Below are positions 1 to 64,000 of a stretch of 64,000 nucleotides of DNA, in pieces. The stretch's first letter is position 1, and each line of letters opens with the position of its first letter. The notes beneath the pieces were generated by a model that did no database searches, was not told the DNA's origin, and saw only the letters and a program-made list of their open reading frames with translations. The DNA lies in the NCBI GenBank assembly GCA_964477745.1, contig CAYZEI010000002.1:5054-69053 (forward strand), given 5' to 3'. This DNA is from an uncultured Candidatus Saccharibacteria bacterium. GTDB taxonomy: Bacteria > Patescibacteriota > Doudnabacteria > UBA920. A program made the translations under genes and the position numbers.

Positions 1-82
1 TGTAGCATTCGGGATACCGATTTACAACGGGCTGGAGCATGCGGTTCGAACTCGTAGGCAAAAAAGGAGATAGGAGGGGACA

Positions 83-190
83 ATGAGTCCTTGGCTACTG
101 TTGCTGATAGTTATACCGTTGCTCTGGATCTTCGGCAGAGCAGCCATCAGGAACGGAAGACCCGGTCGCCGATGGGCCGGACTCAAATAA
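83..190 (+). CDS. Small hydrophobic peptide (35 aa, MSPWLLLLIVIPLLWIFGRAAIRNGRPGRRWAGLK) in GC-rich islet; not in the ORF track (<60 aa).
   Basis: ATG at 83 preceded by AAGGAGATAGGAGGGG. Single TM-like hydrophobic stretch. Terminator hairpin follows. Local GC is visibly higher than the adjacent dnaE. Confidence 0.3.
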   Translation: MSPWLLLLIVIPLLWIFGRAAIRNGRPGRRWAGLK

Positions 191-223
191 CAGGAGGCCC
201 CTATGACCTCCAACAACAAACCG

Positions 224-266
224 CCGTGACGGGATCGACCCCCTTCACGGCGCTCACTTTTTTATG
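224..266 (+). terminator. Rho-independent terminator (ccgtgacggg...cccttcacgg + T-run)
   Basis: Inverted repeat followed by a TTTTTTAT run. Confidence 0.5.
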
Positions 267-321
267 GTTCGTGTTTGTATTTGTTCCTGTCTGTGTTTCC
301 TATAAGCTAAAACCTAAAAGC

Positions 322-3300
322 TCACGCCACGTCTATCATTACCACTTCCGGTAACTCGCGAAGTTCAGTCATAAGCTCATTGCTCATTCCCACTTGGGTT
401 TGAGTTTTTATTTTTTTAGCCGCCCGGCCGGAACCCACGGACAAAAATACTTGCACGTTGCCCGGATGTTTTTCTAAAATTGATTTTATTTTATTTAACG
501 CCTCCATACTGGCCAAACTGGTCATATGCAAAATAATTTGCTTATTTTTTTCCATTTCGGTAAGTGCCATGCCGTACAATTCGTCGTTCGGCAGTTCTTT
601 AATATCTTCAGCAATTAATTTAAATTCTTCATCTTTGTCTGACAGGCGCCCGGAGACCTGGACAATTTTGTCATCCAATAAATAGGGCAAGGCTTTTTCC
701 ATTACTTTAGGGAACACCAAAACTTCCACACTGCCGGTTAAATCCGCCAAGGTAAAAAAAGCCATTGGGTCATTTTTCCGTGTTAGGGTTCTTTTAAGCT
801 TGGTTACCAATCCACCCATAACCACATTTGCTCCCAGCTCGTCTAAATTCAAACTTTTTACTGAGCGCATATTTCCTAAAACTTTACGATGCACGTCCAA
901 CGGATGAGCAGACACATACATCCCCAAATGTTCTTTTTCCCAGAGCAACATTTCTTCTTTGGTGGCCGGGTCAGATGGTCTTAACTTTAATTGCGCCTTA
1001 AGCATAGACGCACCAAACAACGAACTTTGTCCGTTACTTATGCTTCGGGAATTTTCACGAACAAATTCCAGAACTTCTTCGGTATTATTTAATAACTGGC
1101 CGCGTTCGCCAAAAGCATCCAATGCTCCTGCTTTAGAAAGTGCTTCCCATGACCGTTTGTTAAAACTTTTGGTGTAAGCACGGGTCAAAAAATCTTCTAA
1201 AGAGCTAAACGGCGTTGACTTTTTATCAGTAGATTCTAACGCTTCTGCGTTTCCATCTTCAATCTTAAATCTTACATCAATAATCTGTCTTATAACATCC
1301 GAGCCTAAATTTTTAATGGCGTTTAAGCCAAAGCGAATAGTTTTTTCGTCCACAACGGTAAAATCTCCCAGAGATTCATTAACATCCGGTGGCAGTACGG
1401 CAATCCCTAAGGCTTTACAGTCTTCCACTGCTTCGTAAATTTTATCTTCATCGCCGGATTCCGCAGTCATTAAAGCGGCCATAAACTCCACCGGATAGTT
1501 AGCCTTCATATACGCGGTCTGGTAAGACACCACGGAATAACTGGCCGAATGTGCTTTGTTAAAACCGTAAGCCGCAAATGGTTCAATCCACGCCCACACG
1601 TCTTCGGCTTTTTTAAAAGTCCACTTGGAAGTTTCCGGACAGCCTTGAATAAATTTCATTTTTTGCTTGGCCATTTCTTCCGGAATCTTTTTACCGACCG
1701 CTTTTCTAAACTTGTCCACTTCTTCCCAAGTGTAACCGGCCAAGTCGTGAGCAATGGTAAGCAGGTCATCCTGATAAACTAAAATTCCATATGTACGTCG
1801 GAGAATTTTTTCAAAAGCCGGATCAAAATAAGAAATTAAGCTGGGATTATGTTTGCGCTTAATATACTCGTCTATAAATTGCATCGGACCAGGGCGATAC
1901 AAAGCAATCATAGCCATAATATCAAAAATACTGGACGGCTGAAGTTCTTTTAAGTGCCGAGTCATTCCCGAAGATCCCAATTGGAAAACCCCAAAGGTTA
2001 AACCCTCGGACAATAATTTAAATGTTTTTGGGTCAGGGTGGGGGAGATTGTAAATATCAATCTTTGTGTTGTGGCGTTTTTGGACAATATTTACGGCATT
2101 TTCCAAAATAGATAAGTTGCGAATGCCCAATAAGTCCAATTTGACCACACCAATAGCATGTGAAGAAGCATTAACATCTAACGCGTACATGTCGTACTGG
2201 GTAATAATTCTTTCTCCGTCCGGTTCTTTTTGCAAAGGGGAGTAATCAGTTAACGCTGTCGGGGTAATAACAATTCCCGCGGCGTGAACAGAAGCGTGTC
2301 GCGCGCACCCTTCTAATTTTTTGGCAATGGTTAAAATGCGGTTGGTCTCCGGATCATGCTCGGCAATTTCTTTTAACTCCGCATTCATTTCTATGGCTTT
2401 GTCCAAAGTCATTTGGAAACCTTGCTTGCCCAGCGGAATCATTTTGGCAATTTGATCACACTTGGAATAGGCCACACCCAAAGCCCGGCCGACATCGCGC
2501 ACCGCGGCGCGTGCCATCATGGTTCCGAAAGTAATAATTTGCGCCACTTTTTCTTTACCGAATTTTTGGGTAATGTAGGCGATGGCTTCATCACGACGGT
2601 TATCCGCAATGTCCAAATCAATATCCGGCGGGGTCGGCCGATGCATAGTCAAAAAACGTTCAAACGGTAATTCATAGTAAAGCGGATCCACATTGGTTAT
2701 CCCCAAAATGCGCCCGACAATACTTCCGGCAGCAGATCCTCTGGTGTTGGTAATTGCCCCAATACTGTGAGCCCCTTCCACCACGTCGGCTACCATTAAA
2801 AAGTAAGTATCAAAACCTTTTTTACAAATAATATTTAATTCGTAATCTATCCTTTCCTTAATGGCATCGGGGATGACACCGTTTTGTCCGTACAAAGGCA
2901 ATGCCTTTTCATAAGTAATCTTTACCAAGTATTCGGCTGTGGTGAACCCTTCGGGAATTTCCACTTGCGGAAAATACCGCTGGTCAATTTTAATTTCCAA
3001 ATTGCACATACCCGCCACTTTTTGGGTATTCTCCACGGCTTCGGGAATATCAGAAAATAATTCCATCATCCGCTCCGGGGATTTCAAAGACAAATCGTAA
3101 GCGCGCATGTCCAAACGGTCGGCGTCGTTAACCGTTCGCCCGGTACCAATACAAACCAGCAAATCCTGGGCTTCAAAATCTTCCGGATATATATAGTGAC
3201 AATCCGCCGTGGCCACCACAGGTAAACTGTTGGCTTTAGCCAAGGCAATTAATTTATTATTTAATTCTTCTTCTTTAGGATCGGGCGTGCGACTGTTGCG

Positions 3301-3825
3301 TTGAATTTCAATAAACAATCTGCCACCGCTAAACATGGCCAAATATTTTTCCAAAACAACTTGGGCTTCAGCCTGGGGCCGATTCATTACCGCGCGGGCG
3401 ATTTCGCCTCGCTGACAGCCGGAAAGACATATTAGTCCTTCGCTATGCTGGGCTAAAAAGTCCGTATCAATTCTGGGTTTATAGTAAAAGCCATCTAAGT
3501 GACCGGCAGTGGTAATTTGAATTAAATTTTTATAACCGATTTCATTTTGAGCCAGAAGGGTTAAATGAAAATAATCTGAATCCGTTTTCCCTTCTTTGTC
3601 AGCCATCCCGCGAGGGGAGATGTAGGCTTCAAGGCCAATTATGGGTTTAATTTTTTGTTCCCGACATTTATTATAAAATTCAATGGTTCCGTACATGGTC
3701 CCATGGTCGGTAATGGCCAAACTGTCCATACCTAACTCCTTGGCCCGCTCAACCAGCGGGTCAATTTTGGACAAACCGTCCAATAAGGAATAATGACTAT
3801 GGCAATGTAGGTGAGTAAAGTTCAT
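322..3825 (-). CDS. dnaE: DNA polymerase III alpha subunit
   Basis: 1167 aa. N-terminal PHP domain (HLHCHSHYSLLDG...ITDHG). Polymerase core motifs along the full length. Confidence 0.95.
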   Translation of the reverse strand: MNFTHLHCHSHYSLLDGLSKIDPLVERAKELGMDSLAITDHGTMYGTIEFYNKCREQKIKPIIGLEAYISPRGMADKEGKTDSDYFHLTLLAQNEIGYKNLIQITTAGHLDGFYYKPRIDTDFLAQHSEGLICLSGCQRGEIARAVMNRPQAEAQVVLEKYLAMFSGGRLFIEIQRNSRTPDPKEEELNNKLIALAKANSLPVVATADCHYIYPEDFEAQDLLVCIGTGRTVNDADRLDMRAYDLSLKSPERMMELFSDIPEAVENTQKVAGMCNLEIKIDQRYFPQVEIPEGFTTAEYLVKITYEKALPLYGQNGVIPDAIKERIDYELNIICKKGFDTYFLMVADVVEGAHSIGAITNTRGSAAGSIVGRILGITNVDPLYYELPFERFLTMHRPTPPDIDLDIADNRRDEAIAYITQKFGKEKVAQIITFGTMMARAAVRDVGRALGVAYSKCDQIAKMIPLGKQGFQMTLDKAIEMNAELKEIAEHDPETNRILTIAKKLEGCARHASVHAAGIVITPTALTDYSPLQKEPDGERIITQYDMYALDVNASSHAIGVVKLDLLGIRNLSILENAVNIVQKRHNTKIDIYNLPHPDPKTFKLLSEGLTFGVFQLGSSGMTRHLKELQPSSIFDIMAMIALYRPGPMQFIDEYIKRKHNPSLISYFDPAFEKILRRTYGILVYQDDLLTIAHDLAGYTWEEVDKFRKAVGKKIPEEMAKQKMKFIQGCPETSKWTFKKAEDVWAWIEPFAAYGFNKAHSASYSVVSYQTAYMKANYPVEFMAALMTAESGDEDKIYEAVEDCKALGIAVLPPDVNESLGDFTVVDEKTIRFGLNAIKNLGSDVIRQIIDVRFKIEDGNAEALESTDKKSTPFSSLEDFLTRAYTKSFNKRSWEALSKAGALDAFGERGQLLNNTEEVLEFVRENSRSISNGQSSLFGASMLKAQLKLRPSDPATKEEMLLWEKEHLGMYVSAHPLDVHRKVLGNMRSVKSLNLDELGANVVMGGLVTKLKRTLTRKNDPMAFFTLADLTGSVEVLVFPKVMEKALPYLLDDKIVQVSGRLSDKDEEFKLIAEDIKELPNDELYGMALTEMEKNKQIILHMTSLASMEALNKIKSILEKHPGNVQVFLSVGSGRAAKKIKTQTQVGMSNELMTELRELPEVVMIDVA

Positions 3826-3946
3826 TGGACAGAATTAAGTAAAATTGACCAAAATTGCTTCAGAATTGACTGAAAATTTTGGCAGGGTGGGATAATGATA
3901 ATATTTCAACCAATTCCTATCTAGCATACCAAAAAATCACAAGTTT

Positions 3947-3955
3947 TGCTATAAT
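3947..3955 (+). promoter_or_regulatory. Extended -10 promoter element (TGcTATAAT) upstream of the 3982 gene
   Basis: TGnTATAAT match about 27 nt upstream of the start codon. Confidence 0.35.
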
Positions 3956-3981
3956 CTAATTATCTTATCTTAAACAAAAAT

Positions 3982-4845
3982 ATGCCCCTTTTAAAAGAAA
4001 AAATAGAGCTAGGTATTGAAGAGACGGAATTTCAAACACAAAAGTTTTTTGGTTCCATGAATCCTTTTTTTCGCTGGATGTTAATATTGGGAATCCTGGC
4101 AATTATTCCGTCATATTTCATAGCCAAATCTGTGTCACAAAAAATTTGGTCAGCTCGATATCAGCAAGGAGCCGTTGTGGCCAAGCCAAGCTTTACGGAT
4201 GCAAAACCTCCAAAAATTTCTAACGTCACCTTAACTAGCTTGGGGGACAACCTGTACTCGGCAGTGGTACAAATTACCAACGAGAATTTGGACTTGTCCG
4301 CCAATAATATTCCTTTTAATTTTAATTTTTATAACTCACAAAAACAACTTCTGTATTCCTATACCGATAAACTCTATTTGTTGCCCGACCAGAAAAAATA
4401 TCTCATCGCTCCAAGATTCTCTACCACCGAACAGATTTCCTTTGCGGAGCTAAAATTTACCCAAGATCCAAAATGGCAAAAACGCCTTAGTCTTCCTCAA
4501 GTAAAATTAACCGCATCTACCCCAAACAGCTACGACCAAATATCTCCTCAGGCATTTGTCTTGGAAGGAAGCTTTGTAAATAACAGTGTTTACACGTTAA
4601 AAGAAGTCAGGTTAAATTTTGTGCTGTATGATGCCTCTAAAAAAATTATTGGGGCAAGTCGGCGCGACGAATTTACGGTGGCGCCGTTTGAAAGAAGAAG
4701 CTACAAACAACTTTGGCCAAATTTAAGCGCACCGACTTTAAGCAAAGCCGAAGTAACGGTAGAAACAAACACCCTGGACTCAAATAATATTTCTGTTATT
4801 AACATCCCGATTACCCCCGCGTCAGACTTAAGTCGACCAAAATAA
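3982..4845 (+). CDS. Hypothetical membrane-anchored protein (one N-terminal TM)
   Basis: 287-aa ORF with an N-terminal hydrophobic helix and no recognised domain. Confidence 0.5.
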   Translation: MPLLKEKIELGIEETEFQTQKFFGSMNPFFRWMLILGILAIIPSYFIAKSVSQKIWSARYQQGAVVAKPSFTDAKPPKISNVTLTSLGDNLYSAVVQITNENLDLSANNIPFNFNFYNSQKQLLYSYTDKLYLLPDQKKYLIAPRFSTTEQISFAELKFTQDPKWQKRLSLPQVKLTASTPNSYDQISPQAFVLEGSFVNNSVYTLKEVRLNFVLYDASKKIIGASRRDEFTVAPFERRSYKQLWPNLSAPTLSKAEVTVETNTLDSNNISVINIPITPASDLSRPK

Positions 4846-4857
4846 CCTACAATTTTT

Positions 4858-5964
4858 GTGCCTATGTTTATTTTTTTAAAACGTTTTAGACATTTTGATA
4901 TTCCTTTGCTCGCCACCACTCTACTTCTGTCACTGGCGGGCATTGCTATTTTATACAGCACCACTTTGTCAGAAAACAGCAATTCACTGTTTTACCGCCA
5001 AGTCCTAATTTTGGTCGCCGGTTTATCCGCCTCGTTATTTTTAAGCGTTTTGGATTATCACACTCTGGCAAAAGCAAACCGAATTATTTACGTTGTCTTT
5101 GTACTTTTGCTGGTTTATTTGGAAATTTTCGGTACCGTAATTCGCGGAGGAACGCGCTGGTTGGATTTAGGATTCTTTCGTTTTCAGCCGGCGGAGTTTG
5201 TTAAGTTGGTAGTAATTTTTGGTCTGGCCAGATTACTTTATTTAAAACGCGGGCAAATAAATTCCCTCAGCACTTTAGTTTGGTCTTTTGCATACGCATT
5301 GGTTCCGGCGGGCTTGGTGATTTTAGAACCCGATTTAGGTTCGGCCATTATTATTTTAGGCTTATGGTTAGGGATTATTTTACTAAGCCCGATTAAAAAA
5401 AAGTTTTTGGCCATTATGTTTATTTCCTTTTTGGTCGTGGCCGGACTTGGCTGGAAGTTCTTTTTAAAAGATTTCCAGAAAGACCGAATAATGGTATTTA
5501 TAGACCCGACCTTAGACCCACGCGGTAAAGGTTATAACGTGCGCCAAGCCACAATTGCGGTAGGGAGCGGGCAATTTACCGGCCGGGGCTTAGGCAAAGG
5601 CGTGCAAAGCCAACATAAATTTTTACCGGAACGACAAACAGATTTTATTTTCGCAGCCGGTAGTGAAGAGATTGGGTTTTTAGGATCTTTTTCTTTGCTG
5701 GGATTATATTTCTTTTTATTTTTTCGCATTTTAAAAGTTATGAAAAAAGCCAAGGACGACTTGGGAATGTATATTGCCGGCGGAGTTTTATTCTTATTTT
5801 TTGGCCACGTAATTATTAATATCGGCATGAACATCGGCCTTTTGCCGGTAACTGGCATTCCATTGCCATTCGTCAGCGCCGGTGGCAGTTCACTAATTGT
5901 AAGCTTAATGGCTCTAGGTGTTGTACAAAATATTGCGGTGCAATCCAAAGCTTTGCGGTTTTAA
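4858..5964 (+). CDS. ftsW: SEDS-family peptidoglycan glycosyltransferase (FtsW/RodA)
   Basis: Polytopic membrane protein with FtsW/RodA-like motifs (GSGQFTGRGLGKG, PERQTDFIFAAGSEEIGFLGS, IPLPFVSAGGSS). Confidence 0.85.
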   Translation: MPMFIFLKRFRHFDIPLLATTLLLSLAGIAILYSTTLSENSNSLFYRQVLILVAGLSASLFLSVLDYHTLAKANRIIYVVFVLLLVYLEIFGTVIRGGTRWLDLGFFRFQPAEFVKLVVIFGLARLLYLKRGQINSLSTLVWSFAYALVPAGLVILEPDLGSAIIILGLWLGIILLSPIKKKFLAIMFISFLVVAGLGWKFFLKDFQKDRIMVFIDPTLDPRGKGYNVRQATIAVGSGQFTGRGLGKGVQSQHKFLPERQTDFIFAAGSEEIGFLGSFSLLGLYFFLFFRILKVMKKAKDDLGMYIAGGVLFLFFGHVIINIGMNIGLLPVTGIPLPFVSAGGSSLIVSLMALGVVQNIAVQSKALRF

Positions 5965-5987
5965 TTCATATCTGATAAAATTATATT

Positions 5988-6377
5988 ATGGATAACAACT
6001 CACCCTCCAAAAATGGAAAAAATCAGGATTTTAAGAAAATTGTGGAATGGCTGGGTATTATTTTAAAGTGTCCCATCTGCTCCGCAAAATATGACTTGGG
6101 TAAAACCCAGGTTATTGAAAGTGAGCAAGATGACGCTTATAACGAAGCCAGAATTTTAATACATTCCGATTGCGTTAAATGTAAAAGCTCAGTAATGTTT
6201 AATGTCGAAATTCGTGGTCCGGAAGTCTTCAGTGTGGGCGTGGTAACCGATTTAACCGGCAAAGACAGTGCAAAGTTTAAAAAACTTGCGCCGATCCATG
6301 TAAATGAAATTATCGGCATGCATAAAGAACTAAAAACTTTTAAAGGCGACTTTATTACCGCGCTTACACAAAAATAG
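5988..6377 (+). CDS. Hypothetical small protein with two CxxC pairs (zinc-ribbon-like)
   Basis: CPICS...CVKCK. Confidence 0.45.
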   Translation: MDNNSPSKNGKNQDFKKIVEWLGIILKCPICSAKYDLGKTQVIESEQDDAYNEARILIHSDCVKCKSSVMFNVEIRGPEVFSVGVVTDLTGKDSAKFKKLAPIHVNEIIGMHKELKTFKGDFITALTQK

Positions 6378-6400
6378 TACATTTAGACTAATAACTTTTA

Positions 6401-6433
6401 ACCCTTGCCAAGGCAGGGGTTTTTTGTTATAAT
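6401..6433 (+). promoter_or_regulatory. Terminator hairpin fused to a promoter (-35 TTGCCA, 17-nt spacer, TGtTATAAT) for rplY
   Basis: The cccttgcc/ggcagggg stem plus T-run overlaps a sigma70-like extended -10. Confidence 0.5.
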
Positions 6434-6504
6434 CTATAAACAAATTAAGATTTTTGAGTACCCTGAGATTGTCGAAGGGGATGGGAAAATCAACAAGGAA
6501 TCAA

Positions 6505-7191
6505 ATGGATAAACTGCAAATCAAAGCCACACTTAGAGACCTAAAAACCTCCAAGCCTGAAAAGTTAAGAAAAGAAGGACGTCTTCCGGGAGTACTTTAC
6601 GGCAACAAAGTGCAAAACGTTAACTTGACTGTGGACGCCAGAGAATTCGACAAATTACTTAAGAAAGCCGGCGAAAGCACTATTATAGAATTAGTCACCG
6701 ATGACGGTAAAACCCACCCGACACTAATTCACGACGTACAAAATCACTATTTAACCTCCGCACCTACTCACGTTGACTTCTATGAAGTTAGCATGACCAA
6801 AAAATTAAAAGCGACTGTCGCTTTGGAATTTGTTGGTGAATCACAAGCTGTAAAAGCCCTTGGTGGAATTTTGGTTAAGGCTTTGTCCGAAGTTGAAGTT
6901 GAATGTTTACCGGTAGACTTACCTCATAACATTGTTGTGTCTTTGGATGTCTTAAAAACACTTCACGATACAATTCATGTCAAAGATCTTCCAGTACCCG
7001 CAAAAGTTAAAATTATAACCGAACCAACCGAATTGGTTATTAAAGTTCAGCCTCCTCGAGAAGTGGAAACTGAATTATCTACCCCGGTTGTTGAAGATGT
7101 CAGCAAAGTTGAAGGCGCCGCCGAAGATAAACCGGTTGCAACAGCAGACGGCAAAGCAGATGCAAAAGCCAAACCGGAAGCAAAAAAGTAA
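6505..7191 (+). CDS. rplY: 50S ribosomal protein L25 / general stress protein Ctc
   Basis: MDKLQIKATLR...GRLPGVLYG motif. Lys/Ala-rich C-terminal tail. Start chosen at the internal ATG with an AAGGA SD (the track ORF starts at 6454). Confidence 0.85.
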   Translation: MDKLQIKATLRDLKTSKPEKLRKEGRLPGVLYGNKVQNVNLTVDAREFDKLLKKAGESTIIELVTDDGKTHPTLIHDVQNHYLTSAPTHVDFYEVSMTKKLKATVALEFVGESQAVKALGGILVKALSEVEVECLPVDLPHNIVVSLDVLKTLHDTIHVKDLPVPAKVKIITEPTELVIKVQPPREVETELSTPVVEDVSKVEGAAEDKPVATADGKADAKAKPEAKK

Positions 7192-7205
7192 TTTAAACTT
7201 TTTAA

Positions 7206-7241
7206 CCCCGTCCCGACTAGTCGGGACGGGGTTATTTTTTT
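7206..7241 (+). terminator. Rho-independent terminator, perfect 26-bp palindrome (ccccgtcccgACTAGTcgggacgggg) + T-run
   Basis: Perfect inverted repeat followed by TTATTTTTTT. Confidence 0.8.
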
Positions 7242-7266
7242 CTCAATAACTTGTTATACTTAATTT

Positions 7267-8148
7267 ATGAAAGTTGATAAAAAATTCCTTGGCCCGGCAA
7301 TATTTGCCATAATTATTTTACTAGGCGCATCTCTGCACCAATATTTTTACAATCAAAAAGTACTCAAAGAAATTGAGTACCAAAAAGCGGGGGACACGGC
7401 CTATCAATATTTAATTACTCCGAAAGATACCGCCGAACTACCGCAAACTACCGGACAAAATGTTAAATTGCCTATATTAATGTACCACCATGTCGGCCCA
7501 CTACCGGACAAACCGAGCGCTTTGCGACGCGATTTAACAGTTTCTACGGAAGATTTTGAAGCGCAGGTAAAATGGCTCGCGGACAACGGATATCACAGCA
7601 TCAAATTAAAAGAGTTCTACGAATATTCTTTAGGCAGATTCACCTTGCCAACAAAGCCGATTGTTTTTACCTTTGACGACGGCTACCAAGACGTCTTTTC
7701 TTACGCCGCCCCGATTTTAAAAAAGTACGGCTTTGTGGGGAGCTTTGCAATAATTACGCAATTCCCCAGCACACAAAACGGGGACAATACTTATGCCTCC
7801 TGGCAAGAGATTGCCACCGCTTACTTGGCCGGGAATGAAATTGTTTCTCATACCCAAAATCATTTTGACGGAAGTAACAAGAAATACTCAGCGGACTTTA
7901 TCCAAAAAAATCTCTGCAACTCAAAAACAGACATAAAGGAACACTTGGGTTTTGAAAGTAATATTTTAATATACCCTTACGGCCATTACACCACTCAATA
8001 CATAACGGAAGCAAAAAACTGCGGGTTTGACTTAGGCCTAACTGTACACGCCGGCAGTAAAATAAATTTGGATAACCTAATGGAAATTCCACGCCTCAGA
8101 ATTCACGGCAATCAAAATTTTGAAAAATTTAAACGACTTCTCCCATAA
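7267..8148 (+). CDS. Polysaccharide deacetylase (NodB-homology domain)
   Basis: TFDDGYQD motif and His motifs. N-terminal TM. Confidence 0.75.
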   Translation: MKVDKKFLGPAIFAIIILLGASLHQYFYNQKVLKEIEYQKAGDTAYQYLITPKDTAELPQTTGQNVKLPILMYHHVGPLPDKPSALRRDLTVSTEDFEAQVKWLADNGYHSIKLKEFYEYSLGRFTLPTKPIVFTFDDGYQDVFSYAAPILKKYGFVGSFAIITQFPSTQNGDNTYASWQEIATAYLAGNEIVSHTQNHFDGSNKKYSADFIQKNLCNSKTDIKEHLGFESNILIYPYGHYTTQYITEAKNCGFDLGLTVHAGSKINLDNLMEIPRLRIHGNQNFEKFKRLLP

Positions 8149-8150
8149 GA

Positions 8151-8190
8151 AAACCCACTATAATACGATATAGTATTATAGTGGGTTTTA
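8151..8190. terminator. Bidirectional terminator hairpin between convergent genes (cccactataatac-gatata-gtattatagtggg)
   Basis: 13-bp perfect stem flanked by A- and T-runs. Confidence 0.6.
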
Positions 8191-9027
8191 AAAAGTTATT
8201 TCCGCAAAACGCCAGAGGTTGTTAAAGTCTTTGTGAAATTTTATTTTTGCTTTCGGTAAGTATTTAATTACGTAATTAATTACGTATTTTTTTGTTTTTG
8301 GATCAATTTCTAAAAATACTACTTTCGGCATATGGGGGAGAGCGGATATTTGTTTTAATAAACGCTCATAAATGTCGAAGTCCTTGACCCGGTCAACCAA
8401 CGCGCCCTTAGGTTCCCATCTTAAATTTTTAAATCTTAAATCATAAATCTTCCTCGGCACATACGGCAAATTTGCCACAATTATATCCGGAACAAATTTA
8501 ATGTTTTTCAACAAATCGCTTTTTACAAACTTCACTTTTACTTTGTGAATTTTCGCGTTCTGTTTCGCCACCGCCAAAGCTTTCGCAGAAATGTCAGATG
8601 CGATATATTGGAGATTTAAGATTGGAGATTGGAGATTTTCGAACTGCTTGGCAATTGAAATTATAATGCATCCCGAACCCGTGCCAACATCCAAAATCCT
8701 AATTGGCTGTTTATAATCTTTAAATTTTAAATCTTTCAATCTTTCAATTAAATACTCCGTCTCCGGACGGGGGATTAGCACATTCTTATTTACCTTAAAC
8801 CGCAAGCCGTAAAAATCTTTATACCCCAAAATATAAGCCATCGGCTCACCCTTTTGCCTTCGCCTAATCATACTTGTCAGCTTGTTTCCTTGTATCCTTG
8901 TCAGCTTATACTCCGGATTCATAAACAAAAACTCCTTAGGCTTTTTCAGAACAAAAGCCAAAAGGAGCTCAATTTCAATTGAATGATATTTTGCTAAAAC
9001 TCCTTTGATAGTCGGGGTTGATTTCAT
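8188..9027 (-). CDS. prmC: Release factor glutamine N5-methyltransferase
   Basis: SAM motif ILDVGTGSGCI. Catalytic NPPY variant (NLPY). Confidence 0.85.
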   Translation of the reverse strand: MKSTPTIKGVLAKYHSIEIELLLAFVLKKPKEFLFMNPEYKLTRIQGNKLTSMIRRRQKGEPMAYILGYKDFYGLRFKVNKNVLIPRPETEYLIERLKDLKFKDYKQPIRILDVGTGSGCIIISIAKQFENLQSPILNLQYIASDISAKALAVAKQNAKIHKVKVKFVKSDLLKNIKFVPDIIVANLPYVPRKIYDLRFKNLRWEPKGALVDRVKDFDIYERLLKQISALPHMPKVVFLEIDPKTKKYVINYVIKYLPKAKIKFHKDFNNLWRFAEITF

Positions 9028-9073
9028 ACGCTTAATGTGTTATTATAAAAGGCTTCTGAAGGAGGAAGCATGA

Positions 9074-9433
9074 ATGATAACAGTTGCAGTTTCTCAGGTT
9101 ACCGTGACCAAAGTAGACACGGGGGATGGGATATTCTACACAATATCGGAGAACAACTTCGGATCTTTGCATCACGTCTCGTTCTTCGAAGTAGGTCTTT
9201 GCCGGATTCTAAACAAGTTGGAGCAATTCCTGAAATATGACGAGTACGATGTCCCGCCGACAGAAGAAGTCCAGCTAGGTGAGATGATAGGCTTTGTGAA
9301 AATTTGGCAGCTGACTGGTACCAAGCGGAGTATTTCACTAACCAAAAAGCAAATCACAGAACTTCTCATTTGGCTTGTCGACACAGACAACCTTCGAAAA
9401 AGCACCACTGGATGGTGTATCGTCAACAACTGA
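9074..9433 (+). CDS. Hypothetical protein (119 aa) in GC-rich islet inserted between prmC and prfA
   Basis: Strong SD (GAAGGAGGAAGC) 9 nt upstream. GC-rich codons. No recognised domain. Confidence 0.45.
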   Translation: MITVAVSQVTVTKVDTGDGIFYTISENNFGSLHHVSFFEVGLCRILNKLEQFLKYDEYDVPPTEEVQLGEMIGFVKIWQLTGTKRSISLTKKQITELLIWLVDTDNLRKSTTGWCIVNN

Positions 9434-9453
9434 GAGTACTCAGACCTAAAAAC

Positions 9454-9490
9454 AGGGCGGCCGCCACGCGAGCCGCCCTTTCGATTTTAT
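9454..9490 (+). terminator. Hairpin terminator (agggcggc...gccgccct)
   Basis: GC-rich 8-bp stem followed by a T-rich tract. Confidence 0.55.
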
Positions 9491-9529
9491 AAAGTTCGAA
9501 GTCTTTCAATCATTGAATCTTTAAATCTT

Positions 9530-10597
9530 TCAATTCTTTAACGCTTCTTTTTTTGCTTCTAAATCAGCTTTCTTTAAGGCATCTGTAATGAGGTCAAACT
9601 TACCTTCCATAATCAAATTAATCTGGTTGAAGTTTTGGTTTATACGGTGGTCAGTTACGCGGTCTTGGGGGAAGTTGTAGGTACGGATTTTTTCACTTCT
9701 GTCGCCGGTACCAATTTGGCCTTTAGTTAAACTGCGAATTTTTTTGTCTTCAATTTCCTGATAATGTGCGGCCACACGAGCGCGAATAACCGCCAAGGCC
9801 TTTTCCCGGTTTTGCGCCTGACTGCGTTCGTCCTGACACTGAGCCGTGATACCGGTAGGAATGTGTAAAATGCGAATAGCGCTGTAAGTTGTGTTAACCG
9901 ACTGTCCGCCGTGACCGGAAGAAGTGGTGGCTTCCATTTTTAAATCTTTCGGGTCTATGCTGTAATCTTTTTCTTCCAGTTCCGGCAAAACCGCCACAGT
10001 CACAGTGGAAGTATGTACCCGTCCCGACTTTTCGGTATCCGGCACGCGCTGGACACGATGCACGCCACTTTCAAACTTAAACTTGGAGTAAGGACCTTCG
10101 GCTCCGCCTTTTCCATGAATTTCAAAAATTACTTCCTTAAAACCGCCGGCGTCTGAGCGGGAGGAGGACATAATATAGGGTTTAAACTTATTTTCTTCGG
10201 CAAACTTGCCGTAGGCGCGAAAAATCTCCGCGGCAAAAAGCGTGGATTCGTCCCCACCGGCTCCGGCGCGAATTTCTATAATACAGTTTTTGTCATCGTT
10301 TGGGTCTTTAGGCAGTAAGGCGTCTTCGATTTCAGATTTGAGATTTATGATTTCAGATTCCAAGCGACGACCTTCGTCTAAAGCCATAGATTTAATTTCC
10401 GGATCCGGATCGATCAATAGTTTTTTATTCTCATCCAATTCTTTAATCTTTAAACCATAATTTTCAATCTTGCTTGCCACCGGCGCCAATTCCGACTGTC
10501 TTTTGCCCAATTTGGCCATATCAAAAGTACCGCCCGAAGACATTTGCTCCGTGAGGCTGGCGTATTCATCTAAGATTTTTTGAAATCCTGGTTCCAT
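9530..10597 (-). CDS. prfA: Peptide chain release factor 1
   Basis: GGQ motif (SGHGGQSVNTT). RF1-type tripeptide region QRVPDTEKSGRVHTS. Confidence 0.95.
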   Translation of the reverse strand: MEPGFQKILDEYASLTEQMSSGGTFDMAKLGKRQSELAPVASKIENYGLKIKELDENKKLLIDPDPEIKSMALDEGRRLESEIINLKSEIEDALLPKDPNDDKNCIIEIRAGAGGDESTLFAAEIFRAYGKFAEENKFKPYIMSSSRSDAGGFKEVIFEIHGKGGAEGPYSKFKFESGVHRVQRVPDTEKSGRVHTSTVTVAVLPELEEKDYSIDPKDLKMEATTSSGHGGQSVNTTYSAIRILHIPTGITAQCQDERSQAQNREKALAVIRARVAAHYQEIEDKKIRSLTKGQIGTGDRSEKIRTYNFPQDRVTDHRINQNFNQINLIMEGKFDLITDALKKADLEAKKEALKN

Positions 10598-10629
10598 ATA
10601 TTTAGTTACTTGGGAAATAGAGAACTAGA

Positions 10630-10725
10630 AAAATAGTGAGTTAGAAAATTAGAGGATTAGATTTTCTCACTCTCTGTATCTCTAATTCTCTGTATTTCTT
10701 GCCTTGTTCATTCTAACATAAAACC
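10630..10725. repeat. Imperfect long palindrome in the prfA 5' region (purine-rich arm gagaa/tagaaa units mirrored by ctcact.../ttctct...)
   Basis: An inverted-repeat arrangement is visible on direct reading. Confidence 0.35.
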
Positions 10726-10770
10726 ACCCCAAACAAAACGTCAGGATGGTCTTATTAAAGTTTTATTAAA

Positions 10771-11034
10771 CTACTTTTTCGGGGTGCGGGCTTTTCTGAC
10801 TTTCTTCACTTTTACATCGGCTTTAATTTGCACCGCGGTGGCACTGCGTTTTTTAAACTTATCAACGTTTCCGGCCGCATCCAATAATTTCTGCTTACCG
10901 GTATAAAATGGGTGGCAAGAACTGCAGATTTCAGTATGTAAGGCGGTGGAAGTGGAGCCTGTTACAAAAGCATTACCGCAAGCGCAGGTAACTTTAGCAT
11001 CGGCGTGATATTGTGGGTGGATGTCTTTTTTCAT
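10771..11034 (-). CDS. rpmE: 50S ribosomal protein L31 with Lys-rich C-terminal extension
   Basis: [10 protein letters not shown]...CxC...C motifs. Confidence 0.9.
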
Positions 11035-11243
11035 TGGATTTAAATATTTTAAATTAATTTCTATATAATTTCAGCAATTTCGATATTATCAAAGCCGGAT
11101 GGAATAAGCTTTGCGAAACTTCAGAAACTTTCAATACCATTATTTCTTATGATATCTACATTATTTTACCGTCTCTTGCCAAAAAAGTCAAGGCCTGTTA
11201 TAATAAGCGGACTAATTAATAAACATATTCCGCATCACTTTCT

Positions 11244-11312
11244 GTCCCGATAGGCCCGTGGGCCAAATATCGGGATCGACGGAATAGAAGCATCCCGATT
11301 TATCGGGATAAG
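11244..11312 (+). promoter_or_regulatory. Structured rpsB leader with alternating tcccgata / tatcggga stems (alternative hairpins)
   Basis: The same 8-mer and its complement recur four times, allowing mutually exclusive pairings. S2 autoregulation via its 5'UTR is known in other bacteria. Confidence 0.35.
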
Positions 11313-11321
11313 AAAGGTTTT

Positions 11322-12041
11322 ATGAAAGACGTAACTCTTTTAGAGTTGCTCAAAAGCGGAGCGCATTTCGGACACACCACCTCCAGGTGGAACCCAAAAA
11401 TGAAACCGTATATTTTTACGGTTCGCAACAACATCCATATTTTGGATTTGGAAAAGACCAAAAAAGCCTTGTTAAAAGCGGCTAAGTTCGCGGCGGAAAT
11501 TTCCAGCCGTGGCGGTACCGTGTTATTTGTCGGAACCAAGCGCCAAACCAAAGAATTGGTGAAAAAAGCAGCCGAGGCTTGCGGTAGCCCGTATGTAAAT
11601 GTCCGCTGGTTGGGTGGTACTTTCACTAATGCCAAAACAATCCAAAAGACCATTCGCAAAATGGAAAAATTGGAAAACATGAAGCAAACCGGGGAATTGG
11701 CCAGTCACTATACCAAAAAGGAACGCTTAATGGTAGAAAGAGAAATCGAAAAGTTAAAGAAACTTTTTGAAGGTATCCAAAATATGAAAAAGCTTCCGGA
11801 TGCCATTTTTGTTACCGACGTTAAGCATGATGACATTGCTATTAAGGAAGCTCAAAAGAGCAAAGTCAAAATTATCGGCCTTGTGGACACCAACAGCAAC
11901 CCAGAAGGAGTCGACTATATGATTCCTTGCAACGACGACGCCACCAAAGCGGTTGAATTAGTCTGCTCAGTTATTTCCGAAGCTATTTCCGAAAGCCGAC
12001 AAACTCAAACTTTGGTAAAAGACAGCCAGCCAATAAAATAA
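11322..12041 (+). CDS. rpsB: 30S ribosomal protein S2
   Basis: LLKSGAHFGH...RWNPKM signature. Confidence 0.95.
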   Translation: MKDVTLLELLKSGAHFGHTTSRWNPKMKPYIFTVRNNIHILDLEKTKKALLKAAKFAAEISSRGGTVLFVGTKRQTKELVKKAAEACGSPYVNVRWLGGTFTNAKTIQKTIRKMEKLENMKQTGELASHYTKKERLMVEREIEKLKKLFEGIQNMKKLPDAIFVTDVKHDDIAIKEAQKSKVKIIGLVDTNSNPEGVDYMIPCNDDATKAVELVCSVISEAISESRQTQTLVKDSQPIK

Positions 12042-12145
12042 TAGTCCAAAATAGAATTATTAAGAACTAAATCCTAAAACTGAACAATAATCAAATTTAA
12101 AATTTGTTTAGAAATTAGGAATTAGATATTAGAAATTAAACCTAT

Positions 12146-12727
12146 ATGTCTAACGACTTACTAAAAGAGCTCCGCGAACTGACCGGAGCAGGAATGTTGG
12201 AAATTAAACAAGCTCTAACGGAAACCGGAAACGACAAAGAAAAAACCATTGAACTGTTACGCAAAAAAGGCGCACTTAAAGTGGGGAAAAAAGCCGACCG
12301 TATTGCCAATGAGGGTTTAATTGAAACTTATATCCATCCGGGAAATCGTGTTGGTGTACTTATTGAAGTTAACTGCGAAACTGACTTCGTCGCCAGAACC
12401 GATGACTTTAAGAACCTGGCCAAAGATTTAGCCTTACACATCGCCGCCGCAAACCCTCTTTACGTAACTTCAGCGGAAATTCCGGCCGAAGTTGTGGAAA
12501 AAGAAAAGGAAATTTACAAAGAACAGGTTAAAGGTAAACCGGCCGAAGTTGTGGAAAAAATTCTGGAAGGAAAAATCGCCAAATATTACGAAGAAGCTTG
12601 CCTAATGGATCAGCCGTATGCAAAGAATCCGGACTTAAAAATTCGCGAGGTGCTGGCTGAAGCTGTGGCAAAAATGGGTGAGAAGATTGAGGTTAAAAGG
12701 TTTGCAAGATTTGTATTAGGTAATTAA
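12146..12727 (+). CDS. tsf: Elongation factor Ts (short form)
   Basis: LRELTGAGMLEIKQAL...LRKKG N-terminal UBA-like motif. Confidence 0.9.
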   Translation: MSNDLLKELRELTGAGMLEIKQALTETGNDKEKTIELLRKKGALKVGKKADRIANEGLIETYIHPGNRVGVLIEVNCETDFVARTDDFKNLAKDLALHIAAANPLYVTSAEIPAEVVEKEKEIYKEQVKGKPAEVVEKILEGKIAKYYEEACLMDQPYAKNPDLKIREVLAEAVAKMGEKIEVKRFARFVLGN

Positions 12728-12809
12728 TAAAAATAATTGACCATAATTTAAATAATTGACATAATTAGAGAGTGGTTTACATATGTCGATTTTGTTCAAT
12801 TATTAAATT

Positions 12810-13655
12810 TTGCCAATTACTTTGTCTTACCAAATTATTCCAAACATTGTATTTATATTTTCCGTTCTTGGGATTTTGTTAATGGTCCTTAGGCGCTTAC
12901 CGGAGGCCGTTACCAGCAACAGCCAAGACACAAAGGAACCCTCGGCAGACAAAAAACTGCTGGCAAAGGGATTACCGGCGGAAGCTTTTTCCAAGGTAAA
13001 GACCAATGTGCAATTCTGGATAAAGAAAACCTGGATTTTTATTTTGGAAGCCAAAGATTTAAAACCGCATGCCGCTGCCGGATACCGAATGAAAAAGATT
13101 TTCAGCCGTTCTAAGCCACCGGAAAAAAAATCTCCTCCTGCGCCGATTACCACTCACGAAGTAAAAAATGAGCAGTACTACTTGTACATGATTAAACTGC
13201 AACCCAAACATTTGGAGCACTATGATGCATTGGGAAAATTTTATCTTGAGCAAGGGAGCTTGGAAGATGCCAGAGATATTTATCAATATTTAGCCAGCCA
13301 TCAACCAACCAGCCCCGATTTTCAGGCCAGACTCGCTTACTGTTATTACCAGACCAAACAATTTGAAAAGGCAGCCGAACATTATCAAAAATCTTTAGCC
13401 CTTGATTCAACTCAGCCAAACCGCTATTATAACCTAGGTCTAAGTTTGGAAGCTGGAGGGAAGTTTCCGGATGCGGTCAAAAGTTTTGAACAAGCCATTG
13501 GCTTAGAACCAAAAAACAGCAAGTACTATTTAAGTCTTAGTAATACTTATGCTAAAATGGGGGATACCCAAAAAGCCAAGGAGTTACTACTTGAAGCGCA
13601 AAGTTCTGACCCGGACAATGAGTTAATAAAGTCCAAACTAACTAAATACACATAA
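12810..13655 (+). CDS. TPR-repeat protein with N-terminal TM
   Basis: Several 34-residue TPR-like repeats (YYNLGLSLEAGGKF..., YYLSLSNTYAKMG...). Confidence 0.65.
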   Translation: MPITLSYQIIPNIVFIFSVLGILLMVLRRLPEAVTSNSQDTKEPSADKKLLAKGLPAEAFSKVKTNVQFWIKKTWIFILEAKDLKPHAAAGYRMKKIFSRSKPPEKKSPPAPITTHEVKNEQYYLYMIKLQPKHLEHYDALGKFYLEQGSLEDARDIYQYLASHQPTSPDFQARLAYCYYQTKQFEKAAEHYQKSLALDSTQPNRYYNLGLSLEAGGKFPDAVKSFEQAIGLEPKNSKYYLSLSNTYAKMGDTQKAKELLLEAQSSDPDNELIKSKLTKYT

Positions 13656-13681
13656 ACCTGCCCACTTTGGGCAGGCTATAC

Positions 13682-13757
13682 GCCCACTTAGCTCATTTGG
13701 CAGAGCAGCTCCATGGTAAGGAGCAGGTGATCAGTTCGAATCTGATAGTGGGCTCCA
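13682..13757 (+). tRNA. tRNA-Thr (anticodon GGT), CCA encoded
   Basis: Cloverleaf folded by hand: acceptor gcccact/agtgggc; anticodon loop atGGTaa; T-loop ttcgaat. Confidence 0.85.
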
Positions 13758-13763
13758 GATTAA

Positions 13764-13797
13764 AACACCGCACAAATTTGTGCGGTGTTTTAAATTT
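13764..13797 (+). terminator. Terminator (aacaccgcacAAATTTgtgcggtgtt + T-run)
   Basis: Perfect palindrome with a T-run. Confidence 0.7.
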
Positions 13798-13824
13798 AAC
13801 ATATTACACTCTTCAGTGGTAAAT

Positions 13825-13856
13825 AAAAAAACTTTCAGAAATCTGAAAGTTTTTTT
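13825..13856. terminator. Bidirectional terminator (A-run-ctttcag-aaat-ctgaaag-T-run) downstream of tRNA-Tyr
   Basis: Perfect 7-bp stem flanked by A6/T7 runs. Confidence 0.6.
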
Positions 13857-13857
13857 A

Positions 13858-13943
13858 TGGTGGGCAGGACAGGATTCGAACCTGTGAAGGCATAAGCCAA
13901 CTGATTTACAGTCAGTCGCGTTTGACCGCTTCGCTACCTGCCC
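13858..13943 (-). tRNA. tRNA-Tyr (anticodon GTA), long variable arm, CCA encoded
   Basis: Reverse complement folds with acceptor gggcagg/cctgccc, anticodon loop ctGTAaa and T-loop ttcgaat. Confidence 0.85.
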
Positions 13944-14129
13944 AAACGCTTCAATATATTATCATTTTTTTAACCATTTGGTCAATAAGCGACATTTAAA
14001 AAAATTACCTAAAGCCTTTACACAACCCCAAATAAATGATATTATTTAATGTTTCCAACTTGTAGGAGGAAACAAACTCCGCTACCGAGAGGGTAGCAAA
14101 GTCAGACGTGATGTTTGAGGAGTGTAAAT

Positions 14130-14555
14130 ATGCCAGTAACAGGCAAGTCCGAAGTCCATGCCCTGCAATACGCAGCGTGCATGTTTATGAACATTCTAGA
14201 CCAGGTACTGTGGTGCCGCCTTGATGGCGGGGAGCCGAATGAGAAAGGTCTCAACATCGAAGTGTCCCCGGGGAAGACCAAAAACGATTTCAAAGTTTTA
14301 ATCCATCCGGTAGGGTGGCCTCAGGAATCTAACATCCACAGCAGGTTTTCGGGCAATGACAAGATCGGATGGCACTTTTGGGAAGCCACTATCGATGCAC
14401 TGCATTTAATGCAAGACGGAAAACAGTTCAACGTTTTCTTCCAGATGAATACCGCCGCATGCTGGAAGAGACCGACATTCCACTGTTTTACGAATGGAGG
14501 AGCAGCCTTTTTTAAACAGGCGGCTTTCGAGGCTGGGTTCACCGTAGAGGACTGA
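14130..14555 (+). CDS. Hypothetical protein (141 aa) in GC-rich islet next to the tRNA pair
   Basis: ATG at 14130 with GAGGAG SD 7 nt upstream (the track ORF starts at TTG 14115). No recognised domain. Confidence 0.45.
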   Translation: MPVTGKSEVHALQYAACMFMNILDQVLWCRLDGGEPNEKGLNIEVSPGKTKNDFKVLIHPVGWPQESNIHSRFSGNDKIGWHFWEATIDALHLMQDGKQFNVFFQMNTAACWKRPTFHCFTNGGAAFFKQAAFEAGFTVED

Positions 14556-14687
14556 GTTACCACAATCCATTCGGCAGGCATTGCCGGAACGTCTCGACAT
14601 GATCGGGATAAGACCTACGTCCGAGGGTTAAATCGGACATCTTTCCAAGTTTGTTTACATTAGTAAATTTAGAAAGATAAATCTTGT

Positions 14688-14762
14688 TTAAACACCTCAA
14701 CCATCGGTTGAGGTGTTTAAATATCTAACCCCACTTCGATACGTCGACGTATCGAAGTGGGG
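14688..14762 (+). terminator. Two consecutive hairpins (aaacacctcaacc...ggttgaggtgttt; 34-bp perfect palindrome ccccacttcgatacGTCGACgtatcgaagtgggg)
   Basis: Perfect inverted repeats on direct reading. Confidence 0.5.
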
Positions 14763-14793
14763 CAGGGAACTGAAATAGGTTATACTACAAATA

Positions 14794-15573
14794 ATGCACA
14801 AACAAATTTACAATACATATAAACCAGTAGGACTAACTCCACTACAAGCTTTGGAGGCTTTTAGAAAACAGGCGAAACTGCCGGCGGGTTTAAAAATGTC
14901 TTATGCCGGGAGACTGGACCCGTTGGCTGAAGGGGTGCTAATTTTAATTTGCGGGGATAAATTAAAAGAAAAGGATAAATTTTTAAAGCTAAACAAAACT
15001 TACCAAGCACAAATTCTTTTTGGCGTCGCCACGGATACGTTTGACTTGATGGGGAAAATTTTAAAAGTTGATGCGAATTTACCCCCGGTTGATAAAATAA
15101 AAAAAATGGTAAAAAATTTAGTCGGAAATATTATTTTACCTATCCCGCCGTATTCTTCCGTGCCAATAAACGGCAAGCCCAGTTTTATGTATGCCAGGGC
15201 AGGGGATTTAAGTTTAAAAAATATACAAAGCCGGGAAATGAAAATTTTAAAAATTACTCTTGAGGGTTATGAAAATATATCGGCTCATATGGTTTTAAAA
15301 TCCGCTCAACAAAAAATTAACAAAGTTAGCGGGGATTTTAGGCAAAAAGAAATTTTAAAACTTTGGAAACAAAAGGCGCCCGGCAAATTTGTGAATTTTA
15401 AAATTCTAAAATTAAAAATAAATTGTGCCAGCGGAACCTACATTCGCTCCATAGCACACCAATTAGGCACACAACTAAACTGTCCGGCTTTACTTTACCA
15501 CCTAACCCGCCAAAAAGTCGGCCGCTACAATATCAAATCATCCATAAAACTTAAAAACACCGCTTCAATCTGA
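14794..15573 (+). CDS. truB: tRNA pseudouridine(55) synthase
   Basis: GRLDPLAEGVL catalytic Asp motif. Confidence 0.85.
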   Translation: MHKQIYNTYKPVGLTPLQALEAFRKQAKLPAGLKMSYAGRLDPLAEGVLILICGDKLKEKDKFLKLNKTYQAQILFGVATDTFDLMGKILKVDANLPPVDKIKKMVKNLVGNIILPIPPYSSVPINGKPSFMYARAGDLSLKNIQSREMKILKITLEGYENISAHMVLKSAQQKINKVSGDFRQKEILKLWKQKAPGKFVNFKILKLKINCASGTYIRSIAHQLGTQLNCPALLYHLTRQKVGRYNIKSSIKLKNTASI

Positions 15574-15587
15574 AGCGGTGTTTTTTT
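15554..15587 (+). terminator. Terminator (aacaccgcttcaatctgaagcggtgtt + T7) overlapping the truB 3' end
   Basis: Hairpin plus T-run. Confidence 0.7.
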
Positions 15588-15635
15588 GACATTTGAAATT
15601 TGGATTTTGACATTCCAATTCCGCAACGGAATTGG

Positions 15636-16886
15636 CTACGTTCCTTCCTGCCAGCTCGACAAATACTTTTTCTGAGCCGGAGTCAGAGTATCAATCTTTA
15701 CTCCCATGGCTTCCAATTTTAATTTAGACACGCGTTCGTCAATTTCTTTTGGCACATCGTAAACTTGAGCGTGCATATTTTTGTAATTTTTAGACAACCA
15801 TAAGCAGGTTAAGGCTTGGTCGGCAAAAGACATATCCATAACCGCACTTGGATGACCTTCGGCTGCAGCCAAGTTCATAAGGCGTCCTTCGGCAATCAAG
15901 AATAAATTTCTTCCATTTGGCATAGTATATTCTTCCACTTGGTCGCGAACAGTGCGGTGAGATTTGGCCAATTTTTGCATATCCTTTTGGTTTATCTCAA
16001 CATTAAAGTGCCCGCTATTGCCCAAAATTGCCCCGTCCTTCATTAATTTCATATGTTGGGCGGTAATAACGTCCTTGTCTCCTGTGGCAGTTAAAAATAC
16101 GTCGCCAATCTTGGCCGCGTCTACCATTTTCATAACTTCAAAACCGTCCATGGCCGCTTTAAGTGCCGGCAAGGGGTCCACTTCGGTAACCACAACTCTG
16201 GCACCTAAACCCTTAGCGCGCAAAGCCATACCGCTTCCGCAGTAACCATATCCGGCTACTACAACAATTTTACCGGACAGTAAAACATTGGTCGCTCTCA
16301 GCAAACCATCCATAGTGCTTTGACCGGTTCCGTAATAGTTATCAAACATATGTTTGGTCGGAGTGTCATTAACCGCCACGATTGGATATTTAAGCGCGCC
16401 GTCTTTAGCCATGGCCTTAAGACGAATAACTCCGGTGGTGGTTTCTTCTTGTCCGGCAATTACGGTTTTTAATAATTCTTTGCGTTCGCTGTGAATTAAA
16501 GAAATTAAATCCGCACCGTCGTCTATGGTAATGTGCGGTTTAAAATCCAAAGTTTTATTTAAACACATGTAATAATCTTTGTTGGAAATTCCTTTCCAGG
16601 CAAAAACATTTATTCCGTCTTCCACCAAAGCTGCAGCGACGTCGTCCTGAGTAGATAGGGGATTACTGCAACACAAAACCACTTCCGCGCCACCGGCGGC
16701 AATAGCCTTGGCCAAAACCGCGGTCTCTTTGGTTACGTGCAAACACGCCGCAATGGTCATATTTTTAAACGGCTGGTTCTTTTTGAATTCTTGGGCAATT
16801 TTCCGCATAACCGGCATTTCGCGTTCGGCGAGCGTAATATTTATATGCCCCTGCTTGGCCAACTTCATGTCTTTTACTTTGTGCAT
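15636..16886 (-). CDS. ahcY: Adenosylhomocysteinase
   Basis: NAD-binding GYGYCGSG motif. Conserved SAHH blocks. Confidence 0.95.
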   Translation of the reverse strand: MHKVKDMKLAKQGHINITLAEREMPVMRKIAQEFKKNQPFKNMTIAACLHVTKETAVLAKAIAAGGAEVVLCCSNPLSTQDDVAAALVEDGINVFAWKGISNKDYYMCLNKTLDFKPHITIDDGADLISLIHSERKELLKTVIAGQEETTTGVIRLKAMAKDGALKYPIVAVNDTPTKHMFDNYYGTGQSTMDGLLRATNVLLSGKIVVVAGYGYCGSGMALRAKGLGARVVVTEVDPLPALKAAMDGFEVMKMVDAAKIGDVFLTATGDKDVITAQHMKLMKDGAILGNSGHFNVEINQKDMQKLAKSHRTVRDQVEEYTMPNGRNLFLIAEGRLMNLAAAEGHPSAVMDMSFADQALTCLWLSKNYKNMHAQVYDVPKEIDERVSKLKLEAMGVKIDTLTPAQKKYLSSWQEGT

Positions 16887-17051
16887 TTGTTTCCTTAAAA
16901 AGTTAATTTGTACCGGTTTATTATAGCAAAATTTTCATTCCTGACAAAGGCTCTGGAAACTTTTTCTTACATATGCTAAACTAGCTCAACTGAAATTTGC
17001 CCCTGACAAACCGGGGGTGGTATCAACAAACAAGAATAAGGAGTGAAGACA

Positions 17052-17390
17052 ATGGCTACACAGGCCACTGGTCAACAGGTTATTACCGGATTCATCGTCC
17101 GGCGGTGGAAAAATGAGTTCCTCTCCCGCAAGGGAGAATGGATTGAACAGCCTCAAGGGATAGTGTGTGCATTCGTGCACCAACTTGAAGAGATTCTGAA
17201 CATCGACAGGACAATCATCAACCAGGCACAGTACATGTACTTTGGGGAGTACTCCCCAGAGACTGGCTTTGCCAAATCCAGGAGCCTGCCGTTAGCGGTC
17301 CCAAAGGAATTCAGAAATTTCCAAGATGACCTGGCAGAGGCGGTACTGGAACAAATGACGGTCAACCTCAAGGCCACACAAACGCCATAG
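17052..17390 (+). CDS. Hypothetical protein (112 aa) in GC-rich islet
   Basis: ATG with AAGGAGTG SD (the track ORF starts at GTG 17043). About 50% GC by eye. Own terminator. Confidence 0.45.
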   Translation: MATQATGQQVITGFIVRRWKNEFLSRKGEWIEQPQGIVCAFVHQLEEILNIDRTIINQAQYMYFGEYSPETGFAKSRSLPLAVPKEFRNFQDDLAEAVLEQMTVNLKATQTP

Positions 17391-17435
17391 CGTCAACCGT
17401 CATCACAACCGGCTAACCACGCCCCTGAGCCCCAG

Positions 17436-17473
17436 CCCTCCCCGCACCACACGCGGGGAGGGTACTATTTTTT
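17436..17473 (+). terminator. Terminator (ccctccccgc...gcggggaggg + T-run)
   Basis: GC-rich 10-bp stem followed by TACTATTTTTT. Confidence 0.7.
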
Positions 17474-17539
17474 AAAGACTAGACTTTTTTAAGGTTTTAT
17501 GTCAAAATATATTGAGTTTGTTACCCCACTTATCTTATT

Positions 17540-17615
17540 GCCAGCTTAGCTCATCTGGTAGAGCAACGGTTTTGTAAACCGTAGGTGGTCGGTTCAAGTC
17601 CGACAGCTGGCTCCA
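17540..17615 (+). tRNA. tRNA-Thr (anticodon TGT), CCA encoded
   Basis: Acceptor gccagct/agctggc; anticodon loop ttTGTaa; T-loop ttcaagt. Confidence 0.85.
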
Positions 17616-17757
17616 CTACTTCGTCCCGATGAATTGGGACTACGAAGTGCGGGCATTACTTTCCATGTTGGGATCAATCATGGAATAAAAAAGATTTCTT
17701 TCGCCAAAGCAATCTTTTAATTTTTCAATTTTAAATCATTAAATTTTTAAATTACCT

Positions 17758-17913
17758 ATGTCCCAAGATCATTTGATAAACCTGGAATGTACAGTTTGCC
17801 ATAACTTAAATTACCAGACCAAAAAAAACAAGAAGAATACCGCCAAGCGCTTAGAACTTCAGAAGTTCTGCAAACAGTGCAAAAAGAAAGTCATGCACAA
17901 AGAAACAAAGTAA
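17758..17913 (+). CDS. rpmG: 50S ribosomal protein L33 (51 aa)
   Basis: Translation [51 protein letters not shown]. Cys-x2-Cys pairs typical of L33. Below the ORF-track size cutoff. Confidence 0.8.
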
Positions 17914-17991
17914 TATTATAGAAGCAAGAAAATTGAGTTGTGTATTAAGTAACCCTTGATTCTCGATTCTAGATTCTTGCTTCTATTTAAT

Positions 17992-18065
17992 AGGGGTTTG
18001 GTGAAGTGGTATCACAAAGGTCTCCAAAACCTTCGTCGTGGGTCCGATTCCCACAGCCCCTGCCA
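17992..18065 (+). tRNA. tRNA-Trp (anticodon CCA)
   Basis: Acceptor aggggtt/agcccct. Anticodon stem-loop aaggt-ctCCAaa-acctt resembles E. coli tRNA-Trp. The T-loop reads tccgatt (C at position 55), which is unusual. Confidence 0.75.
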
Positions 18066-18214
18066 CGTAAAATTCACTCGTCGGACTCGCTCATCACGTG
18101 GCATGCCCAACGAATACACAACTTCTACGAACGTGATAAAAAAATAAGAATTTTACGTGATCGCGTGCGACATAGTGAATCTATGGACTTTACGCGACAC
18201 GAAAATATAAAGCC

Positions 18215-18469
18215 ATGCACTACGTCTATCTTCTCGAATGCCAAGATGACAAATCCTGGTATATCGGCCAAACAGACGACCTCAAAGCTCGAGTGAAACG
18301 CCACAACGACGGTTCTGGCGCTCGCACTACCGCCCGTAAAGAAAATTGGAATGTAATTTACTTTGAAGCCTATACTGAAAAACTAGACGCTCTCGGAAGA
18401 GAAAAGTTCCTGAAAAGCGGTTCTGGGAGAGCATATCTCAAAAAACAACTTAGGCATTATCTAAATTAG
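18215..18469 (+). CDS. GIY-YIG nuclease family protein (UPF0213-like)
   Basis: YVYLLECQD..WYIGQTDDLKARVKRHN motif. Confidence 0.75.
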   Translation: MHYVYLLECQDDKSWYIGQTDDLKARVKRHNDGSGARTTARKENWNVIYFEAYTEKLDALGREKFLKSGSGRAYLKKQLRHYLN

Positions 18470-18475
18470 CCAAAG

Positions 18476-18528
18476 AAACTTCTCTATATTTAGAGGAGTT
18501 TTTTTGTTGAGGGCTGTGGGAATTGGAC
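18476..18528 (+). repeat. Repeat R copy 1: terminator hairpin (cttctcta-tatt-tagaggag + T7) plus conserved 25-nt tail (gttgagggctgtgggaattggac)
   Basis: About 85% identical to 19353..19405. Confidence 0.55.
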
Positions 18529-18534
18529 TAAAAG

Positions 18535-19269
18535 GTGTATAATGAAATTAAAATTATATTTTTTAAAAAGTTAATTTTTTCCAAAAATATGTGGATTTTT
18601 ACTGAGGAAGAAAAAAAGATAATTTCTTCAATCGTACAAAAAGGTAGGATTGAGCAGCAAAAAAATGAAAAATTTGCCATAATGGATTTTGGTAATTTTT
18701 ACAAACTTTTTTCAGATGAAGAAATCAACCTAATTCATAAATATATTGCTATAAACCCGGAGGAATTAAATTACAGACTTCCTTATCTTGGAATGACAGA
18801 AATCCCAAATGACTTAATACCAATTTCGGGGCAAGTTTATAAAAAAATGGGTAAACATCAAACTATTCCTTGTCAATTCCTTCCTAAAAAGACATTCGAA
18901 GCGTATGAGCTACTTAATGAAGCGATTGAAAAAGACATAAACAAAAAATTATTAATATTATACGGTTACCGGTCACCGGCAAGGCAAGTTTTTATGTTTT
19001 TTGATATTTTAGAACGTATATATAGTTTTGATTTTAGTAAAACCTTGCAAAGAGTTTGTTTTCCAGCTTATAGCGAACATGTTTACCCTTTGCGGCAGGC
19101 AATTGATTTTGTTACCCCAGAAGAAGGCACTGATAACTTTGACAAAACAGTTGAATACAGCTGGTTAAAAGTGAACTCGAAAAAATACAATTTTTTTGAG
19201 TCCTACCCCAAAAACAACCAACTAGGCATGATGTTTGAGCCTTGGCATTGGCACCATGAATTTTTTTAA
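18535..19269 (+). CDS. Peptidase M15-like (VanY/D-Ala-D-Ala carboxypeptidase-like) protein
   Basis: SEH...AID and EPWHWHH motifs resemble M15B zinc-peptidase signatures. The true start may be a later ATG. Confidence 0.55.
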   Translation: MYNEIKIIFFKKLIFSKNMWIFTEEEKKIISSIVQKGRIEQQKNEKFAIMDFGNFYKLFSDEEINLIHKYIAINPEELNYRLPYLGMTEIPNDLIPISGQVYKKMGKHQTIPCQFLPKKTFEAYELLNEAIEKDINKKLLILYGYRSPARQVFMFFDILERIYSFDFSKTLQRVCFPAYSEHVYPLRQAIDFVTPEEGTDNFDKTVEYSWLKVNSKKYNFFESYPKNNQLGMMFEPWHWHHEFF

Positions 19270-19282
19270 ATTTATTTAAGAG

Positions 19283-19382
19283 CTGGGATACGAATATAAT
19301 TATTCAATCCCTGAACCACAGTTCTAACATCCTTCACCACGTCCTGCCAGAAAAACTTCTCTTACGTTAGAGGAGTTTTTTT
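19283..19382 (+). ncRNA. Candidate small RNA or 3' module A1: TATAAT (19295-19300) followed by about 75 nt of conserved core ending in the R-type terminator
   Basis: Paralogous to 19985..20086. Shared blocks gaatataattatt, agttctaa, tcct..ac, tcctgcca.aaaaa. Confidence 0.3.
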
Positions 19383-19405
19383 GATGAGGACTGTGGGGGT
19401 TGAAC
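19353..19405 (+). repeat. Repeat R copy 2 (terminator + conserved tail)
   Basis: Direct repeat of 18476..18528. Confidence 0.55.
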
Positions 19406-19412
19406 TTTTTTA

Positions 19413-19444
19413 GTCTGGACAAATCCAGGCTTTTTTGATATACT
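19413..19444 (+). promoter_or_regulatory. Hairpin with T-run overlapping a sigma70-like promoter (-35 TGGACA, 17 nt, -10 TATACT) for the 19484 ORF
   Basis: Spacing and hexamers on direct reading. Confidence 0.4.
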
Positions 19445-19483
19445 TCGATGTTACTAAAGCAATACATTTTACAAGGAGTGTTA

Positions 19484-19924
19484 ATGCAGAAGCCTTTTTT
19501 TGTTCCGCGTATTCTCGGTGACGATGAGGATTTTCCTATTAGTCCCAACGACATCGATGTCACAAACGAATTTAACTTTGTAGGAGCGTTCGACGTTCCT
19601 GATTCAGACAACGACAACCCCAACGACAGATACAACAATCAGAAAATGAACGAGGGAGCCACAATCGTTGTCAATACTTGCCAGAAGCAGGGGCATTGGG
19701 GGCCGTGCAATCCCTATGAGCTGACTGGATTCCATGAGGAAGCCACATTCTCATTGACCACCTTCCTGAAAGGAAGGCATCAGTTTAACGGTCTCGTAAT
19801 TAGGGGGGAAGACGGTCTGTGGCGTGTTACGGATAAGTTTATCATTTACTGCTATATGGCCGCTCCCAAAATCCGTACCAAACCCCGCCAGCTCCCTCCC
19901 ACCGCAAATCAAATCGAAGGCTGA
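19484..19924 (+). CDS. Hypothetical protein (146 aa) in GC-rich islet
   Basis: ATG with AAGGAGTG SD 6 nt upstream. Asp/Asn-rich N-terminal region and Cys pairs. No recognised domain. Confidence 0.45.
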   Translation: MQKPFFVPRILGDDEDFPISPNDIDVTNEFNFVGAFDVPDSDNDNPNDRYNNQKMNEGATIVVNTCQKQGHWGPCNPYELTGFHEEATFSLTTFLKGRHQFNGLVIRGEDGLWRVTDKFIIYCYMAAPKIRTKPRQLPPTANQIEG

Positions 19925-19984
19925 ACAGCGACGCCGTCTGCGTACCTCCAGGGTACAAAGACGGCGTTTCTAGTTAGTTAAATT

Positions 19985-20086
19985 AAATTTGGTATATGAA
20001 TATAATTATTTCTGTTTTAATAATAGTTCTAAGATTCCTTACAACATCCTGCCATAAAAAACCATAGCTGATGTTATGGTTTTTTA
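19985..20086 (+). ncRNA. Candidate small RNA or 3' module A2 (TATAAT 20001-20006; terminator ccatagctgatgttatgg + T6)
   Basis: Paralogue of A1. Confidence 0.3.
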
Positions 20087-20119
20087 TGTTTAGAACCCAA
20101 AGTGCTATACTCAACATAT

Positions 20120-20365
20120 ATGAAAATTCAAGTCTTAGGTTCGGGTTGCGCTACTTGCAAAAAATTGTTTGAAATCACCAAAACCGCGGTCAAGGAAATG
20201 GGAATGACTGAGGAAGTGGAATATATTACCGACTTTCAACAAATCCTCAATATGGGCCTTATGTCCAGTCCGGTTTTGGCAGTGGACGACAAACCGGCTC
20301 TGGTTGGTTTTGTGCCGAACGTAGCGGAAATTAAAAAAGCGATTTTAAAAGCAAGTACAAAATAA
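20120..20365 (+). CDS. Thioredoxin-fold 'redox-active disulfide protein 2'-like small protein
   Basis: MKIQVLGSGCATCKKL CxxC motif. Typically partnered with a DUF318-type permease. Confidence 0.6.
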   Translation: MKIQVLGSGCATCKKLFEITKTAVKEMGMTEEVEYITDFQQILNMGLMSSPVLAVDDKPALVGFVPNVAEIKKAILKASTK

Positions 20366-21333
20366 TGAATCTATTTTACCCAATCCAATTATTTTCAGAC
20401 TGGCTGGCTTTTACGGTGTTTAAACTGGCGCCCAAAAGTTTAGCAGGGGAGGCAGTGAATTTTTTTATTTTTGATTCCATAAAAATATTTATTCTGCTGG
20501 CAGTAATTATTTTTATAGTTTCTATTATCCGTTCCTACCTACCGCCGGAAAAAATTCGGAATATTCTGGCTCACAAAAACCAATACACAGGCAATGTAAT
20601 AGCTTCTTTGCTTGGTATTGTAACGCCGTTTTGTTCCTGTTCAGCCATTCCTTTATTTTTAGGCTTTGTGCAAGCCGGAGTGCCTTTGGGCACAACTTTT
20701 TCTTTTTTAATTGCCTCACCAATGATAAACGAAGTGGCCTTAGTTTTGCTACTTGGACTTTTCGGTTGGAAAATCGCCGGCCTCTATATTATTAGCGGAC
20801 TTTTTATTGCCATTATTTCCGGAATAATAATTGGAAAATTAAAAGTAGAAAGCTTGGTTGAATCTTTTGTATATCAGAACACTGTACCGGGTAATGCAAG
20901 CCTACCCACACTGACAACAAAAGAAAGAATTGTTTACGCCCGCAATTATACTTTAGAAATTTTAAAAAAAGTTTGGCCATATATTTTAGTTGGTATTGGT
21001 GTAGGTGCTTGGATACATGGTTACGTACCCACTGACTTTTTGGCCAAATATGCGGGAAACGGTAAATGGTACGGCGTGCCTTTAGCTGTCTTAATTGGCA
21101 TTCCACTTTATTCCAATGCCGCCGGGGTAATCCCATTAGTTTCCGCACTCACTGAAAAAGGAGTCAGTATGGGCACCACCTTGGCTTTTATGATGTCCGT
21201 TACCGCGCTGTCCTTACCGGAATTTATGATCCTAAAAAAAGTTATGAAAACAAAACTCCTCTTTATTTTCGCCGGAATTGTTGCTATAGGGATTACACTA
21301 ACCGGATATTTGTTTAATTTTATTTTAAAATAA
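20365..21333 (+). CDS. Permease (YraQ/DUF318-like)
   Basis: Polytopic membrane protein with a CSCS motif. Start overlaps the upstream stop. Confidence 0.65.
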   Translation: MNLFYPIQLFSDWLAFTVFKLAPKSLAGEAVNFFIFDSIKIFILLAVIIFIVSIIRSYLPPEKIRNILAHKNQYTGNVIASLLGIVTPFCSCSAIPLFLGFVQAGVPLGTTFSFLIASPMINEVALVLLLGLFGWKIAGLYIISGLFIAIISGIIIGKLKVESLVESFVYQNTVPGNASLPTLTTKERIVYARNYTLEILKKVWPYILVGIGVGAWIHGYVPTDFLAKYAGNGKWYGVPLAVLIGIPLYSNAAGVIPLVSALTEKGVSMGTTLAFMMSVTALSLPEFMILKKVMKTKLLFIFAGIVAIGITLTGYLFNFILK

Positions 21334-21349
21334 CCATCTCCTGAACCTA

Positions 21350-21378
21350 TTTAAGCCCTTGATTTTTCAAGGGTTTTT
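21350..21378 (+). terminator. Terminator (cccttga-ttttt-caaggg + T6)
   Basis: Hairpin with T-run. TGtTATTATAAT follows. Confidence 0.6.
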
Positions 21379-21420
21379 TGTTATTATAATTTGTTAAATC
21401 GATCCAAAGGAGGATCAAAA

Positions 21421-21819
21421 GTGCCGTTTAAAAACTGCATAGTTCACACGGATATCACACCCGAAGGCACGAAAGTGCTTCGGGTAACCGGAAGGCTCGT
21501 CTGCCAAGCCGACAGGCATGAACTCAACAAGAATGCCGATCAGCTTGCGCCGAGAAAGGGCGCTGGAGGACAAACTTACATCATTGATTTGTTGGCGGTC
21601 AAAGCGATTGCCGAGCCTGGACTCACAGCACTCAAGTTCGCAACCAACCGGTTTGTCAGCTTCGGGAACAGAGTGGCAATCTGCGCCGAGAAAAAGCTCG
21701 TAATCCCTGAATGGTATGTGATACTCCCATTCAGCGTGCCGGTGTACCACTCCTTTCAGGAAGCAGTGGACTCACTCAATACCAAAACGGAGGTCACTGA
21801 TGGACGCCGTGGGGATTGA
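21421..21819 (+). CDS. STAS-domain (anti-sigma-factor-antagonist-like) protein in GC-rich islet
   Basis: GTG start with AAAGGAGGA SD. IIDLLAVKAIAEPGLTALKFA aligns with the SpoIIAA DLSGVTFMDSSGLGVL block. The Ser position is E/A, so it is non-phosphorylatable. Confidence 0.4.
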   Translation: MPFKNCIVHTDITPEGTKVLRVTGRLVCQADRHELNKNADQLAPRKGAGGQTYIIDLLAVKAIAEPGLTALKFATNRFVSFGNRVAICAEKKLVIPEWYVILPFSVPVYHSFQEAVDSLNTKTEVTDGRRGD

Positions 21820-22063
21820 GGTCATGCGCTTGATGGTGTTCATTCACCACAGTAGCTGGGCGGTTGCGGTGGTGGGCGTCGCTGGAGTATTATCGTTCTT
21901 GCTTGCAACTCGCACCCAAAATGCAACTCTTAGACGCACCATTTTCGCTATCAGTGCCGTCGCGATAACGTTCTTTATGGCAACAGGCTTGTCGGTTGGC
22001 CCAATGGACGACTGGCAACACCAGCACGGCACCTGCCTGCTTGAGTCCCTGAAAAAAAAGTGA
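21800..22063 (+). CDS. Small 2-TM membrane protein, translationally coupled to the STAS gene
   Basis: ATGs overlap (ACTGATGG). GGAGGT SD inside the upstream gene. Confidence 0.35.
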   Translation: MDAVGIEVMRLMVFIHHSSWAVAVVGVAGVLSFLLATRTQNATLRRTIFAISAVAITFFMATGLSVGPMDDWQHQHGTCLLESLKKK

Positions 22064-22136
22064 CCAAGCACGCAACACACCAAACTCGAGGCAGGGACGC
22101 ACAACGCGACCCCGCCTCTTAACATATATATAAAAA

Positions 22137-22532
22137 TTAGTTACAAGAAGAATATTCTCCCAAGCAAACCTTTTTACCGGATAATTGCAAATCTACCAAA
22201 CCCCCGGCGTTGCGAACGTTTGTAAAACCGTTTTTCTGCAATATTTGCATTGCCTGCCCGGCTCGGTTTCCACTACGACAATATAAAGCAATTGGAGCAT
22301 CTTTAGGCAAGTCCGGCAGTTGCCCTTGTTGTATTTTTGCTAAATCCAAATGCACCGCCCCATTTAAATGTTCAGTTTGCCATTCTTCATCTGTTCTAAC
22401 ATCCACAAAAATTTCCGCTTGGCTCAAGACTTGCTGGTTTACTGGGCTATTTTTTTCGCCCCCACGTAAAACAACCCCTCCAATTACTACGACAACCAAA
22501 ATAATTAACCCAATGATAATTTGTTTTTTCAT
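22137..22532 (-). CDS. Rhodanese-domain sulfurtransferase with N-terminal TM/signal
   Basis: Active-site loop YCRSGNRAG. Confidence 0.75.
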   Translation of the reverse strand: MKKQIIIGLIILVVVVIGGVVLRGGEKNSPVNQQVLSQAEIFVDVRTDEEWQTEHLNGAVHLDLAKIQQGQLPDLPKDAPIALYCRSGNRAGQAMQILQKNGFTNVRNAGGLVDLQLSGKKVCLGEYSSCN

Positions 22533-22596
22533 ATCTTTTTTAATTATTCTTAGAAATATTTAAATACCACTTGACAAGATTTTGTAGATTATATAT

Positions 22597-22618
22597 CATT
22601 CAAGTAATCACTTGAATG
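22597..22618 (+). promoter_or_regulatory. Candidate ArsR operator (cattcaagt-aatc-acttgaatg) in the divergent promoter region
   Basis: 9-4-9 inverted repeat immediately upstream of arsR, next to TTGACA. Confidence 0.45.
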
Positions 22619-22634
22619 TAATCTATCCTATATT

Positions 22635-22943
22635 ATGGATCAACTAAAAATAAAAAGCAAGTTGCTAACCCCGGACCTAACCAAAAAGGCCCGGCTATTA
22701 GAACTGGCGGGGGACGAGACCAGAATTCGGATTCTTTGCACTTTGTTTGAACATAACAATGTTTGCGTCTCTGACATCGCCAAAAGCTTAAAAATGAGCG
22801 TAGCAGCCGTTTCCCACCATTTACAGCTTATGCAAGAACACAAGCTAACATCATCCATCCGAGACGGAAAAAATATTTGCTATTCACTAAATAAAAATCC
22901 ATTAACAAAATATTTAAGGCAATTTATTTGCCATAAGGAGTAA
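22635..22943 (+). CDS. ArsR/SmtB-family transcriptional regulator
   Basis: Winged-HTH block RIRILCTL...VSDIAKSLKMSVAAVSHHLQLM. Confidence 0.8.
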   Translation: MDQLKIKSKLLTPDLTKKARLLELAGDETRIRILCTLFEHNNVCVSDIAKSLKMSVAAVSHHLQLMQEHKLTSSIRDGKNICYSLNKNPLTKYLRQFICHKE

Positions 22944-22947
22944 AAAT

Positions 22948-23184
22948 ATGTCTCAACACAATGTAACCATTTATTCTACCCCGACTTGTTCATACTGCAT
23001 TATGAGCAAAAATCTTTTTGATAAAATGGGCGTACAATATAAAGATATAGATGTCAGCAAAGACCATGCCGCGGCCATGGAAATGGTTAAAAAAAGTGGG
23101 CAAACCGGAGTGCCGGTAATAGATATAGACGGCAATATTCTTGTCGGTTACCAACCCGCTGCCTTTGACCAGTTATTAAAATAA
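22948..23184 (+). CDS. Glutaredoxin-like protein
   Basis: CSYC active site. Thioredoxin fold of about 78 aa. Confidence 0.8.
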   Translation: MSQHNVTIYSTPTCSYCIMSKNLFDKMGVQYKDIDVSKDHAAAMEMVKKSGQTGVPVIDIDGNILVGYQPAAFDQLLK

Positions 23185-23189
23185 ATTAC

Positions 23190-24089
23190 ATGAACACAAA
23201 AAATGAAGGTGCCCTGGATCGCCTAATCAGAATTCTTATTGGGGAAGTCCTACTGCTGTCCGGATTTTTCTGGCTTTGGGGCACTTGGCAAATTATTGCT
23301 TATGCTTTAGGCGTAGTTGCTGTATTTACCGCCTTTAGCGGATTTTGTTTGTTGTATAAACTTTTAGGAATATCCACAAATCAAAACCCTTTAGGAAAAG
23401 CCTCCAAAATTTTCAGTTTTGTTTTATATTTGTTAATAATCATTCTGCCTGTAGTTGGAAGCTACTATAGTAATTTCTTTACAAAAAAAATCTTTTTGGA
23501 AGATTACAGCAAAATGAATGAACCTTATAAGCAAACTTTGTTTTTTACCGGGCAGGACAAAAGACAAGAGTCTAAGGATAATTACCAAAAATTGGTTTTA
23601 GAGTTTGAAATTTTTTCTAAAAAATATTCTGCCTTTCACCCTTATATAATTAGAAAAGATGCTCAATTTAATAATGACTTGAAAAAAGTTTCGCAAACCA
23701 TAACCAAACTTTCCGACACAATAAACACCGGTAATTTAAAAGATGCCCACTTAACCCTGGAAACTGTGCGTCCGGTATTCCAAGATATTCTTAAACGCAA
23801 CAATTTTTCTATGCTTGCAGTGTCCTTGGTAGACTTTCATGATTCTATGGAAGTTGTTATAGCCGCAGCGGATAAAAAAGATTCAGCCGGGGTAATTTCT
23901 GCCTATGCTGATGCCGACGCCAAACTCAAAGCTGTAGAAGCGGAATCCAATGACAGCGAAATTCAAACCATTCGCCAAAAATTGGAAGAAACTTTAAGCT
24001 TAGCTAAAGAAGGAAAGGCCGACAGTCTTTCTGCCAAAGCCGGCGAACTCAAATCCGCCTTTGTAAAAGTCTACCTCAAAAGGGGATAA
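23190..24089 (+). CDS. Hypothetical membrane protein (N-terminal TMs, C-terminal soluble domain)
   Basis: ORF and hydropathy only. Confidence 0.5.
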   Translation: MNTKNEGALDRLIRILIGEVLLLSGFFWLWGTWQIIAYALGVVAVFTAFSGFCLLYKLLGISTNQNPLGKASKIFSFVLYLLIIILPVVGSYYSNFFTKKIFLEDYSKMNEPYKQTLFFTGQDKRQESKDNYQKLVLEFEIFSKKYSAFHPYIIRKDAQFNNDLKKVSQTITKLSDTINTGNLKDAHLTLETVRPVFQDILKRNNFSMLAVSLVDFHDSMEVVIAAADKKDSAGVISAYADADAKLKAVEAESNDSEIQTIRQKLEETLSLAKEGKADSLSAKAGELKSAFVKVYLKRG

Positions 24090-24114
24090 TCTTGTAATAA
24101 TTCTAAGGTAATAG

Positions 24115-24160
24115 TCAAAAACCTCCTGTATTTGCAGGAGGTTTTTTGGTATAATTAATT
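24115..24160 (+). promoter_or_regulatory. Terminator (aaacctcctg...caggaggttt + T6) fused to extended -10 (TGgTATAAT)
   Basis: On direct reading. Confidence 0.6.
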
Positions 24161-24163
24161 ATC

Positions 24164-24382
24164 ATGGAAAAACAAGGGAATCAGGGATTTGCTTTTATAG
24201 GGTTAATAATAACTTTAATAATTATAGTTATTTGGGCGTCTTTGACGTATAAAAATTCAAAGGATAAACAAAGCGTAATGAAAGCCGGCAGTAATGCTAT
24301 TGAGCAAACCAAGCAAAACAATGCTCGGCAATATGAAAACCAAATTGAAATCCAAAATAATTTAAATAGTATAGAAAATTAA
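24164..24382 (+). CDS. Small single-TM protein
   Basis: 72-aa ORF with a hydrophobic N-terminus. Confidence 0.4.
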   Translation: MEKQGNQGFAFIGLIITLIIIVIWASLTYKNSKDKQSVMKAGSNAIEQTKQNNARQYENQIEIQNNLNSIEN

Positions 24383-24383
24383 T

Positions 24384-25649
24384 ATGAAAACCAAACTCAC
24401 GGCCATTTTCTCTTTTGTCCTATTAAACTTTTTTGCTTTTGCCCAGTACGCTGTTGCCCGCGGTGGCGGAGGGGGTTCAAGCGGTGGCGGAGGGGGAGGA
24501 GGCGGGGGTGGTAGCAGTTTTAGTGTTCATACAACAGGTTCTTCCGGCTCTGGCTCAGGCAGTTTTAGTCCTTGGATGCTCTTGTTTCTAATTATTCCAG
24601 TCGCTGGGATAATTATAGCCTTTAAAAACAAACAGCGGCTTTTGGCTTTGGCCAAAATGAACGATGAAAACATTATCGCTAAAAATCATCTGGATAGAAA
24701 TGCTCTATATGCCGAGGTTGAGAATCTTTTCCAAAATTTCCAGAAAGCCTGGAGCGAATTTGATTTTAAAACTATTGAGCAGTTAGTCACTCCGGAATAT
24801 TACAAACGTATGGTGCTGGAACTTTCGGTGCTACAAAACGAAAACCGCGCCAACTTAATGAGTAACGTAATTGTGACGGAAATGTTTGTCATTGGTGAAG
24901 AGCAACCGGGCGAAACCACACAAAAACTTAACTTGCAAATTAGTGCCTCTGCGCATGACGTACTCCAAGACACAAAAAATAACAAAGCCCTATTTACCGA
25001 CAACAGCAGTTTTACCGAGTACTGGCACTTAGTGCAAACACCGGACAGAAGATGGGTCTTGGATTTTATTACCCAAGAAACGGAAGACCTTAATATGTTC
25101 GAAAAAGGCATTGCGGAATTTTCCCGGAAAAATAATTTTTACTATGATGCGGACTTTGGCTGGCTAATGATGCCGGACAAAGGCGTAATATTTAACAGAA
25201 CCAATTTTGGCAAAAGCGATATTAACAACCATGTAATTGGTTATTTCCGGGAAAAGATTGTGGAATTTTACACTTACATTCCGGACACCTATTCCAAGAA
25301 CCCGGAAAATTACCTTGTGGCCCAAGCTATTTTACCGAAAAGCTATAATAACATCTTAATAAAGAAAAAGAAGTTTTTAAGCATGCCGATTTGGGGCTTA
25401 AAAAAAATGTCTTTGGAAAGTGTGGACTTTAATAATAAATTTTCCATTTGGGCTCACGAAGAGGACCAAATTAATTCCTTGGAACTTTTAACCCCAAACT
25501 TCATGGAAAAAATTTACAACTTGCCGTTTGAACTCAACATTGAACTGGTCGGCAATACACTCTATTTTTACACCAAAGACAGGGGAGCAGACAACTACCC
25601 GCAAATGCTGGAAATAATTTCCTGGGCGTTTGATGAAATGAAAATGTAA
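24384..25649 (+). CDS. Membrane-anchored protein with Gly/Ser-rich linker and possible Tim44-like domain
   Basis: Signal peptide, (G)n(S)n tract, TM, then a DFKTIEQLVTPEYYKRMV... block. Confidence 0.45.
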   Translation: MKTKLTAIFSFVLLNFFAFAQYAVARGGGGGSSGGGGGGGGGGSSFSVHTTGSSGSGSGSFSPWMLLFLIIPVAGIIIAFKNKQRLLALAKMNDENIIAKNHLDRNALYAEVENLFQNFQKAWSEFDFKTIEQLVTPEYYKRMVLELSVLQNENRANLMSNVIVTEMFVIGEEQPGETTQKLNLQISASAHDVLQDTKNNKALFTDNSSFTEYWHLVQTPDRRWVLDFITQETEDLNMFEKGIAEFSRKNNFYYDADFGWLMMPDKGVIFNRTNFGKSDINNHVIGYFREKIVEFYTYIPDTYSKNPENYLVAQAILPKSYNNILIKKKKFLSMPIWGLKKMSLESVDFNNKFSIWAHEEDQINSLELLTPNFMEKIYNLPFELNIELVGNTLYFYTKDRGADNYPQMLEIISWAFDEMKM

Positions 25650-25663
25650 CAAAAAAACCCTCC

Positions 25664-25689
25664 GACATTCTGCAGAATATGAGAGTATT
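25664..25689 (+). repeat. 26-bp direct repeat copy 1 (gacATTCTGCAGAATATGagagtatt) containing a 12-bp perfect palindrome and the start codon of the HTH gene
   Basis: Identical to 25974..25999. Confidence 0.6.
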
Positions 25690-25975
25690 ATTTAAAAATA
25701 CTTTTATGCAAAAAACTTATAAACAACTAGAAAGATACTTTAAAGGCGTGGCAAACCACAGACGGATTGAGATTTTATTTTTGGTCAAAAAAACCATAAG
25801 CATTTCCTTAATCCAAATCTCCAACCAACTTGGTTGTAATTTTAAAACAATTTCCGAACATACAAGAAAATTAACCCAGGCCGGGTTATTAAACAAAAGA
25901 TATAATGGCAGGGAAGTATTTCACTCCCTATCACCCTATGGAAAAAAGTTTGTAGCATTCATTAAATCATTCTGA
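25679..25975 (+). CDS. Small winged-HTH (ArsR-like) transcriptional regulator
   Basis: NHRRIEILFLV...SLIQISNQLGCNFKTISEHTRKLTQAGLL. Confidence 0.55.
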   Translation: MRVLFKNTFMQKTYKQLERYFKGVANHRRIEILFLVKKTISISLIQISNQLGCNFKTISEHTRKLTQAGLLNKRYNGREVFHSLSPYGKKFVAFIKSF

Positions 25976-25999
25976 CATTCTGCAGAATATGAGAGTATT
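25974..25999 (+). repeat. 26-bp direct repeat copy 2, immediately upstream of gpmI
   Basis: Identical to copy 1, including the ATGagagta. Confidence 0.6.
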
Positions 26000-26002
26000 T
26001 TT

Positions 26003-27532
26003 ATGGACAAAAAACAACAAATTGCTTTAATAATTTTAGACGGTTGGGGGCATAGGGAAAGCACCCAGCATAATGCCATTGCCGAGGCAAAAACGCCTTT
26101 TTACGATGAGCTTTTAGCTAAATATCCACACACACTCATTAACGCTAGCCAAGAGCATGTGGGGTTACCGGCTGGGCAAATTGGCAACAGCGAAATTGGC
26201 CATATGACCATGGGTAGTGGCCGGGTATTAAACAGCGATCTGATAAAAATTTCTCAAGCGCTAACCGCCGGGGACTTTAAAAAAAATCCGGCTTTTGCCG
26301 AGCTGTTTAGCCACGTTAAAAAACATAATTCTACCTTGCATATTTTTGGTCTGGTTAGCCCGGGCGGAGTCCACAGCCATCAGGAACATTTACATGGGTT
26401 TTTAAAATCTGCAAAAGATGAGGGAATAGACAAAATTGCCATCCACGCCTTTACCGACGGCCGAGATGTGGCGCCAAAAAGTGGCGCAGAATATTTAAAA
26501 AATTTGGAAGTCTTAATTGAGGAACTGGGTGTGGGATACATCGCCACTATTTCCGGAAGATTTTTTGCTATGGACCGCGACAAAAATTGGCACCGCGTAG
26601 CTCAAGCCGAAGATGCCATCTTTCACGGTAAAGGCAAAACTATAAAAAATAAAAAGCCTTCGGAAATTGTTTCGGAATTATACAAAGAGGGGGTCATTGA
26701 CGAACTGCTGGAACCGGTAGTACTACTGGACGACAGTGGGCGCGACTATAAAGTGCAAAAAAATGACGGGATTTTCTTTTTTAATTTTCGTGCGGATCGC
26801 GCACGCCAGTTAAGTGAAAAAGTTTTAGAGCGAAAAACCAGTCACAACTTATGCTTTGTCACCTTAACTCAATACGACAAGACTTTTGAAAGTCTGGTAG
26901 CTTTTCCGCCGAACGATGCGGAGACCACGCTCTCTGCGGAAATATCCCAAGCCGGACTTTCGCAGTCACATATTGCGGAAACGGAAAAATATCCGCATGT
27001 AACATATTTTTTCAATGCCGGGCGCGAAGAACCCCATAAAAATGAGCGCCATATTTTAGTGGAAAGCCGGCGGGATATTAACACTCACGACCAAGCCCCG
27101 GAAATGCGTGCAAAGGAAATTGCGGACAAGGCCATAGAGCGCATTGAAGCAGGGGATGACTTTTTGGTTATTAACTTTGCCAATGCCGACATGGTTGGTC
27201 ACACGGCCAACAAACCGGCCATTATAATTGCCGTAGAGACCGTAGACCGAGAATTAAAACACGTAGTGGAAAAATTACTTAGCAAAAACGGGATTGCCAT
27301 AATTACCGCAGACCACGGCAACGCGGAAGTTAATGTAGACGAACTCACAGGCGAAAACCATACCGCCCACACCACAAGCCTCGTCCCATTCATCCTTGCC
27401 TCCAAGCTAGAAGCAATAAGCTATAAGCTATCAGCTACCTCCGGGTCTCTCGCCGATATCGCCCCCACCATTCTAGAACTCCTGCAAATAAAAAAACCCG
27501 TCCAAATGACGGGTAGAAGTCTTCTATCTTAA
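26003..27532 (+). CDS. gpmI: 2,3-bisphosphoglycerate-independent phosphoglycerate mutase
   Basis: 509 aa. ILDGWG...EIGHMTMGSGRVL metal-binding motifs. Confidence 0.95.
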   Translation: MDKKQQIALIILDGWGHRESTQHNAIAEAKTPFYDELLAKYPHTLINASQEHVGLPAGQIGNSEIGHMTMGSGRVLNSDLIKISQALTAGDFKKNPAFAELFSHVKKHNSTLHIFGLVSPGGVHSHQEHLHGFLKSAKDEGIDKIAIHAFTDGRDVAPKSGAEYLKNLEVLIEELGVGYIATISGRFFAMDRDKNWHRVAQAEDAIFHGKGKTIKNKKPSEIVSELYKEGVIDELLEPVVLLDDSGRDYKVQKNDGIFFFNFRADRARQLSEKVLERKTSHNLCFVTLTQYDKTFESLVAFPPNDAETTLSAEISQAGLSQSHIAETEKYPHVTYFFNAGREEPHKNERHILVESRRDINTHDQAPEMRAKEIADKAIERIEAGDDFLVINFANADMVGHTANKPAIIIAVETVDRELKHVVEKLLSKNGIAIITADHGNAEVNVDELTGENHTAHTTSLVPFILASKLEAISYKLSATSGSLADIAPTILELLQIKKPVQMTGRSLLS

Positions 27533-27706
27533 TTTAGTTTCTGTCCTGAACAAAGTCGAAGGGGAAAAGTTTGATTGTTTGATAAAAAAATGTCCGACCC
27601 GCAACAGTGGACACAAAACTTTGACTTGCGCCAAAGTGTTCTGTCTAGAATTAGACCGACGTTGGTCGGCTTTATTCATTTCACTGTTGCAGGTGGGTGG
27701 CTAGGA

Positions 27707-27910
27707 TCAGCCTTCTTCGACATCGGCTCCGACGGGCGCGTGGCCCCAGCGATCTGCGCCAGAACCAATGACTTTTGCTGGCGCCGCGGATGTGGCTGCC
27801 GTTTCTGAAACGGCAGGCTTAGCTGTTTGTGGTTGAACCGGCAAGGAGCCGGCGTCATCTGGACTGCCACCAGCCACGAAAGCTGGTCTTTTGCGATTAT
27901 GCATGCACAC
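27707..27910 (-). CDS. Ala/Pro/Gly-rich low-complexity small protein in GC-rich islet (coding uncertain)
   Basis: GTG start with AAGGAGGG SD 7 nt upstream. Competing ORFs lie in other frames and on the other strand. Several hairpins. Confidence 0.3.
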   Translation of the reverse strand: MCMHNRKRPAFVAGGSPDDAGSLPVQPQTAKPAVSETAATSAAPAKVIGSGADRWGHAPVGADVEEG

Positions 27911-28064
27911 GACGTGACCCTCCTTGGAACCTGCTATACTAAAGCTAATTTAAGGAAAATTTTGAGTTATGTCAATACCAAATTGACGAGAGATTTAAGA
28001 TTAGAAGTTTGAATAAAATAAAAAGTTTGTTATAATAAATTTAAATAATTTTAAAAATAAAAAT

Positions 28065-28562
28065 GTGGAAATAAAAAAAGCTAACCAATCGCAAGCCGGA
28101 TTTACTCTTTTGGAATTATTAGTGGTTATTGCCATTATTGGGCTATTGGCCGGGGTAGTCATGCTCGGCGTTAGCAGCGCCAGAGTTAAAGCTCGAGATG
28201 CCAAACGTTCCGGTGATATGCGCCAAATGATTACCGCGCTTGAACAGTACCATATTACACACGGAATTTACCCAACCGGTAGCGGTTCTATTGCCAGTGT
28301 AGGGAATGGAGCAAGCTTAGATGACCCCACGGCTATGGATTTTACCGTTGAACCGATGATCCCGAATTATATTCCTATGTTCCCTAAAGCACCCACCCCG
28401 GCAGACGGCAGTTGCCAAGGGACAAGTGGCAGGGGAGGAAATAATTATTGGTACGATGTTGATGACGATGGTTTTTCCTACACCATGACTTTCTGTTTAG
28501 GAAAAAACGTCAGTGACTGGTCCGAAGGAATTCGTTATGCCACTCCTGAGGGAGTGAGGTAA
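28065..28562 (+). CDS. Type IV pilin / pseudopilin (prepilin N-methylation domain)
   Basis: QAG|FTLLELLVVIAIIGLLAG class-III signal. Confidence 0.8.
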   Translation: MEIKKANQSQAGFTLLELLVVIAIIGLLAGVVMLGVSSARVKARDAKRSGDMRQMITALEQYHITHGIYPTGSGSIASVGNGASLDDPTAMDFTVEPMIPNYIPMFPKAPTPADGSCQGTSGRGGNNYWYDVDDDGFSYTMTFCLGKNVSDWSEGIRYATPEGVR

Positions 28563-28587
28563 AATAAACCTATATAAAAATCCTTGC

Positions 28588-28618
28588 GGTGTAACGCAAG
28601 GATTTTTTGTTATCGTTA
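28588..28618 (+). terminator. Terminator (aaatccttgcg-gtgtaa-cgcaaggattt + T)
   Basis: Hairpin plus T-run. Confidence 0.6.
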
Positions 28619-28790
28619 TAATTCTAGTATTGTTATTGCCTGCCACCCTTTACTTCACTCTTGCCTTATGTGCTTTACCCCAAGCGTACATAGATTTTAA
28701 AATTGGCTCCAGGGTTTTCCCATAAGCAGTGGGGGAGTATTCCACCTTGGGCAGAACGCTTTTATGTGAAAACTTTGTTATACTATACTA

Positions 28791-30005
28791 ATGAATCTGT
28801 TTACTAACCTCAAAACTCCAAAATTTATAATTTTGTTCACCGTGTTTGTGGACATTTTAGGATTGGGTATTGTTATTCCGGTATTACCTTTTTACATTAA
28901 GTCTTTCGGCGTGTCCGACTTTATTGTCACTGCCTTGTTTGCGGTTTTCTCATTATTCTCATTTATAAGCGCGCCATTTTTAGGTGCTTTGTCTGACCGT
29001 ATTGGCAGAAGACCGGTGCTAATTGCCAGCATTACCAGCACCGCAATCGGCTGGTTAATTTTTGCCGCAGCACGAACTGTACCGTTAATGTTTTTGGGCC
29101 GAATTATTGACGGTAGTGCTGCCGGAAATATTTCTACCGCTCAAAGTTACTTGGTGGATATTTCCAAAGATGCAAAAGAACGTTCTGCTAACTTAGGGCT
29201 AATCGGCGCGATGTTTGGTATTGGTTTAACTATTGGACCATTAATCGGCGGAACTTTAGGTTCTATTTCTCACACCCTGCCGTTTTGGGTGGTTGGGGGT
29301 TTAGCCGCTTTAAATGCGACCATGGCTTATTTTTGGCTTCCGGAAACTCATCATACCAGAGACACCAGCAAGCCCATTGAACTTAATCCAATGGCGCCAA
29401 TTATTCGAGCTACTAAAAACCCTAAGCTCTTGCCCGGATATATTTCTTGGTTTTTGTTCGGCTTGGCCGCAGCCAGTCAACAGGCTGTCTTCTCCTTATA
29501 TTTAAATCACGTTTTTGGCTTTAAAGAATTTGTTGCCGGATTATTTTTTACCTTTATCGGGATTGCCTTGTCTTTAAACCAGGCAATATTTATAAAACGG
29601 TTTTGGATAAAAAGATTCAAAGAACCACAACTAGAACTGTACATGATGTTGGTTTTTGCGGTGGGCTTCTTATTTATGGATATTAAATATTTAGCCTTCT
29701 TTATTTTTGGTGTACTATTGGTTACTATTGGCCAATCGGTCTTGCGTGTGGTTATGTCCAGCCAAATGGTTGGAGCCAGCTTGGGCCAGCAGGGAGAAAC
29801 TTTAGGAGTTATGACTTCGGTAATGTCTTTAAGTATGATTGTCGGTCCTCTTACTGCCGGTTGGTTGTTTATAAAAAATCCCAGTTTACCGTTTTTATTT
29901 AGCTCAATGGCCGTGGCGCTGGCATTTGTATTGATTTTGTTAAACAGAAAAAAACTCGCCGCGGAAAATGCAGACGAAAACACACCGACCAGTTTCTCAA
30001 TTTAA
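28791..30005 (+). CDS. MFS transporter
   Basis: 12 TM helices. GALSDRIGRRPVL motif A. Confidence 0.85.
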   Translation: MNLFTNLKTPKFIILFTVFVDILGLGIVIPVLPFYIKSFGVSDFIVTALFAVFSLFSFISAPFLGALSDRIGRRPVLIASITSTAIGWLIFAAARTVPLMFLGRIIDGSAAGNISTAQSYLVDISKDAKERSANLGLIGAMFGIGLTIGPLIGGTLGSISHTLPFWVVGGLAALNATMAYFWLPETHHTRDTSKPIELNPMAPIIRATKNPKLLPGYISWFLFGLAAASQQAVFSLYLNHVFGFKEFVAGLFFTFIGIALSLNQAIFIKRFWIKRFKEPQLELYMMLVFAVGFLFMDIKYLAFFIFGVLLVTIGQSVLRVVMSSQMVGASLGQQGETLGVMTSVMSLSMIVGPLTAGWLFIKNPSLPFLFSSMAVALAFVLILLNRKKLAAENADENTPTSFSI

Positions 30006-30010
30006 TTTGT

Positions 30011-30724
30011 ATGAAGATGTTACTACAACTAAAACGTGACATTCGTAAATTGGCCAATCCTGCAAAAGCTAAAGTTTTGGCCGGGTTTTTTAAAACTGGC
30101 CCCGGACAATACGGGGAAGGGGATATATTTTTAGGAATTACCTTGCCCTTACAGCGCCAGTTAGTTAAACAATACTGGCGGGATTTAACCTTGGCGGACG
30201 CTGAGAGCTTATTAAAATCTAAACTCCACGAAGAACGCCTAATCGCCCTTTTAATTTTAGTTAAAAAATTTACCACCTCTGAAATCTTTAATCAAAAATC
30301 CAAAATCTATAAGTTCTATCTCTCCCACACTAAATATATTAACAATTGGGACTTGGTAGATTTATCCGCCCAGAATATTGTAGGGGAATATCTAATCGAT
30401 AAAAATCGCAGCGTACTTTATAAACTTGCCAAATCTAAAAATCTCTGGGAACGACGCATTGCTATTTTGGCAACTTTAACTTTTATTAAAAATCGCGACC
30501 CGAAAGATTCTTTGGCAATTGCAAAAATTCTGCTCTCCGACCGGCACGATCTTATTCATAAAGCTGTCGGATGGATGCTTAGAGAAATAGGCAAACGTTG
30601 CAACGAAAAAACCCTCACGGATTTTCTGGATAAAAATGTATTAAAAATGCCCCGTACAACATTACGCTATGCCATTGAACGACTTCCGGAAAAAAATAGA
30701 CTCCACTATCTGCATCTAACATGA
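30011..30724 (+). CDS. DNA alkylation repair protein (AlkC/AlkD-like HEAT-repeat glycosylase family)
   Basis: Family-like blocks (WDLVD, LWERRIAI, IHKAVGWMLRE). Confidence 0.65.
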   Translation: MKMLLQLKRDIRKLANPAKAKVLAGFFKTGPGQYGEGDIFLGITLPLQRQLVKQYWRDLTLADAESLLKSKLHEERLIALLILVKKFTTSEIFNQKSKIYKFYLSHTKYINNWDLVDLSAQNIVGEYLIDKNRSVLYKLAKSKNLWERRIAILATLTFIKNRDPKDSLAIAKILLSDRHDLIHKAVGWMLREIGKRCNEKTLTDFLDKNVLKMPRTTLRYAIERLPEKNRLHYLHLT

Positions 30725-30727
30725 GTT

Positions 30728-30765
30728 ATTCTACGCGACTCTGTAATTACATAGTCGCGTAGAAT
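30728..30765. repeat. P-family 38-bp palindrome copy 1 (attctacgcgactctgtaattacaTagtcgcgtagaat, one mismatch) + T-run; probable terminator
   Basis: Homologous to 37853..37890 and 59076..59113. Confidence 0.6.
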
Positions 30766-30834
30766 TTTTTAAACTCAGGGCATCTTCGGGCAATTTTTGT
30801 TATAATACAAGCAAAGCCTTAAAGAAACTCCAAA

Positions 30835-31509
30835 ATGGACTACATTGCTGAAATTGCTAAAATTAAATTACCTTTTACCCCCGTTGATCTACCCTTTGTC
30901 AAACGGGTGTTTGATATTATTGTGAGTTTTTTTATTATCTGTCTCTTGTCACCGCTAATTGTGGTGATATTGGTCTTGTTCTATGTGGAAGAAATTTTTT
31001 TGGCTTCCAGCCGTGGCCCGCTATTTTATAAAGAAACCAGAATCTCCAAAGGTTTGCCATTTAAAGTTTTTAAATTCCGGATTTTCAAAACCACAGCCAG
31101 TGCCGGTTATTTAAAACAACACGGTATTATTCAAACCAAAGAACTGGAAGGGGACAATAAAAACATGACCCTCACCGGGCGATTGCTTAAACAAATCTAT
31201 ATGGATGAGCTCCCGCAAATTTATAATGTAATCAAAGGCGACATGACACTGGTGGGACCTCGTCCTTCCAATGAAGTGGTAACTTACGAAGACGGCATGG
31301 CAGGAAGGTTTCAGCGGTTTTTATTTAAAGGCGGTCTTACCGGCCCTTTCCAGGCACAAAAAGATTCCCCGACCAGACCAGTGCAAAGCGAGGCGGATAT
31401 TGAATATATTTTATTTTGTAAAAATAATCCCGGCTGGAAAATTATTTTAAAAGATCTGCACATAATTGGCCAAACAATTTTCACCGTACTGCGGGCTAAG
31501 GGGATATAA
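30835..31509 (+). CDS. Bacterial sugar transferase (polyprenyl-phosphate glycosyl-1-phosphate transferase family)
   Basis: FDIIVSFFII...PLFYKETRISKG...DELPQIYNVIKGDMTLVGPRP. Confidence 0.8.
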   Translation: MDYIAEIAKIKLPFTPVDLPFVKRVFDIIVSFFIICLLSPLIVVILVLFYVEEIFLASSRGPLFYKETRISKGLPFKVFKFRIFKTTASAGYLKQHGIIQTKELEGDNKNMTLTGRLLKQIYMDELPQIYNVIKGDMTLVGPRPSNEVVTYEDGMAGRFQRFLFKGGLTGPFQAQKDSPTRPVQSEADIEYILFCKNNPGWKIILKDLHIIGQTIFTVLRAKGI

Positions 31510-31527
31510 TTTTAAACCGATACTATA

Positions 31528-32655
31528 ATGGAACCATTAGCCAATAAAATTAGGCCCACTTCCTTAGAGACTTTTGTCGGGCAAAAACATTTGGTGGGCG
31601 AGGGCAAGCCCTTACGGCAGGCGATTGAAAATAAACACCTGTTTAGTTTTTTGTTTTGGGGTCCACCGGGAGTAGGAAAGACCACACTAGCCAGAATTTA
31701 TGCCAAAGCAGTTAATGCCGAATACCACGAGCTGTCCGCGGTGTCCGCCGGCAAAGACGACATTCGGGCAATTGTAGATAAACCAACCATGATGGGTCAG
31801 CCGAAAATTTTATTTTTGGACGAAATCCATCGCTTCAACAAAGCCCAACAGGATTTTTTATTACCTTACGTGGAATCGGGCAAACTCACTTTAATTGGCG
31901 CCACCACAGAAAATCCCAGTTTTGAAGTTATCCCGGCCCTACTTTCCCGCTGTCGAGTTTTTGTACTTAATGAACTTAGTAGTGACGAGGTAGGGGAAAT
32001 TATTAAACGATCAAAAGTCAAAATTACCAAAGAGGCCACTGCATGGCTTATTGCCCTGTCAAATGGTGATGCCAGACAAGCCCTGACTATGATAGATAAC
32101 TGTTTAAGTCTTTATGACAAACTAACCATTGAGAATTTAAAAAATACTTTACAATCAAAATTTTTACGGTACGATAAAAAAGGCGAGGAACATTACAATA
32201 TAATTTCCGCGTTTATAAAAAGCATGCGAGCCGGCCAAGCCAGTGCCGCTATGTATTATCTAGCCCGCATGGTGGAAGCAGGGGAGGACCCTAAATTTAT
32301 TGCCCGGAGAATGGTAGTTTTTTCCAGTGAAGATGTTGGGCTGGCCCAACCTACGGCCTTGGTGGTGGCTAACGCGGTTTTTGCCGCTTGCCTGCAAATT
32401 GGTTATCCGGAATGTGCTATAAACCTTGCTCACGGCGTGGCTTATTTAGCAAATTGCAAAAAAGATCGTAGCGCCTATAATGCTTTAAGATCCGCCCAGG
32501 AAGACGCAAAAAATTTAGGCAATTTGCCCGTGCCCTTGAAATTACGCAACGCTTCCACTAAACTAATGAAAGATTTAGGCTACGGTGAGGGTTACGAAAA
32601 ATACGATTCAGACGATTACCTCCCCAAAGAGCTTAAAGGTAAAAAATATTTTTAA
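31528..32655 (+). CDS. rarA: Replication-associated recombination protein A (AAA+ ATPase)
   Basis: Walker [10 protein letters not shown], Walker B FLDEIHRF. MgsA C-terminal domain. Confidence 0.9.
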
Positions 32656-32658
32656 ACT

Positions 32659-33096
32659 ATGGAAACCACCACAAATTTTGAAACTAATTTTCCTAACCCC
32701 GAAGCCGAGTCTGAACTTTTACGGATTGCCGGTGTTTTAGAAACTTTGGATCCAAAAAATAAAGACCACTACTTGGAAGTGTTAAAAAATACAGCGGTGG
32801 AAATTGAAAAAATTGTCAGACAAATTATTGACCACCCCATAGTTAAAGGCCATTACTCATATAACGGAATATTTTTTGAAAATAACAAAGAAATGATTCG
32901 CATTGAGGACGGACTTCACTTTTTAAAATCCATCACAACTTCTAAAGCCTTAGAACAAGCCTATAAGCTGGGGGGCGGAAGAGAAGGAGTTGCCGGACAA
33001 ATTGACAAGTTAAAAGGAGAATTGGACGAAGCTATTATCCAATTACAAAGCCTTTCTCTTATCCGCAAATTCGATAAATCAATTCCCCATGCCTAA
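32659..33096 (+). CDS. Hypothetical protein
   Basis: 145-aa ORF. Confidence 0.4.
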   Translation: METTTNFETNFPNPEAESELLRIAGVLETLDPKNKDHYLEVLKNTAVEIEKIVRQIIDHPIVKGHYSYNGIFFENNKEMIRIEDGLHFLKSITTSKALEQAYKLGGGREGVAGQIDKLKGELDEAIIQLQSLSLIRKFDKSIPHA

Positions 33097-33173
33097 TTTT
33101 CAGCCATTTAAGGAATAGCGACTACCGAGATTTAGCAAAGACAACAAATAAATTTGATTAAAATTATCTTTAC

Positions 33174-34043
33174 ATGCTCTCATTAAACACCAATCCACAA
33201 ACTCAACCCAAAAAGGATATCTTACATCAACAACTTATTCCACTTATTCTTACAGTTGTGGTTTTTTTGTTTTTGTGGGCAATTTTTTTTGTTGCCATTT
33301 TCGGACTGAATTTAATTCCGAATACTGACGACATTTCCCTTAAAATTAGGTGGTATGATGTGCTAATCGGAGGCACTATTTATTTAAAAACTTCCGTGGA
33401 TTTTGCTATTTTCATGGGCAGGCTTATGTCCAGCAATCCGGGCTGGAAAAATAGAATTGCCATAGAAATCGGCACAGCTTTGGGTAACGGACTTGGTACC
33501 ATTGTGGTATTAATAATATGGACATTCTTTAAAGAAGTTGAATGGCTGTTGGCAATAATGATCTTTATTGCTTCGATTGTGTTGTTTGAACTGGCATTTG
33601 CTTCGCTTGAACACTTTTCTAACTGGGAAGGCGAGGGCAAATTAAAACGCCTTACTTATTCCATAATAAACAACGGTTTAACATTTGCGGTAAAATTTAC
33701 TCAACCGATTACAAAAAAAATCCTCCCTGATTTAGGCGAAAAACTTAAGGGTAGCCAAGCGCTTCCGTGGAAAAAACTTTTATTCTTTTCCTTTAGCGTG
33801 CCCTTTATTTTAGGGCTAGATGATTTTGCCGGCTATGTGCCTTTATTTAATATTGTTAATGTATTCGGATTTTCCTTGGGGGTAATTGGAGCACACACCT
33901 TGTTAAATATTGCCTTGTTTATAAACCCCAGCGCTACTGTCAAAATTGTCCGAAATGAATGGGTGTCATTCATCGGCAGTCTTGCATTTATTGGCCTTGG
34001 TATTTGGGGATTAATTGAAGTTGTAAAAATAATCTTACACTAA
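33174..34043 (+). CDS. Hypothetical polytopic membrane protein
   Basis: Multiple TM helices. Confidence 0.45.
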   Translation: MLSLNTNPQTQPKKDILHQQLIPLILTVVVFLFLWAIFFVAIFGLNLIPNTDDISLKIRWYDVLIGGTIYLKTSVDFAIFMGRLMSSNPGWKNRIAIEIGTALGNGLGTIVVLIIWTFFKEVEWLLAIMIFIASIVLFELAFASLEHFSNWEGEGKLKRLTYSIINNGLTFAVKFTQPITKKILPDLGEKLKGSQALPWKKLLFFSFSVPFILGLDDFAGYVPLFNIVNVFGFSLGVIGAHTLLNIALFINPSATVKIVRNEWVSFIGSLAFIGLGIWGLIEVVKIILH

Positions 34044-35084
34044 ATGGATTTAGAGACTTTACTAAAACAGTACGACTACAAAATATCTCCACGTCGGATT
34101 GCTCAAAAACCAGCCAGCCCTCGCGACAGCGCGAGGCTTTTGGTATATCGGCAAAAAACTAAATCTTTAAGTTTTGATACATTTAAAAATATCGGTAAAT
34201 ACCTTCCACCTAACGCGTTGCTGGTATTTAACCAAACCAAAGTCGTACCCGCACGATTGCAAATTACCAAAACCACCGGCGGGAAAGCGGAAATACTTTA
34301 CATTAGCCACGATAAAAACCTCATTCAAGTCTTAAGTAACAGATATTTATCCATTGGTTCAAATATTCAACTCAGTCGCCAAGGTAAAAGCAATTTTTTG
34401 GTTGTTAAAAAAATTAAACAATTTTATTATCTTAAACCAAACTTTCCAACAAATAAAATAAAATCCATATTGGAGAAATATGGGCTTACTCCACTCCCGC
34501 CATATATTAAGCATTCTCCTTTAACCGAAAAACAAAAAAAAGAACAGTACCAAACCGTATTTGCCAAGGCGGGACTGTCCGTGGCAGCTCCTACGGCCAG
34601 CTTACATTTTACTAAAAATTTGATCGCCAAATTAAAAAAACAGGGGATTAGCATAAAATATGTAACCTTAAATGTAAATTTAGGAACCTTCGCACCCCTG
34701 CGGGAAGAAAATTTAGCGACCGGCAAACTTCATACTGAAAGTTATGAAATAGACAAAAAAACCGCAACTGAATTAAATTTAGCCCGCAAACAAAACCGCT
34801 CAATAATCGCCGCCGGCACAACAGTGGTAAGGACTTTGGAATCCGCATCTTTTAATGGAAAACTTAAAAACCTTTCCGGTAAAACCCAACTGTTTATTAA
34901 ACCCGGATTTAATTTTCAATTTACAACAGGGTTAATTACAAATTTCCATGTACCAAAATCCAGTTTACTCATGCTGGTGTCCGCCTTTGTCGGGAAAAAA
35001 ACTTTGTTTAATTTATATAAAAAGGCCCTTGCGAAAAAATTTAGATTTTTTTCTTTTGGTGATGGAATGCTGATTTTGCCTTAA
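34044..35084 (+). CDS. queA: S-adenosylmethionine:tRNA ribosyltransferase-isomerase
   Basis: YDYKISPRRIAQKPASPRDSARLLVY N-terminal signature. Confidence 0.9.
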   Translation: MDLETLLKQYDYKISPRRIAQKPASPRDSARLLVYRQKTKSLSFDTFKNIGKYLPPNALLVFNQTKVVPARLQITKTTGGKAEILYISHDKNLIQVLSNRYLSIGSNIQLSRQGKSNFLVVKKIKQFYYLKPNFPTNKIKSILEKYGLTPLPPYIKHSPLTEKQKKEQYQTVFAKAGLSVAAPTASLHFTKNLIAKLKKQGISIKYVTLNVNLGTFAPLREENLATGKLHTESYEIDKKTATELNLARKQNRSIIAAGTTVVRTLESASFNGKLKNLSGKTQLFIKPGFNFQFTTGLITNFHVPKSSLLMLVSAFVGKKTLFNLYKKALAKKFRFFSFGDGMLILP

Positions 35085-35311
35085 GGGCCTGTGGATATTT
35101 ATTTTTCTTTTTCTGCTGAATTTATTGTCGTTTAAAATCCGAAATTTGAAAAATCGCATAAATAAGACGGAATTATCCTATCAATTTCGTATTTTACTAT
35201 GAATAAGCCCTAACTCTCTTGACATGTTTTAAAAACCCTTGATTTTATTGGGTTTTTTAGTTAAGATTTAAACGTCTACACAAATTATTAAAAAAATGGA
35301 GACACAAAATT

Positions 35312-35584
35312 ATGACAAAGTCAGAAATTTTGCAGGCCTTAGCCGACAAGCTCGGTAAAACCCGCAAAGAAGTAAGCGAATTCATGGACGCCATGGTGGA
35401 AATGGCCTATGCCGTGACCAAAAAAGAAGGCGAATTTGTAATCCCAGGAATGGGCAAATTACAAAAGAAGCATCGCGATGCGAGAATGGGTCGCAACCCA
35501 GCCACTGGCGCCAGCATTTCAATTCCGGCCAAAACCGTTCTGAAATTCCGCGTAGCCAAAGCTGCCAAAGACGCCATCCTGTAA
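35312..35584 (+). CDS. hup: DNA-binding protein HU
   Basis: GRNPATGASISIPAK arm motif. Confidence 0.9.
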   Translation: MTKSEILQALADKLGKTRKEVSEFMDAMVEMAYAVTKKEGEFVIPGMGKLQKKHRDARMGRNPATGASISIPAKTVLKFRVAKAAKDAIL

Positions 35585-35598
35585 TTTATTACAAACTT

Positions 35599-35633
35599 AA
35601 ACCATCCCGCATAGTCGGGGTGGTTTTTTGTTT
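35599..35633 (+). terminator. Terminator (aaaccatcccg-catagt-cggggtggttt + T)
   Basis: 11-bp stem with one G-U pair. Confidence 0.6.
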
Positions 35634-35659
35634 TCCGAATTTTATGGTATAATATTCAA

Positions 35660-36100
35660 ATGAAAATACATCCAAGTAAAATATTTTTAGAAACAAAAAA
35701 ACAGTTTGAAATAGTGGATATTACCAGCCACGTGCAAAAGGCGGTTTTGGAATCCGGGATTAAAAACGGAATAGTGGTTGTATTTTGCCCGCATACCACC
35801 GCCGCAATTAGAGTTAATCATAATGAACCGCTACTACTTCAGGACATTATGAAAACCCTTTACCGCATAGTGCCCATAGATCAAAGCTATAGTCATGATT
35901 TATTTGAGGTCAGACAAAACGTGGCTCCAAATGAGCGAAGTAATGGCCATGCCCACGTGAAAGCTTTTTTACTTGGATCATCCGAAAATTTACCAATTGA
36001 AAAAGGGTCTCTTTCCATTGGCGCTAAACAAAGCGTGTTATTTATTGAACTGGACGGCGGAAGAAGCAGGGAAGTAAATTTACAAATTTTGGGAGAATAA
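35660..36100 (+). CDS. YjbQ/UPF0047 family protein
   Basis: FCPHTTAAI...HAHVKAFLLG family blocks. Upstream TGgTATAAT. Confidence 0.75.
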   Translation: MKIHPSKIFLETKKQFEIVDITSHVQKAVLESGIKNGIVVVFCPHTTAAIRVNHNEPLLLQDIMKTLYRIVPIDQSYSHDLFEVRQNVAPNERSNGHAHVKAFLLGSSENLPIEKGSLSIGAKQSVLFIELDGGRSREVNLQILGE

Positions 36101-36226
36101 CCAAAAATACTTTTTACCGGCGCATCGCGCACCGGTGCCCTATGAAATTTTAATAAATACTCTTAAGGATGGTCGGTCTTAAGAAATCTTCAGACAAAAA
36201 AATCAAAATAAATTAAAGAAAGGACT

Positions 36227-36913
36227 ATGATGGAATATACTACTTACCAATTAATGGTAGTCAACGCTTTGGGGGATTTGTACTCCAAAACAATAATCTA
36301 CCTGCCAAATATTCTTGCCGCGGTAATTGTTTTGGTTCTCGGTTGGATTTTGGCAATATTTTTAAGCAAGTTGGTTGTTAAAATTTTAGATGTAATTAAA
36401 GTTGATTCGCTTGCCAACCAGTTAGGAATGCAAAACTTGGGGCAAAAAATGGAAAAGAAACTTAGCCTATCCGCGCTTGGCGGTTGGCTGGTTAAATGGT
36501 TCTTCTTCATTGGAAGCATTATTGCCGCCACTGACATTTTAGGACTTCAGGCAATTTCAACTTTTCTATTTCAAGGAGTACTTAGCTATGCCGGGCAAGT
36601 GATTGTGGCAATGGCGATTTTACTTTTGGGTTTACTGGCTGCGAATTTCTTTTCCGGCATAGTAAATTCCGCAGTCAAAGCCAGCGGACTTCATAAAGGC
36701 GAGGCTTTGGGCGCATTAACCAAATGGGCGATTGTGGGATTCAGCGTGATTGCAGCGCTATCACAATTACAAATTGCTACCGCATTCTTACAGGACTTGT
36801 TCCGAGCCATTGTGGCCATGTTGGCCATTGCCGGCGGATTGGCTTTTGGTTTGGGCGGACAGGGCACAGCCAAACGAATCTTGGAAAGCGCGGAAGAAAC
36901 TTTAAAATCTTAA
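36227..36913 (+). CDS. Membrane protein with two 'conserved TM helix' repeats
   Basis: Internal duplication of an approximately 100-aa unit. Confidence 0.45.
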   Translation: MMEYTTYQLMVVNALGDLYSKTIIYLPNILAAVIVLVLGWILAIFLSKLVVKILDVIKVDSLANQLGMQNLGQKMEKKLSLSALGGWLVKWFFFIGSIIAATDILGLQAISTFLFQGVLSYAGQVIVAMAILLLGLLAANFFSGIVNSAVKASGLHKGEALGALTKWAIVGFSVIAALSQLQIATAFLQDLFRAIVAMLAIAGGLAFGLGGQGTAKRILESAEETLKS

Positions 36914-36938
36914 ACAATCGTAAAAAATACTGTATACT

Positions 36939-36979
36939 ATTCTCAGACTCCGCAAAATGCGGAGTCTGAGAATTTTTTT
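36939..36979 (+). terminator. Terminator (attctcagactccg-caaaat-gcggagtctgagaat + T7)
   Basis: Near-perfect palindrome. Confidence 0.7.
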
Positions 36980-37849
36980 ATGTCTATGATTAGAAAACTA
37001 CTTACAACTTTTATTTTAATCTTTATTGCTATTGGGCTATTAGGTATTTACTATGTTATAAAGCTCAAAAACACCCCAAAAACGGTTAAAACACCTGCCA
37101 AGGCTCAAGAGGTCACCTTGCGCTTTATTGAAGGCTGGAACACAACGCAGATTGCCTCATATTTGAATTTCTATGGGGATCGCCCGCAACTGGCGCATAT
37201 CGTAAACAGCGGGGATTTTTTGGTCGCCCAAAAAGAATTTTCCGTAAAAGATTACCCGCTTCTCGCATCCAAGCCGGAAAAAGCCGATCTGGAAGGTTTT
37301 TTGTTTCCGGACAGCTATCGCTTTTACCTTTCTGCACTAAGCCTTGCTTCCAGCACGCCTAAGGAAATTAGCAATACCATAATAAAAAAAATGCTGGATA
37401 ATTTTGCTTTAAAATTTACCCCTGAAATGCAGAAGCAAGCGGACAAACAAAAATTATCCGTTTATAAAATTATTACCTTAGCTTCGGTACTGGAAAAAGA
37501 AACCGGTGCCAGTTTAGCGGAAAAGAAAATTGTGGCCGGAATTTTTTATAACCGGTTAAAAATCGGCATGCCGTTGCAAAGTGATGCTACAGTAAATTAC
37601 GCCACCAAAAAAGATCTACCCAGCCCAACTGAGGCAGATACCAAAATTGACTCCCCGTACAACACTTATAAATACCCGGGACTGCCGATGGGGCCCATCT
37701 GTAACCCCTCTTTAAACTCCATAATTGCCGCGTTAGAGCCCGATAATACCGACTACCTGTATTTCCTCCATGACCAAAAAACCGGCCAAGCCTACTACGC
37801 CAAAACCTACGACGAGCACTTTGCTAACAAGTACAAATACTTAAAATAA
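36980..37849 (+). CDS. mltG: Endolytic murein transglycosylase (YceG-like)
   Basis: N-terminal TM. EGFLFPDSYRF signature. Confidence 0.85.
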   Translation: MSMIRKLLTTFILIFIAIGLLGIYYVIKLKNTPKTVKTPAKAQEVTLRFIEGWNTTQIASYLNFYGDRPQLAHIVNSGDFLVAQKEFSVKDYPLLASKPEKADLEGFLFPDSYRFYLSALSLASSTPKEISNTIIKKMLDNFALKFTPEMQKQADKQKLSVYKIITLASVLEKETGASLAEKKIVAGIFYNRLKIGMPLQSDATVNYATKKDLPSPTEADTKIDSPYNTYKYPGLPMGPICNPSLNSIIAALEPDNTDYLYFLHDQKTGQAYYAKTYDEHFANKYKYLK

Positions 37850-37852
37850 TAT

Positions 37853-37890
37853 ATTCTACGCGACTCTGTAATTACAGAGTCGCGTAGAAT
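37853..37890. repeat. P-family palindrome copy 2 (perfect 38-bp, centre TAATTA)
   Basis: attctacgcgactctgtaattacagagtcgcgtagaat. Confidence 0.6.
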
Positions 37891-37947
37891 CATTTATAGA
37901 CAAATAAAAAATGCACGAGCGTGCATTTTTTATTTTAAGAAAATAAT

Positions 37948-38874
37948 TTATTCTAATTTACTGCCAACAAAATTTTGGTAGCCGTTTAAGAATTCCAAAA
38001 TCGGACTTTCGTTTTTCCCTTCCAATTGTAATGAGCTGATTTGTAAAGCGGTGTTTTGTCCACAAACCAGAATTCCTTGTTCCAGCACTGTTCCTGGTGC
38101 ATTTTGTCCTACCGGCCAATCAACAGCCGGATAGCAACCGGTAACTTTTAATTTTTTCCCGTTCCACGTAGTCCAAATTCCCGGCCAAAGGTAGAAAGCG
38201 CGAAATTGATTATATATTTCCTGGGCGGTTTTATTCCAATCCACCTTCCCGTCATTTTTGGAAATAATATTGGTGTGACTAACGCCCGTTTCCACTTGGG
38301 GAAGGGGAGTGACTTTACCGGAAGTATAGTCTTGAACCACCCCACTGATAATTCTTGCGGACAACTTGGCAAGCTTGTCTGAAAGAGTAAAATAATTATC
38401 ATCCGGTTCAACGGCAATGATTTCTTGTGCAATGAGCGGGCCGGTATCCACTTGCTCATCAAGAACAAAAATACTGGTTCCGGAATGGCTGTCGCCGTTT
38501 AACAACGAGGCCTGAATCGGGGATGGTCCGCGATATTTGGGAAGCAAAGAAAAATGCACGTTAATAGTTTTATATGGGGGCAAATTTATAACTTCCAAAG
38601 GTAAAATCTTGCCGTAAGCCACAACCACAAAAATATCGGCATTTAAACCTTGAAGCAGACTTAAAAATTCAGGATTATTTTTTACCCGGTCGGGTTTATG
38701 CAGAGGGAGTTTTAAATCAACCGCCAATGCGGAAACCGGACTTTCCTGCAGTATTTGTTTTCTGCCCACTTTTACATCCGGGTTTGTTACCACGGCTAAA
38801 ATTTCGTGCTCTTTTTTTAAAGCTTCCAAAATGGGTAAGGCGACATTAGCAGTGCCAAAAAAAACAATACGCAT
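37948..38874 (-). CDS. fmt: Methionyl-tRNA formyltransferase
   Basis: MRIVFFGT start and SLLPKYRG motif. The upstream 17 codons of the track ORF overlap a palindromic element and are judged non-coding. Confidence 0.9.
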   Translation of the reverse strand: MRIVFFGTANVALPILEALKKEHEILAVVTNPDVKVGRKQILQESPVSALAVDLKLPLHKPDRVKNNPEFLSLLQGLNADIFVVVAYGKILPLEVINLPPYKTINVHFSLLPKYRGPSPIQASLLNGDSHSGTSIFVLDEQVDTGPLIAQEIIAVEPDDNYFTLSDKLAKLSARIISGVVQDYTSGKVTPLPQVETGVSHTNIISKNDGKVDWNKTAQEIYNQFRAFYLWPGIWTTWNGKKLKVTGCYPAVDWPVGQNAPGTVLEQGILVCGQNTALQISSLQLEGKNESPILEFLNGYQNFVGSKLE

Positions 38875-38875
38875 A

Positions 38876-38952
38876 TTAGCGATCCTAATCTCCGAATAGC
38901 ATCCGAATGTTCCGAATGGGCCCAATTCGGGGCATTCGGATATAATTCGTTG
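38876..38952. repeat. Imperfect long palindrome built from ccgaat / attcgg units
   Basis: atccgaatagcatccgaatgttccgaatgggcccaattcggggcattcggatataattcgttgtattcggat. Confidence 0.5.
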
Positions 38953-38964
38953 TATTCGGATCGG

Positions 38965-39528
38965 TTATGTTAATTCTTTCATTACTTTTCTTAAAATTTC
39001 CGCTTCCACGCGACAGTCCACCAGAGCATCATGCAGATTAACGGGCTTTTTTACTTTGAGCATCTTAAGCATTGATTCAATGCCAAAACCCGCAAAATTC
39101 TTTACGGAACTTAAACGGTTTTTTGCCGCGAGAAAAGGATAAAATAATCCCCAAAGTTCAAAATAATGATAATCAAACTTCCATTTTATTCCGGCCCGCT
39201 TATAACTTTCCAGTAAAAACCTTTTATCGTTGTACCCGACATAAAAAGCCTGAATAACATCATGACCAAAAGTGCGGTCAAACTTTTTTAACACTTGTTT
39301 TAACTCCGGCGCTCCTTTGAGCATTTCCAAAGTAATTTTATTTACTTTCATGGAAGCCTTATCGCGAGTCTTCCAACGCCGAGGTTTTACATAAGAAGTA
39401 AAAAACTTTTTTTCTTCTAAAGTTTTTTTGTCCAACAAGACCGCGGACAGTTGTAAAATTTCGTGTTTTCCAATATCAAACCCGCTAAACTCAGTGTCTA
39501 TTAATAAGATGTCTTTTTTGAAATTCAT
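38965..39528 (-). CDS. DEDDh 3'-5' exonuclease (DnaQ/oligoribonuclease-like), paralogue B
   Basis: Exo I IDTEFSGFD. Exo III HDALVDCRVEAE. Confidence 0.7.
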   Translation of the reverse strand: MNFKKDILLIDTEFSGFDIGKHEILQLSAVLLDKKTLEEKKFFTSYVKPRRWKTRDKASMKVNKITLEMLKGAPELKQVLKKFDRTFGHDVIQAFYVGYNDKRFLLESYKRAGIKWKFDYHYFELWGLFYPFLAAKNRLSSVKNFAGFGIESMLKMLKVKKPVNLHDALVDCRVEAEILRKVMKELT

Positions 39529-39532
39529 AGAT

Positions 39533-39614
39533 TTTACGAAATACGAACCTTTACGAACTTACGAATTTTCCCGCGAGCTTTGTTCGTAAGTTCGTAGGCA
39601 TTCGTACTTCGTAA
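39533..39614. repeat. 'acgaa' palindromic element copy 1 (tttacgaa..tacgaac..ttacgaa / ttcgtaagttcgta..ttcgtacttcgtaaa)
   Basis: Homologous to 40158..40232 and 56903..56985. Confidence 0.65.
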
Positions 39615-39618
39615 AAAA

Positions 39619-40155
39619 TTATACTTCTTTAATTATTCTTCTAAATATCTCCGCGTCCAGACGAACTTTTTCCATAGCATCGTGAGGGTTTTTTTGTTTT
39701 AATTTAAAATTATCCAAAAAGGTGTTAAAAGTTGGCATCTTTTTTAAACCGTAGTTTAGAGTATAAATATACCCCAAGGTCCACAACTGAACCACGTGCT
39801 CATCGTAGTCAAATGGAACTACGGCTCTTTTAAATGAGGCTTTCAAAAATAACAACTGTTGGAAGCTGTGAGTAGAAAGAAGTAAGTCGCGCCCGAACTT
39901 TTGGTGAAATTGCTTTATACAATCGTAAATTTTTGGACTTTTGCGCAAAATTTCCGGAGTAGTATTGAGTAATTTTGCGTGTGCGTTTACCACACTGTCT
40001 AAATAGCTGACTTTAATAAAACTGTTAAAATTATTCTTTTCCAGCAAATTATCCTTATCCAGCAGTACGGCTGAAAGTTGAATGACAGAATCTTTGTCAG
40101 GATCAGGGCCAGTTGTTTGAATTTCAAAAAATAGTAGGTCTTTTATAAATCTCAT
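39619..40155 (-). CDS. DEDDh 3'-5' exonuclease, paralogue A
   Basis: FFEIQTTGPDPDKD (Exo I). HDAMEKVRLDAE (Exo III). Confidence 0.7.
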   Translation of the reverse strand: MRFIKDLLFFEIQTTGPDPDKDSVIQLSAVLLDKDNLLEKNNFNSFIKVSYLDSVVNAHAKLLNTTPEILRKSPKIYDCIKQFHQKFGRDLLLSTHSFQQLLFLKASFKRAVVPFDYDEHVVQLWTLGYIYTLNYGLKKMPTFNTFLDNFKLKQKNPHDAMEKVRLDAEIFRRIIKEV

Positions 40156-40157
40156 AT

Positions 40158-40232
40158 TTTACGAAGTACTAACCTTTACGAACTTACGAATTTACACCCG
40201 AGCTCACTTCGTAAGTTCGTATGAATTCGTAC
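40158..40232. repeat. 'acgaa' palindromic element copy 2
   Basis: As above. The central 15-20 nt differ between copies. Confidence 0.65.
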
Positions 40233-40241
40233 TTCGTAAAA

Positions 40242-40745
40242 TCAAATTAATTTCTTTGCCTTCCAGTCCGCAACAATTTCTTCCCCTTGGGTGTATTTTT
40301 TTATAAGGTCAATAATTAAAATGCCGTTTATGTGGTCAATTTCATGCTGAGCTACGCGGGCAATCCAGCCGTCATCGGAAAATTTAACTTTTTTGCCGTC
40401 GGCGTTCCAAGCTTCAATAGTAACTTTTTTCGGCCTTCGGACAGTGCCATAAACATTCGGAATAGAAAGGCACCCCTCTTCCAAGTCTACCTTTTTTAAA
40501 CTGCGCGAAATAACTTTGGGATTATACAAAGCCATTAAGGGTACGCCGTTTTTTTCCAAGTTAATAACAATTAGCTTAAGAGATTTTCCTACCTGTGGAG
40601 CAGCCAAGCCAATACCGTCGGCATTGCGCACGGTGTCTATCATGTCTTTAGTTAATTTTTGAACTTCCTTGGACAACGGAAAAACCACCGGCTCAGTCGG
40701 GTTTCTTAAAAATTTATTTGGGAATTTTAAAATTGGTAAAATCAT
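40242..40745 (-). CDS. def: Peptide deformylase
   Basis: GIGLAAPQVG, EGCLSIP, HEIDHINGIL. Confidence 0.95.
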   Translation of the reverse strand: MILPILKFPNKFLRNPTEPVVFPLSKEVQKLTKDMIDTVRNADGIGLAAPQVGKSLKLIVINLEKNGVPLMALYNPKVISRSLKKVDLEEGCLSIPNVYGTVRRPKKVTIEAWNADGKKVKFSDDGWIARVAQHEIDHINGILIIDLIKKYTQGEEIVADWKAKKLI

Positions 40746-40792
40746 AGTAAATACAAGCTGGTCTTAAAATTTTACTGCCTTATGTTTGAACT

Positions 40793-41113
40793 TTAATCAT
40801 TTGAGCTTGGTTTGTCATTTGGAATTTGTAATTTGGATTTTATTTCTTGATTATTCTTCTTAATTAAATAGGCAAATAATCTGCCCGGGGTTTTGGCATT
40901 TTTATTTTCCATAATTTGTCCGGCTAACCCGCGCAAATAATTATGGTCATAAAGCACTGCCATTTTTAAATAAAACGCAAAGTGTTTTTTATCGTTCAGT
41001 TTGATGGATAACTCGTCGGCCAGTAAATGAATAGGGGAGTGCAAATGAGAATTCACTTTGGGTTTGTCCTGATTTTTGGCTTTAAATTTACCGATGTTTG
41101 CTATGGATTCCAT
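40793..41113 (-). CDS. Hypothetical protein, first gene of the def operon
   Basis: 106-aa ORF with no recognised domain. Confidence 0.4.
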   Translation of the reverse strand: MESIANIGKFKAKNQDKPKVNSHLHSPIHLLADELSIKLNDKKHFAFYLKMAVLYDHNYLRGLAGQIMENKNAKTPGRLFAYLIKKNNQEIKSKLQIPNDKPSSND

Positions 41114-41146
41114 ATAAGTGAATTATAACTTATTTTAACAAAATTT

Positions 41147-41188
41147 GGAAAAAATGAACCGGTGGAAGACTAATGAGTCCGCCACCGG
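41147..41188 (-). terminator. Terminator on the minus strand (ccggtgg...ccaccgg + T-run) ending the GC-rich islet gene
   Basis: 7-bp GC stem followed by TTCATTTTTTCC on the minus strand. Confidence 0.5.
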
Positions 41189-41214
41189 CAATAGACAACA
41201 CCAGAACCACACGA

Positions 41215-41601
41215 CTAGCTGGCGAGTCCTGTGACCAAGAGCTTGCCGTCTTCAATAACAGCGTTTTCCCGTGTAACGGCTTTTCCGGCCGGAGCCCCAT
41301 GTTTTGTGGTGGTGATGGTACACTTTGGCCCTGCGGACGATGGCCTCAGGTCGACTTCGATTTCTACTTTTACCCTAGGGCTGTCCATCGAAAAGACAAC
41401 CTTGTCCATACTCAGTTCGCAGGTCACCTCACAGCCATCACGAGATGACCAGATCTCTGAGATCTTTTCATCTGTGACTGTATGGGACATGTACCACGCT
41501 ACGGCATTTTCTGCCTTTTTGAGGTGGTTCCAGAACCGCATGAATTCTCCTGGGCGTGCCCAGTTAAGCCTTAGTGCGACCAATGTATCAAACATCTTCA
41601 T
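41215..41601 (-). CDS. Hypothetical protein (about 126 aa) in GC-rich islet
   Basis: AAAGAGGA SD. The true start is probably the second ATG (41595). No recognised domain. Confidence 0.45.
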   Translation of the reverse strand: MKMFDTLVALRLNWARPGEFMRFWNHLKKAENAVAWYMSHTVTDEKISEIWSSRDGCEVTCELSMDKVVFSMDSPRVKVEIEVDLRPSSAGPKCTITTTKHGAPAGKAVTRENAVIEDGKLLVTGLAS

Positions 41602-41725
41602 CCTCTTTCTTGTTTCGTAACAAAAAGATGTGCGATCGCTTGCGGTCGAACATCTTTTTATAACTTGTACAGTTTACCCTAAATTGGTTGATTTGTCAAG
41701 AGAAAACAGCTATAATTAAAGTATT

Positions 41726-43054
41726 ATGAGCAAAGTTTCAATAGCCGGACTAAAAATAGACGCGACTACAAAATCTGACTTTTTGAGCCAGATTCTTTTA
41801 CGCACTAAAGCTGGCCAAAAAACTTGGGTAACTACTCCGTATTCGGAATTTTTATATCACGCCCTGCGTGACAAACAATTATTAGAAACTCTAAACCAAG
41901 CAGACTTTGCAGTGGCCGATGGTATTGGAATTTTTTGGGCGAAAAAGTATTTAGAGATCCCTCTCACCACAAAAAATTTTTACGCCAAAATAATCCAAGC
42001 GCTGTGGCAAATGAACTATTCTCTATGGGCGATTATTTTTAACCCCAAATGGATTAAGTCAGCGTTACCCGAAAAAATTCCCGGAAGCGACTTGGTTTGG
42101 GACTTGGCTAATTTGGCGAGCAATAATAATCTTTCAATTTTTTTGCTTGGCGGGTTTGGCGACACGCCACAACTGGCCGCTGACAATTTAAAATTAAAAA
42201 ATCCAAAAATAAAAATTGCCGGGGTTAGTAACAAACACCCAGACGATCCTATTCTATACCAGACAATAAAAAAGGCCTCACCTGACATTCTTTTGGTAGC
42301 CTACGGACCAATTAAGCAGGAGCGCTGGATAGCCGAAAACTTACCAAATTTGCCTGTAAAACTGGCCATTGGCTTGGGTGGCACCTTTGACTACCTGGCC
42401 GGAAAAGTGCCTTTGCCACCCAAAATAATGCGCGCAATGGGTCTGGAATGGCTCTGGCGCCTATTTACCCAACCAAAGCGCATTGCCAGAATTTTTAATG
42501 CCACTTTTGGATTAATGTCAGAGATTTTCTTATGTAAACTTTTCCAATATTTACCATACAGAAAAAATGTCGTTTGTGTAATTATTAACAAGGACGGTCT
42601 GGTCTTTATTGCCCAACGGAATCCAAATAATAAAAAGACTCGTGATCGAATTGTAGAAAAAAATAAATACATAAACTACTGGCAGCTGCCTCAGGGTGGA
42701 ACCGGTAACGAAGAAATAATTATTGCGGCCAGGCGCGAGGCACAGGAAGAGACGGGAATAAAAAATTTAAACTTTATTAAAATTTCCAACGAGACTCATA
42801 ATTATGTTTTTAGCCCGTCATGGTTTAGACTTTACGATGATGAATACAAATATAAAGGCCAGACCCAAAATATTGTCTATTTTAAATTTACAGGTGAGGA
42901 CTCAGAAATTCATTTGGACAACAATGAGTTAATCAACTGGCGCTGGGTTGATGTAAATCAATTCAAAAATATCATCCATCCGGAACGCCAACTTCTAACA
43001 GAAATTGTGTTTGCCGATTTGAAGGAAATGCAAGAAAAAGCTATAATAAATTAA
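41726..43054 (+). CDS. WecG/TagA/CpsF-family (GT26) glycosyltransferase fused to a C-terminal NUDIX hydrolase domain
   Basis: N-terminal block AVADGIGIFWAKKYL. C-terminal Nudix box GGTGNEE...REAQEETGI. Promoter TTGATT-17-TATAAT upstream. Confidence 0.65.
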   Translation: MSKVSIAGLKIDATTKSDFLSQILLRTKAGQKTWVTTPYSEFLYHALRDKQLLETLNQADFAVADGIGIFWAKKYLEIPLTTKNFYAKIIQALWQMNYSLWAIIFNPKWIKSALPEKIPGSDLVWDLANLASNNNLSIFLLGGFGDTPQLAADNLKLKNPKIKIAGVSNKHPDDPILYQTIKKASPDILLVAYGPIKQERWIAENLPNLPVKLAIGLGGTFDYLAGKVPLPPKIMRAMGLEWLWRLFTQPKRIARIFNATFGLMSEIFLCKLFQYLPYRKNVVCVIINKDGLVFIAQRNPNNKKTRDRIVEKNKYINYWQLPQGGTGNEEIIIAARREAQEETGIKNLNFIKISNETHNYVFSPSWFRLYDDEYKYKGQTQNIVYFKFTGEDSEIHLDNNELINWRWVDVNQFKNIIHPERQLLTEIVFADLKEMQEKAIIN

Positions 43055-43103
43055 TTGACAAGAATGAACAAAATTGATCAGAATTGACCAAAATTATTAC
43101 ACC

Positions 43104-44609
43104 ATGAACACTATTAGAACAAGATTTGCGCCATCACCAACCGGCTTTGTGCATATTGGAAATATCCGTACTGCGTTGTTTGGTTATTTATTTGCCAAAC
43201 ATAGTAAAGGCAGTTTTATTTTGCGTATCGAAGATACTGATCGTGCCCGGTTAGTTGAAGGCGCGGTAGAAAACCTTCTTCGAGTTATGAAGCATCTTGG
43301 TATAAACCCTGATGAAGGATTTTATTTAGACGAAAATAACACTGTGCAAGAAAAAGGCGAATTCGGTCCATACTTACAATCTCAAAGACTATCTTTATAT
43401 CAAAAACACGCCCTAGAACTGATTGAAAAAAATAAAGCCTACTATTGCTATTGTAGTGAACAAAGATTAACTGATTTAAGAAAAGAGCAGGTCGCTTTAA
43501 AAAAACCCCCGATGTACGACATGTATTGTCGTAATTTAACTGCCGAACAAAGAGAGACCGAATCCAAACAATGCCGGTCGGAAGGCAGAAATCCGGTTAT
43601 ACGTTTTGCCATGCCTCAAGAAGGGCGCACAGAAGTTAATGATTTGATTTATGGGAAAATGAGTTATGAAAACAAACTTTTGGATGATCAAGTAATTTTA
43701 AAGTCGGACAGTTTTCCTACCTATCACCTTGCTGTAGTTGTTGACGACCACTACATGCAAATTTCCCATGTCACCAGAACCGAAGAATGGTTGCCATCAA
43801 CACCCAAACACGTACTGCTTTATGAGGCACTTGGATGGACTCCGCCAATCTTTGCTCACATGCCATTACTTCTAAATCCAGACAAATCCAAACTGTCCAA
43901 ACGCCAAGGCGATGTGGCAGTGGAAGATTTTTTAGCCAAAGGTTATTTAAAAGAAGCGTTAATAAATTTTGTGGCCTTTTTAGGCTGGAATCCAAAGACC
44001 ACACAAGAAATTTTCTCTTTGGAAGATTTAATTTCTCAGTTCAATTTGGAAAATGTAAACAAGAGCGGGGCAATTTTTGACATTAACAAACTGGATTGGA
44101 TTAACGGTCAATATATTCGCGCCAAAAATTCCGGAGAACTGGTTAATTTAGCTTTGCCGTATTGGCAGCAGCAGGGGATAAACACAGAAAGTTACCCGCG
44201 TGGTTTTTTAACCGCGATTTTGGAAGTGGAAAAATCCCGCCTAAAAACTTTATCGGAAATAGGAGAGAGAACCAAGTATTTTTTTGAACTGCCAAATTAT
44301 GATGCAAATCTTTTGACTTGGAAAAAGTCCACACCCGAAGATGCCAAAGCCAAGCTATTAGAAATTCATGACCTTCTGGCGCAAATGGACACTGAGGAAT
44401 TAAAAGAACAAAATAAACTGGAAGTCAAAATCAAATCCTTCATTTCGGATAAAAAATATGACACCGGTTCAGTTCTGTGGCCAATGCGCGCCGCTTTAAC
44501 CGGTATGCCGGCGAGTCCAAGTCCCTTTGAAGTAGTAAGTGTCTTAGCTCATGGACCGGGCAAAGATGAAATATTAAGACGATTAAAGTTAGCTGCAGAT
44601 AAAATTTAA
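43104..44609 (+). CDS. gltX: Glutamyl-tRNA synthetase
   Basis: PSPTGFVHIGN (HIGH). KLSKR (KMSKS). Confidence 0.95.
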   Translation: MNTIRTRFAPSPTGFVHIGNIRTALFGYLFAKHSKGSFILRIEDTDRARLVEGAVENLLRVMKHLGINPDEGFYLDENNTVQEKGEFGPYLQSQRLSLYQKHALELIEKNKAYYCYCSEQRLTDLRKEQVALKKPPMYDMYCRNLTAEQRETESKQCRSEGRNPVIRFAMPQEGRTEVNDLIYGKMSYENKLLDDQVILKSDSFPTYHLAVVVDDHYMQISHVTRTEEWLPSTPKHVLLYEALGWTPPIFAHMPLLLNPDKSKLSKRQGDVAVEDFLAKGYLKEALINFVAFLGWNPKTTQEIFSLEDLISQFNLENVNKSGAIFDINKLDWINGQYIRAKNSGELVNLALPYWQQQGINTESYPRGFLTAILEVEKSRLKTLSEIGERTKYFFELPNYDANLLTWKKSTPEDAKAKLLEIHDLLAQMDTEELKEQNKLEVKIKSFISDKKYDTGSVLWPMRAALTGMPASPSPFEVVSVLAHGPGKDEILRRLKLAADKI

Positions 44610-44627
44610 CTTTGTTCAAACACCGCC

Positions 44628-44670
44628 CGCCCAGTTCTTTGAATCAAAGAGCGGGGCGGGTTTTTTGGTC
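44628..44670 (+). terminator. Terminator (ccgcccgc...gcggggcggg + T6), then TGgTATAAT
   Basis: GC hairpin followed by a T-run. Confidence 0.7.
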
Positions 44671-44701
44671 AAAAGAACACATTTCTGGTATAATATAGTG
44701 G

Positions 44702-46009
44702 ATGTTCAATCCATTTGAAACCAAAACACAAAAGAAATTTGCTTTCGGGCTTATCTTTAGCCTTATTTTTGCTATGGGCGTTTCTTTTGTCCGCGCCGAT
44801 CAAACTGCGGAAGAATTAGCAGCCACCAAAACCGCCAATGAAAAGAAACTCCAGCAAATAAACCAGCAAATTAAAACTTACCAACAACAAATCGCCACCA
44901 CACAAGCCAAATCCAGCAGTTTAAAAAACGAGATTTTTATTTACGACAAGCAAATTATTTCCACGGAATTGCAAATCCAAGGAAAAGAAACGCAAATTAG
45001 CGACGCCAATTTACAAATTACCCAGCTGGAAGACTTAATTGCAAAAAAACTTAAGGAAATTGACGATAATAAAAAAGTTTTGGGCCAATTAATAGTTGAA
45101 CTCAAGCAATATGATGACCAGTATGCATTAAAAACTACGGTCGGTAGCGACAACCTGTCGGATTTTTTGGATCAGTTTCAATTTACCCAAAATCTGCAAA
45201 GCAAAATTTATCAATTGGTGCAAAAAATTAAAGACTTAAAAGCCAGGTTAGAAGGGCAAAAAAGAGATTTAGAAACCCAGGTTAAACAACTTGAAGAATT
45301 AAAAAACCAATTGGAGATTACAGAAAATTCTTTAAGCGCTGTGCGAGGTCAAAAACAATCTTTGCTTAATCAAACCAAAGGAATTGAAAAAAACTTTCAG
45401 AAACTACTTTCTTCCAGCAAAGCCGATGAAGAAAACTTACAAAAAGAAATCCAAGACTTGGACGCAAAAATCCGAGCCAAGCTCGGAAACAAATCCATTC
45501 CCGCGGCCAAAGGCGTTTTGGCCTGGCCTATGGACGGCATTAAAACCCAAAATTATGGGAACACCGGATTTACCGCTCTTGGGTATAACTTTCACAACGG
45601 CATAGACATAGCCGCACCGGCCGGCCAACCGATTTACGCCGCTGCTGACGGTGAAGTTTTATATACAGACAAAAGCGACGCCTCGTACGGCAATTGGGTA
45701 GCAATTAAACACAACATCAGTACTAAAAATGGCAGTAGTCAAATTATCACTCTGTACGCGCATTTTAGAAGCTTCAAAGTCTCTCCGGGTCAACAAGTTA
45801 AGCAAGGTGATGTAATCGGTTACGAAGGAAACACCGGCAACACCACCAAAAAATTGTACGGACCCGAACGTGGCTACCACATTCACTTTGGCGTTTACGA
45901 CGCTGAAGGATTTGGGGTAAGCACCGGAGCTTATACCAAAATTTACGGCAATTATAAAGTGCCTTACGGTTATACTTATAACCCGCTTAATTTTTTAGGT
46001 AGTAATTAA
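44702..46009 (+). CDS. Peptidase M23 (LytM/EnvC-like) with N-terminal coiled coil
   Basis: HNGIDIAAPAG...ITLYAH...HIHFGVY. Confidence 0.85.
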   Translation: MFNPFETKTQKKFAFGLIFSLIFAMGVSFVRADQTAEELAATKTANEKKLQQINQQIKTYQQQIATTQAKSSSLKNEIFIYDKQIISTELQIQGKETQISDANLQITQLEDLIAKKLKEIDDNKKVLGQLIVELKQYDDQYALKTTVGSDNLSDFLDQFQFTQNLQSKIYQLVQKIKDLKARLEGQKRDLETQVKQLEELKNQLEITENSLSAVRGQKQSLLNQTKGIEKNFQKLLSSSKADEENLQKEIQDLDAKIRAKLGNKSIPAAKGVLAWPMDGIKTQNYGNTGFTALGYNFHNGIDIAAPAGQPIYAAADGEVLYTDKSDASYGNWVAIKHNISTKNGSSQIITLYAHFRSFKVSPGQQVKQGDVIGYEGNTGNTTKKLYGPERGYHIHFGVYDAEGFGVSTGAYTKIYGNYKVPYGYTYNPLNFLGSN

Positions 46010-46023
46010 TTAATAAATATTTT

Positions 46024-46998
46024 ATGCCTAGTAAAATAAAAAAATACTTTTATATTTTGCTTCTCGTCGAATTAATAATCAGCTACATTCCAGCCCAGGT
46101 GTTTGCGGCGGAACAATATAATTACGCCTCTTCCGGTGTCTCATCACAAATAGAAGCCTACCTGTGTGCACCAAGTGCGGTTGATAAAAAATCGACAGAG
46201 ACTACAACTGGAACGGGCTGGCGCTTAGTGGATGGCGGATACCAACAATATGCCGCATCAAATAACGCAAACTCCGGGGATTTGTATAAATGCATTAACC
46301 AACTATATAAGTTCGCAATTATTCTTTCTGCTGTCATAGGTGTTTTCTTTTTAGTTATGGCAGGATACATTTATATGTCCGCCGACGGAAATCAAGAATC
46401 CGTGGACAAAGCAAAAAATATTTTAGTTACCACCATAACCAGCATGGTTGTATTAATGGCCGGATACTTGCTACTAAAAGCAATCAACCCCGATATAATC
46501 CAATTTAAATCTATTCAACCGCCAAGCGTACAGGTGAACACAGCTTCATGGGGCGAATTCAAACCACTTGTCGCTCCAAATGGAGATTTCATAGGAGTAG
46601 TTAATGGAGGTCAGTCATATAAAACTCTTGGAAAAAATGATGCTGAATTAATTACTAAAGCTGGATGCACTTTTCAAAACAATGATTTCAAAGTTCAAAT
46701 CAGCGGGATTCAAACAGATTTATTTAATGCTATTGTAGAAGTATGTAGAGCAGGAAGTGGAAATGGCAAAATTCAAATTTCATCTGTAACAGGTGGCGAT
46801 CATGCAAAAAATTCCTACCATTATAAATTCTGTGCCATTGATATGGCAGATGGAACCGGCACATTTAGAAACAACCCCGCGGGCAAAGCCGCTGAAGCAA
46901 AAGCAAAAAGTTTTGGAAATCTTTTAACAATCAACCCTGGAACGGATGCCGACAAAATAGATCACTTACATATTGACGCAAGAAGTAAATGTCCATAA
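46024..46998 (+). CDS. Secreted/membrane protein: signal peptide, VirB2/TrbC-like hydrophobic hairpin, C-terminal LAS-type (M15-like) zinc-peptidase-like domain
   Basis: SYHYKFCAID (H-x6-D) and DHLHID (HxH) motifs. Confidence 0.4.
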   Translation: MPSKIKKYFYILLLVELIISYIPAQVFAAEQYNYASSGVSSQIEAYLCAPSAVDKKSTETTTGTGWRLVDGGYQQYAASNNANSGDLYKCINQLYKFAIILSAVIGVFFLVMAGYIYMSADGNQESVDKAKNILVTTITSMVVLMAGYLLLKAINPDIIQFKSIQPPSVQVNTASWGEFKPLVAPNGDFIGVVNGGQSYKTLGKNDAELITKAGCTFQNNDFKVQISGIQTDLFNAIVEVCRAGSGNGKIQISSVTGGDHAKNSYHYKFCAIDMADGTGTFRNNPAGKAAEAKAKSFGNLLTINPGTDADKIDHLHIDARSKCP

Positions 46999-47006
46999 TT
47001 TAAATT

Positions 47007-47040
47007 AAAAAAGCCTCCACAATCTGCGGAGGCTTTTTTA
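47007..47040 (+). terminator. Terminator (aagcctccac-aatc-tgcggaggctt + T6)
   Basis: Hairpin plus T-run. Confidence 0.7.
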
Positions 47041-47412
47041 ATACACTTCTCCGGCTTAAGTTGCAATAGGGGAGACAGGGTCAATAATTTTCATATTTAA
47101 GGATACTAGTACTTTTTATACCATCTGTGAGTCAAACAAATAAAAGTATATCCTTAAATAACTCTTTCAAAAAAATATACTAGCTAATATTTTTTAATAC
47201 AGAAATTAAAATAAAAATACTTTGCGGAAAATAAAAAAATATTTTTATTTAAGTAGGGGAATTCTAAAACAACAAAAAGCCCACACAATGAGCTTTTCAA
47301 ACATAAGCTGTCGCATAAGATACATTGTGCGACATAGTAAATATTCCGTTTTGGCACTTCCCTTGCGTTTATAGGGGCTCAATTAGCCCGGACTGATTTA
47401 AAACAAAATTTA

Positions 47413-48675
47413 TTACTTATCGGTATATACTTTTCTTAAATCTGTAACTAGCTTTGGTAAAATTTTCAAAAGTTTTTTTAAATCATTCAATGTGGTACTT
47501 TTGCCCAAGCTAAACCTTACGCTACTTTTAGCCTCGCTTAGGGATCTACCTATGGCTAACAAGACATGAGAAGGCTCATTGGTGGCACAGGCGCTAGAAG
47601 TTGAGACGCTAAAGCCATAGGCGTCCAAATAAAGCAACAGTGCCTCCCCTTCTACTCCAAAAAAAGTAAAATTGATGTTATTGGGTAATTTATTTAATTT
47701 AATAAATTTATTATTTTTTATTTCATTTACTTTTAATTTACTATTATCAGCACCGTTTAAAAGTACATTAGGAATCAACTTAATTACTTGTTCGGTTAGA
47801 AACTTTTGTAATTTAAATAATCTGGCGTTTTCTTTATTGGCTTCTGCTTGCGCCAACTCAAAGGCCTTGGATAGACCAACTACCCCGGGAACGTTCTCTG
47901 TTCCGGCTCTTAAACCTTTTTCCTGCTCTCCACCATGCACAAACGGAGCAATTGGAGTTCCTATCCTCACATACAAAAATCCGGTCTGCTTGGGGCCGTA
48001 AATTTTGCTCCCATTAACTGACATTAAATCCACTCCGAGTTTTTCTACATTCAAGCTCGAGCTCCCGGAAGCCTGACAAGCATCGGTATGGAAAAATATT
48101 CGCGGTAAGTTATTTTTTATTCTTTCAATATTAATTCCTTTGAGCCACTTCCCTATTTCCTCAATTGGTTGTAGCGTACCGATTTCATTATTGGCATACA
48201 TTACGGAAATTAAAATAGTTTCCGGTCGCACCGAGGCTTTGAGTTTAGCTAAATCAATAAGGCCGAATTTATCTACTCCCACTAAACTGGTTTTATAGCC
48301 CTCCCCTTTTAGATAAGAAAAAGAATTTATTACACAATGATGTTCGATTGTGGAAGTAATTAAATGCGGTAGCCCGAGTTTGTGAGATTTACTGCTTTCG
48401 GCCATCTTTGCCATTCCAAGAATTGCCAAATTAACACTTTCCGTTCCCCCGGCGGTAAAAATAATCTCGGCCGGTTTAGCGCCGATAATTTTGGCAATGG
48501 CATTTCGTGAATTTTCCAAGGCCTCCTTAGCCTGCTTCCCATGGGAATGCAACGAAGATGGATTGCCAAATTTTTCACTTTCAAAAGGCGCCATAGCCTT
48601 TTTAACCCGCGGGTCAATTGGGGTGGTGGACGCGTAATCCAAGTAAATTAAATTTTTAGATTTCTTTTGATACAT
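47413..48675 (-). CDS. Cysteine desulfurase (NifS/IscS family, class V aminotransferase)
   Basis: LIYLDYASTTP and PLP-Lys SVNGSKIYGPKQTGFLYV. Start set at MYQKK; the upstream extension overlaps strong hairpins. Confidence 0.85.
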   Translation of the reverse strand: MYQKKSKNLIYLDYASTTPIDPRVKKAMAPFESEKFGNPSSLHSHGKQAKEALENSRNAIAKIIGAKPAEIIFTAGGTESVNLAILGMAKMAESSKSHKLGLPHLITSTIEHHCVINSFSYLKGEGYKTSLVGVDKFGLIDLAKLKASVRPETILISVMYANNEIGTLQPIEEIGKWLKGINIERIKNNLPRIFFHTDACQASGSSSLNVEKLGVDLMSVNGSKIYGPKQTGFLYVRIGTPIAPFVHGGEQEKGLRAGTENVPGVVGLSKAFELAQAEANKENARLFKLQKFLTEQVIKLIPNVLLNGADNSKLKVNEIKNNKFIKLNKLPNNINFTFFGVEGEALLLYLDAYGFSVSTSSACATNEPSHVLLAIGRSLSEAKSSVRFSLGKSTTLNDLKKLLKILPKLVTDLRKVYTDK

Positions 48676-48689
48676 AAATATTTTAAAAA

Positions 48690-49145
48690 TAACCGCCGTG
48701 AGGTAAAACCCCGCGGCGGAAGAAGGAAGCATACTCGGCATCTTCAGACCTTCTTCCGCCGTGCTTAAACTTTAAGCGTTAAAGCTGTCTCGGCCATACT
48801 ACAGCCGTTAAAACGACAACCCGACTTAAAGTCCGAGCTCTTAACAACGAGCGCTCGTCTTGTTAAGAGCTCTTATTAAAGAGCGTGTAGCGAATCAGAA
48901 GGAGGCTGGCAGTCTTCAATCCCCAAAGCTGTTACCCTTTGAAAAGAGACTACCACAGATTGCCTGTGGTTGCGGGAGCCGGTGTTAACGACTTGCCACA
49001 AACAACCCATTCCTCCTTCTGTCGCTAACTCACCAGGATTTCTCCTAGCGAGATAAAGCCTCTCAAAACCATGAACCCACCCGAAGAAGGAGGCGTTCAG
49101 GGAAATATAAGCGTGATGTCGTCGCCTATTCAAGAGGCCTGATTA
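48690..49145 (-). ncRNA. Candidate structured RNA gene (about 400-450 nt, GC-rich); leading guess RNase P RNA (rnpB)
   Basis: No credible ORF. Many long stems (e.g. gagctcttaacaa...ttgttaagagctc; cggcggaagaagg...ccttcttccgccg). A..AAGUCCGAGCUC / GAGCUCGGACUU segments resemble RNase P CR-I/CR-V. Bounded by terminators on both sides. Confidence 0.35.
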
Positions 49146-49164
49146 AAAATACTATACAATATAA

Positions 49165-49196
49165 AACAAAAAAAGTCAACCTATTTAAGGCTGACT
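49165..49196 (-). terminator. Terminator for the 49211..49624 gene (gtcagcc-ttaaatagg-ttgac + T7 on the minus strand)
   Basis: Hairpin plus T-run. Confidence 0.6.
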
Positions 49197-49210
49197 AATT
49201 TAAATTATTA

Positions 49211-49624
49211 TTACCTCTGAGATTTTACAAACCCTGCTGTCACCGCCTCCCCTTCCGTTTTAAAACATTGTTCCGGTTTTACAGTTTTATAAAATGCCCC
49301 GCCACTGACATGATAAATCTTTTTACCCCCGGACGAAATATTCCCTTTAACAATACAATCAGTGGCGGGAGTTGAACTAGCAACCACCACTGTCCCCTGC
49401 TGAGCCTCTTTTGCCGGAGCTACGGTTTCTTGTGTAATTGGTTTTTTATCTGAATTTGTGGTATAATTATTTTGTGACTTTATTTTTTCTCGGCGATATC
49501 CCCGCTCAAAACGACCGCTACCGAAACCGATAAAAAATACTAAAACAAAACACACAGATATAACTACCTGCTGTTTGTTTTCTTTTTTCTCTAACCAATC
49601 TTTAATTTCTTGATAAGAAAACAT
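49211..49624 (-). CDS. Small membrane-anchored protein with Cys-containing C-terminal domain
   Basis: N-terminal TM. C-terminal CIVKGNISSGGKKIYHVSGGAFYKT...CFKTEGEAVTAGF. Confidence 0.45.
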   Translation of the reverse strand: MFSYQEIKDWLEKKENKQQVVISVCFVLVFFIGFGSGRFERGYRREKIKSQNNYTTNSDKKPITQETVAPAKEAQQGTVVVASSTPATDCIVKGNISSGGKKIYHVSGGAFYKTVKPEQCFKTEGEAVTAGFVKSQR

Positions 49625-49657
49625 ACCCTAATATTATAGCACTTTTGTGAAATCTTT

Positions 49658-50992
49658 ATGAAATACGCATTTGTACTAGGCAGAGTTTATACCTTATCTA
49701 TAGCGGAATTAATTGCAGTTTTGGAAAAACCTGACCAAGCCTTAGGTTTAACCGGCACACCAACAAAGATTCTGGAGACTTCTCCGGAGATTTTAGTTAT
49801 AGAAACAGAAAACCCTCTGAATGCGGAAAAATTGCAAAAAAAATTAGGCGGGATGGTGAAAGTTTTAGAAGTGGTGGACATGGTAAAAAAACGAGAAGCC
49901 GAATCCGTCAACTTTGCATTAAAACATTACTTTAGACCGGGAATTTTAAAAAAACAATTTTTCAAAGACTATAAAGGTAAGGTGCAATTTGGCTTAAGCA
50001 TTTATCTTTTAGATATGGAACTCTTAAGACCACCGACTTCTACCGACAGGCAGGAGCGCGGTTCGTTTAACAGTATTTTTGCCGAACCAAAACGTATCGG
50101 CATGATGATAAAAAAAGGCCTAACCGAAACCGGTGCCAGCGTTAGATTGGTCTTGCCGGAATTTAATTCCTTATCTTTAGCTTCCGTAGTTGTCACCAAA
50201 AATCTTTTATTACAAAAGGGCGCGGAAATTTGTTTACTGGCCGGCAAAGACAGAGTCTACACGGCCAAAACTTTAGCCGTGCAAGATTTTGAAGACTATG
50301 GCCGACGCGACTACCAGCGCCCGGTACGGGATGAAAAACAAGGAATGATTCCACCCAAGGTGGCACAAATTATGTTAAATTTGTCCGGCTCCAAAGCCGG
50401 CGATACTGTCTTAGACCCTTTTTGTGGTATAGGCACAATCATACAAGAAGGAATTTTATTAGGTTACAAAATGCTAGGTAGTGATATTAATAAAAAGGCA
50501 ATCCACGGCAGTGAACAAAATTTAGAATGGTTCCGCAATCGCTACAAAATTTCCCCGGGCAAATATCATGTGGAAGTAGCCGATGCAAAAAAAGTTACCG
50601 GTTTACTGTCCGCCCAAAAAATCAATGCCGTTGTCACCGAAGGAACCTTAGGACCGATTTACGGCAAGTATCCCAAGCCAGAGGAAATTACCGCCAATTT
50701 TAATGATCTAACCAAACTTTATACCGCTTGCCTAGCGGAATTTGGGAAAATGTTGCCGTCAAAAGGGCGGGTGGTAATGTGTATTCCGGCATATAAAAAG
50801 ACCCGTGACATCTACGAAATGTTGCCCAGTCTTGACTTTATAGAGGCTTTAGGATATAATTTAGTGGATATTATTTCTCCCAGTTTGGCGAAAAAAATGA
50901 AATTTTTAAGGTTTTCAAACCGCGGAACCGCGATTTATGACCGCAAAGATCAAGTCGTCGCCAGAGAAATAGTCATCTTTGAAAAAATTTAA
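49658..50992 (+). CDS. Putative RNA (guanine-N2) methyltransferase, Trm11/RlmL-like (THUMP-like N-terminus + class I MTase)
   Basis: VLDPFCGIGTIIQEG motif I. Motif IV is non-canonical (VVTEGTLGP instead of D/NPPY). Confidence 0.5.
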   Translation: MKYAFVLGRVYTLSIAELIAVLEKPDQALGLTGTPTKILETSPEILVIETENPLNAEKLQKKLGGMVKVLEVVDMVKKREAESVNFALKHYFRPGILKKQFFKDYKGKVQFGLSIYLLDMELLRPPTSTDRQERGSFNSIFAEPKRIGMMIKKGLTETGASVRLVLPEFNSLSLASVVVTKNLLLQKGAEICLLAGKDRVYTAKTLAVQDFEDYGRRDYQRPVRDEKQGMIPPKVAQIMLNLSGSKAGDTVLDPFCGIGTIIQEGILLGYKMLGSDINKKAIHGSEQNLEWFRNRYKISPGKYHVEVADAKKVTGLLSAQKINAVVTEGTLGPIYGKYPKPEEITANFNDLTKLYTACLAEFGKMLPSKGRVVMCIPAYKKTRDIYEMLPSLDFIEALGYNLVDIISPSLAKKMKFLRFSNRGTAIYDRKDQVVAREIVIFEKI

Positions 50993-51058
50993 TTAGCGAA
51001 CTGTGAACGGCGATTTTAACTAATCGCTAATTACTATTCTCTATTCACTAGGAACCAA

Positions 51059-51343
51059 ATGGCTCATAAAAAAGCAGGCGGCAGTACAGCACTTGGCCGC
51101 GATTCAGTATCAAAACGCTTAGGCGTAAAAATCTTCGGTGACCAAGCCACTAAAAAAGGCCAGGTTTTAGTTAGACAAAAAGGTACCAAATACCACCCGG
51201 GCAAGAATGTCCAAATCGGTGGAGACTCCACTCTCTATGCCTTAACTGACGGAATGGTCAAATTCCAAAGCAAGATGGTTAAAAAATTCCACGGCAACTT
51301 AAAGAGAACCAGAATAGTCAATGTTGTCCCTGTAAAAAAATAA
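51059..51343 (+). CDS. rpmA: 50S ribosomal protein L27
   Basis: [10 protein letters not shown]...[11 protein letters not shown]. Confidence 0.95.
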
Positions 51344-51359
51344 TTCCCCTATTTTAAAA

Positions 51360-51391
51360 ATCCCCCCGATATTCATCGGGGGGATTTTTTG
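51360..51391. terminator. Bidirectional terminator (atccccccgat-attc-atcggggggat + T)
   Basis: Palindrome plus T-run. Confidence 0.7.
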
Positions 51392-51398
51392 ATGCTTT

Positions 51399-51653
51399 TT
51401 ATGTGTGTTTTATTTTTAACGCTAAAATCACAACGGCAAACAAAAAAGAGATTATGTTGGAAATGTAGATTGGGGGTTGCTTTAATAATAGCCCGTAAAT
51501 AACCCACAATAAAGTTCCGGAAATCAAAGTAGCATAAGTCCAAAAAGACAAATCGCCTGCACTTTTGGTTTTATATAATTTTAATGCTTGCGGTAAAAGG
51601 GAAACGGTTGTTAAAGTTGCCCCTAGCGTGCCGATAATTGCAATGTAATCCAT
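51399..51653 (-). CDS. SemiSWEET (PQ-loop/MtN3 family) sugar transporter
   Basis: 84 aa with 3 TMs. LPQALKLYKTKSAGDLS PQ-loop motif. Confidence 0.7.
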   Translation of the reverse strand: MDYIAIIGTLGATLTTVSLLPQALKLYKTKSAGDLSFWTYATLISGTLLWVIYGLLLKQPPIYISNIISFLFAVVILALKIKHT

Positions 51654-51656
51654 TAG

Positions 51657-53360
51657 TTATTTTATACCTTTCAACTTCACGACAGATTTCATAAACCCGG
51701 CAAATAGTGGGTGTGGGGACAACGGGCGGGATTGAAATTCCGGATGGAATTGACTGGCCACAAAATACGGATGATTTTTGAGTTCAATAATTTCCACCAA
51801 TTTACCGTCCGGTGTAGTACCGGAAATAACCAACCCGGCAGATTCTAATTTTTCCCGATACTCATTGTTAAATTCATAACGGTGGCGGTGGCGTTCGCTA
51901 ATTTTGGCCTTGCCGTTTTTGTTTATTAGTCCGGCGTCAAGGTAAGCTTTTTCGGTTACGGTTCCGCGAGTAATTACGCAGTCCCAAGACCCGAGACGCA
52001 TAGTTGCGCCGTATTCGCGATTCAATAATTTCTTTTCCTGGTCAGGCATAATGTGAATAACTTTATGCGGAGCGTCATCATCCACTTCGGTTGTATTGGC
52101 TCCTTTTAACTTTGCCACATTACGGGCAAATTCTATGCTGGCCATTTGCATACCATAACACAAACCCAAATATGGTACGTTATTTTCTCGCGCAAATTGA
52201 ATAGTTTGGATCATCCCCTCAGTTCCCCTACTGCCAAAGCCTCCCGGCACTACAATGCCGTCAAATTCTCCCAAAACAGCCTTAGCGCCCTTCTTTTCTA
52301 TATCTATACTAGAAACCCAGTGCAAATTAGTCTTGACCCCATTTAACCACGATGCGTGCTTAATGGCCTCCACAACCGAAATATAAACATCGGCCAATTT
52401 ATAGGCGCCGGTTTCATAATATTTTCCCACAACCCCTATGTTAACAACTTTTTTAGAAGAGCTGGACTTGGTAATTCTTGCTACCAAATTTTTCCATTCC
52501 TTAAATTCATTTTTCCTCGGCTTCATTTTGAACTTTTCCAAAATTTTGTCTGTAAACTTTTGTGCGTCAAAATTCAAAGGCACGCGGTAAATAGAATCGG
52601 CATTTGGCGCAGCAATAATATGTGTAGCCGGAATGTTACAAGTCCAGGCTAAAGTTTCTTTGCGTCTGTCGTCTACCGGTAATTCCGCTCTGGCTACCAA
52701 AAAGTCCGGCTGAATACCACTGGCAATAAGTAATTTAACCGAGGTCTGCGCCGGCTTGCTCTTCATTTCCCCAACACTTGGAGGGGTCGGCAAATAGGCC
52801 ACGTGAACATGGACCACATCGCGATTGTCGCGATACTTCATAATACGGTTCGCTTCCACAAACAAAATATTTTGGTACTCCCCGACTGTTCCGCCAATTT
52901 CCGCAATGACAAAATCTGCCTTTCTTTCTGAAGCAGCCAACTCAAGCCTACGAATAATTTCTTCCGGCACATGCATAGCCACTTCCACATCTTCACCGTC
53001 ATATTCAAAATTACGTTCTTTTTGGATTATATGCTGATACAGCTGGCCATTGGTTAAATAGTTGGAGCTGGTTAAATCCGTATTCATAAACCGCTCGTAG
53101 TTGCCCAAGTCCTGGTCGGTTTCCATACCATCCTTGGTCACAAACACTTCCCCGTGTTCCTGTGGACGAATTGTCCCGGCATCCACATTCAAATAGGCAT
53201 CCATTTTTACCGGTGCCACGCGGTACCCGCGAGATTCCAGCAAAAGAGCTAAAGATGCTGTTGTAACACCTTTACCGACAGAAGAAATAACTCCTCCGGA
53301 AACAAAAATAAACTTGGTATTCAACTTTTTGGCTTTGCGTGGTTTGATGTGGTAGGACAT
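51657..53360 (-). CDS. pyrG: CTP synthase
   Basis: FVSGGVISSVGKG. GATase GLCYGMQ. Confidence 0.95.
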   Translation of the reverse strand: MSYHIKPRKAKKLNTKFIFVSGGVISSVGKGVTTASLALLLESRGYRVAPVKMDAYLNVDAGTIRPQEHGEVFVTKDGMETDQDLGNYERFMNTDLTSSNYLTNGQLYQHIIQKERNFEYDGEDVEVAMHVPEEIIRRLELAASERKADFVIAEIGGTVGEYQNILFVEANRIMKYRDNRDVVHVHVAYLPTPPSVGEMKSKPAQTSVKLLIASGIQPDFLVARAELPVDDRRKETLAWTCNIPATHIIAAPNADSIYRVPLNFDAQKFTDKILEKFKMKPRKNEFKEWKNLVARITKSSSSKKVVNIGVVGKYYETGAYKLADVYISVVEAIKHASWLNGVKTNLHWVSSIDIEKKGAKAVLGEFDGIVVPGGFGSRGTEGMIQTIQFARENNVPYLGLCYGMQMASIEFARNVAKLKGANTTEVDDDAPHKVIHIMPDQEKKLLNREYGATMRLGSWDCVITRGTVTEKAYLDAGLINKNGKAKISERHRHRYEFNNEYREKLESAGLVISGTTPDGKLVEIIELKNHPYFVASQFHPEFQSRPLSPHPLFAGFMKSVVKLKGIK

Positions 53361-53372
53361 AGATTTTGAATT

Positions 53373-53404
53373 TTCCGCCAGAGGCGGATCCGCCTCTGGC
53401 GGAA
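53373..53404. terminator. 32-bp perfect palindrome (ttccgccagaggcGGATCCgcctctggcggaa) between convergently ending genes
   Basis: Perfect inverted repeat. Confidence 0.6.
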
Positions 53405-53436
53405 AGAATTAAGATTTAGGATTTAAGAAATTAAAA

Positions 53437-54510
53437 TTATTTTGTAAATTTAAAGGTTGAAAGTATTTTATTTATCAAAATATTGTCTTCATACAGCACC
53501 CCAACACCATCTGGACTGCTACCTTCGTTCACATAAGACTGAAAACCTATTCGTAATGTTTTATTTCCTAAAACGGTTTCTACTTCAGAAGACATCCAAG
53601 GGCCATCGCCGTTTCCATACATATAACCAATTTGGTCACCGACCTTGACTTGCTTTGCATCTTCTACAATACCTCCAAGATTTTCAATCTTTTTTGGGTC
53701 AAATTTTTTATTTAATACCTGCGTGCCAATCGTGTCAGGCCCCTTAGTCAATGCTATAAACCCTTCCGCAAGACCACTTTGCAAAACAAAATCTGCCGGA
53801 TGCATAAACTCAAACCCGTACTGCTCATTTGTATATGCTTGCCAGTTTGAGGTGTCAAGTGATTTTGTAAATTTAAAGGTTGAAAGAATCTTTTTAAACT
53901 CTTCTGGAATCAATGACTCGCTAGAAAATTGGAAAACTTGATTATCTTTAATAATAAATGCCGAGCCACTAATCCCTCTGCCTTCTGGTTCCAAATAATA
54001 TCCTCTAGTTCCATTAAAATCGATTGTTTCGGTCGTTTTGGAGGATACCAGAAAATCTCCTAAAGTTTTAAAGTTATTTCCATTTTTATTTAAAACAATA
54101 CCGGGGTCATTCTTAGAAACAGTTATCCAAATAGTTGACTCATACCCTTCCTCGGCCAATTGACATTTAGATGTCTTTTCACAAATAAAAATTAAGCCAT
54201 CTTTCTCTTGTTTTATTGTCCAATCAGTTGGGTAGTTAATTTCAAACCCATACTGGTCATTTTTATAAGTTATCCAATCTTTAATCTCTGAATCGCTTAT
54301 TTGCTGACTTGCTGATTTGCTGACCTCATGCTTCGGCAAACTATTTTGTGTCTCTTCGTAAATCTTTTGTCGATACTGATTGCTCCATACGGAAAACATT
54401 ACTAAAGTAATGCCGGAAAATAGAAAGACAAAAATAAACACCAAAGAAAGCATTTTTAGCTTTGGATTGGCTTCCCACATATCCGGTTTTGGTTCAAGAT
54501 TGTCTATCAT
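53437..54510 (-). CDS. Hypothetical N-terminally anchored protein with duplicated C-terminal module (ILSTFKFTK repeat)
   Basis: Internal repeat visible in both protein and DNA (tttgtaaatttaaaggttgaaag occurs twice). Confidence 0.45.
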   Translation of the reverse strand: MIDNLEPKPDMWEANPKLKMLSLVFIFVFLFSGITLVMFSVWSNQYRQKIYEETQNSLPKHEVSKSASQQISDSEIKDWITYKNDQYGFEINYPTDWTIKQEKDGLIFICEKTSKCQLAEEGYESTIWITVSKNDPGIVLNKNGNNFKTLGDFLVSSKTTETIDFNGTRGYYLEPEGRGISGSAFIIKDNQVFQFSSESLIPEEFKKILSTFKFTKSLDTSNWQAYTNEQYGFEFMHPADFVLQSGLAEGFIALTKGPDTIGTQVLNKKFDPKKIENLGGIVEDAKQVKVGDQIGYMYGNGDGPWMSSEVETVLGNKTLRIGFQSYVNEGSSPDGVGVLYEDNILINKILSTFKFTK

Positions 54511-54513
54511 AAA

Positions 54514-54960
54514 TTATTCTGCTTCTACATTAATCTTGGTTTCCGCCGTTATGCCGGAAGCCAGGCGGACTTTTACCGGGTGAAGTCCCAAAGTTTTAAT
54601 CACCCCGGAAATTTCAATTTGGCTCTTTTCCAATTCCAATCCCATCTTGCTATTTATGGCCGACAAAATATCTTTTTCATGGACACTGGAAAATACCTGA
54701 CCCTTTTCCCCAACTTTAATTTTGAAAGAAAAGGTTCGTTTTTCTATGTCGTTTTTTAAGGCCCGCAATTTCTCAGTTTCCTTTAATTTCTTTGTATGTG
54801 CTTCCTTTTGTTCTTTTGCCACTGTGGCTTGAATTTGTGGGGTAGCAATTTGTGCAAAACCTTTGGCAATTAAAAAATTCTTACCGTAGCCTTCGCTAAC
54901 GTCTTTAATCTCCCCTTTTTTGCCTGCTCCAGGTGCGTCTTTTGTAAATATAACTTTCAT
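54514..54960 (-). CDS. rplI: 50S ribosomal protein L9
   Basis: [30 protein letters not shown]. Confidence 0.9.
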
Positions 54961-54964
54961 AAAT

Positions 54965-55090
54965 TAAAGATACAAATTAACAAATGCACAAATAATACAA
55001 ATAACAACAAATTTTAAAACCAAGTATTTGTAGGCATTTGTATCATTTGTGTTTTTGTATATTCGTATTACATTTTGTTAAAAATAAAAA
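54965..55090. repeat. Imperfect long palindrome built from acaaat / atttgt units
   Basis: gatacaaattaacaaatgcacaaataatacaaata ... gtatttgtaggcatttgtatcatttgtg. Confidence 0.4.
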
Positions 55091-55239
55091 ACTCCCTTTT
55101 TCTTCCAAATTTCTAACTTTTTTGGAAGATTTATAAGAGAGTCCAGTGTCTTCTTTTTCCTACAAGCTACAAGCAAATAGCTATAAGCTAATAAGGGCTC
55201 TTTGTTAGTATACTTGAGAGAGAAAATATGTCAAATACC

Positions 55240-56157
55240 CTATATTTTTAAATACTTTCTCACAGCTAAGAAAGTCGAACCAATAGACAGTACCAAGGAC
55301 AACCCAAACAAAATTACTAGTAAGTAGGCATAATTAAATACGCTATTGTTATATAGACTGACGTTAGGACTTACATAATTGGTCACGGCCGGAATTATCT
55401 TGGTGAATACAGGAATAAACAACATCCCGGTAATTAAAGTAGAAAAAATACTATACATTAAACTTTCCATTAAAAAGGGCCCGCGAATATACCAATTAGT
55501 CGCTCCCACCAGACGCATAATTTCAACTTCTTCTTTGCGGTTATAAATTGTCAGGGTAATTGTGTTATAAATAACCAAAACCGCAATTAACGCAAACACC
55601 GCAAACAGTGCTAAACCAAAAGTAATAATAAACCCTAGCACTTTGGTTAACCGCTCAATTATAACCCGATTATCTTCATAATTTACCTTGTCCACAAAAT
55701 TGGTATATTTTTCCGACTGCATTTTTTCGGCCACGGCCGGATAATCTTCCAAGTTCACGGCTTTAATATGCAAAGTAGCGGGGAGTGGATTTTCGTTTAA
55801 CTCATTAAGTGATTGGGTAATTAGTTGGTCATCTTGGTGCTTAGCTTTAAAATCCTCAAAAGCCTGGACTGCGGAAACATAAACCACTTCTTTTACTTTA
55901 GGATCTTGAGAAATTTCAGTTTTAATAGTTTTAATTTGGTCTTCGGCTAATCCGATTTTAAAATACACGCTAATATCTACAGTGTTTTGAATTGTCTTAA
56001 TGGAGTAGTTGGTTAATACAAACAACAAAAACAAGGTAGAAAAAATTACCAAGGTTATGGTCATGACCATAGTGGCAGCCATAGACAACCATAAGTTACG
56101 AACAAAATTCGTAGCTCCGGTTTTTATGACTCGTAAAAATGAAATGGAATCAAACAT
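55240..56157 (-). CDS. ftsX: Cell division permease FtsX
   Basis: 4-TM FtsX topology downstream of ftsE. Confidence 0.8.
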   Translation of the reverse strand: MFDSISFLRVIKTGATNFVRNLWLSMAATMVMTITLVIFSTLFLLFVLTNYSIKTIQNTVDISVYFKIGLAEDQIKTIKTEISQDPKVKEVVYVSAVQAFEDFKAKHQDDQLITQSLNELNENPLPATLHIKAVNLEDYPAVAEKMQSEKYTNFVDKVNYEDNRVIIERLTKVLGFIITFGLALFAVFALIAVLVIYNTITLTIYNRKEEVEIMRLVGATNWYIRGPFLMESLMYSIFSTLITGMLFIPVFTKIIPAVTNYVSPNVSLYNNSVFNYAYLLVILFGLSLVLSIGSTFLAVRKYLKI

Positions 56158-56221
56158 AAAATAGGTGTTAGGTTTTAGCTTGTAGCTTCTAGGGTTAAAC
56201 CTAAAAGCTAGTAGCTATAAG

Positions 56222-56899
56222 CTAGAGCTTGTATTTTCCTTTTTGTTGTTCAATAGTAATTTTTCCGCCTTCAATAGTAATAACGCGCTTTTTAATTTTA
56301 TTTACTAAATCCGAGGCGTGAGTTGCTAAAATTACGGTTGTCCCCAGCTGGTTTATTTTCATTAGCAAATCTATGACTTCAGCGGCATTAACTTCGTCCA
56401 AATTTCCGGTAGGCTCGTCGGCAAGTAACAGTAATGGGCGGTGTGATAAGGCGCGGGCAATGGCTACGCGTTGTTTTTCTCCGCCGGACATTTCGTGAGG
56501 AAAACTGTCTTTTTTATGCAAAAGCCCGACTAAATCCAAAATTTTTGGCACTTCCAGCTTAATCTTATCTAACCTATGTCCACAAACTTCCATGGCAAAA
56601 GCCACGTTTTCAAACGCGGTACGTCTAGGTAGAAGTTTGATATCCTGAAAAACCATGCCGATTTTTCGGCGCAAATAAGGGAGGTCGGATTTTTTAACTT
56701 TTGTTATATCAACATCATCAATAAAAATTTTTCCGCCGTCTATCGCCTCTTCACGAATAATCAATTTCAAAAGAGTGGACTTGCCGGCGCCTGAAAGCCC
56801 CACAATCGAGACAAATTCTCCCCGATGCACCTGCAAATTAATGCCGTCTAAGGCACGTTGATGATTATATTTTTTTACAACATTTTCAAATTTGATCAT
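56222..56899 (-). CDS. ftsE: Cell division ATP-binding protein FtsE
   Basis: Walker A GLSGAGKST. ABC signature LSGGEKQR. Start set at MIKFENV. Confidence 0.9.
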   Translation of the reverse strand: MIKFENVVKKYNHQRALDGINLQVHRGEFVSIVGLSGAGKSTLLKLIIREEAIDGGKIFIDDVDITKVKKSDLPYLRRKIGMVFQDIKLLPRRTAFENVAFAMEVCGHRLDKIKLEVPKILDLVGLLHKKDSFPHEMSGGEKQRVAIARALSHRPLLLLADEPTGNLDEVNAAEVIDLLMKINQLGTTVILATHASDLVNKIKKRVITIEGGKITIEQQKGKYKL

Positions 56900-56902
56900 A
56901 AT

Positions 56903-56985
56903 CTTTACGAATACGAACATTTACGAACATACGAAATTAGCACTTGTATAAATTCGTAAGTTCGTATTAATTCGTACTTCGTAAA
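56903..56985. repeat. 'acgaa' palindromic element copy 3 (between prfB and ftsE)
   Basis: ctttacgaatacgaacatttacgaacatacgaaatt...aattcgtaagttcgtattaattcgtacttcgtaaaa. Confidence 0.65.
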
Positions 56986-57003
56986 ATCATTATACCAGAT
57001 TTT

Positions 57004-58098
57004 TTATCTTGTCGCGAAGAATTCCAAGTATTTTTCTACAAACTCATCTAATTCTCCGTTAAGCACGCTCTCGGGATCGGACATCTCAAGTGCCGTGCGA
57101 TGATCTTTAACCATCTTGTACGGATGCAAAACGTATGAGCGAATTTGATTCCCCCACTCCGCGGACTTAAACTCCCCGCGAATTTCCTGTTTTTCTTTTT
57201 GTAATTTTTCTTCTTCCAAAGTTTTCAATTTAGCCATTAAAATTTTCATGGCGATTTCCCGGTTCTGATGCTGACTGCGTTCATTTTGAATACTAACCTT
57301 TATGCCGGAAGGAATATGGGTAATTCGAATAGCAGAGTATGTGGTGTTTACAGACTGACCGCCATGACCGGAAGCGGTATTGGCTTCTATCTTTAAATCT
57401 TTGGGGTCAATTTTTAATTCTTCTTGTTCTTCTAAAAGTGGCAATAATTCTAATAGCGCAAAAGACGTTTCGCGGGTATGAGCGGGGTTAAAAGGACTCA
57501 AGCGCACCAAGCGATGTACCCCGGCTTCACTTTTAAATAAACCGTAAGCGTACGGCCCCTTTACTTCCACCACGCAAGTTTTTAATCCGCCTTGTTCCCC
57601 GCGTGAGAGTTCCAAAATTTCCGTGGTAAAACCTTTTTTGTCCGCGTAACGTAAAAACATGCGCAGGAGCATATCCGCCCAATCTTGCGCGTCCACTCCC
57701 CCGGCGCCGGAGTGTAAAGAAAATATGGCGTTGTGGTCGTCAAATTTTTTATTTAACAAAGCCACAAACCGATTTTTTTTGTACTTTTCTTCCAGCTCGC
57801 TAAATTGTTTTTTTAAATATTCTACGGTCTCTTCCGATTCATCCTGATTGGTTTTGACCAATTCCAAAGTCTCTTGGGTTTCTTTTTCTAAATTTATCCA
57901 AAAATCATAAAAGTTTTTTAATGCCTTGTATTCCTGAGAAACTTTTTGAGCGTGTGCATTGTCCGCCCAAAAATCCGGAGCTTGCATTAAATCGGCCAAC
58001 TCTAAAACCCGCTGTTGTTTTTGTTCCAACCGCAAATGGCCTTTTAAATCCGAAATTGCACTTAACAATTCGGCTAATTTTTTTTGTAATTCATTCAC
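57004..58098 (-). CDS. prfB: Peptide chain release factor 2 (single continuous ORF, no +1 frameshift site)
   Basis: SPF motif (RLSPFNPAHTRE). GGQ motif. Confidence 0.95.
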   Translation of the reverse strand: MNELQKKLAELLSAISDLKGHLRLEQKQQRVLELADLMQAPDFWADNAHAQKVSQEYKALKNFYDFWINLEKETQETLELVKTNQDESEETVEYLKKQFSELEEKYKKNRFVALLNKKFDDHNAIFSLHSGAGGVDAQDWADMLLRMFLRYADKKGFTTEILELSRGEQGGLKTCVVEVKGPYAYGLFKSEAGVHRLVRLSPFNPAHTRETSFALLELLPLLEEQEELKIDPKDLKIEANTASGHGGQSVNTTYSAIRITHIPSGIKVSIQNERSQHQNREIAMKILMAKLKTLEEEKLQKEKQEIRGEFKSAEWGNQIRSYVLHPYKMVKDHRTALEMSDPESVLNGELDEFVEKYLEFFATR

Positions 58099-58282
58099 AG
58101 GAAGATATTAAAAATAACTAGTTCATTATAACAGGAAAAATGCCGCATTATATACTAAATTGGACAAAATGTCAATACCCCCGCTTTTTAAAGGTATAGA
58201 CATTTTAGTGGTTTTTTGTAAAAATGTATGGTCAAGAGAAAATCACATCTCTTGAGAAAACCCCAAAGGAGGGGTAAATACA

Positions 58283-58489
58283 ATGGTTAATATACTTCGT
58301 GGTTTGCTGGGAGCCATAGCTGTCGAATTTGCACTAATTCCTGCTGTCGCAGGGTGGTGCCGAGGAGAGGGATGCGTCTCCAATACTTTCGGAGTAGGAT
58401 TACTCCACATTCTGGCAGTCGCCTGCCTAATTTGCGGAGCTGTCGCCACATTTTGGCCAGCGATCACCAGCCGTCAGAAACTGCGGTAA
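58283..58489 (+). CDS. Small hydrophobic/membrane peptide (68 aa) in GC-rich islet
   Basis: AAAGGAGGGG SD 8 nt upstream. Two hydrophobic segments. Confidence 0.4.
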   Translation: MVNILRGLLGAIAVEFALIPAVAGWCRGEGCVSNTFGVGLLHILAVACLICGAVATFWPAITSRQKLR

Positions 58490-58507
58490 ACACTACCGCA
58501 TACTCTC

Positions 58508-58538
58508 GCAGGGAACCCTGGTTCCCTGCTCTTTTTTA
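58508..58538 (+). terminator. Terminator (gcagggaacc-ctg-gttccctgc + T6), followed by two more hairpins (58550-58582, 58599-58617)
   Basis: On direct reading. Confidence 0.65.
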
Positions 58539-58592
58539 TATAAAATTTTGGCCGTGCTCCCCTTGTAAGAGTCACGGCCAGTGTCTGCGAGT

Positions 58593-59021
58593 CTATATGG
58601 CCACGTTGTAGTGGCCTAAGATGTATTCTATAAGCACCTCCTTCTGTGCCAGTTTGTGGTGTCCTTCCAGGTGTTTGATCCCCGAAAAAAGTAATATCCT
58701 GATTAACTGCTGGCGACTAACCCCGTAAGAACGGGACAGCTCGCCAAGTTTGCTAATCAAAGACGGACGACAGGGTATCTTCCCCTGGTGATGTGCCACA
58801 TCACTGTTCAATTCGTTTCCCGCTTGGAGCGGGAAATCAGGTTGGCGTTCTATCACGGATAGCATAACCTCAAGCAGAAATACTGTCTGCTCTACTAAAT
58901 GCCTACCGCTTTGCTCCGCCATCTCCGCAAGAAGATGGTGAAGCTCTTTTCCATATCCAAGGGACAGTTTTGCGGGCATGATTTGCCAGCGAACATATCC
59001 CGGGCTGTAGTATTCTACCAA
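58593..59021 (-). CDS. Putative tandem ribbon-helix-helix (CopG/Arc-like) DNA-binding protein in GC-rich islet
   Basis: KLSLGYGKELHHLLAEMAEQSGRHLVEQTVFLL and LISKLGELSRSYGVSRQQLIRILL both fit the RHH beta-alpha-alpha pattern. The true start may be the internal ATG (MPAKL). Confidence 0.35.
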   Translation of the reverse strand: MVEYYSPGYVRWQIMPAKLSLGYGKELHHLLAEMAEQSGRHLVEQTVFLLEVMLSVIERQPDFPLQAGNELNSDVAHHQGKIPCRPSLISKLGELSRSYGVSRQQLIRILLFSGIKHLEGHHKLAQKEVLIEYILGHYNVAI

Positions 59022-59045
59022 ATTTACGAGAAAAAATCCATACTT

Positions 59046-59165
59046 AAAAACCGCTCTGCGAGAGCGGTTTTTACTATTCTACAAGACTCTGTAATTACAG
59101 AGTCTTGTAGAATCCTTTAATAATATTCATGAGACATAAAATGCGCGGCCGCGCATTTTATGTCA
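59046..59165. repeat. Three consecutive palindromes downstream of folA: aaaaaccgctct-cgc-agagcggttttt; P-family copy 3 (59076..59113, attctacAAgactctgtaattacagagtcTTgtagaat); cataaaatgcGCGGCCGCgcattttatg
   Basis: P copy 3 differs from copies 1 and 2 by paired compensatory changes that keep perfect dyad symmetry. Confidence 0.6.
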
Positions 59166-59184
59166 GCTGGATAAAGGTTTAAAT

Positions 59185-59658
59185 TTAAATTTTTTCGTAG
59201 TCTACAAAAGTAAATCCGTCGTGCGGTTCTTCTTTAACTTTTTTCCAAATTTTTGAATCTATTTCCGGAAAATATACATCACCCTCATATTTTTTAGCAA
59301 TATGGGTAATAAATAATTTATCCACCCGGTTTATTAACTGTTTGTATATCATTGCACCACCGACCACGTAAGTCTCTTTATCCGCCAAATCTTTTAGCGC
59401 CTGTTCCAAATCCGCGTATAGCAAAACCCCTTCCGGGACTTTGTCTTCCGGATTATTGCTAATAACCACATTTAACCGGCCAGGAAAAGGTTTCTTTAAA
59501 ATATCCATAATGGATAAAAAAGTGTTCCGTCCCATAAGTACCGGCTTACCCATAGTAATTTCTTTAAACCGTTTTAAATCCTCGGGCAAATTCCAAGGCA
59601 GGCCGTTTTTTATTCCTATTACATTGTCTTGTGCCACCGCGGCAATAATTGAAAGCAT
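59185..59658 (-). CDS. folA: Dihydrofolate reductase
   Basis: IIAAVAQDNVIGIKNGLPW...LMGRNTF. Confidence 0.9.
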   Translation of the reverse strand: MLSIIAAVAQDNVIGIKNGLPWNLPEDLKRFKEITMGKPVLMGRNTFLSIMDILKKPFPGRLNVVISNNPEDKVPEGVLLYADLEQALKDLADKETYVVGGAMIYKQLINRVDKLFITHIAKKYEGDVYFPEIDSKIWKKVKEEPHDGFTFVDYEKI

Positions 59659-59697
59659 GTTTCTGATTCCTAAATGCTAAATGCTGTACGCTAAATA

Positions 59698-60510
59698 CTA
59701 AATGGCTATTGGCGCCTTAATCCCCGGATCCGGATTGTAATTTTCCAAAGTAAAATCTTCGTATTTAAAATCAAACAAGTTTTTTACTTCCGGGTTCAAT
59801 TTCATTGTCGGCAAAGCTTTTGGTTGGCGGGATAATTGCAAATTTACTTGCTCAAAATGGTTATTGTAAATGTGTGCATCGCCCAAAGTGTGCACAAATT
59901 CTCCGAGTTCCCTTCCGGTAACTTGCGCAATCATCATAGTCAAAAGCGCATAAGAGGCAATATTAAACGGCACACCCAAAAAAGTATCTGCTGACCGTTG
60001 ATAAAGTTGGCAGGACAATTTGTTGTTGGCTACGTAAAATTGAAACATGGTATGGCAAGGTGGTGGTGCGGTTTTTTTACCGGCAATTAAAGATTGCAAA
60101 TCCGCCACATTCCATCCCGAAACAATCATACGCCGGTTGTCCGGATTATTTTTAATTTGATCCAAAATGTAAGCAATTTGGTCAAAAGTTTCGCCGTTGT
60201 ACCCTTTCCAGGCTCGCCACTGTTTGCCGTAAACCGGACCCAAATCCCCATTTGCATCTGCCCATTCGTCCCAAATTGTCACCCCATGCTCATTTAACCA
60301 TTTTACGTTGGTGTCGCCTTTTAAAAACCACAGAAGTTCATAAATAATGGATTTTAAATGAATTTTTTTGGTAGTCATTAACGGAAAACCCTTGGCTAAG
60401 TCAAACCTCATTTGATAGCCAAAAATGGACTTCGTGCCTGTGCCGGTACGATCATGCTTCTGTGCACCATCGTCTAGTATTTTTTGTAAGAGATCTAAAT
60501 ATACTTTCAT
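59698..60510 (-). CDS. thyA: Thymidylate synthase
   Basis: HDRTGTGT...[11 protein letters not shown]. Confidence 0.95.
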
Positions 60511-60511
60511 A

Positions 60512-61246
60512 CTATTTTTGTGGTTTAATATCTTTTAAAGCTATTCTCCTAACCAGTTCCCAAACTTTGTTATGAACGTCTTCCGGTGACATTAATTCAC
60601 CGGCTTTCACGCATTCCACCAGCTTGGTATTAGGAAACAATTTGGCGATTTGTAAATAAACTTTTTCCGCATTTTTTAAATGATTTATATCCGCCTCGTG
60701 CAAATCCCGTTTTTTGCCGTTGGCGTATTCCCGCTGGTCAGAGGTTTTTTTGTCCACCAAACTTTGTGCCATTTCCGCCGGCATATGTAAAATTATATTT
60801 AAATCGGGCTTTGGGATATTAAAAATATTGTATTCCAAATTATCCAGCCATTTAAAATATTTTAACCGATCAATATCGTCGGCAATTTTTCCACCCTGGT
60901 GACCAGCATTGGCTGTTACATAACGGTTAGAAATAACAATTTTTCCGCTCTCAAGCCACTGGCGGATTTTGAAAGAAGCATCAAACCTATCAATTGCATA
61001 AAAAATAGACGCTGCTTCCGGCCCCACTTGTCCGTACTTGCCGTTTAAATATTCTTCAATTAACCCAGCGGACTTGGTACCATATTGCGGAAAGTCAGTC
61101 ATTTCCACATTGTATCCGGCCACTTTTAACTCTTCCAATAATAAATTGGTCTGGGTGGCCTTGCCACTACCATCAGTACCGTCAATTACAATGAACCGGC
61201 CTTTTTGGATCTCCTCCGCCTTTTTGGATTTTCCGAATTTTATCAT
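60512..61246 (-). CDS. tmk: Thymidylate kinase (long form)
   Basis: P-loop [14 protein letters not shown]-like region. Confidence 0.85.
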
Positions 61247-61268
61247 AGAGGTTCTAAAAAACTGATTA

Positions 61269-61826
61269 TTACTTACTTACTTCAGAAACTATTTCATCAA
61301 CTTTTTTATATAACTCGTCCAAGCTACCTACATTATCTATTCTAAAGTCCGCCTGCTTACCTAAGTCCGGAATCCCCGCTTCGGTGGGACCAGTCTCTTG
61401 GGTTTTAAAATTTTCAAAATCCATTACGCCGTCGTCATCTTTTTCTTTGCGGTTTTTATAGCGCTCAAAACGTAATTCCATTGGCGCGGTAACATAAATA
61501 ACTTTTGCACCCCAATTTTTTACCACTTCCAACTCATCCATTCTAATTCCATTAACCACAATAATTTTTTCCCAAGATTTATTGACCCTGTGCCCCAAAG
61601 CTTCCACTAAAACGTGAGGGCCAAAAATTTTTCTTAACGACAAGCCTAGATCAATCTCGTTTTTACGGGAAATCGGCATGTCTAAGTCTTCTAAAATGGC
61701 GTCTAGAATATGGGTAAAACGAAAATGGCCGGCGCCATATTTAGCCACCAAATAATTTGCCGTTGTATCCTTGCCTGCCAACTTTTCCCCAACAAGCCCA
61801 ATTATTATTTTTTTGTTGTCGTTCAT
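61269..61826 (-). CDS. Deoxynucleoside monophosphate kinase, phage T4 gp1-like
   Basis: IIGLVGEKLAGKDTTA P-loop and C-terminal DNVGSLDELYKKV, matching the T4 gp1 SGVKRSGKDTTA...NDGSLEELFSKI pattern. Confidence 0.6.
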   Translation of the reverse strand: MNDNKKIIIGLVGEKLAGKDTTANYLVAKYGAGHFRFTHILDAILEDLDMPISRKNEIDLGLSLRKIFGPHVLVEALGHRVNKSWEKIIVVNGIRMDELEVVKNWGAKVIYVTAPMELRFERYKNRKEKDDDGVMDFENFKTQETGPTEAGIPDLGKQADFRIDNVGSLDELYKKVDEIVSEVSK

Positions 61827-61865
61827 ATTGTTCCTTCCTAAAAGCTATAAGCTAAAACCTAACTC

Positions 61866-62306
61866 CTAACTTTTATACCCTCCGGTGCTCCCAATCCCTC
61901 CTCTGTCAGTATTTCGAGTCTCACTGCTCTCTTGCCACTCAGCTTGAGTTACCGGTAAAAATATTCCTTGCGCCAGTCTCTCCCCTTTTTTTACTTCCAC
62001 CGGCGCTTTGGTAAAATTATGCACAATAATATGAATTTCGTCATTGGGCCCCGCATAATCAGGATCTATTACTCCAATACCATTTGCCATCGCAAGTCCT
62101 TTTTTTAACGGTAGACTACTGCGAGCAGACACCAGTAAAAAATAACCACTGGGGGCGGCAATAACCAACCCGGTAGAAATTTTAGCAACCTCCCCGGCAG
62201 GGATAACAACATCTTGATTGGAGGCAATATCAAACCCGGCGGATTCTGTGGTGTGATATTTTGGCAATTCAATTGACGGGTCTAGTCGTTTGATTTTTAC
62301 ATTCAT
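61866..62306 (-). CDS. dut: dUTP diphosphatase
   Basis: SAGFDI...AGE and RSSL motifs. Confidence 0.9.
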   Translation of the reverse strand: MNVKIKRLDPSIELPKYHTTESAGFDIASNQDVVIPAGEVAKISTGLVIAAPSGYFLLVSARSSLPLKKGLAMANGIGVIDPDYAGPNDEIHIIVHNFTKAPVEVKKGERLAQGIFLPVTQAEWQESSETRNTDRGGIGSTGGYKS

Positions 62307-62309
62307 AAT

Positions 62310-62430
62310 TACAAGATACGGATTTACAGATTAATACAGATAATACTGATAATGCGGATACTGCACTGAAAGCACACTTGCACTAATCAGTATTATCCGT
62401 TTCATCCGTATTCAAATCAGTTTATCTGTA
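62310..62430. repeat. Imperfect long palindrome (atacggat/tacagat/tactgataa units mirrored)
   Basis: atacggatttacagattaatacagataatactgataatgcggatactgc...actaatcagtattatccgtttcatccgtattcaaatcagtttatctgtatca. Confidence 0.4.
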
Positions 62431-62985
62431 TCATATTTTAATTTTCTTTAAAACTTGATCCAAATTTTGATAAAGAGCTTCCTTGCTTCCTTCGTTAATT
62501 ATTGTCCAATCTGCCCGGGCTATGGGCCCTGCTTGGTGAAGGTTTTCTATTTGCGCTTTATCACGGGAAATTAAATCTGCCTCAGTAAGGGGTCTAATGG
62601 TACGTATTTTCATTCGTTCTGCCCGCGTTGGCAAAGAAGAATATATCGCGACCACTTTAAAATTTTCTCCAAATTCTTCTTTAATGGCCAAATATTCTTC
62701 CCAGGAATATAAACTTTCTAAAATTACGTTTGAGGATTTATATAATTCTTTAATTTTTGGAATACTTAAAATTGCCATTGAGGCCATGCCGTGCTTGGCT
62801 CTGAGTTCTTCCCTCACCGCTCGTTCATTGGCTTCGTTAACCGGCAAATTCCGCACCGCAACTTCATCCATTACCACCTGGCCAAAATAAACTTTGGGCC
62901 AGCCGGTTTTTTTCATTAAATATTCCGTACTTTCGGTCTTCCCCGCTCCGGCTAGACCGACAATGGCAAGAACAATATTGCTCAT
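62431..62985 (-). CDS. P-loop nucleoside/nucleotide kinase-like protein (CoaE/dNK-like)
   Basis: Walker A VGLAGAGKT. About 180 aa. Confidence 0.45.
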   Translation of the reverse strand: MSNIVLAIVGLAGAGKTESTEYLMKKTGWPKVYFGQVVMDEVAVRNLPVNEANERAVREELRAKHGMASMAILSIPKIKELYKSSNVILESLYSWEEYLAIKEEFGENFKVVAIYSSLPTRAERMKIRTIRPLTEADLISRDKAQIENLHQAGPIARADWTIINEGSKEALYQNLDQVLKKIKI

Positions 62986-62989
62986 AAAT

Positions 62990-63643
62990 CTATTTTAAAC
63001 CTTTCCATTCTTTATAAAATCTTTCAAGATATTTCTTCATAAACTCGTGCCTGCCAACAGCTAACTTTTTGGCTGTTTTGGTATTCATTCTATCCTTAAG
63101 CAACAAAAGTTTTTCGTAAAAGTGATTGATTGTTGCTGTAGGATTTTTAAAATATTCTTCCTTGGTCTTATGCATAACAGGCTTTTTATCCGGGTTGTGC
63201 ATTTGCAAATTTGCGTGCCCACCATATGCAAATGTTCTTCCGATCCCAATTGCGCCTATTGCGTCTAGCCTGTCAGCATCCTGCACAATTTTCCCCTCTA
63301 ACGTCCGCATTTCGGTCTTAACCCCTGCCCCTTTATACGACATCGTGAGCATTATTTCACAAACTTGGTCAATTATTTCTTTATTAACGCCGTGTTTTGC
63401 CAACAACTTCTTTGCAATTTTTGGTCCGACAGTATCATCACCGTTATTAAATTTCCAATCTGAAATATCATGCAAAAGAGATGCTAATTCTACCACCAAC
63501 ATATTTGCCGATTCTTTCCTGCCAATATGCCGGGCCATTTGCCAAACCCGATAAACATGCCACCAATCATGACCGGAAGATTCCCCATCTAATTTATTTC
63601 TGACCTCTTGTGATATTTGCTTAATTGTTTTCTGATTGTTCAC
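62990..63643 (-). CDS. HD-domain phosphohydrolase
   Basis: H...HD motif (WWHVYRV...LLHDISD). Confidence 0.75.
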   Translation of the reverse strand: MNNQKTIKQISQEVRNKLDGESSGHDWWHVYRVWQMARHIGRKESANMLVVELASLLHDISDWKFNNGDDTVGPKIAKKLLAKHGVNKEIIDQVCEIMLTMSYKGAGVKTEMRTLEGKIVQDADRLDAIGAIGIGRTFAYGGHANLQMHNPDKKPVMHKTKEEYFKNPTATINHFYEKLLLLKDRMNTKTAKKLAVGRHEFMKKYLERFYKEWKGLK

Positions 63644-63645
63644 GT

Positions 63646-64000
63646 TTACTCCCCTGACTTCATTTTTATCTCTCCCTGATTAATACGTTCCGGAATACTT
63701 TCGGAAAAAATTTGGACCAATTCCCCGTTCCAGTTTGGGTTCTCTTGATACACCTCAACCGACACTCCGGCTTCTTTTAACATATCAACCGCTTGCGGGT
63801 TACGATAAATTTTTCCCACCACGACTCTTTTTACTCCACAAGCGATTACATACTTAGCGCAATGAATACAGGGACTATACTTGGTATACATAGTGGAGCC
63901 ATTTGTGCTGGTGCCACCTTGTCTGGCCGCCTGAAGCAATGAGTTATGCTCTCCGTGAATGGTTCGCACGCAGTGGCCTTCTTCCAGCAAATGCCCAGAA
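63646..64000 (-). CDS. dCMP/CMP deaminase (zinc-binding), N-terminus beyond the window edge
   Basis: HAEHNSLLQA (HAE) and PCIHCAKYV (PCxxC) motifs. Confidence 0.75.
   Translation of the reverse strand, partial: SGHLLEEGHCVRTIHGEHNSLLQAARQGGTSTNGSTMYTKYSPCIHCAKYVIACGVKRVVVGKIYRNPQAVDMLKEAGVSVEVYQENPNWNGELVQIFSESIPERINQGEIKMKSGE

Follow-up and report, generated by a model that had tools for sequence, protein, structure and literature searches.

A 26-nt direct repeat upstream of the phosphoglycerate mutase gene gpmI of an uncultured Candidatus Saccharibacteria bacterium represents, as judged from comparisons of related sequences, the matching parts of two 32-bp palindromic operators (predicted; O1 and O2) that bracket a small winged-helix gene, which we refer to as hth. 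We consider it likely that O1 and O2 are the paired operators of a Patescibacteria autorepressor with an ArsR/SmtB fold, and that gpmI is co-transcribed with hth and thereby predicted to be controlled by this repressor.

The repeat unit GACATTCTGCAGAATATGAGAGTATT is present on the + strand exactly twice in the window, by which we mean the whole 64,000-nt (64-kb) stretch of DNA that was analyzed: copy 1 occupies positions 25664-25689 and copy 2, an exact match to it, positions 25974-25999. No third copy with up to three mismatches was found anywhere in the 64-kb window, and 100 dinucleotide-preserving shuffles yielded 0 matches; the identical 26-bp stretches at 25664 and 25974 that an earlier sequence-only reading had noticed were thereby confirmed as exact and far above chance expectation. 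The perfect 12-bp palindrome ATTCTGCAGAAT, likewise pointed out in that reading, was found inside both copies, and other matches to it with two mismatches are few in the window and at chance level. Similarity around the copies reaches 39 nt with 87% identity (25654-25692 versus 25964-26002).

The family consensus of the element comprises 32 bp with four hexamers (ACATTC-nn-ACATTC-nnnn-GAATGT-nn-GAATGT), namely two direct and two inverted half-sites. The corresponding predicted operators of the window, to which no strand is assigned, are O1 at 25657-25688 (ACCCTC-CG-ACATTC-TGCA-GAATAT-GA-GAGTAT) and O2 at 25967-25998 (TCATTC-TG-ACATTC-TGCA-GAATAT-GA-GAGTAT); copy 1 of the 26-nt repeat is the portion of O1 common to O2, plus 1 nt. 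With 19 (O1) and 20 (O2) of the 24 hexamer positions agreeing with the consensus, both sites are weaker than the family consensus, and the outer left hexamer of O1 is degenerate. No further site scoring at least 17 of 24 is present in the 64-kb window. O1 begins 8 nt 3' of the stop codon of an upstream DUF3137-like gene, while the left arm of O2 contains the last two codons of hth (Ser-Phe) together with its stop codon. The right end of O2 lies 4 nt from the ATG of gpmI; hence, the distance of 4 nt given in the sequence-only reading is correct for the 32-bp site, while it amounts to 3 nt (26000-26002) when counted from the 26-mer.

We place the hth reading frame, which belongs to a group that we designate type A, at positions 25706-25975 (+ strand); it encodes an 89-amino acid winged-helix protein with a predicted ArsR/SmtB fold, and its TGA stop codon (25973-25975) falls within O2. 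Mechanical ORF calling does deliver a reading frame of 98 codons that runs from an ATG at 25679, inside copy 1, to the same stop codon, and the repeat had initially been credited with supplying the start (MRV...) of such a 98-aa gene. However, approximately 120 homologues are mostly 88-89 amino acids long, start with MKTAKQLERYFKG, and cover 89-91% of the 98-aa ORF. Because the homologues have a length of about 88 amino acids and begin in this manner, their lengths and N-termini indicate that the ATG at position 25706 is the start codon of hth, and not the one inside repeat copy 1; a coding function of the nine-codon 5' extension (MRVLFKNTF; 25679-25705, + strand) is not supported. That the repeat contains an ATG is incidental, arising from the half-site GAATAT and the G that follows it, and the consensus hexamer GAATGT likewise contains an ATG. 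Two database entries, P0006 (MLEYS...) and P0011 (MLECS...), have been over-extended by gene callers from the same half-site ATG.

In comparisons with domain families, the hth product reached 26.4 bits with the Pfam family HTH_27 (cut-off 22.2) and 23.4 bits with HTH_5, just over the 22-bit cut-off, while its score of 42.1 bits with the NCBIfam ArsR/SmtB model NF033788 stayed under the 55-bit cut-off. The best match in a phmmer search of the PDB was HlyU (E 2e-5). An AlphaFold model (pLDDT 87) displays the winged-helix order α1-α2-α3-α4(recognition)-β1-β2-α5, with helices at residues 5-12, 15-28, 35-42, 46-58 and 77-87 and strands at 62-67 and 70-75, and the best PDB matches to this model in Foldseek were HlyU, CadC, SqrR, NolR, CzrA, and SmtB. 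The modeled protein thus adopts an ArsR/SmtB fold. Neither metal-ligand residues at the α3N or α5 positions, nor a CXC motif or a Cys pair, were found in the hth family: the α5 helix reads GKKFxxFIKTF, without His, Asp or Glu ligands, and a single Cys residue before the recognition helix is only semi-conserved. Several members have A, K, G or S in place of this Cys, and a second group of proteins (type B, see below) has A. By its sequence, the hth product resembles non-metal-sensing ArsR/SmtB members such as HlyU and NolR, and it is predicted to be devoid of a recognizable sensor site.

More than 850 homologues of the hth protein were found, and every named one stems from Patescibacteria (Doudna-, Berkel-, Sung-, and Pacebacteria, WWE3, and Parcubacteria), with amino acid sequence identities of 65-85%. 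A search of 2.9 million viral contigs returned one match to the hth module, and matches to PHROG families were weak only. To the extent that the literature outside of subscription-only papers was covered, we found no description of this protein family or of its DNA motif, searches with the literal motif cores included.

How widely the two-site arrangement is distributed became apparent when hth loci were collected with a protein alignment, without any use of the DNA motif. This metagenome scan delivered 80 hth loci, which were pooled with loci of homologues found earlier to give 78 unique loci from public genomes and metagenomes; a site was called present when it scored at least 19 of the 24 hexamer positions, and O1 was sought up to 130 bp upstream of the start codon. 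Irrespective of the identity of the downstream gene, O1 is present in 65 of the 73 unique loci and O2 in 74 of the 76 unique loci in which the respective region could be judged. Most family sites score 22-24 of 24, with the hexamer positions being 95-100% conserved while the spacers and the central tetranucleotide vary. The position of O2 is fixed in most loci, its center lying approximately 10 nt past the last Phe codon so that the site overlaps the stop codon; its left arm codes either for (T/S)-F and the stop, or for T-F-Q-H-S where the stop codon comes 9 nt later. In a minority of loci the protein has another C-terminus, and O2 is then found directly behind the stop codon. Because the site stays behind the stop codon when the C-terminus differs, O2 is not an artefact of coding constraints. 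As a background, 658 kb of DNA surrounding gpmI genes contained sites adjoining hth only (loci L001 and L002), plus one variant in locus L003. Overall, the bracket surrounds hth in about 75 lineages, including distant Patescibacteria with unrelated neighboring genes, and we therefore regard the two-site bracket, at the level of sequence conservation, as a family-wide property that is found in nearly every one of the ultra-small Patescibacteria examined.

The same picture emerges from the closest relatives of the window. A scan of a genome collection with the GpmI protein yielded 80 gpmI loci, among which the HTH gene is present upstream of gpmI in L001 and L002 only (88 and 71% identity of GpmI to that of the window, respectively). 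Two further syntenic contigs, L081 and L082, were recovered via the closest HTH homologue (P0002; 85%), and the DNA of L081 is about 86% identical to the window over positions 22936-27577. In all of these hth-gpmI relatives (L081/L082, L001, L002) the element is kept at both positions, with conserved hexamers, while its flanks and some spacer bases have diverged. The repeat is thus neither absent from nor decayed in relatives with the same gene pair, and the suggestion in the sequence-only reading that it is an operator tied to the winged-helix protein is well borne out as a prediction. The element is not specific for gpmI, which is just one of many genes found downstream of hth. The sequence-only reading had also proposed to look for relatives that possess gpmI without the HTH gene but with a single repeat; 77 of the 78 gpmI loci without hth lack any copy. 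None of the 78 has a type-A site, and one, L003, carries a single variant palindrome.

The location of O1 is suggestive of its function. In the window, O1 is followed by tattt, a −10-like hexamer (AAAAAT; 25694-25699, + strand), actttt and the hth start codon at 25706, which places the hexamer 5 nt past O1 and 6 nt before the ATG. Relatives have TAAAAT (L081) or TGgTATAAT (L001) at the same place. Across the family, 52 of the 67 unique loci with O1 contain a −10-like hexamer of the TAnnnT type 5-8 nt, mostly 6 nt, before the in-frame start codon, and it is preceded by a TGn extension in 30 of these 52; the gap between O1 and the −10-like hexamer shows peaks at 5 nt (17 loci) and 14 nt (11 loci). 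From this arrangement we infer the geometry of a leaderless, autoregulated hth promoter in which O1 of the window spans about positions −49 to −18. Given this geometry, and because negative autoregulation is the norm in the ArsR/SmtB family, binding to O1 should repress hth.

Evidence that the sites are recognized by the hth protein comes from a paralogue. In type-A proteins the recognition helix (N-x-K-T-I-S-E-H-T-R/K-R/K-L) is almost invariant, as are the hexamers of the sites. The type-B paralogue, which was first seen beside a type-A gene in L119 and L129, shares 62% identity with the window protein; its recognition region reads GANEKTLGEHTRRLY. A search with the type-B protein retrieved 2427 proteins at E ≤ 1e-10, a set in which type A is included, and the top type-B matches are 85-96% identical across Uhrbacteria, Sungbacteria, Minisyncoccales, and Parcubacteria. 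Type-B genes are bracketed likewise (L170, L172, L174, L176/L177, L169, L119, L129; at least five lineages), but by an operator variant of their own, ACATCC-TT-ACAAAC-nnnn-GTTTGT or GAATGT-AA-GGATGT; the upstream type-B site is followed by tgGTGTAtAAT and then by 6-7 nt to the ATG. No type-B paralogue is present in the 64-kb window. Since each paralogue has its own operator variant, even when both reside in one locus, the existence of cognate protein-operator pairs is supported, and this pairing of operator variants with paralogues, deduced from sequence covariation, is the strongest available evidence for it.

Within a given locus, O1 and O2 are more alike than expected for two sites that merely follow the same consensus: on average, they share 28.7 of 32 positions within a locus versus 26.3 between loci. 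Counting the eight variable positions alone, the corresponding averages are 6.27 and 4.50, with the within-locus value reached by 0 of 5000 permutations, and the central tetranucleotide, its orientation included (TTGA versus TCAA), is the same in O1 and O2 in 56 of 64 loci (expected, 22.7). Within a genome, O1 and O2 hence show concerted evolution. The center is not always shared by additional sites in the same loci (L110, L116), and local homogenization, for example by gene conversion between direct repeats that are about 310 bp apart, may therefore be a better explanation of the likeness than protein specificity. The O1-O2 pair of the window, with 28 of 32 shared positions, is average for the family. 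The uninterrupted identity over 26 nt requires a single substitution in the window lineage, a G-to-A change at position 25989 that turns GAATGT into GAATAT in hexamer 3 of O2, relative to L081, L001, and the consensus.

This G-to-A change also creates the ATG of a 13-codon out-of-frame ORF (MRVFLWTKNNKLL; 25989-26030, + strand), which begins in hexamer 3 of O2 and spans the start of gpmI at 26003. The upstream ORF with an MRV start that copy 2 had been said to create therefore exists, but conservation of its presence or frame was not found in L081, L001 and L002, where it is absent or in another frame, and for this reason we regard it as incidental.

The gpmI gene (26003-27532, + strand) encodes a cofactor-independent phosphoglycerate mutase of 509 amino acids (Pfam iPGM_N, 5e-74; Metalloenzyme, 8e-69), and hth-gpmI synteny is kept in L081/L082, L001, and L002. 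The hth-gpmI intercistronic region of the window comprises 27 nt. In the window, L081, L001, and L002 the gpmI ATG lies 1-4 nt from O2, and in L095 the likely ATG lies 14 nt from it. Because gpmI follows O2 so closely, there is no room for a gpmI promoter of the kind seen past O1, with its 5 + 6 + 6 nt. As far as this layout allows us to judge, gpmI is probably the second cistron of an hth-gpmI transcript that is controlled by the repressor at O1. That gpmI can belong to such a regulon is suggested by the site in L003, where, without an adjacent hth gene, a type-B-like sequence (TCATCC-TT-ACATTC-TTAA-GTATGT-AA-GGATGA) directly precedes tgtc-TAAAAT-ttaaaaat-ATG of gpmI.

In other lineages, the bracketed gene is followed by very different genes. 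The gene past O2 shares the strand of hth in 47 loci, whereas 14 loci have it on the opposite strand, in some cases clearly convergent (e.g., L125); because some downstream genes are convergent, O2 cannot be solely the operator of a downstream promoter. Genes of lower glycolysis recur downstream of hth, namely gpmI (the window clade and L095), the enolase gene (L090-L092), and pgk (L157). Other downstream genes encode glycosyltransferases, GNAT proteins, HI0933-like flavoproteins, RadC, OMP decarboxylase, SNase, TspO, DAC, CysRS, and an M16 peptidase. Extra sites in other genomes are intergenic, and several of them show the same −10/ATG geometry, as in leaderless-type promoters; the genes at these sites include those for SNase (three loci in all), an S49 peptidase, NUDIX, and Fic, and the neighbors of type-B genes also include S49 peptidase and TspO genes. 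A Pfam analysis of 30 neighboring and target genes revealed no clear common pathway, with gpmI/eno/pgk, SNase, TspO, and S49 as recurring hints. Lower glycolysis and secreted nucleases as themes of the regulon should hence be taken as leads, not as conclusions.

Collectively, these observations are best accommodated by the paired-operator model set out at the beginning. The hth protein would bind O1 in the form of dimers, probably more than one per site, and with O1 overlapping the −35 region and the spacer of the leaderless hth promoter, negative autoregulation would ensue. The protein would bind O2 as well, over its own stop codon, and gpmI, as second cistron, would be controlled by the repressor at O1. 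O2 might provide a further anchor, through cooperative binding or looping, might act as a roadblock between the cistrons, or might do both, and concerted evolution would uphold the near-identity of O1 and O2. The spacing between O1 and O2 varies from 299 to 472 bp across the loci without a 10.5-bp helical periodicity, and a loop that depends on helical phase therefore gains no support.

A more far-reaching version of this model can be entertained tentatively, although we doubt that it holds in full. Here, the two ultra-conserved paralogous repressors of 88-95 amino acids (A and B), in their self-bracketed operator-gene-operator cassettes, would form a Patescibacteria-wide master regulatory system, the first of whose cognate regulator-operator pairs to be described would be the present one, in which each cassette acts as a repressor-bridged unit that controls the downstream genes and in which local gene conversion keeps the operator copies identical as part of the mechanism. 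If this were true, gpmI, eno, pgk, secreted SNase-type nucleases, TspO, and S49 peptidases would be under common control.

Among the competing explanations, the one that fares best posits that the repeat contains an independent gpmI promoter (−35 cTGACA, 18-nt spacer, −10 TATTTT) with O2 as its operator, which corresponds to the shared operator of the sequence-only reading, but we regard it as unlikely. A promoter scan reported cTGACA-18-TATTTT at 25972-26001 and, at the other copy, ccGACA-18-TATTAT at 25662-25691, and the window, L001, and L002 all have a TATwwT hexamer whose end lies 1 nt before the gpmI ATG. There is also a precedent of sorts in L090-L092, where O2 is followed by a −10 sequence, 5 nt, and the ATG of the enolase gene, and in L003, where gpmI has an operator and promoter (predicted) of its own. 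However, a −10 hexamer ending 1 nt before the gpmI ATG would place the start of transcription about 6 nt into the coding region, and no later gpmI start codon is available: MDKKQQIALIILDGWG aligns with the homologues from residue 1. Moreover, the sigma-70 matches over the repeats score 9 of 12, a level that is found at a rate near that in shuffled sequences (13 versus 8.4 expected), and the −10 region of hth that is seen across the family lies away from the promoter predicted by the scan.

We judge it very unlikely that the sites operate primarily as RNA hairpins, with O2 as a terminator, a stabilizer or a translational coupler (hth stop codon/gpmI ribosome-binding region) and O1 as the terminator of the upstream gene. 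Perfect palindromes of other lineages do form stable structures (−16.7 to −19 kcal/mol; z −6 to −8), a T run follows O2 in 16 of 74 sites, and O1 displays a modest mirror covariation (pairs 2-31, 4-29, 8-25), which would also fit a symmetric protein and shared ancestry. The window copies, in contrast, fold no better than shuffled sequences (O2, −8 kcal/mol, z −1.0; O1, z −0.5), the spacers are complementary in only about half of the sites, and mirror mismatches are without G-U bias on either strand. O1, being positioned upstream of the leaderless −10 region, would be outside of the hth transcript. The terminators of these genomes are ordinary GC-rich hairpins with A/T runs, and a terminator scan does not report O2. 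Furthermore, a function as hairpins leaves the exclusive link to hth and the paralogue-specific variants unexplained. A search of positions 24000-28500 against Rfam (E ≤ 1) returned nothing relevant, and no tRNA was found between positions 20000 and 32000. We conclude from these predictions that O1 and O2 should be viewed as DNA sites and that O2 of the window does not have the attributes of an intrinsic terminator; an auxiliary RNA role of O2 may exist in lineages with perfect palindromes.

The extra sites at other promoters in some genomes could also be taken to mean that another, global protein binds the palindrome and that hth is merely one of its targets. We hold this to be highly improbable: type-A and type-B genes are each flanked by their own variant, even within a single locus (L119, L129), and the only two sites in the 64 kb of the window both flank hth. 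Least credible of all, and contradicted by the evidence, is the footprint of a cassette insertion or duplication that the sequence-only reading had offered as its second option, that is a target-site duplication or att-like scars left by an hth cassette upstream of gpmI; direct repeats do flank a single small gene, and hth must have moved during evolution to stand beside so many different genes, but the same bracket is shared by about 75 lineages down to distant Patescibacteria with unrelated neighbors, its internal palindromic structure and its position are conserved, with O2 tied to the stop codon and O1 to the promoter, the sites are conserved beyond their flanks, no integrase, transposase or other recombinase is encoded in the neighborhood in the window, viral contigs furnish just the one match to the module, and relatives without hth carry no single scar copy, apart from the variant, promoter-associated site of L003.

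The paired-operator model invites comparison with well-studied systems. Operators of ArsR/SmtB proteins are 12-2-12 inverted repeats (SmtB, CzrA, CadC), negative autoregulation is the family norm, and non-metal members such as HlyU, NolR, and SqrR/BigR are known. The hth product shares with them the predicted fold, the make-up of a small winged-helix protein of the dimer type (dimer predicted), and an extended, imperfect inverted-repeat operator with two half-site-like elements per arm over its own promoter. It differs from them in its 14-4-14 operator with ACATTC hexamers, which lies 5 or 14 nt before the −10 region, in an additional complete operator that is merged with the stop codon, in a predicted leaderless mRNA, and in its confinement to Patescibacteria with the high identities noted above for types A and B. 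Autoregulators that loop DNA between multiple operators include lambda cI (between OR and OL), the lac system, in which O3 at the 3' end of lacI acts with O1, and gal (OE/OI). As in these systems, hth lies between two operators, predicted to be cognate, that are separated by a few hundred bp, which would provide scope for cooperative occupancy and tight autoregulation; unlike in these systems, the site spacing is set by the length of the gene and is not helically phased, and O2, in direct orientation, is a copy of full strength that evolves in concert with O1.

The C proteins of restriction-modification systems are Xre-type HTH proteins whose C-boxes consist of two adjacent palindromes, and which first activate and then repress. 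As is predicted for hth, they are small HTH autoregulators with an operator of about 35 bp and four half-sites immediately upstream, a leaderless transcript, and a co-transcribed downstream gene. However, their fold differs from that of the hth product, the hth half-sites are arranged as direct-direct-inverted-inverted, a downstream second operator is not known from C systems, and no restriction-modification genes were found linked to hth. CggR, the central glycolytic genes repressor of Bacillus, is a 340-amino acid protein of the SorC/DeoR type that has a sugar-phosphate sensor domain and direct-repeat operators and is encoded by the first gene of the cggR-gapA-pgk-tpi-pgm-eno operon; similarly, hth precedes the lower-glycolysis genes gpmI, enolase or pgk in some lineages, and a CggR-DNA structure is among the Foldseek matches to the hth model (rank 20, via the winged-helix domain). 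In contrast to CggR, the hth product is a bare 88-aa winged-helix protein, and most of its neighbors are not glycolytic. The hth system is set apart from known examples by the additional operator at the stop codon, by its ACATTC site of the 14-4-14 type, by the predicted leaderless promoter, by the concerted evolution of the copies, and by a very highly conserved pair of paralogues restricted to Patescibacteria with distinct operators.

A large part of bacterial diversity belongs to the Patescibacteria, whose tiny genomes encode very few transcription factors and about whose gene regulation, to our knowledge, almost nothing is known. For the bacterium studied here, phosphoglycerate mutase is predicted to be under the control of the hth repressor. 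The recurrent −10 sequence 6 nt before the ATG is evidence for common leaderless transcription in Patescibacteria lineages, and annotators should be aware that gene callers often start hth at the operator-internal ATG. An 88-aa protein and a 32-bp DNA fragment are two simple reagents with which biochemistry can be done on these mostly uncultured organisms, and a regulator that is 65-96% identical across classes, together with a sharply defined and searchable 32-bp operator, offers a direct route to its regulon.

In locus L152, a tandem array of the 8-nt unit ACATTCTA, which corresponds to a half-site plus spacer of the putative hth operator, lies directly 3' of the hth stop codon (3262-3343), and a complete operator comes after this array. 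Certain extra operator copies have tens of flanking bases in common with one another or with O2, the downstream one of the two operators that border hth (L110, 965 versus 3259; L116, 1373 versus 5029; L152, 1800 versus 3344; L098, 2753); these copies are therefore parts of larger duplicated units. A motif resembling tctctaattcgcgcgaataggcgaatagttt was found repeatedly downstream of operator sites in L152 and L098. The 105-amino-acid hth homologue P0003 extends beyond the usual C-terminal ...KSF, and its translation appears to read through the entire O2 palindrome (..KSFWYSAEYQNII..). The DNA site seems to be retained even where it is coding.

Other palindromes are present in the window as well. 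One family, TATTCTACGCGACTCTGTAATTACAGAGTCGCGTAGAAT, is unrelated to the hth operators and occurs in three copies (30727-30766, 37852-37891 and 59075-59114). In the third, both arms are altered symmetrically, with CGCG replaced by CAAG in one and by CTTG in the other. Within about 10-25 nt after each of the three lie a GC hairpin and a T run; this family could represent a further operator or a small structured RNA. Two related 32-nt palindromes share their outer arms and read CCCACT-at-AATACG-atat-AGTATT-at-AGTGGG (8154-8185) and CCCACT-tc-GATACG-tcga-CGTATC-ga-AGTGGG (14730-14761).

The window also harbors a canonical ArsR gene distinct from hth (22635-22943; HTH_5, E 7e-12), with an inverted repeat of its own at 22585-22630. 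Its neighbors within 22137-24089 are a divergent rhodanese gene, a glutaredoxin gene and one for a YgaP-like membrane protein. The synteny of this gene group, which looks like a sulfur or redox stress unit of the YgaV/YgaP or BigR type, is kept in the close relative L081. DNA identity between the window and L081 is about 86% across 22936-27577. The spacers between gpmI and the pilin gene (27578-28007 in the window, 5870-6691 in L081) differ. That of L081 contains a minus-strand gene of 236 amino acids without a counterpart in the window, whose 430-nt spacer holds no long open reading frame and has a slightly higher G+C content (44% versus 40%).

A paralogous regulator subfamily, type B, is represented by L129 (2578-2886), L170, L172, L174 and L176, and its recurring gene neighbors encode TspO, an S49 peptidase and a PD-(D/E)XK nuclease. 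Identity among the type-B regulators is 85-96% across several classes of Patescibacteria, a degree of conservation that is unusual for a transcription factor. A type-B-like palindrome is found at 3939-3970 of L003, a Doudnabacteria locus in which gpmI has no adjacent hth gene. It directly precedes a TAAAAT -10 sequence and the gpmI ATG, suggesting that gpmI in this genome is a target of the paralogous, type-B regulator.

Follow-up and report, generated by a model that had tools for sequence, protein, structure and literature searches.

The three 38-bp palindromes in the window (the whole stretch of DNA that was analysed, 64,000 nucleotides) are real, strongly conserved DNA sites and not a private repeat of this genome. 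In related Patescibacteria, members of the same palindrome family bracket a gene for a PaaX_M protein, and element and protein diverge together. We hold it somewhat more probable than not that the palindrome is a double-stranded DNA docking site of a homodimeric PaaX-type protein whose gene lies elsewhere in the genome. That the source genome encodes such a PaaX_M protein is assumed from its relatives; the 64-kb window contains no member of the family, as judged by tblastn and by profile hmmsearch of all six-frame ORFs. In the literature we searched, neither the element nor a PaaX-like protein of CPR is described.

Three palindromes and their surroundings

Copy 1 (30728..30765) and copy 2 (37853..37890) belong to palindrome type 1 and copy 3 (59076..59113) is a type-1 variant carrying CAAG/CTTG; no strand is assigned to any of them. 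The initial annotation had listed three copies beginning at 30728, 37853 and 59076, and their sequences were recovered as described there. Copy 2 is indeed a perfect palindrome over 37853-37890 (ATTCTACGCGACTCTGTAATTACAGAGTCGCGTAGAAT), and the single mismatch reported for copy 1 lies at window position 30752, where palindrome position 25 is T instead of G and leaves C14 unpaired. None of the copies would be expected by chance: the palindrome pattern occurred 0 times when the window was shuffled 100 times with its dinucleotides preserved, which rules out a chance or low-complexity artefact. A relaxed skeleton (TCTA-N11-AATT-N11-TAGA with ≤2 mismatches) turned up no convincing fourth copy there.

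Copy 3 is again a perfect palindrome. Its exchange of cgcg for caag on one arm, with cttg mirrored on the other and the dyad intact, had been noted before and consists of two mirrored substitutions, namely G8A and C9A (59083-59084) answered by G30T and C31T (59105-59106). The orthologous copies in the relatives L002/L011/L016 have CGCG, so the compensatory change arose in place. It is real, yet no proof of RNA pairing, because a site for a homodimer or a hairpin-templated correction of a DNA palindrome yields the same pattern.

All copies had been described as lying just past stop codons, which holds for copies 1 and 2 and not for copy 3. Copy 1 follows a DNA_alkylation-family gene (plus strand, ends at 30724), starting 3 nt beyond its stop, lies 69 nt ahead of the Bac_transf start, and has orthologues in L015, L004/L012/L014 and L003. 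A putative extended -10 element, TGtTATAAT (30798..30806, plus strand), read from the sequence only, is located in front of the gene row that runs from Bac_transf and MgsA to QueA. Its TATAAT hexamer begins 35 nt past copy 1, and TATAAT is also present in the aligned orthologous spacers; a consensus promoter scanner that demands a -35 hexamer missed this element. Copy 2 lies 3 nt past the stop of a YceG-family gene (plus strand, ends at 37849), in the gap towards which YceG and Fmt converge, a place where a promoter is not expected and which therefore counts against a cognate pair of palindrome and regulator. Next to it a separate canonical bidirectional terminator with A-tract, stem and T-tract (37902..37935, no strand assigned) is present, so termination does not need copy 2. 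Copy 3, finally, is located 71 nt beyond the minus-strand DHFR stop (59185), behind DHFR's own terminator-like hairpin (59133..59164), and a second A-tract/stem/T-tract hairpin (59045..59073) adjoins it on the opposite side; neither hairpin is assigned a strand. Copy 3 thereby sits between two hairpins and upstream of a conserved minus-strand ORF of unknown function (58593-59021), while a plus-strand ORF spanning the copy (58899-59120) is probably spurious.

Conservation and architecture of the palindrome family

A 34-bp core is identical across all real copies, in at least four related Patescibacteria metagenome genomes and at the same intergenic positions. At orthologous loci the palindromes are about 95% identical, compared with 37-55% for the 60-nt flanks, and because the element is retained where the orthologous flanks have decayed, its dyad symmetry reflects function. 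Few copies were recovered, 3 in the 64 kb of the window and 4-5 exact ones per fragmented MAG. In the window they neighbor Bac_transf/MgsA, YceG/Fmt and DHFR/unknown ORF/RF2, and in the relatives we found them at RecG/DksA-like/RadA and upstream of rpsP. Half-site-only matches in L006, L013 and L017, where the second arm is absent, were rejected as chance hits. A phage or plasmid origin was likewise dismissed, as a scan of viral contigs and blastn against phage and plasmid collections both came back empty.

The family as a whole takes the form GTCTA-N8-TGTAATTACA-N8-TAGAC (in scan form GTCTA-N8-NNNAATTNNN-N8-TAGAC). The outer spacing, GTCTA-N26-TAGAC, is kept in at least seven lineages, and the central 10-bp palindrome exists in the three versions TGTAATTACA, GGGAATTCCC and AGCAATTGCT. 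The 10-mer TGTAATTACA is also encountered in the literature on the E. coli relBE operator, which we judged coincidental. When arm covariation was tabulated for 21 distinct family members, 15 of the 17 arm pairs were found to vary on both sides; a change on one side alone was seen in 1 of the 357 cells of this table, and hardly any G.U pairs occur. Taken over the whole family, the arms are 90.8% complementary, as opposed to 64.7% in shuffles. Distant members combine symmetric boxes with non-complementary linkers (L027, L029, L030 and the downstream copy of L026), and the folding energy of the L027 element is only -0.6 kcal/mol. In the window's clade symmetry is perfect over all 38 bp and extends through the 8-bp linker that differs between the types. 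Such full symmetry exceeds what simple box recognition needs, a point against the cognate pair.

The types are distinguished by their arm sequences, which read GCGACTC in type 1, AAAACAA in type 2 and AAGACTC in copy 3 of the window. At the YceG/Fmt locus the 85%-identical relative L015 has a type-2 palindrome in place of the window's type 1; whole palindrome types are exchanged at the orthologous loci B and F. For a passive operator the wholesale type swap at YceG/Fmt is unexpected, which again speaks against the cognate pair.

The initial annotation had read the preserved symmetry as selection for either an RNA hairpin or a dimeric DNA-binding site; the functional part of this claim stands, and between its two options the evidence favors a dimer-bound double-stranded DNA site. 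It does so because G.U pairs are nearly absent, the center is itself palindromic and the linkers of distant members do not pair; because a T-run follows copy 1 only, with copies 2 and 3 beside separate canonical terminators; and because copies of the element regularly enclose a PaaX-type winged-helix gene, as described below. A hairpin in the 3' UTR or intergenic RNA, serving as terminator, processing site (e.g. for RNase III) or stabiliser and perhaps bound by the Cas2-like/winged-helix protein, is in our estimation improbable. It would account for the fold of a 17-bp stem with a 4-nt loop (-25 to -27 kcal/mol, z-scores -7 to -13), for stops only 3 nt ahead of copies 1 and 2, for the run of T5-6 after copy 1 and some orthologues, and for the two compensated pairs of copy 3 along with the arm complementarity of the family. 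Evolving RNA helices, however, normally pass through G.U pairs or one-sided intermediates, the would-be loop is here a conserved palindrome, and in distant members such as L027 the hairpin is absent. The palindrome sequence is moreover invariant across species, whereas an ordinary terminator drifts with compensation (36939-36973 compared with 7930-7964 of L015). The T-run is not kept among orthologues, and the GC-rich stem with direct U-tract that defines an intrinsic terminator was not found, T5 being present only after copy 1; a terminator scanner flagged copy 2 alone, on the minus strand. No known RNA family was recognized either: in an Rfam 15 search of the window only four tRNAs reached the gathering threshold, and the surroundings of copy 2 gave generic hairpin matches far below gathering scores.

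A PaaX_M gene between two palindromes

In 11 of the 11 lineages examined, a 225-aa gene has a copy of the element on either side, in the version specific to that lineage. In L005 and L018 the gene is enclosed by two copies of the window's very palindrome, and nine more lineages with homologues (84% to 36% protein identity) show the same architecture on both sides of the gene. Protein identity and element identity are correlated (Spearman 0.70, Mantel permutation p ~0.001), i.e. the two diverge together. PaaX_M is the only Pfam domain reported for the protein (PF20803, E 1e-11 to 1e-12). An AF2 model built from 94 sequences reached a mean pLDDT of 83.6 and replaced a model from 14 sequences in which the N-terminal half was poor. 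The best PDB match in Foldseek is PaaX of E. coli W (8a39, E 2.5e-4); Cas2 structures, matching the C-terminal domain, come next in the ranking, and the N-terminal domain is matched by the winged helices of AspA, PadR and MarR. The Asp of the Cas2 signature, D146, does not vary across 94 diverse members of the family. This protein family is large: at 50% identity it falls into about 3,400 clusters. It has no NCBIfam name, and the annotation given to it is hypothetical.

A protein of this build would bind with its N-terminal winged helix and dimerise through the Cas2-like domain, without the ligand domain PaaX_C. Each half-site would comprise two conserved patches, the outer box (G/T)TCTA and one half of the central box TGTAA|TTACA, and the outer boxes, about 31 bp or roughly three helical turns apart, match the operator geometry of E. 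coli PaaX. In relatives the upstream site abuts or overlaps the promoter of the protein's own gene, which suggests autoregulation; in L018, for example, the upstream palindrome ends 13 nt before the extended -10 element TGaTATAAT of the gene. The three copies in the window may then belong, as additional sites, to a small regulon-like set held at conserved intergenic positions. What was observed is the conservation of the element, its association with the gene, the co-divergence and the protein fold; physical binding, repression and regulon of this candidate pair are what we infer.

Regarding the distance between site and promoter, we found 13, 38 and about 52 nt at the PaaX_M gene and 25-35 nt at Bac_transf, a variation that does not favor the cognate pair. 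The same has to be said of orthologous proteins with 84-85% identity whose recognition helix shows no obvious difference and which are flanked by type 1 in L018/L005 and by type 2 in L019. A specificity switch in this helix was considered as the cause of the two types and set aside, as no convincing residue pattern emerged.

The palindrome could alternatively be the site of a different DNA-binding factor, such as a nucleoid or segregation protein or another regulator, with the PaaX-like gene merely a conserved target. The sites are few, symmetric and strongly conserved in the manner of parS or centromere-like sites, and some of them lie away from promoters: copy 2 is enclosed by convergent genes and copy 3 by two terminators. 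The structural analogues of the winged helix include the centromere binder AspA, and genes of DNA metabolism abound nearby (AlkD-like, MgsA, RecG, RadA, ThyA/DHFR). We nevertheless regard such a factor as rather unlikely: no candidate for it was found, and the double flanking of one gene family in all 11 lineages together with the co-divergence is most simply explained by a cognate pair.

The bracketing of a gene by palindromes also raises the question of mobility. A transposon with terminal inverted repeats is ruled out, since asymmetric flanking copies are direct in L020, L021 and L027 and inverted in L023, and gene synteny is conserved in L018/L019/L020. A different proposal is that the palindromes act as REP-like DNA elements, forming single-stranded hairpins or cruciforms, and are copied, converted or homogenised by the Cas2-like nuclease of the gene they flank, as in REP/RAYT but with another enzyme. 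We think this unlikely, though several features are in line with it. Two copies flank the gene in RAYT fashion, copies within a genome are identical down to asymmetric details (L020, L027), and the palindromes of the clade are perfect with an AT-rich center and, in types 1 and 2, CTAC/GTAG at the stem base. Entire types are exchanged at loci B and F, copy 3 of the window appears intermediate or chimeric between types 1 and 2, D146 is invariant, and gene-bearing contigs are often just 0.8-3 kb long, as if assemblies break at repeats. On the other hand the copies recovered are few, their positions are stably orthologous between species with no empty sites seen, synteny of the gene is conserved, flanking copies take either orientation, and distant lineages lack hairpin potential. 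In PaaX itself the Cas2-like domain dimerises and does not catalyse (PMC9493321). In its boldest form, which we rate as a rather slim prospect, palindromes and bracketed gene would constitute an unrecognised, self-maintaining REP/RAYT-like system of Patescibacteria, in which a candidate Cas2-type active site converts types between fixed loci by way of extruded hairpins or cruciforms. Conversion of this kind would explain why types are swapped, why copy 3 looks chimeric and why the symmetry is perfect.

Under the preferred reading, that of a regulator and its docking site, a large unnamed protein family is now paired with a defined 36-38-bp DNA element and a handful of conserved target loci. 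This concerns the Patescibacteria (CPR), which are mostly uncultivated and for which experimental knowledge of gene regulation is almost nil. The hypothesis is directly testable, as oligonucleotide and protein can both be synthesised. Type swapping at orthologous sites is unusual for an operator and may point either to a specificity that co-evolves rapidly or to a novel palindrome-converting activity.

Comparison with known systems

With the Rho-independent bidirectional terminators of the same genome the element shares its intergenic location and the perfectly symmetric hairpins just past stops. Those terminators have A- and T-tracts, GC-rich stems and a unique, drifting sequence, whereas the element is repeated, invariant and mostly free of T-tracts. 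The CIRCE operator of HrcA, TTAGCACTC-N9-GAGTGCTAA, is likewise a long inverted repeat conserved across species and bound by a winged-helix repressor dimer, binding in our case being predicted; it differs in sequence and partner protein, and the palindromes described here are not located upstream of groES/dnaK. AspA of the Sulfolobus plasmid pNOB8 and systems of the ParB/parS type also combine a winged helix with few conserved palindromic sites (here again with predicted binding), but no partition ATPase or adaptor gene was seen beside the PaaX_M gene and the sequence similarity is weak (E 0.05).

REPs are short extragenic palindromes with GTAG/CTAC at the stem base, compensated stems and lineage-specific classes, and the RAYT gene is single-copy and flanked by REPs. 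The REP/RAYT (REPIN) system relies on RAYT, a Y1 (HUH) transposase-like protein, and is dispersed over each genome in tens to hundreds of copies; it is reportedly treated in the work of Nunvar (2010), Bertels and Rainey (2011) and Ton-Hoang (2012). Of these traits, the extragenic palindromes, the GTAG/CTAC at the stem base, the compensated stems, the lineage-specific classes and the single-copy gene between two copies recur here. In contrast to RAYT, the flanked gene encodes PaaX_M plus a winged helix and has no Y1_Tnp match; the copies recovered in the window and per fragmented MAG are fewer by one to two orders of magnitude, and they form perfect palindromes whose orthologous sites are stable.

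The closest resemblance in protein structure is to PaaX (8a39), a repressor of E. coli and Pseudomonas, which shares the order of an N-terminal winged helix followed by the Cas2-like PaaX_M domain. The Patescibacteria protein is shorter (225 aa compared with about 305), ends after the Cas2-like domain without PaaX_C, the domain with which PaaX senses phenylacetyl-CoA, and has an additional hydrophobic N-terminal stretch, and no paa genes, to which PaaX is linked, were found in any neighborhood examined. The operator of E. coli PaaX is TGATTC-N27-GAATCA, and PaaX represses its own promoter Px (PMC9493321). Like this operator, our element is made up of two short inverted boxes with a spacing of about three helical turns and an overall length of 36-39 bp, and a site is likewise present at the promoter of the candidate regulator itself. 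The Patescibacteria element differs in the sequence of its boxes, in the extra conserved central 10-bp palindrome, in the full 38-bp symmetry reached in the window's clade, and in being placed on both sides of the gene.

Three copies of a palindrome and their relatives

Copy 2 of the palindrome (37853-37890) is perfect over 38 bp, ATTCTACGCGACTCTGTAATTACAGAGTCGCGTAGAAT. Copy 1 (30728-30765) departs from it by a single mismatch at position 25 (window 30752, T for G), and copy 3 (59076-59113) carries G8A and C9A together with the mirrored G30T and C31T, which make it a perfect palindrome again; positions, mismatch and mirrored substitutions described in the initial annotation were confirmed in the sequence. 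The pattern had zero matches in dinucleotide-preserving shuffles of the window, and a relaxed skeleton search found no fourth copy there. All copies had been placed just downstream of stop codons, which holds for copies 1 and 2, each beginning 3 nt past the stop of a DNA_alkylation-family and a YceG-family gene, respectively, but not for copy 3, which follows the stop of the minus-strand DHFR gene at a distance of 71 nt, behind DHFR's own terminator hairpin. The window also holds two 85-bp inverted-repeat elements (39532-39616 and 40156-40242) with arms 85-86% complementary, built of TACGAA/TTCGTA hexamers, four per arm. They occupy the spacers that separate def, two tandem exonuclease paralogues of the RNase_T family and fmt, and look like binding-site arrays for another regulator. 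A minus-strand array just upstream of fmt (38893-38949), with three CCGAAT and then three to four inverted ATTCGG hexamers, shares this design principle. A 39-nt direct repeat (25654-25692 and 25964-26002, 87% identical) contains the palindrome ATTCTGCAGAAT, placed directly ahead of two successive plus-strand ORFs (25679-25975 and 26003-27532) and overlapping their start codons.

We scanned genomes and metagenomes with the half-site pattern TCTACNNGACTCTGTAATTAC, leaving the other arm and two covarying positions free. Real copies were found only in Patescibacteria (CPR) assemblies, namely the MAGs CAYIHW01 (labelled Saccharibacteria) and JBBRWU01 (labelled Doudnabacteria), Hainich H41 groundwater contigs and two JGI metagenomes; several loci are 72-86% identical to the window in nucleotide sequence across kilobases, which places the window in a related Patescibacteria genome outside the collections scanned. 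The 34-bp core TCTACGCGACTCTGTAATTACAGAGTCGCGTAGA is invariant in every real match, with variation only at the outermost two bases. Three matches (L006, L013, L017) lacked the second arm and were rejected as chance matches. Viral contigs and the phage and plasmid records gave no palindrome match, and we found no published account of the element in the searchable literature, which did not cover the Patescibacteria LexA-motif paper.

Orthologues of copy 1 occur in four genomes in the same order (DNA_alkylation stop, palindrome, ~70 nt, Bac_transf), and those of copy 3 in the gene row ThyA-DHFR-palindrome-unknown ORF-RF2. Relatives have extra conserved sites upstream of rpsP (L001/L010) and between RecG and a DksA-like gene/RadA (L007/L009, L008). 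At the latter, L008 carries two different family members 70 nt apart (292-328 and 396-432) with a terminator-like hairpin between them, one a TGTCTAATTTTGTA-TGTAATTACA variant and the other of type 1 (linker GCGACTC), upstream of a DksA/TraR-type zinc-finger gene and adjoining RadA. The RecG helicase of L007 (1608-4157) has a PD-(D/E)XK nuclease domain (PDDEXK_3, residues 446-558) inserted between its DEAD and Helicase_C domains. In pairwise comparison of orthologous sites the palindrome is ~95% identical versus 37-55% in the adjoining 60 nt (window vs L003: 35/38, flanks 26/54 and 29/60; window vs L002: 34/38, flanks 22/60 and 22/60), so that the sequence itself, beyond its ability to pair, is under purifying selection. 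The palindrome is a real and functional feature. Since the orthologues of copy 3 have CGCG, its CAAG/CTTG double change arose in place. Position 25 of copy 1 is mutated both in the window (T) and in L015, an 85%-identical relative (A, 1574), while more distant orthologues keep G; either the position is a hotspot or an imperfect site is selected for at the locus.

A PaaX-like gene between two copies

This very palindrome occurs twice in both L005 and L018, the copies lying 925-943 bp apart and enclosing a 225-aa ORF that Pfam assigns to PaaX_M, the central Cas2-like domain of PaaX. We collected homologues of this protein and inspected their contigs, and in 11 of 11 lineages (84% down to 36% protein identity) a lineage-specific copy of the element lies on both sides of the gene. 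These read AGTCTAC-AAAACAA-TGTAATTACA-TTGTTTT-GTAGACT in L019, GTCTAATTTTATA-TGTAATTACA-TATAAAATTAGAC in L025, GTCTAAATTTATA-TGTAATTACA-GAAAAATTTAGAC in L020, GTCTAATATTTAAGG-GAATTC-... in L026, TTCTAATAAATCC-TGTAATTACA-TAAAATACTAGAC in L027 and GTCTAATAATTCC-AGCAATTGCT-GAAATTATTAGAC in L030, with more divergent versions in L021, L023, L028 and L029. The 36-bp family consensus is GTCTA-N8-(10-bp palindrome centred on AATT)-N8-TAGAC. Contigs with a type-1-flanked PaaX-like gene are mostly only 0.8-3 kb long, which fits assembly breakage at the repeated palindromes; MAGs may therefore under-represent the element. In two Doudnabacteria-type genomes (L019 11035-20678, L020 9732-19308) the gene immediately precedes a type IV secretion-like cluster (TrbL_3, PrgI, TraC-like, VirB4/TraG-type ATPase, PDDEXK_3, 23S_rRNA_IVP/bAvd-like); more distant lineages have other neighbours.

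The protein family is large, its members mostly 180-230 aa: a profile of 14 homologues matched 3,421 clusters at 50% identity, 1,891 of them at E<=1e-10. It has no NCBIfam name, source annotations call it hypothetical, and PADLOC gave only weak winged-helix-type matches. An AF2 model from a 94-sequence alignment (pLDDT 83.6) had E. coli W PaaX as its top PDB match (8a39, E 2.5e-4); residues ~55-125 match the winged helices of AspA, PadR and MarR, and the C-terminal domain matches Cas2 structures. Unlike PaaX, the Patescibacteria protein is missing the PaaX_C ligand domain. All 94 sequences share G116, D146 (the Cas2 "DI" Asp) and Q172. The strongly hydrophobic residues 35-62, modelled with only moderate confidence, could belong to the core of the winged helix or form a membrane segment.

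The copy upstream of the PaaX-like gene in L018 stops 13 nt short of that gene's TGaTATAAT extended -10 and thus covers the -35/spacer region; this distance is ~38 nt in L005 and ~52 nt in L019. Ahead of Bac_transf, the TATAAT of a TGtTATAAT element lies 35 nt past the end of copy 1 (25-35 nt in orthologues). Promoter-proximal placement is not common to all sites: two convergent genes enclose copy 2, which precedes a separate bidirectional terminator, and copy 3 is flanked by two terminator-like hairpins. Of the three copies, the consensus scanner called a terminator at copy 2 alone, and there only on the minus strand. Such positions suit a roadblock or an architectural element no less well than classical repression. 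No gene for this protein family was found in the 64-kb window. Protein identity and element identity are correlated (Spearman 0.70, Mantel p ~0.001). The element could also be a site for another factor, a reading that we consider quite unlikely.

DNA site or RNA hairpin

The symmetry had been taken to imply selection for either an RNA hairpin or a dimeric DNA-binding site; selection is upheld, and of the two alternatives the DNA site is favoured and the hairpin disfavoured. As RNA, the window copies are predicted to fold very stably, and covariation tabulated over 21 distinct family members was mostly compensatory, with 15 of 17 arm pairs changed on both sides and 90.8% of arm cells pairing versus 64.7% in shuffles. 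Among the 357 cells there was a single one-sided change and almost no G.U pairs. The 10 bp that would form the loop are themselves a conserved palindrome, of which there are three versions. Outer boxes and centre stay symmetric in L027, L029, L030 and the downstream copy of L026, with a non-complementary linker between them that differs even between the two copies at one gene, and the L027 element has no folding energy (-0.6 kcal/mol, z 0.35). Upstream of the gene in L021, half an element and the centre are retained. The E. coli PaaX operator, TGATTC(N27)GAATCA (PMC9493321), is likewise a pair of short inverted boxes, spaced by three helical turns. Together these features argue for the symmetry of DNA read by a dimer rather than that of an RNA hairpin, which we regard as unlikely.

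Compensation alone is nothing special in these genomes, as an ordinary terminator, taken as an internal control, also drifts with compensation: ATTCTCAGACTCCGCA...TGCGGAGTCTGAGAAT followed by T6 (window 36939-36973) differs from its counterpart in L015 (7930-7964) by two compensated pair changes. What distinguishes the palindrome is its sequence invariance. Perfect symmetry as such is common here; intergenic hairpins are often spacer-less perfect palindromes of 32-42 bp (window 7203-7234, 8150-8189, 13760-13793, 14729-14762 and 53372-53405; L007 4397-4438).

Type swapping and comparison with PaaX

Window and L015 differ at the YceG/Fmt locus, the former having type 1 and the latter type 2 (linker AAAACAA), with six mirrored and zero unpaired differences next to coding sequence ~92% identical (55/60 nt). 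Orthologous syntenic PaaX-like genes are likewise flanked by type 1 in L018/L005 and type 2 in L019; these proteins are 84-85% identical, and a clear change in the recognition helix was not found between them. Copy 3 (AAGACTC) is intermediate between the types. Hairpin-templated correction of quasi-palindromes could maintain arm identity in the absence of selection but cannot account for the type swaps. In L020 and L027 the two gene-flanking copies are identical within the genome, asymmetric details included, which points towards concerted evolution, whether through co-evolving specificity, gene conversion or the protein's own activity. The last would accord with a REP-like system of hairpins in which the Cas2-like domain is the driving activity, a reading against which the non-complementary linkers count and that we think unlikely.

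On balance we favour the palindrome as a putative dsDNA recognition site of a minimal PaaX-type winged-helix/Cas2-like dimer, whose sites would bracket its own gene and which would have few additional conserved chromosomal sites. A PaaX-type regulator with a split-palindrome operator is the best explanation of the finding, and the full 38-bp symmetry, the added central box, the flanking of the gene on both sides and the type swapping are unusual for such a pair.

Follow-up and report, generated by a model that had tools for sequence, protein, structure and literature searches.

Structured bacterial RNAs longer than 300 nt are rare outside rRNA, RNase P RNA, tmRNA and introns, and OLE, GOLLD, ROOL, raiA and the HEARO/omega RNAs each opened new biology. 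The OLE RNA is about 600 nt long, ROOL about 580 nt, and GOLLD about 800 nt. RNase P RNA, the sole RNA of its kind in a genome, cleaves off the 5' leaders of pre-tRNAs. In RNase P RNA, the conserved regions CR-I (GGAAAGUCC) and CR-V (ACAGAA..GGCUUA), distant in the sequence, are paired as helix P4, while the 5' and 3' ends pair as helix P1, enclosing the molecule, and helices P7-P12 belong to the specificity domain. The genomes of CPR bacteria are tiny and contain little non-coding DNA. The RNase P RNAs of complete CPR genomes are diverged, often scoring below the Rfam thresholds and lacking helices, yet they are still recovered with the RF00010 model and "had many conserved features" (PMC8172020). 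A search of the literature on structured RNAs of CPR bacteria and Doudnabacteria and on the "sunset domain" yielded nothing relevant except that study, and no RNA of the kind considered below was found described.

The locus analyzed here is likely a stand-alone gene of a large modular structured ncRNA from an undescribed family, restricted, as far as seen, to close relatives of the organism. It appears to be a new large RNA, since no described RNA family matches it; "new" here means unmatched both in Rfam 15 and in the literature that could be searched, the general category of orphan large ncRNAs being already known. Judging from the comparisons given below, this RNA is independently transcribed, non-coding and structurally constrained, with the transcript ends placed by predicted signals.

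In the window (the whole 64-kb stretch of DNA that was analyzed), the RNA locus is flanked by two minus-strand genes, one encoding a 137-aa protein with a sunset domain (49211-49624), and the other a NifS-like protein. The segment between them is GC-rich (0.485-0.51 in positions 48700-49100 vs. 0.29-0.42 in the flanks), and all transcription signals at 48685-49196 are on the minus strand (Table 1). The initial annotation had proposed here a structured ncRNA of about 400-450 nt, bounded by two terminators, in a GC-rich segment without a convincing ORF, and this description is borne out by the promoter, the terminator, the folding z-score, the covariation and the lack of a conserved ORF. The terminator assigned to the upstream gene is indeed present, and its 3' arm (GGTTGACT) contains the -35 box of the RNA promoter (TTGACT, 49179-49174), followed by a 17-nt spacer and the -10 box TATAGT (49156-49151). 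The predicted 5' end of the RNA, placed by the -10 box, is at approximately 49144, and the 3' end likely falls within the T-run 48692-48685 (at about 48688). The 3' hairpin of the RNA had been described as having 13 bp and a T-run; the hairpin and the T-run are both there, and the size is close, 11 bp including one 1x1 mismatch (48719-48693, -19.1 kcal/mol, z = -4.3). As had also been noted, this hairpin falls inside an N-terminal extension of the annotated NifS-like ORF (47413-48741), which is spurious.

A -10-like box TAAAAT (48685-48680) is located 4 nt upstream of the NifS start codon, and hence the NifS gene is probably transcribed from a promoter of its own, into an mRNA with no leader or almost none; in the relatives, TATAAT is found 5-10 nt ahead of the NifS ATG. 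Among the 59 genes checked in the window, about 15 have a -10 box at a leaderless distance, and only five are preceded by an SD-like motif, the genome being nearly SD-less. The latter observation weakens a candidate role of the GAAGGAGG/CCUCCUUC helices (see below) as SD/anti-SD decoys. The RNA element occurs once in the window and has no flanking repeats.

Table 1. Features of the RNA locus and its neighbours in window coordinates; L-numbers denote homologous loci discussed in the text.
Feature	Coordinates	Strand	Details
Intrinsic terminator of the upstream sunset-domain gene (49211-49624)	49174..49196	-	9 bp + T7; -13.5 kcal/mol, z = -5.7
Predicted sigma-70-type RNA promoter	49151..49179	-	near-consensus, 10/12 consensus matches
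Predicted ncRNA transcript, about 455 nt	48685..49144	-	both ends predicted from promoter and terminator
D1, three-way junction	49057..49139	-	closing helix GGCCUCUUGA/UUGAGAGGCU, hairpin 1a, then hairpin 1b
D2, hairpin	49029..49052	-	only in the window/L083/L212 lineage
D3, three-way junction	48896..49021	-	invariant closing helix CAGAAGGAGG/CCUCCUUCUG; encloses hairpins 3a and 3b
Hairpin 3a	48957..49008	-	13-bp stem, 26-nt loop CAAGUCGUUAACACCGGCUCCCGCAA
Hairpin 3b	48906..48956	-	starts with recurrent motif UGUGGUAG; UA to GC and GC to AU compensations
D4, lineage-specific	48764..48884	-	three hairpins: 48884-48869, 48869-48838, 48837-48764
D5, helix with small hairpin cap	48715..48760	-	GGCGGAAGAAGG/CCUUCUUCCGCC; adjoins the terminator
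Intrinsic terminator of the RNA	48685..48719	-	CCGCCGCGGGG-UUUUA-CCUCACGGCGG (48719-48693), then UUAUUUUU (48692-48685)
NifS-like cysteine desulfurase	47413..48675	-	start at ATG 48675, where homologues align from Met
Spurious ORF inside the RNA, 85 aa, TTG start	48876..49133	-	no Pfam match; not conserved; interrupted in L083

Relatives of the RNA were found in contigs encoding NifS homologues (59-100% identity) and by one scan of metagenomes with the DNA pattern AGTCGN{2,4}CAYCGGCTCCCGC, the matches listed including at least two true loci (L127 and L140). The pattern matches were otherwise random, in high-GC contigs. In addition to the window, ten distinct versions were obtained (L083/L127, L212/L213, L084, L085/L086, L140, L088/L089/L214, L336, L337-L339, L091, L215), as well as two identical copies (L081, L082) and one truncated copy (L087). 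Relatives are carried by the 207-kb contig Ga0376277_0000498, by GCA_038249015.1, GCA_964520505.1 and GCA_964348995.1, and by the metagenome assembly GCA_020049755.1, and assemblies of the runs SRR32414321 and SRR22746134 contain the locus as well. Around the relatives, the analysis covered up to 10 kb of DNA. The family set thus comprises 11 distinct sequences, eight of them with the 13-nt loop described below, and most were retrieved via the neighbouring NifS gene, whose protein sequence points to an organism close to the CPR lineage Candidatus Doudnabacteria. The order sunset-domain gene, RNA, NifS is observed wherever upstream DNA is available, except for L212, where the contig extends 200 nt upstream and no sunset-domain gene is seen in this stretch, the linkage to NifS being kept. 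The length of the RNA varies from 328 to 553 nt across the relatives. The promoter (TTGA[CT]N, 17 nt, TAnnnT) is found at the same place in all 11 distinct versions, and so is the GC hairpin of the terminator, followed by a T-run in the ten whose extracted sequence reaches that far, while the terminator stem sequences vary between lineages.

An HMM built from the D3 5' strand and hairpin 3a scores family members at 45-57 bits, and everything else in 2.3 Mb of fetched DNA at 18 bits or less. Of 80 NifS loci belonging to other CPR classes and to other phyla (GTDB, at most 50% NifS identity), not one contains the RNA element by blastn, nhmmer or the HMM, blastn against a phage collection produced no match, and 120 stretches returned by the pattern scan of viral contigs were all noise.

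The 85-aa ORF, the only one within the RNA that could have suggested a protein, is lost already in the nearest relative, L083, where the longest open stretch on the RNA strand is 42 codons. ORFs reported by gene callers in the equivalent region of L084, L085 and L088 are in other frames or strands and show no mutual similarity. As no ORF is kept in the relatives, the protein-coding reading of this segment does not appear to hold. Moreover, public gene calls overlapping the RNA can be corrected, namely the 442- and 439-aa "NifS" products and the hypothetical proteins of 85-141 aa.

The minus strand of the segment folds to -193.8 kcal/mol vs. -145.4 +/- 6.3 kcal/mol in shuffles (z = -7.75), and the plus strand to -147.8 kcal/mol (z = -4.5). 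The NifS-sense strand folds better by 10-51 kcal/mol in all 11 distinct versions, and the RNA lies on the minus strand only, whereas the initial annotation had implied the two strands together. In the predicted fold, branched domains follow one another along the molecule, with D1, D3 and D5 each closed by its own helix, some of the helices being defined from single-sequence MFE folds. This modular plan is common to eight members (the window, L083, L212, L084, L085, L140, L088, L336).

The near-fixed sequences of the family are the loops (A)CAUC and CAYCGGCUCCCGY and the purine/pyrimidine helices GAAGGAGG/CCUCCUUC and GGCGGAAGG/CCUUCUUCCGCC. In the window, the former loop sequence is seen as ACAUC (49119-49115) in hairpin 1a (49129-49107), and the latter as the motif CACCGGCUCCCGC (48984-48972) in the loop of hairpin 3a, near-invariant across the family. 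The D3 closing helix, in the family (C)AGAAGGAGG/CCUCCUUCU(G), is invariant; the D3 junction is predicted in seven homologues, and in L336 the arrangement of the helix plus 3a is the same by inspection. The 3a loop has 22-26 nt of the form (A)AGUCG-N2-4-CAYCGGCUCCCGY, while hairpin 3b is variable. Within this loop, CCGG is self-complementary. D4 is absent in L084 and L336, and in L085, L140 and L088 an unrelated four-way junction is found instead. The terminal GGCGGAAGG helix, followed by the terminator, is present in most members, D5 having the family form GGCGGAAGRAGG...CCUUCUUCCGCC with the terminator directly after it. Among the type-1 members, the six with D5 show no variation in UUCCGCCGCG; L336, without D5, carries UUUGCCGCGCG, and a single GAAGGAGG-type helix serves there as both D3 and D5.

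Three divergent sequences (L091, L215, L337) are missing the full 13-nt motif and keep the promoter, a hairpin of the CAUC type (CAUC or CAUU), a loop containing GCUCC, and one closing helix of the GGAGG type (GAAGGAGG or GAGGAGG) adjoining the terminator; they are probable distant relatives.

The covariation is strongest in hairpin 3a. Anchored on the conserved loop, its stem is contiguous over 7-16 bp in all eight sequences, with the stem sequences being very different (GUGG/CCAC, CAAA/UUUG, GCAG/CUGC, GCAA/UUGC, CGAC/GUCG, CGAU/AUCG). N padding was used in this alignment, as MAFFT lost the stem register across lineages. In the 7-bp stem common to the eight sequences, 100% of cells are paired, and both sides are changed in six of seven pairs; the number of double-changed cells is 22 vs. 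7.1 +/- 2.1 in shuffles, and none of 500 shuffles reaches 22. When the partner strand is slid by 1-3 columns, only 37-49% of cells are paired. With 36 anchor combinations allowed per sequence, the chance of a 7-bp run is approximately 0.04 per sequence, and a chance origin of the stem, on this estimate, would be negligible across five or six independent lineages.

Beyond hairpin 3a, RNAalifold identified double-sided changes in 14 pairs for the window, L083 and L212, and in 22 pairs for L085, L140 and L088, the compensatory pairs being spread over D1, D3, D4 and D5. The D1 junction is predicted in nine sequences with seven different closing-helix sequences, with CG to GC and CG to UA compensations, though as a set of single-sequence folds this is weaker evidence. 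Compensatory changes, strand-specific stability and its own transcription signals, as generally expected of a conserved structured ncRNA, are all observed here.

The initial annotation had considered the RNA to be a candidate RNase P RNA, which the searches do not support. Rfam 15 (4227 families) identifies only four tRNAs in the window, the RNaseP_bact_a/b, tmRNA and SRP models giving no match in the RNA region. At E <= 10, the 851-nt region, the 86-nt conserved hairpin and ten homologous loci yield only chance hits (porB, PyrR207, L10_leader, mt-tmRNA at 11-20 bits), and none of the RNase P models (bacterial A and B, archaeal, nuclear) matches the same sequences, either at the gathering threshold or at E <= 10. 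The segments AAAGUCCGAGCUC and GAGCUCGGACUU, previously taken for the two strands of P4, are a single site (48828-48840) read on two strands, and it lies in a D4 hairpin that the window shares with L083 and L212 alone and that L084, L085, L088 and L336 lack. Similarly, the putative CR-IV (UAAAGAGCG) turns out to be the complement of a different D4 hairpin, likewise specific to this lineage. The single occurrence of GGAAAGTCC in the window is within a coding ORF, at 38738. The alignments of the relatives show no conserved motif resembling CR-V, no P10-P12-like conserved region was found, and an all-enclosing terminal helix is seen in L337 only.

It is nevertheless conceivable that this is the RNase P RNA of the lineage, diverged or rearranged beyond the reach of covariance models, with the 3a loop AAGUCG...CCGGCU forming a local helix P4. 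Like RNase P RNA (RF00010/RF00011), the RNA is encoded by a single-copy stand-alone gene of about 330-550 nt, GC-rich relative to the genome, with a strong promoter of the housekeeping type. The loop AAGUCG...CCGGCUCC superficially resembles CR-I/P4 (AAGUCCGGGCUCC), and GGGCUCCAUA of L337 is identical to 10 nt of the CR-I region of E. coli. No other RNase P RNA is found within the window, though this means little, because 64 kb is a small part of a genome. CPR RNase P RNAs are often sub-threshold and lack helices, but those of the published set were detectable by RF00010 (PMC8172020), while here none of 11 sequences matches at E <= 10, and even the isolated hairpin is unmatched, although the hits listed reach down to 11 bits. 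In L212, AGUGCC stands in place of AAGUCG. The RNA lacks the CR-I to CR-V set, a long-range P4 pseudoknot and a specificity domain, most members have no P1 formed by the 5' and 3' ends, and the invariant motifs (A)CAUC, CAYCGGCUCCCGY and the GAAGGAGG helix have no counterpart in RNase P RNA, which makes this explanation very unlikely. A disguised housekeeping RNA (tmRNA, SRP RNA or 6S RNA) has next to no probability: the size is close to that of tmRNA, and UAAUAA is found in a hairpin loop (48877-48872) after an open frame ending in ...HAL, but there is no Rfam match for these families in the RNA region or in the relatives. ARAGORN identifies no tmRNA in the window (only four tRNAs), and the tRNA-like domain is absent, with neither pairing of 5' and 3' acceptor strands, nor a T-arm GGUUCGAAUCC, seen in none of the homologues, nor CCA. 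The UAAUAA hairpin is lineage-specific, which rules out reading the ...HAL-UAA-UAA frame as a tag peptide. Just two faint matches to the tmRNA clan were obtained, both at chance level (9.9 bits elsewhere in L091; mt-tmRNA at 48940-48978 with 13.2 bits, E 7.3 and a gathering threshold of 65). SRP RNA is marked by its domain IV motif, and the branched multi-domain shape differs from that of 6S RNA, a rod with a central bubble.

Another possibility is a very long cis-acting 5' leader of the NifS-like gene (a riboswitch or attenuator), whose terminator would be read through on a signal. Like the attenuating 5' leaders (riboswitches, T-boxes), the RNA is on the same strand and directly upstream of a metabolic gene, in every locus, including L127 and L140, found independently of NifS, and also in L212, where the upstream neighbour differs. 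The linkage is partly an ascertainment artefact, since most loci were retrieved through NifS, and gene order is generally conserved in these small genomes. The terminator ends 17 nt before the NifS start codon, and CCGCC of the D5 3' strand overlaps its 5' arm; in L088 and L140 this overlap is only 2-3 nt, and no conserved antiterminator alternative was found. In contrast to known attenuating leaders, the RNA is three to five times larger, with 330-550 nt and interchangeable domains, it matches no cis-regulatory family of Rfam, and the downstream NifS gene has its own -10 box at a leaderless distance, located in most relatives 4-10 nt ahead of the ATG. A T-box-like UGGN (in UGUGGUA) was considered and rejected, as its N covaries with the stem partner (U-A to C-G in L088) and hence is helical rather than a free NCCA-binding bulge. 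We regard a leader function as unlikely. It is extremely unlikely that the segment is a non-functional GC-rich remnant, such as a decayed gene or a scar of a mobile element, that folds well by itself. Unrelated ORFs are called within it, and the domain content varies much between relatives, but the helices are kept by compensatory changes, the promoter, the terminator and the strand asymmetry of folding are each retained in 11 of 11 sequences, and the 13-nt loop has hardly changed across relatives in which NifS protein identity falls to about 63%. Nor are there flanking repeats or a second occurrence in the window.

Returning to a stand-alone RNA gene, an important role can be argued, because an RNA gene of 330-550 nt, preceded by a consensus promoter, is retained in the tiny CPR genomes. 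The promoter quality suggests that the RNA may be made constitutively at a high level. It would act in trans as the core of a ribonucleoprotein, or as a ribozyme; the fixed loops and the purine/pyrimidine helices may be the surfaces that a protein or a second RNA recognizes, with the variable domains possibly serving as a scaffold. A candidate partner is the membrane-anchored sunset-domain protein encoded directly upstream, in an arrangement resembling OLE/OapA. This protein has an N-terminal TM helix and, at the C-terminus (about residues 90-137), the sunset domain (NF051437, E = 2e-14). The C-terminus is probably cytoplasmic, since a cluster of Arg and Lys follows the TM helix; given that, and that the sunset domain is elsewhere fused to ribosomal proteins (L17, L20 and L4, according to NCBIfam), the protein is a plausible RNA-binding partner. 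The partnership as such is a guess from gene adjacency. The role of the RNA as an RNP scaffold is a guess, too.

As potential trans targets of the 13-nt loop, 14 near-complements were found in the window vs. 6.3 expected, with one of 100 shuffles reaching 14, which is suggestive at most. The best near-complement, with one mismatch, is at 10255-10267, inside an ORF.

Taken further, the data could point to an undescribed class of RNAs confined to a Doudnabacteria-like CPR lineage, with a conserved core on a rapidly remodelled scaffold, acting as an RNP tethered to the membrane together with the neighbouring sunset-domain protein or, more radically, as a remodelled ribozyme with the 3a loop as a local P4-like helix, a proposal that we consider about equally likely to be right or wrong. 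The core in this proposal is formed by the CAYCGGCUCCCGY loop, the (A)CAUC loop and the GAAGGAGG helices, and would be catalytic or serve in recognition. In any case, the family is a defined object, in which loops that do not vary are set on a scaffold that does, and for which there is a candidate protein partner.

Comparison with OLE, GOLLD, ROOL, HEARO, raiA and the other Rfam 15 families produced no match above chance for the window or the relatives. The RNA is smaller than OLE, ROOL and GOLLD, its domain content is far more variable, and its host is a CPR lineage rather than Bacillota or phages; moreover, the neighbouring protein carries a sunset domain and is not OapA, and its contact with the RNA is putative. 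At the same time, as with other large orphan RNAs, the function is not deducible from the sequence, and the general appearance is the same: a multi-domain RNA, GC-rich against an AT-rich genome, that has a promoter and a terminator of its own and highly conserved loops and junctions between variable helices. As in the case of OLE/OapA, inheritance is vertical, and the locus is fixed, beside the gene of a small membrane-anchored protein.

The gene order around the RNA locus is conserved down to about 60% NifS identity. Among the genes there are those for ribosomal protein L27, CTP synthase, an M23 peptidase, a T4SS-pilin-like protein and an RNA methyltransferase of the UPF0020/TIGR01177 type. 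In more distant relatives the same locus carries remodelled versions of the RNA (L091, L215 and L337, see the table below). L091 and L215 have in common an extra region, GUGGGUGG...ACCGAGG...GGCRAAUG, and the RNA of L337 has a single long enclosing helix, GGUGGGAAGGAGGAUAU/AUAUCCUUUUCCCACC, and a hairpin loop containing GGGCUCCAUA. From the position, the promoter, the CAUC hairpin and the closing helix, we infer that these three elements are homologous to the RNA of the window. Apart from the four tRNA genes, no Rfam-recognisable RNAs were found in the 64-kb window.

Coordinates of features in the window and in related loci
Feature	Coordinates	Strand	Remarks
Hairpin D4b	48869-48838	-	near-perfect 32-nt palindrome CUCUUAACAAGACGAGCGCUCGUUGUUAAGAG
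Terminator of the sunset-domain gene	49174-49196	-	3' arm GGTTGACT also serves the RNA promoter as its -35 box
Sunset-domain gene, directly upstream of the RNA	49211-49624	-	137-aa product
Spurious N-terminal extension of NifS	48676-48741	-	gene calls
Conserved neighbourhood	49658-50992 (+); 46024-46998; 44702-46009		order kept across relatives
tRNA genes (n=4)	13682-18065		Thr-GGU, Tyr-GUA, Thr-UGU, Trp-CCA
Example genes, survey of translation signals	35660; 44702; 49624(-); 28791; 14794		Shine-Dalgarno or TATAAT-like box
Remodelled RNA versions	L091:1933-2560; L215:985-1500; L337:1085-1500		same locus, more distant relatives
Miscalled ORFs within the RNA	L084:2606-2974; L085:585-947; L088:1992-2417		

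The overlap between the terminator arm and the -35 box is also present in L091, as well as in three other relatives (L083, L085 and L140). Shine-Dalgarno sequences are hardly used by this genome, GGAG, GAGG or AGGA being observed at -22 to -4 in 5 of the 59 genes in the whole window (ORFs of at least 120 aa). About 15 of the same 59 genes have a TATAAT-like box within approximately 18 nt before the ATG, often at 5-8 nt, which suggests that leaderless mRNAs are widespread.

As the apex of D4b, the middle hairpin of the lineage-specific domain D4, is self-complementary (GAGCGCUC), an intermolecular duplex could also form through it; in L083, the nearest relative, the palindromic apex is not conserved. 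The invariant loop of hairpin 3a is complemented, with one mismatch, by the mRNA-strand sequence GCCGGAGCCGGUG at 10255-10267 (minus strand), within the ORF 9530-10597. This site could be a trans target of the loop or a chance match: the window contains 14 near-complements with at most 3 mismatches, versus 6.3 expected, and 14 was reached in 1 of 100 shuffles.

The GC-rich RNA misleads public gene calls, both in the window and in the relatives. NifS is called too long, at 439 aa for the protein P0001 and 442 aa for both L081 and the ORF list, and mutually unrelated "hypothetical proteins" of 120-141 aa are called inside the RNA of relatives.

In the product of the gene upstream of the RNA, a TM helix lies at the N-terminus and a "sunset" domain (NF051437, E = 2e-14), for which a literature search yielded no paper, at the C-terminus. 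This protein may bind RNA; according to NCBIfam, the sunset domain also occurs as a C-terminal addition on ribosomal proteins L17, L20 and L4.
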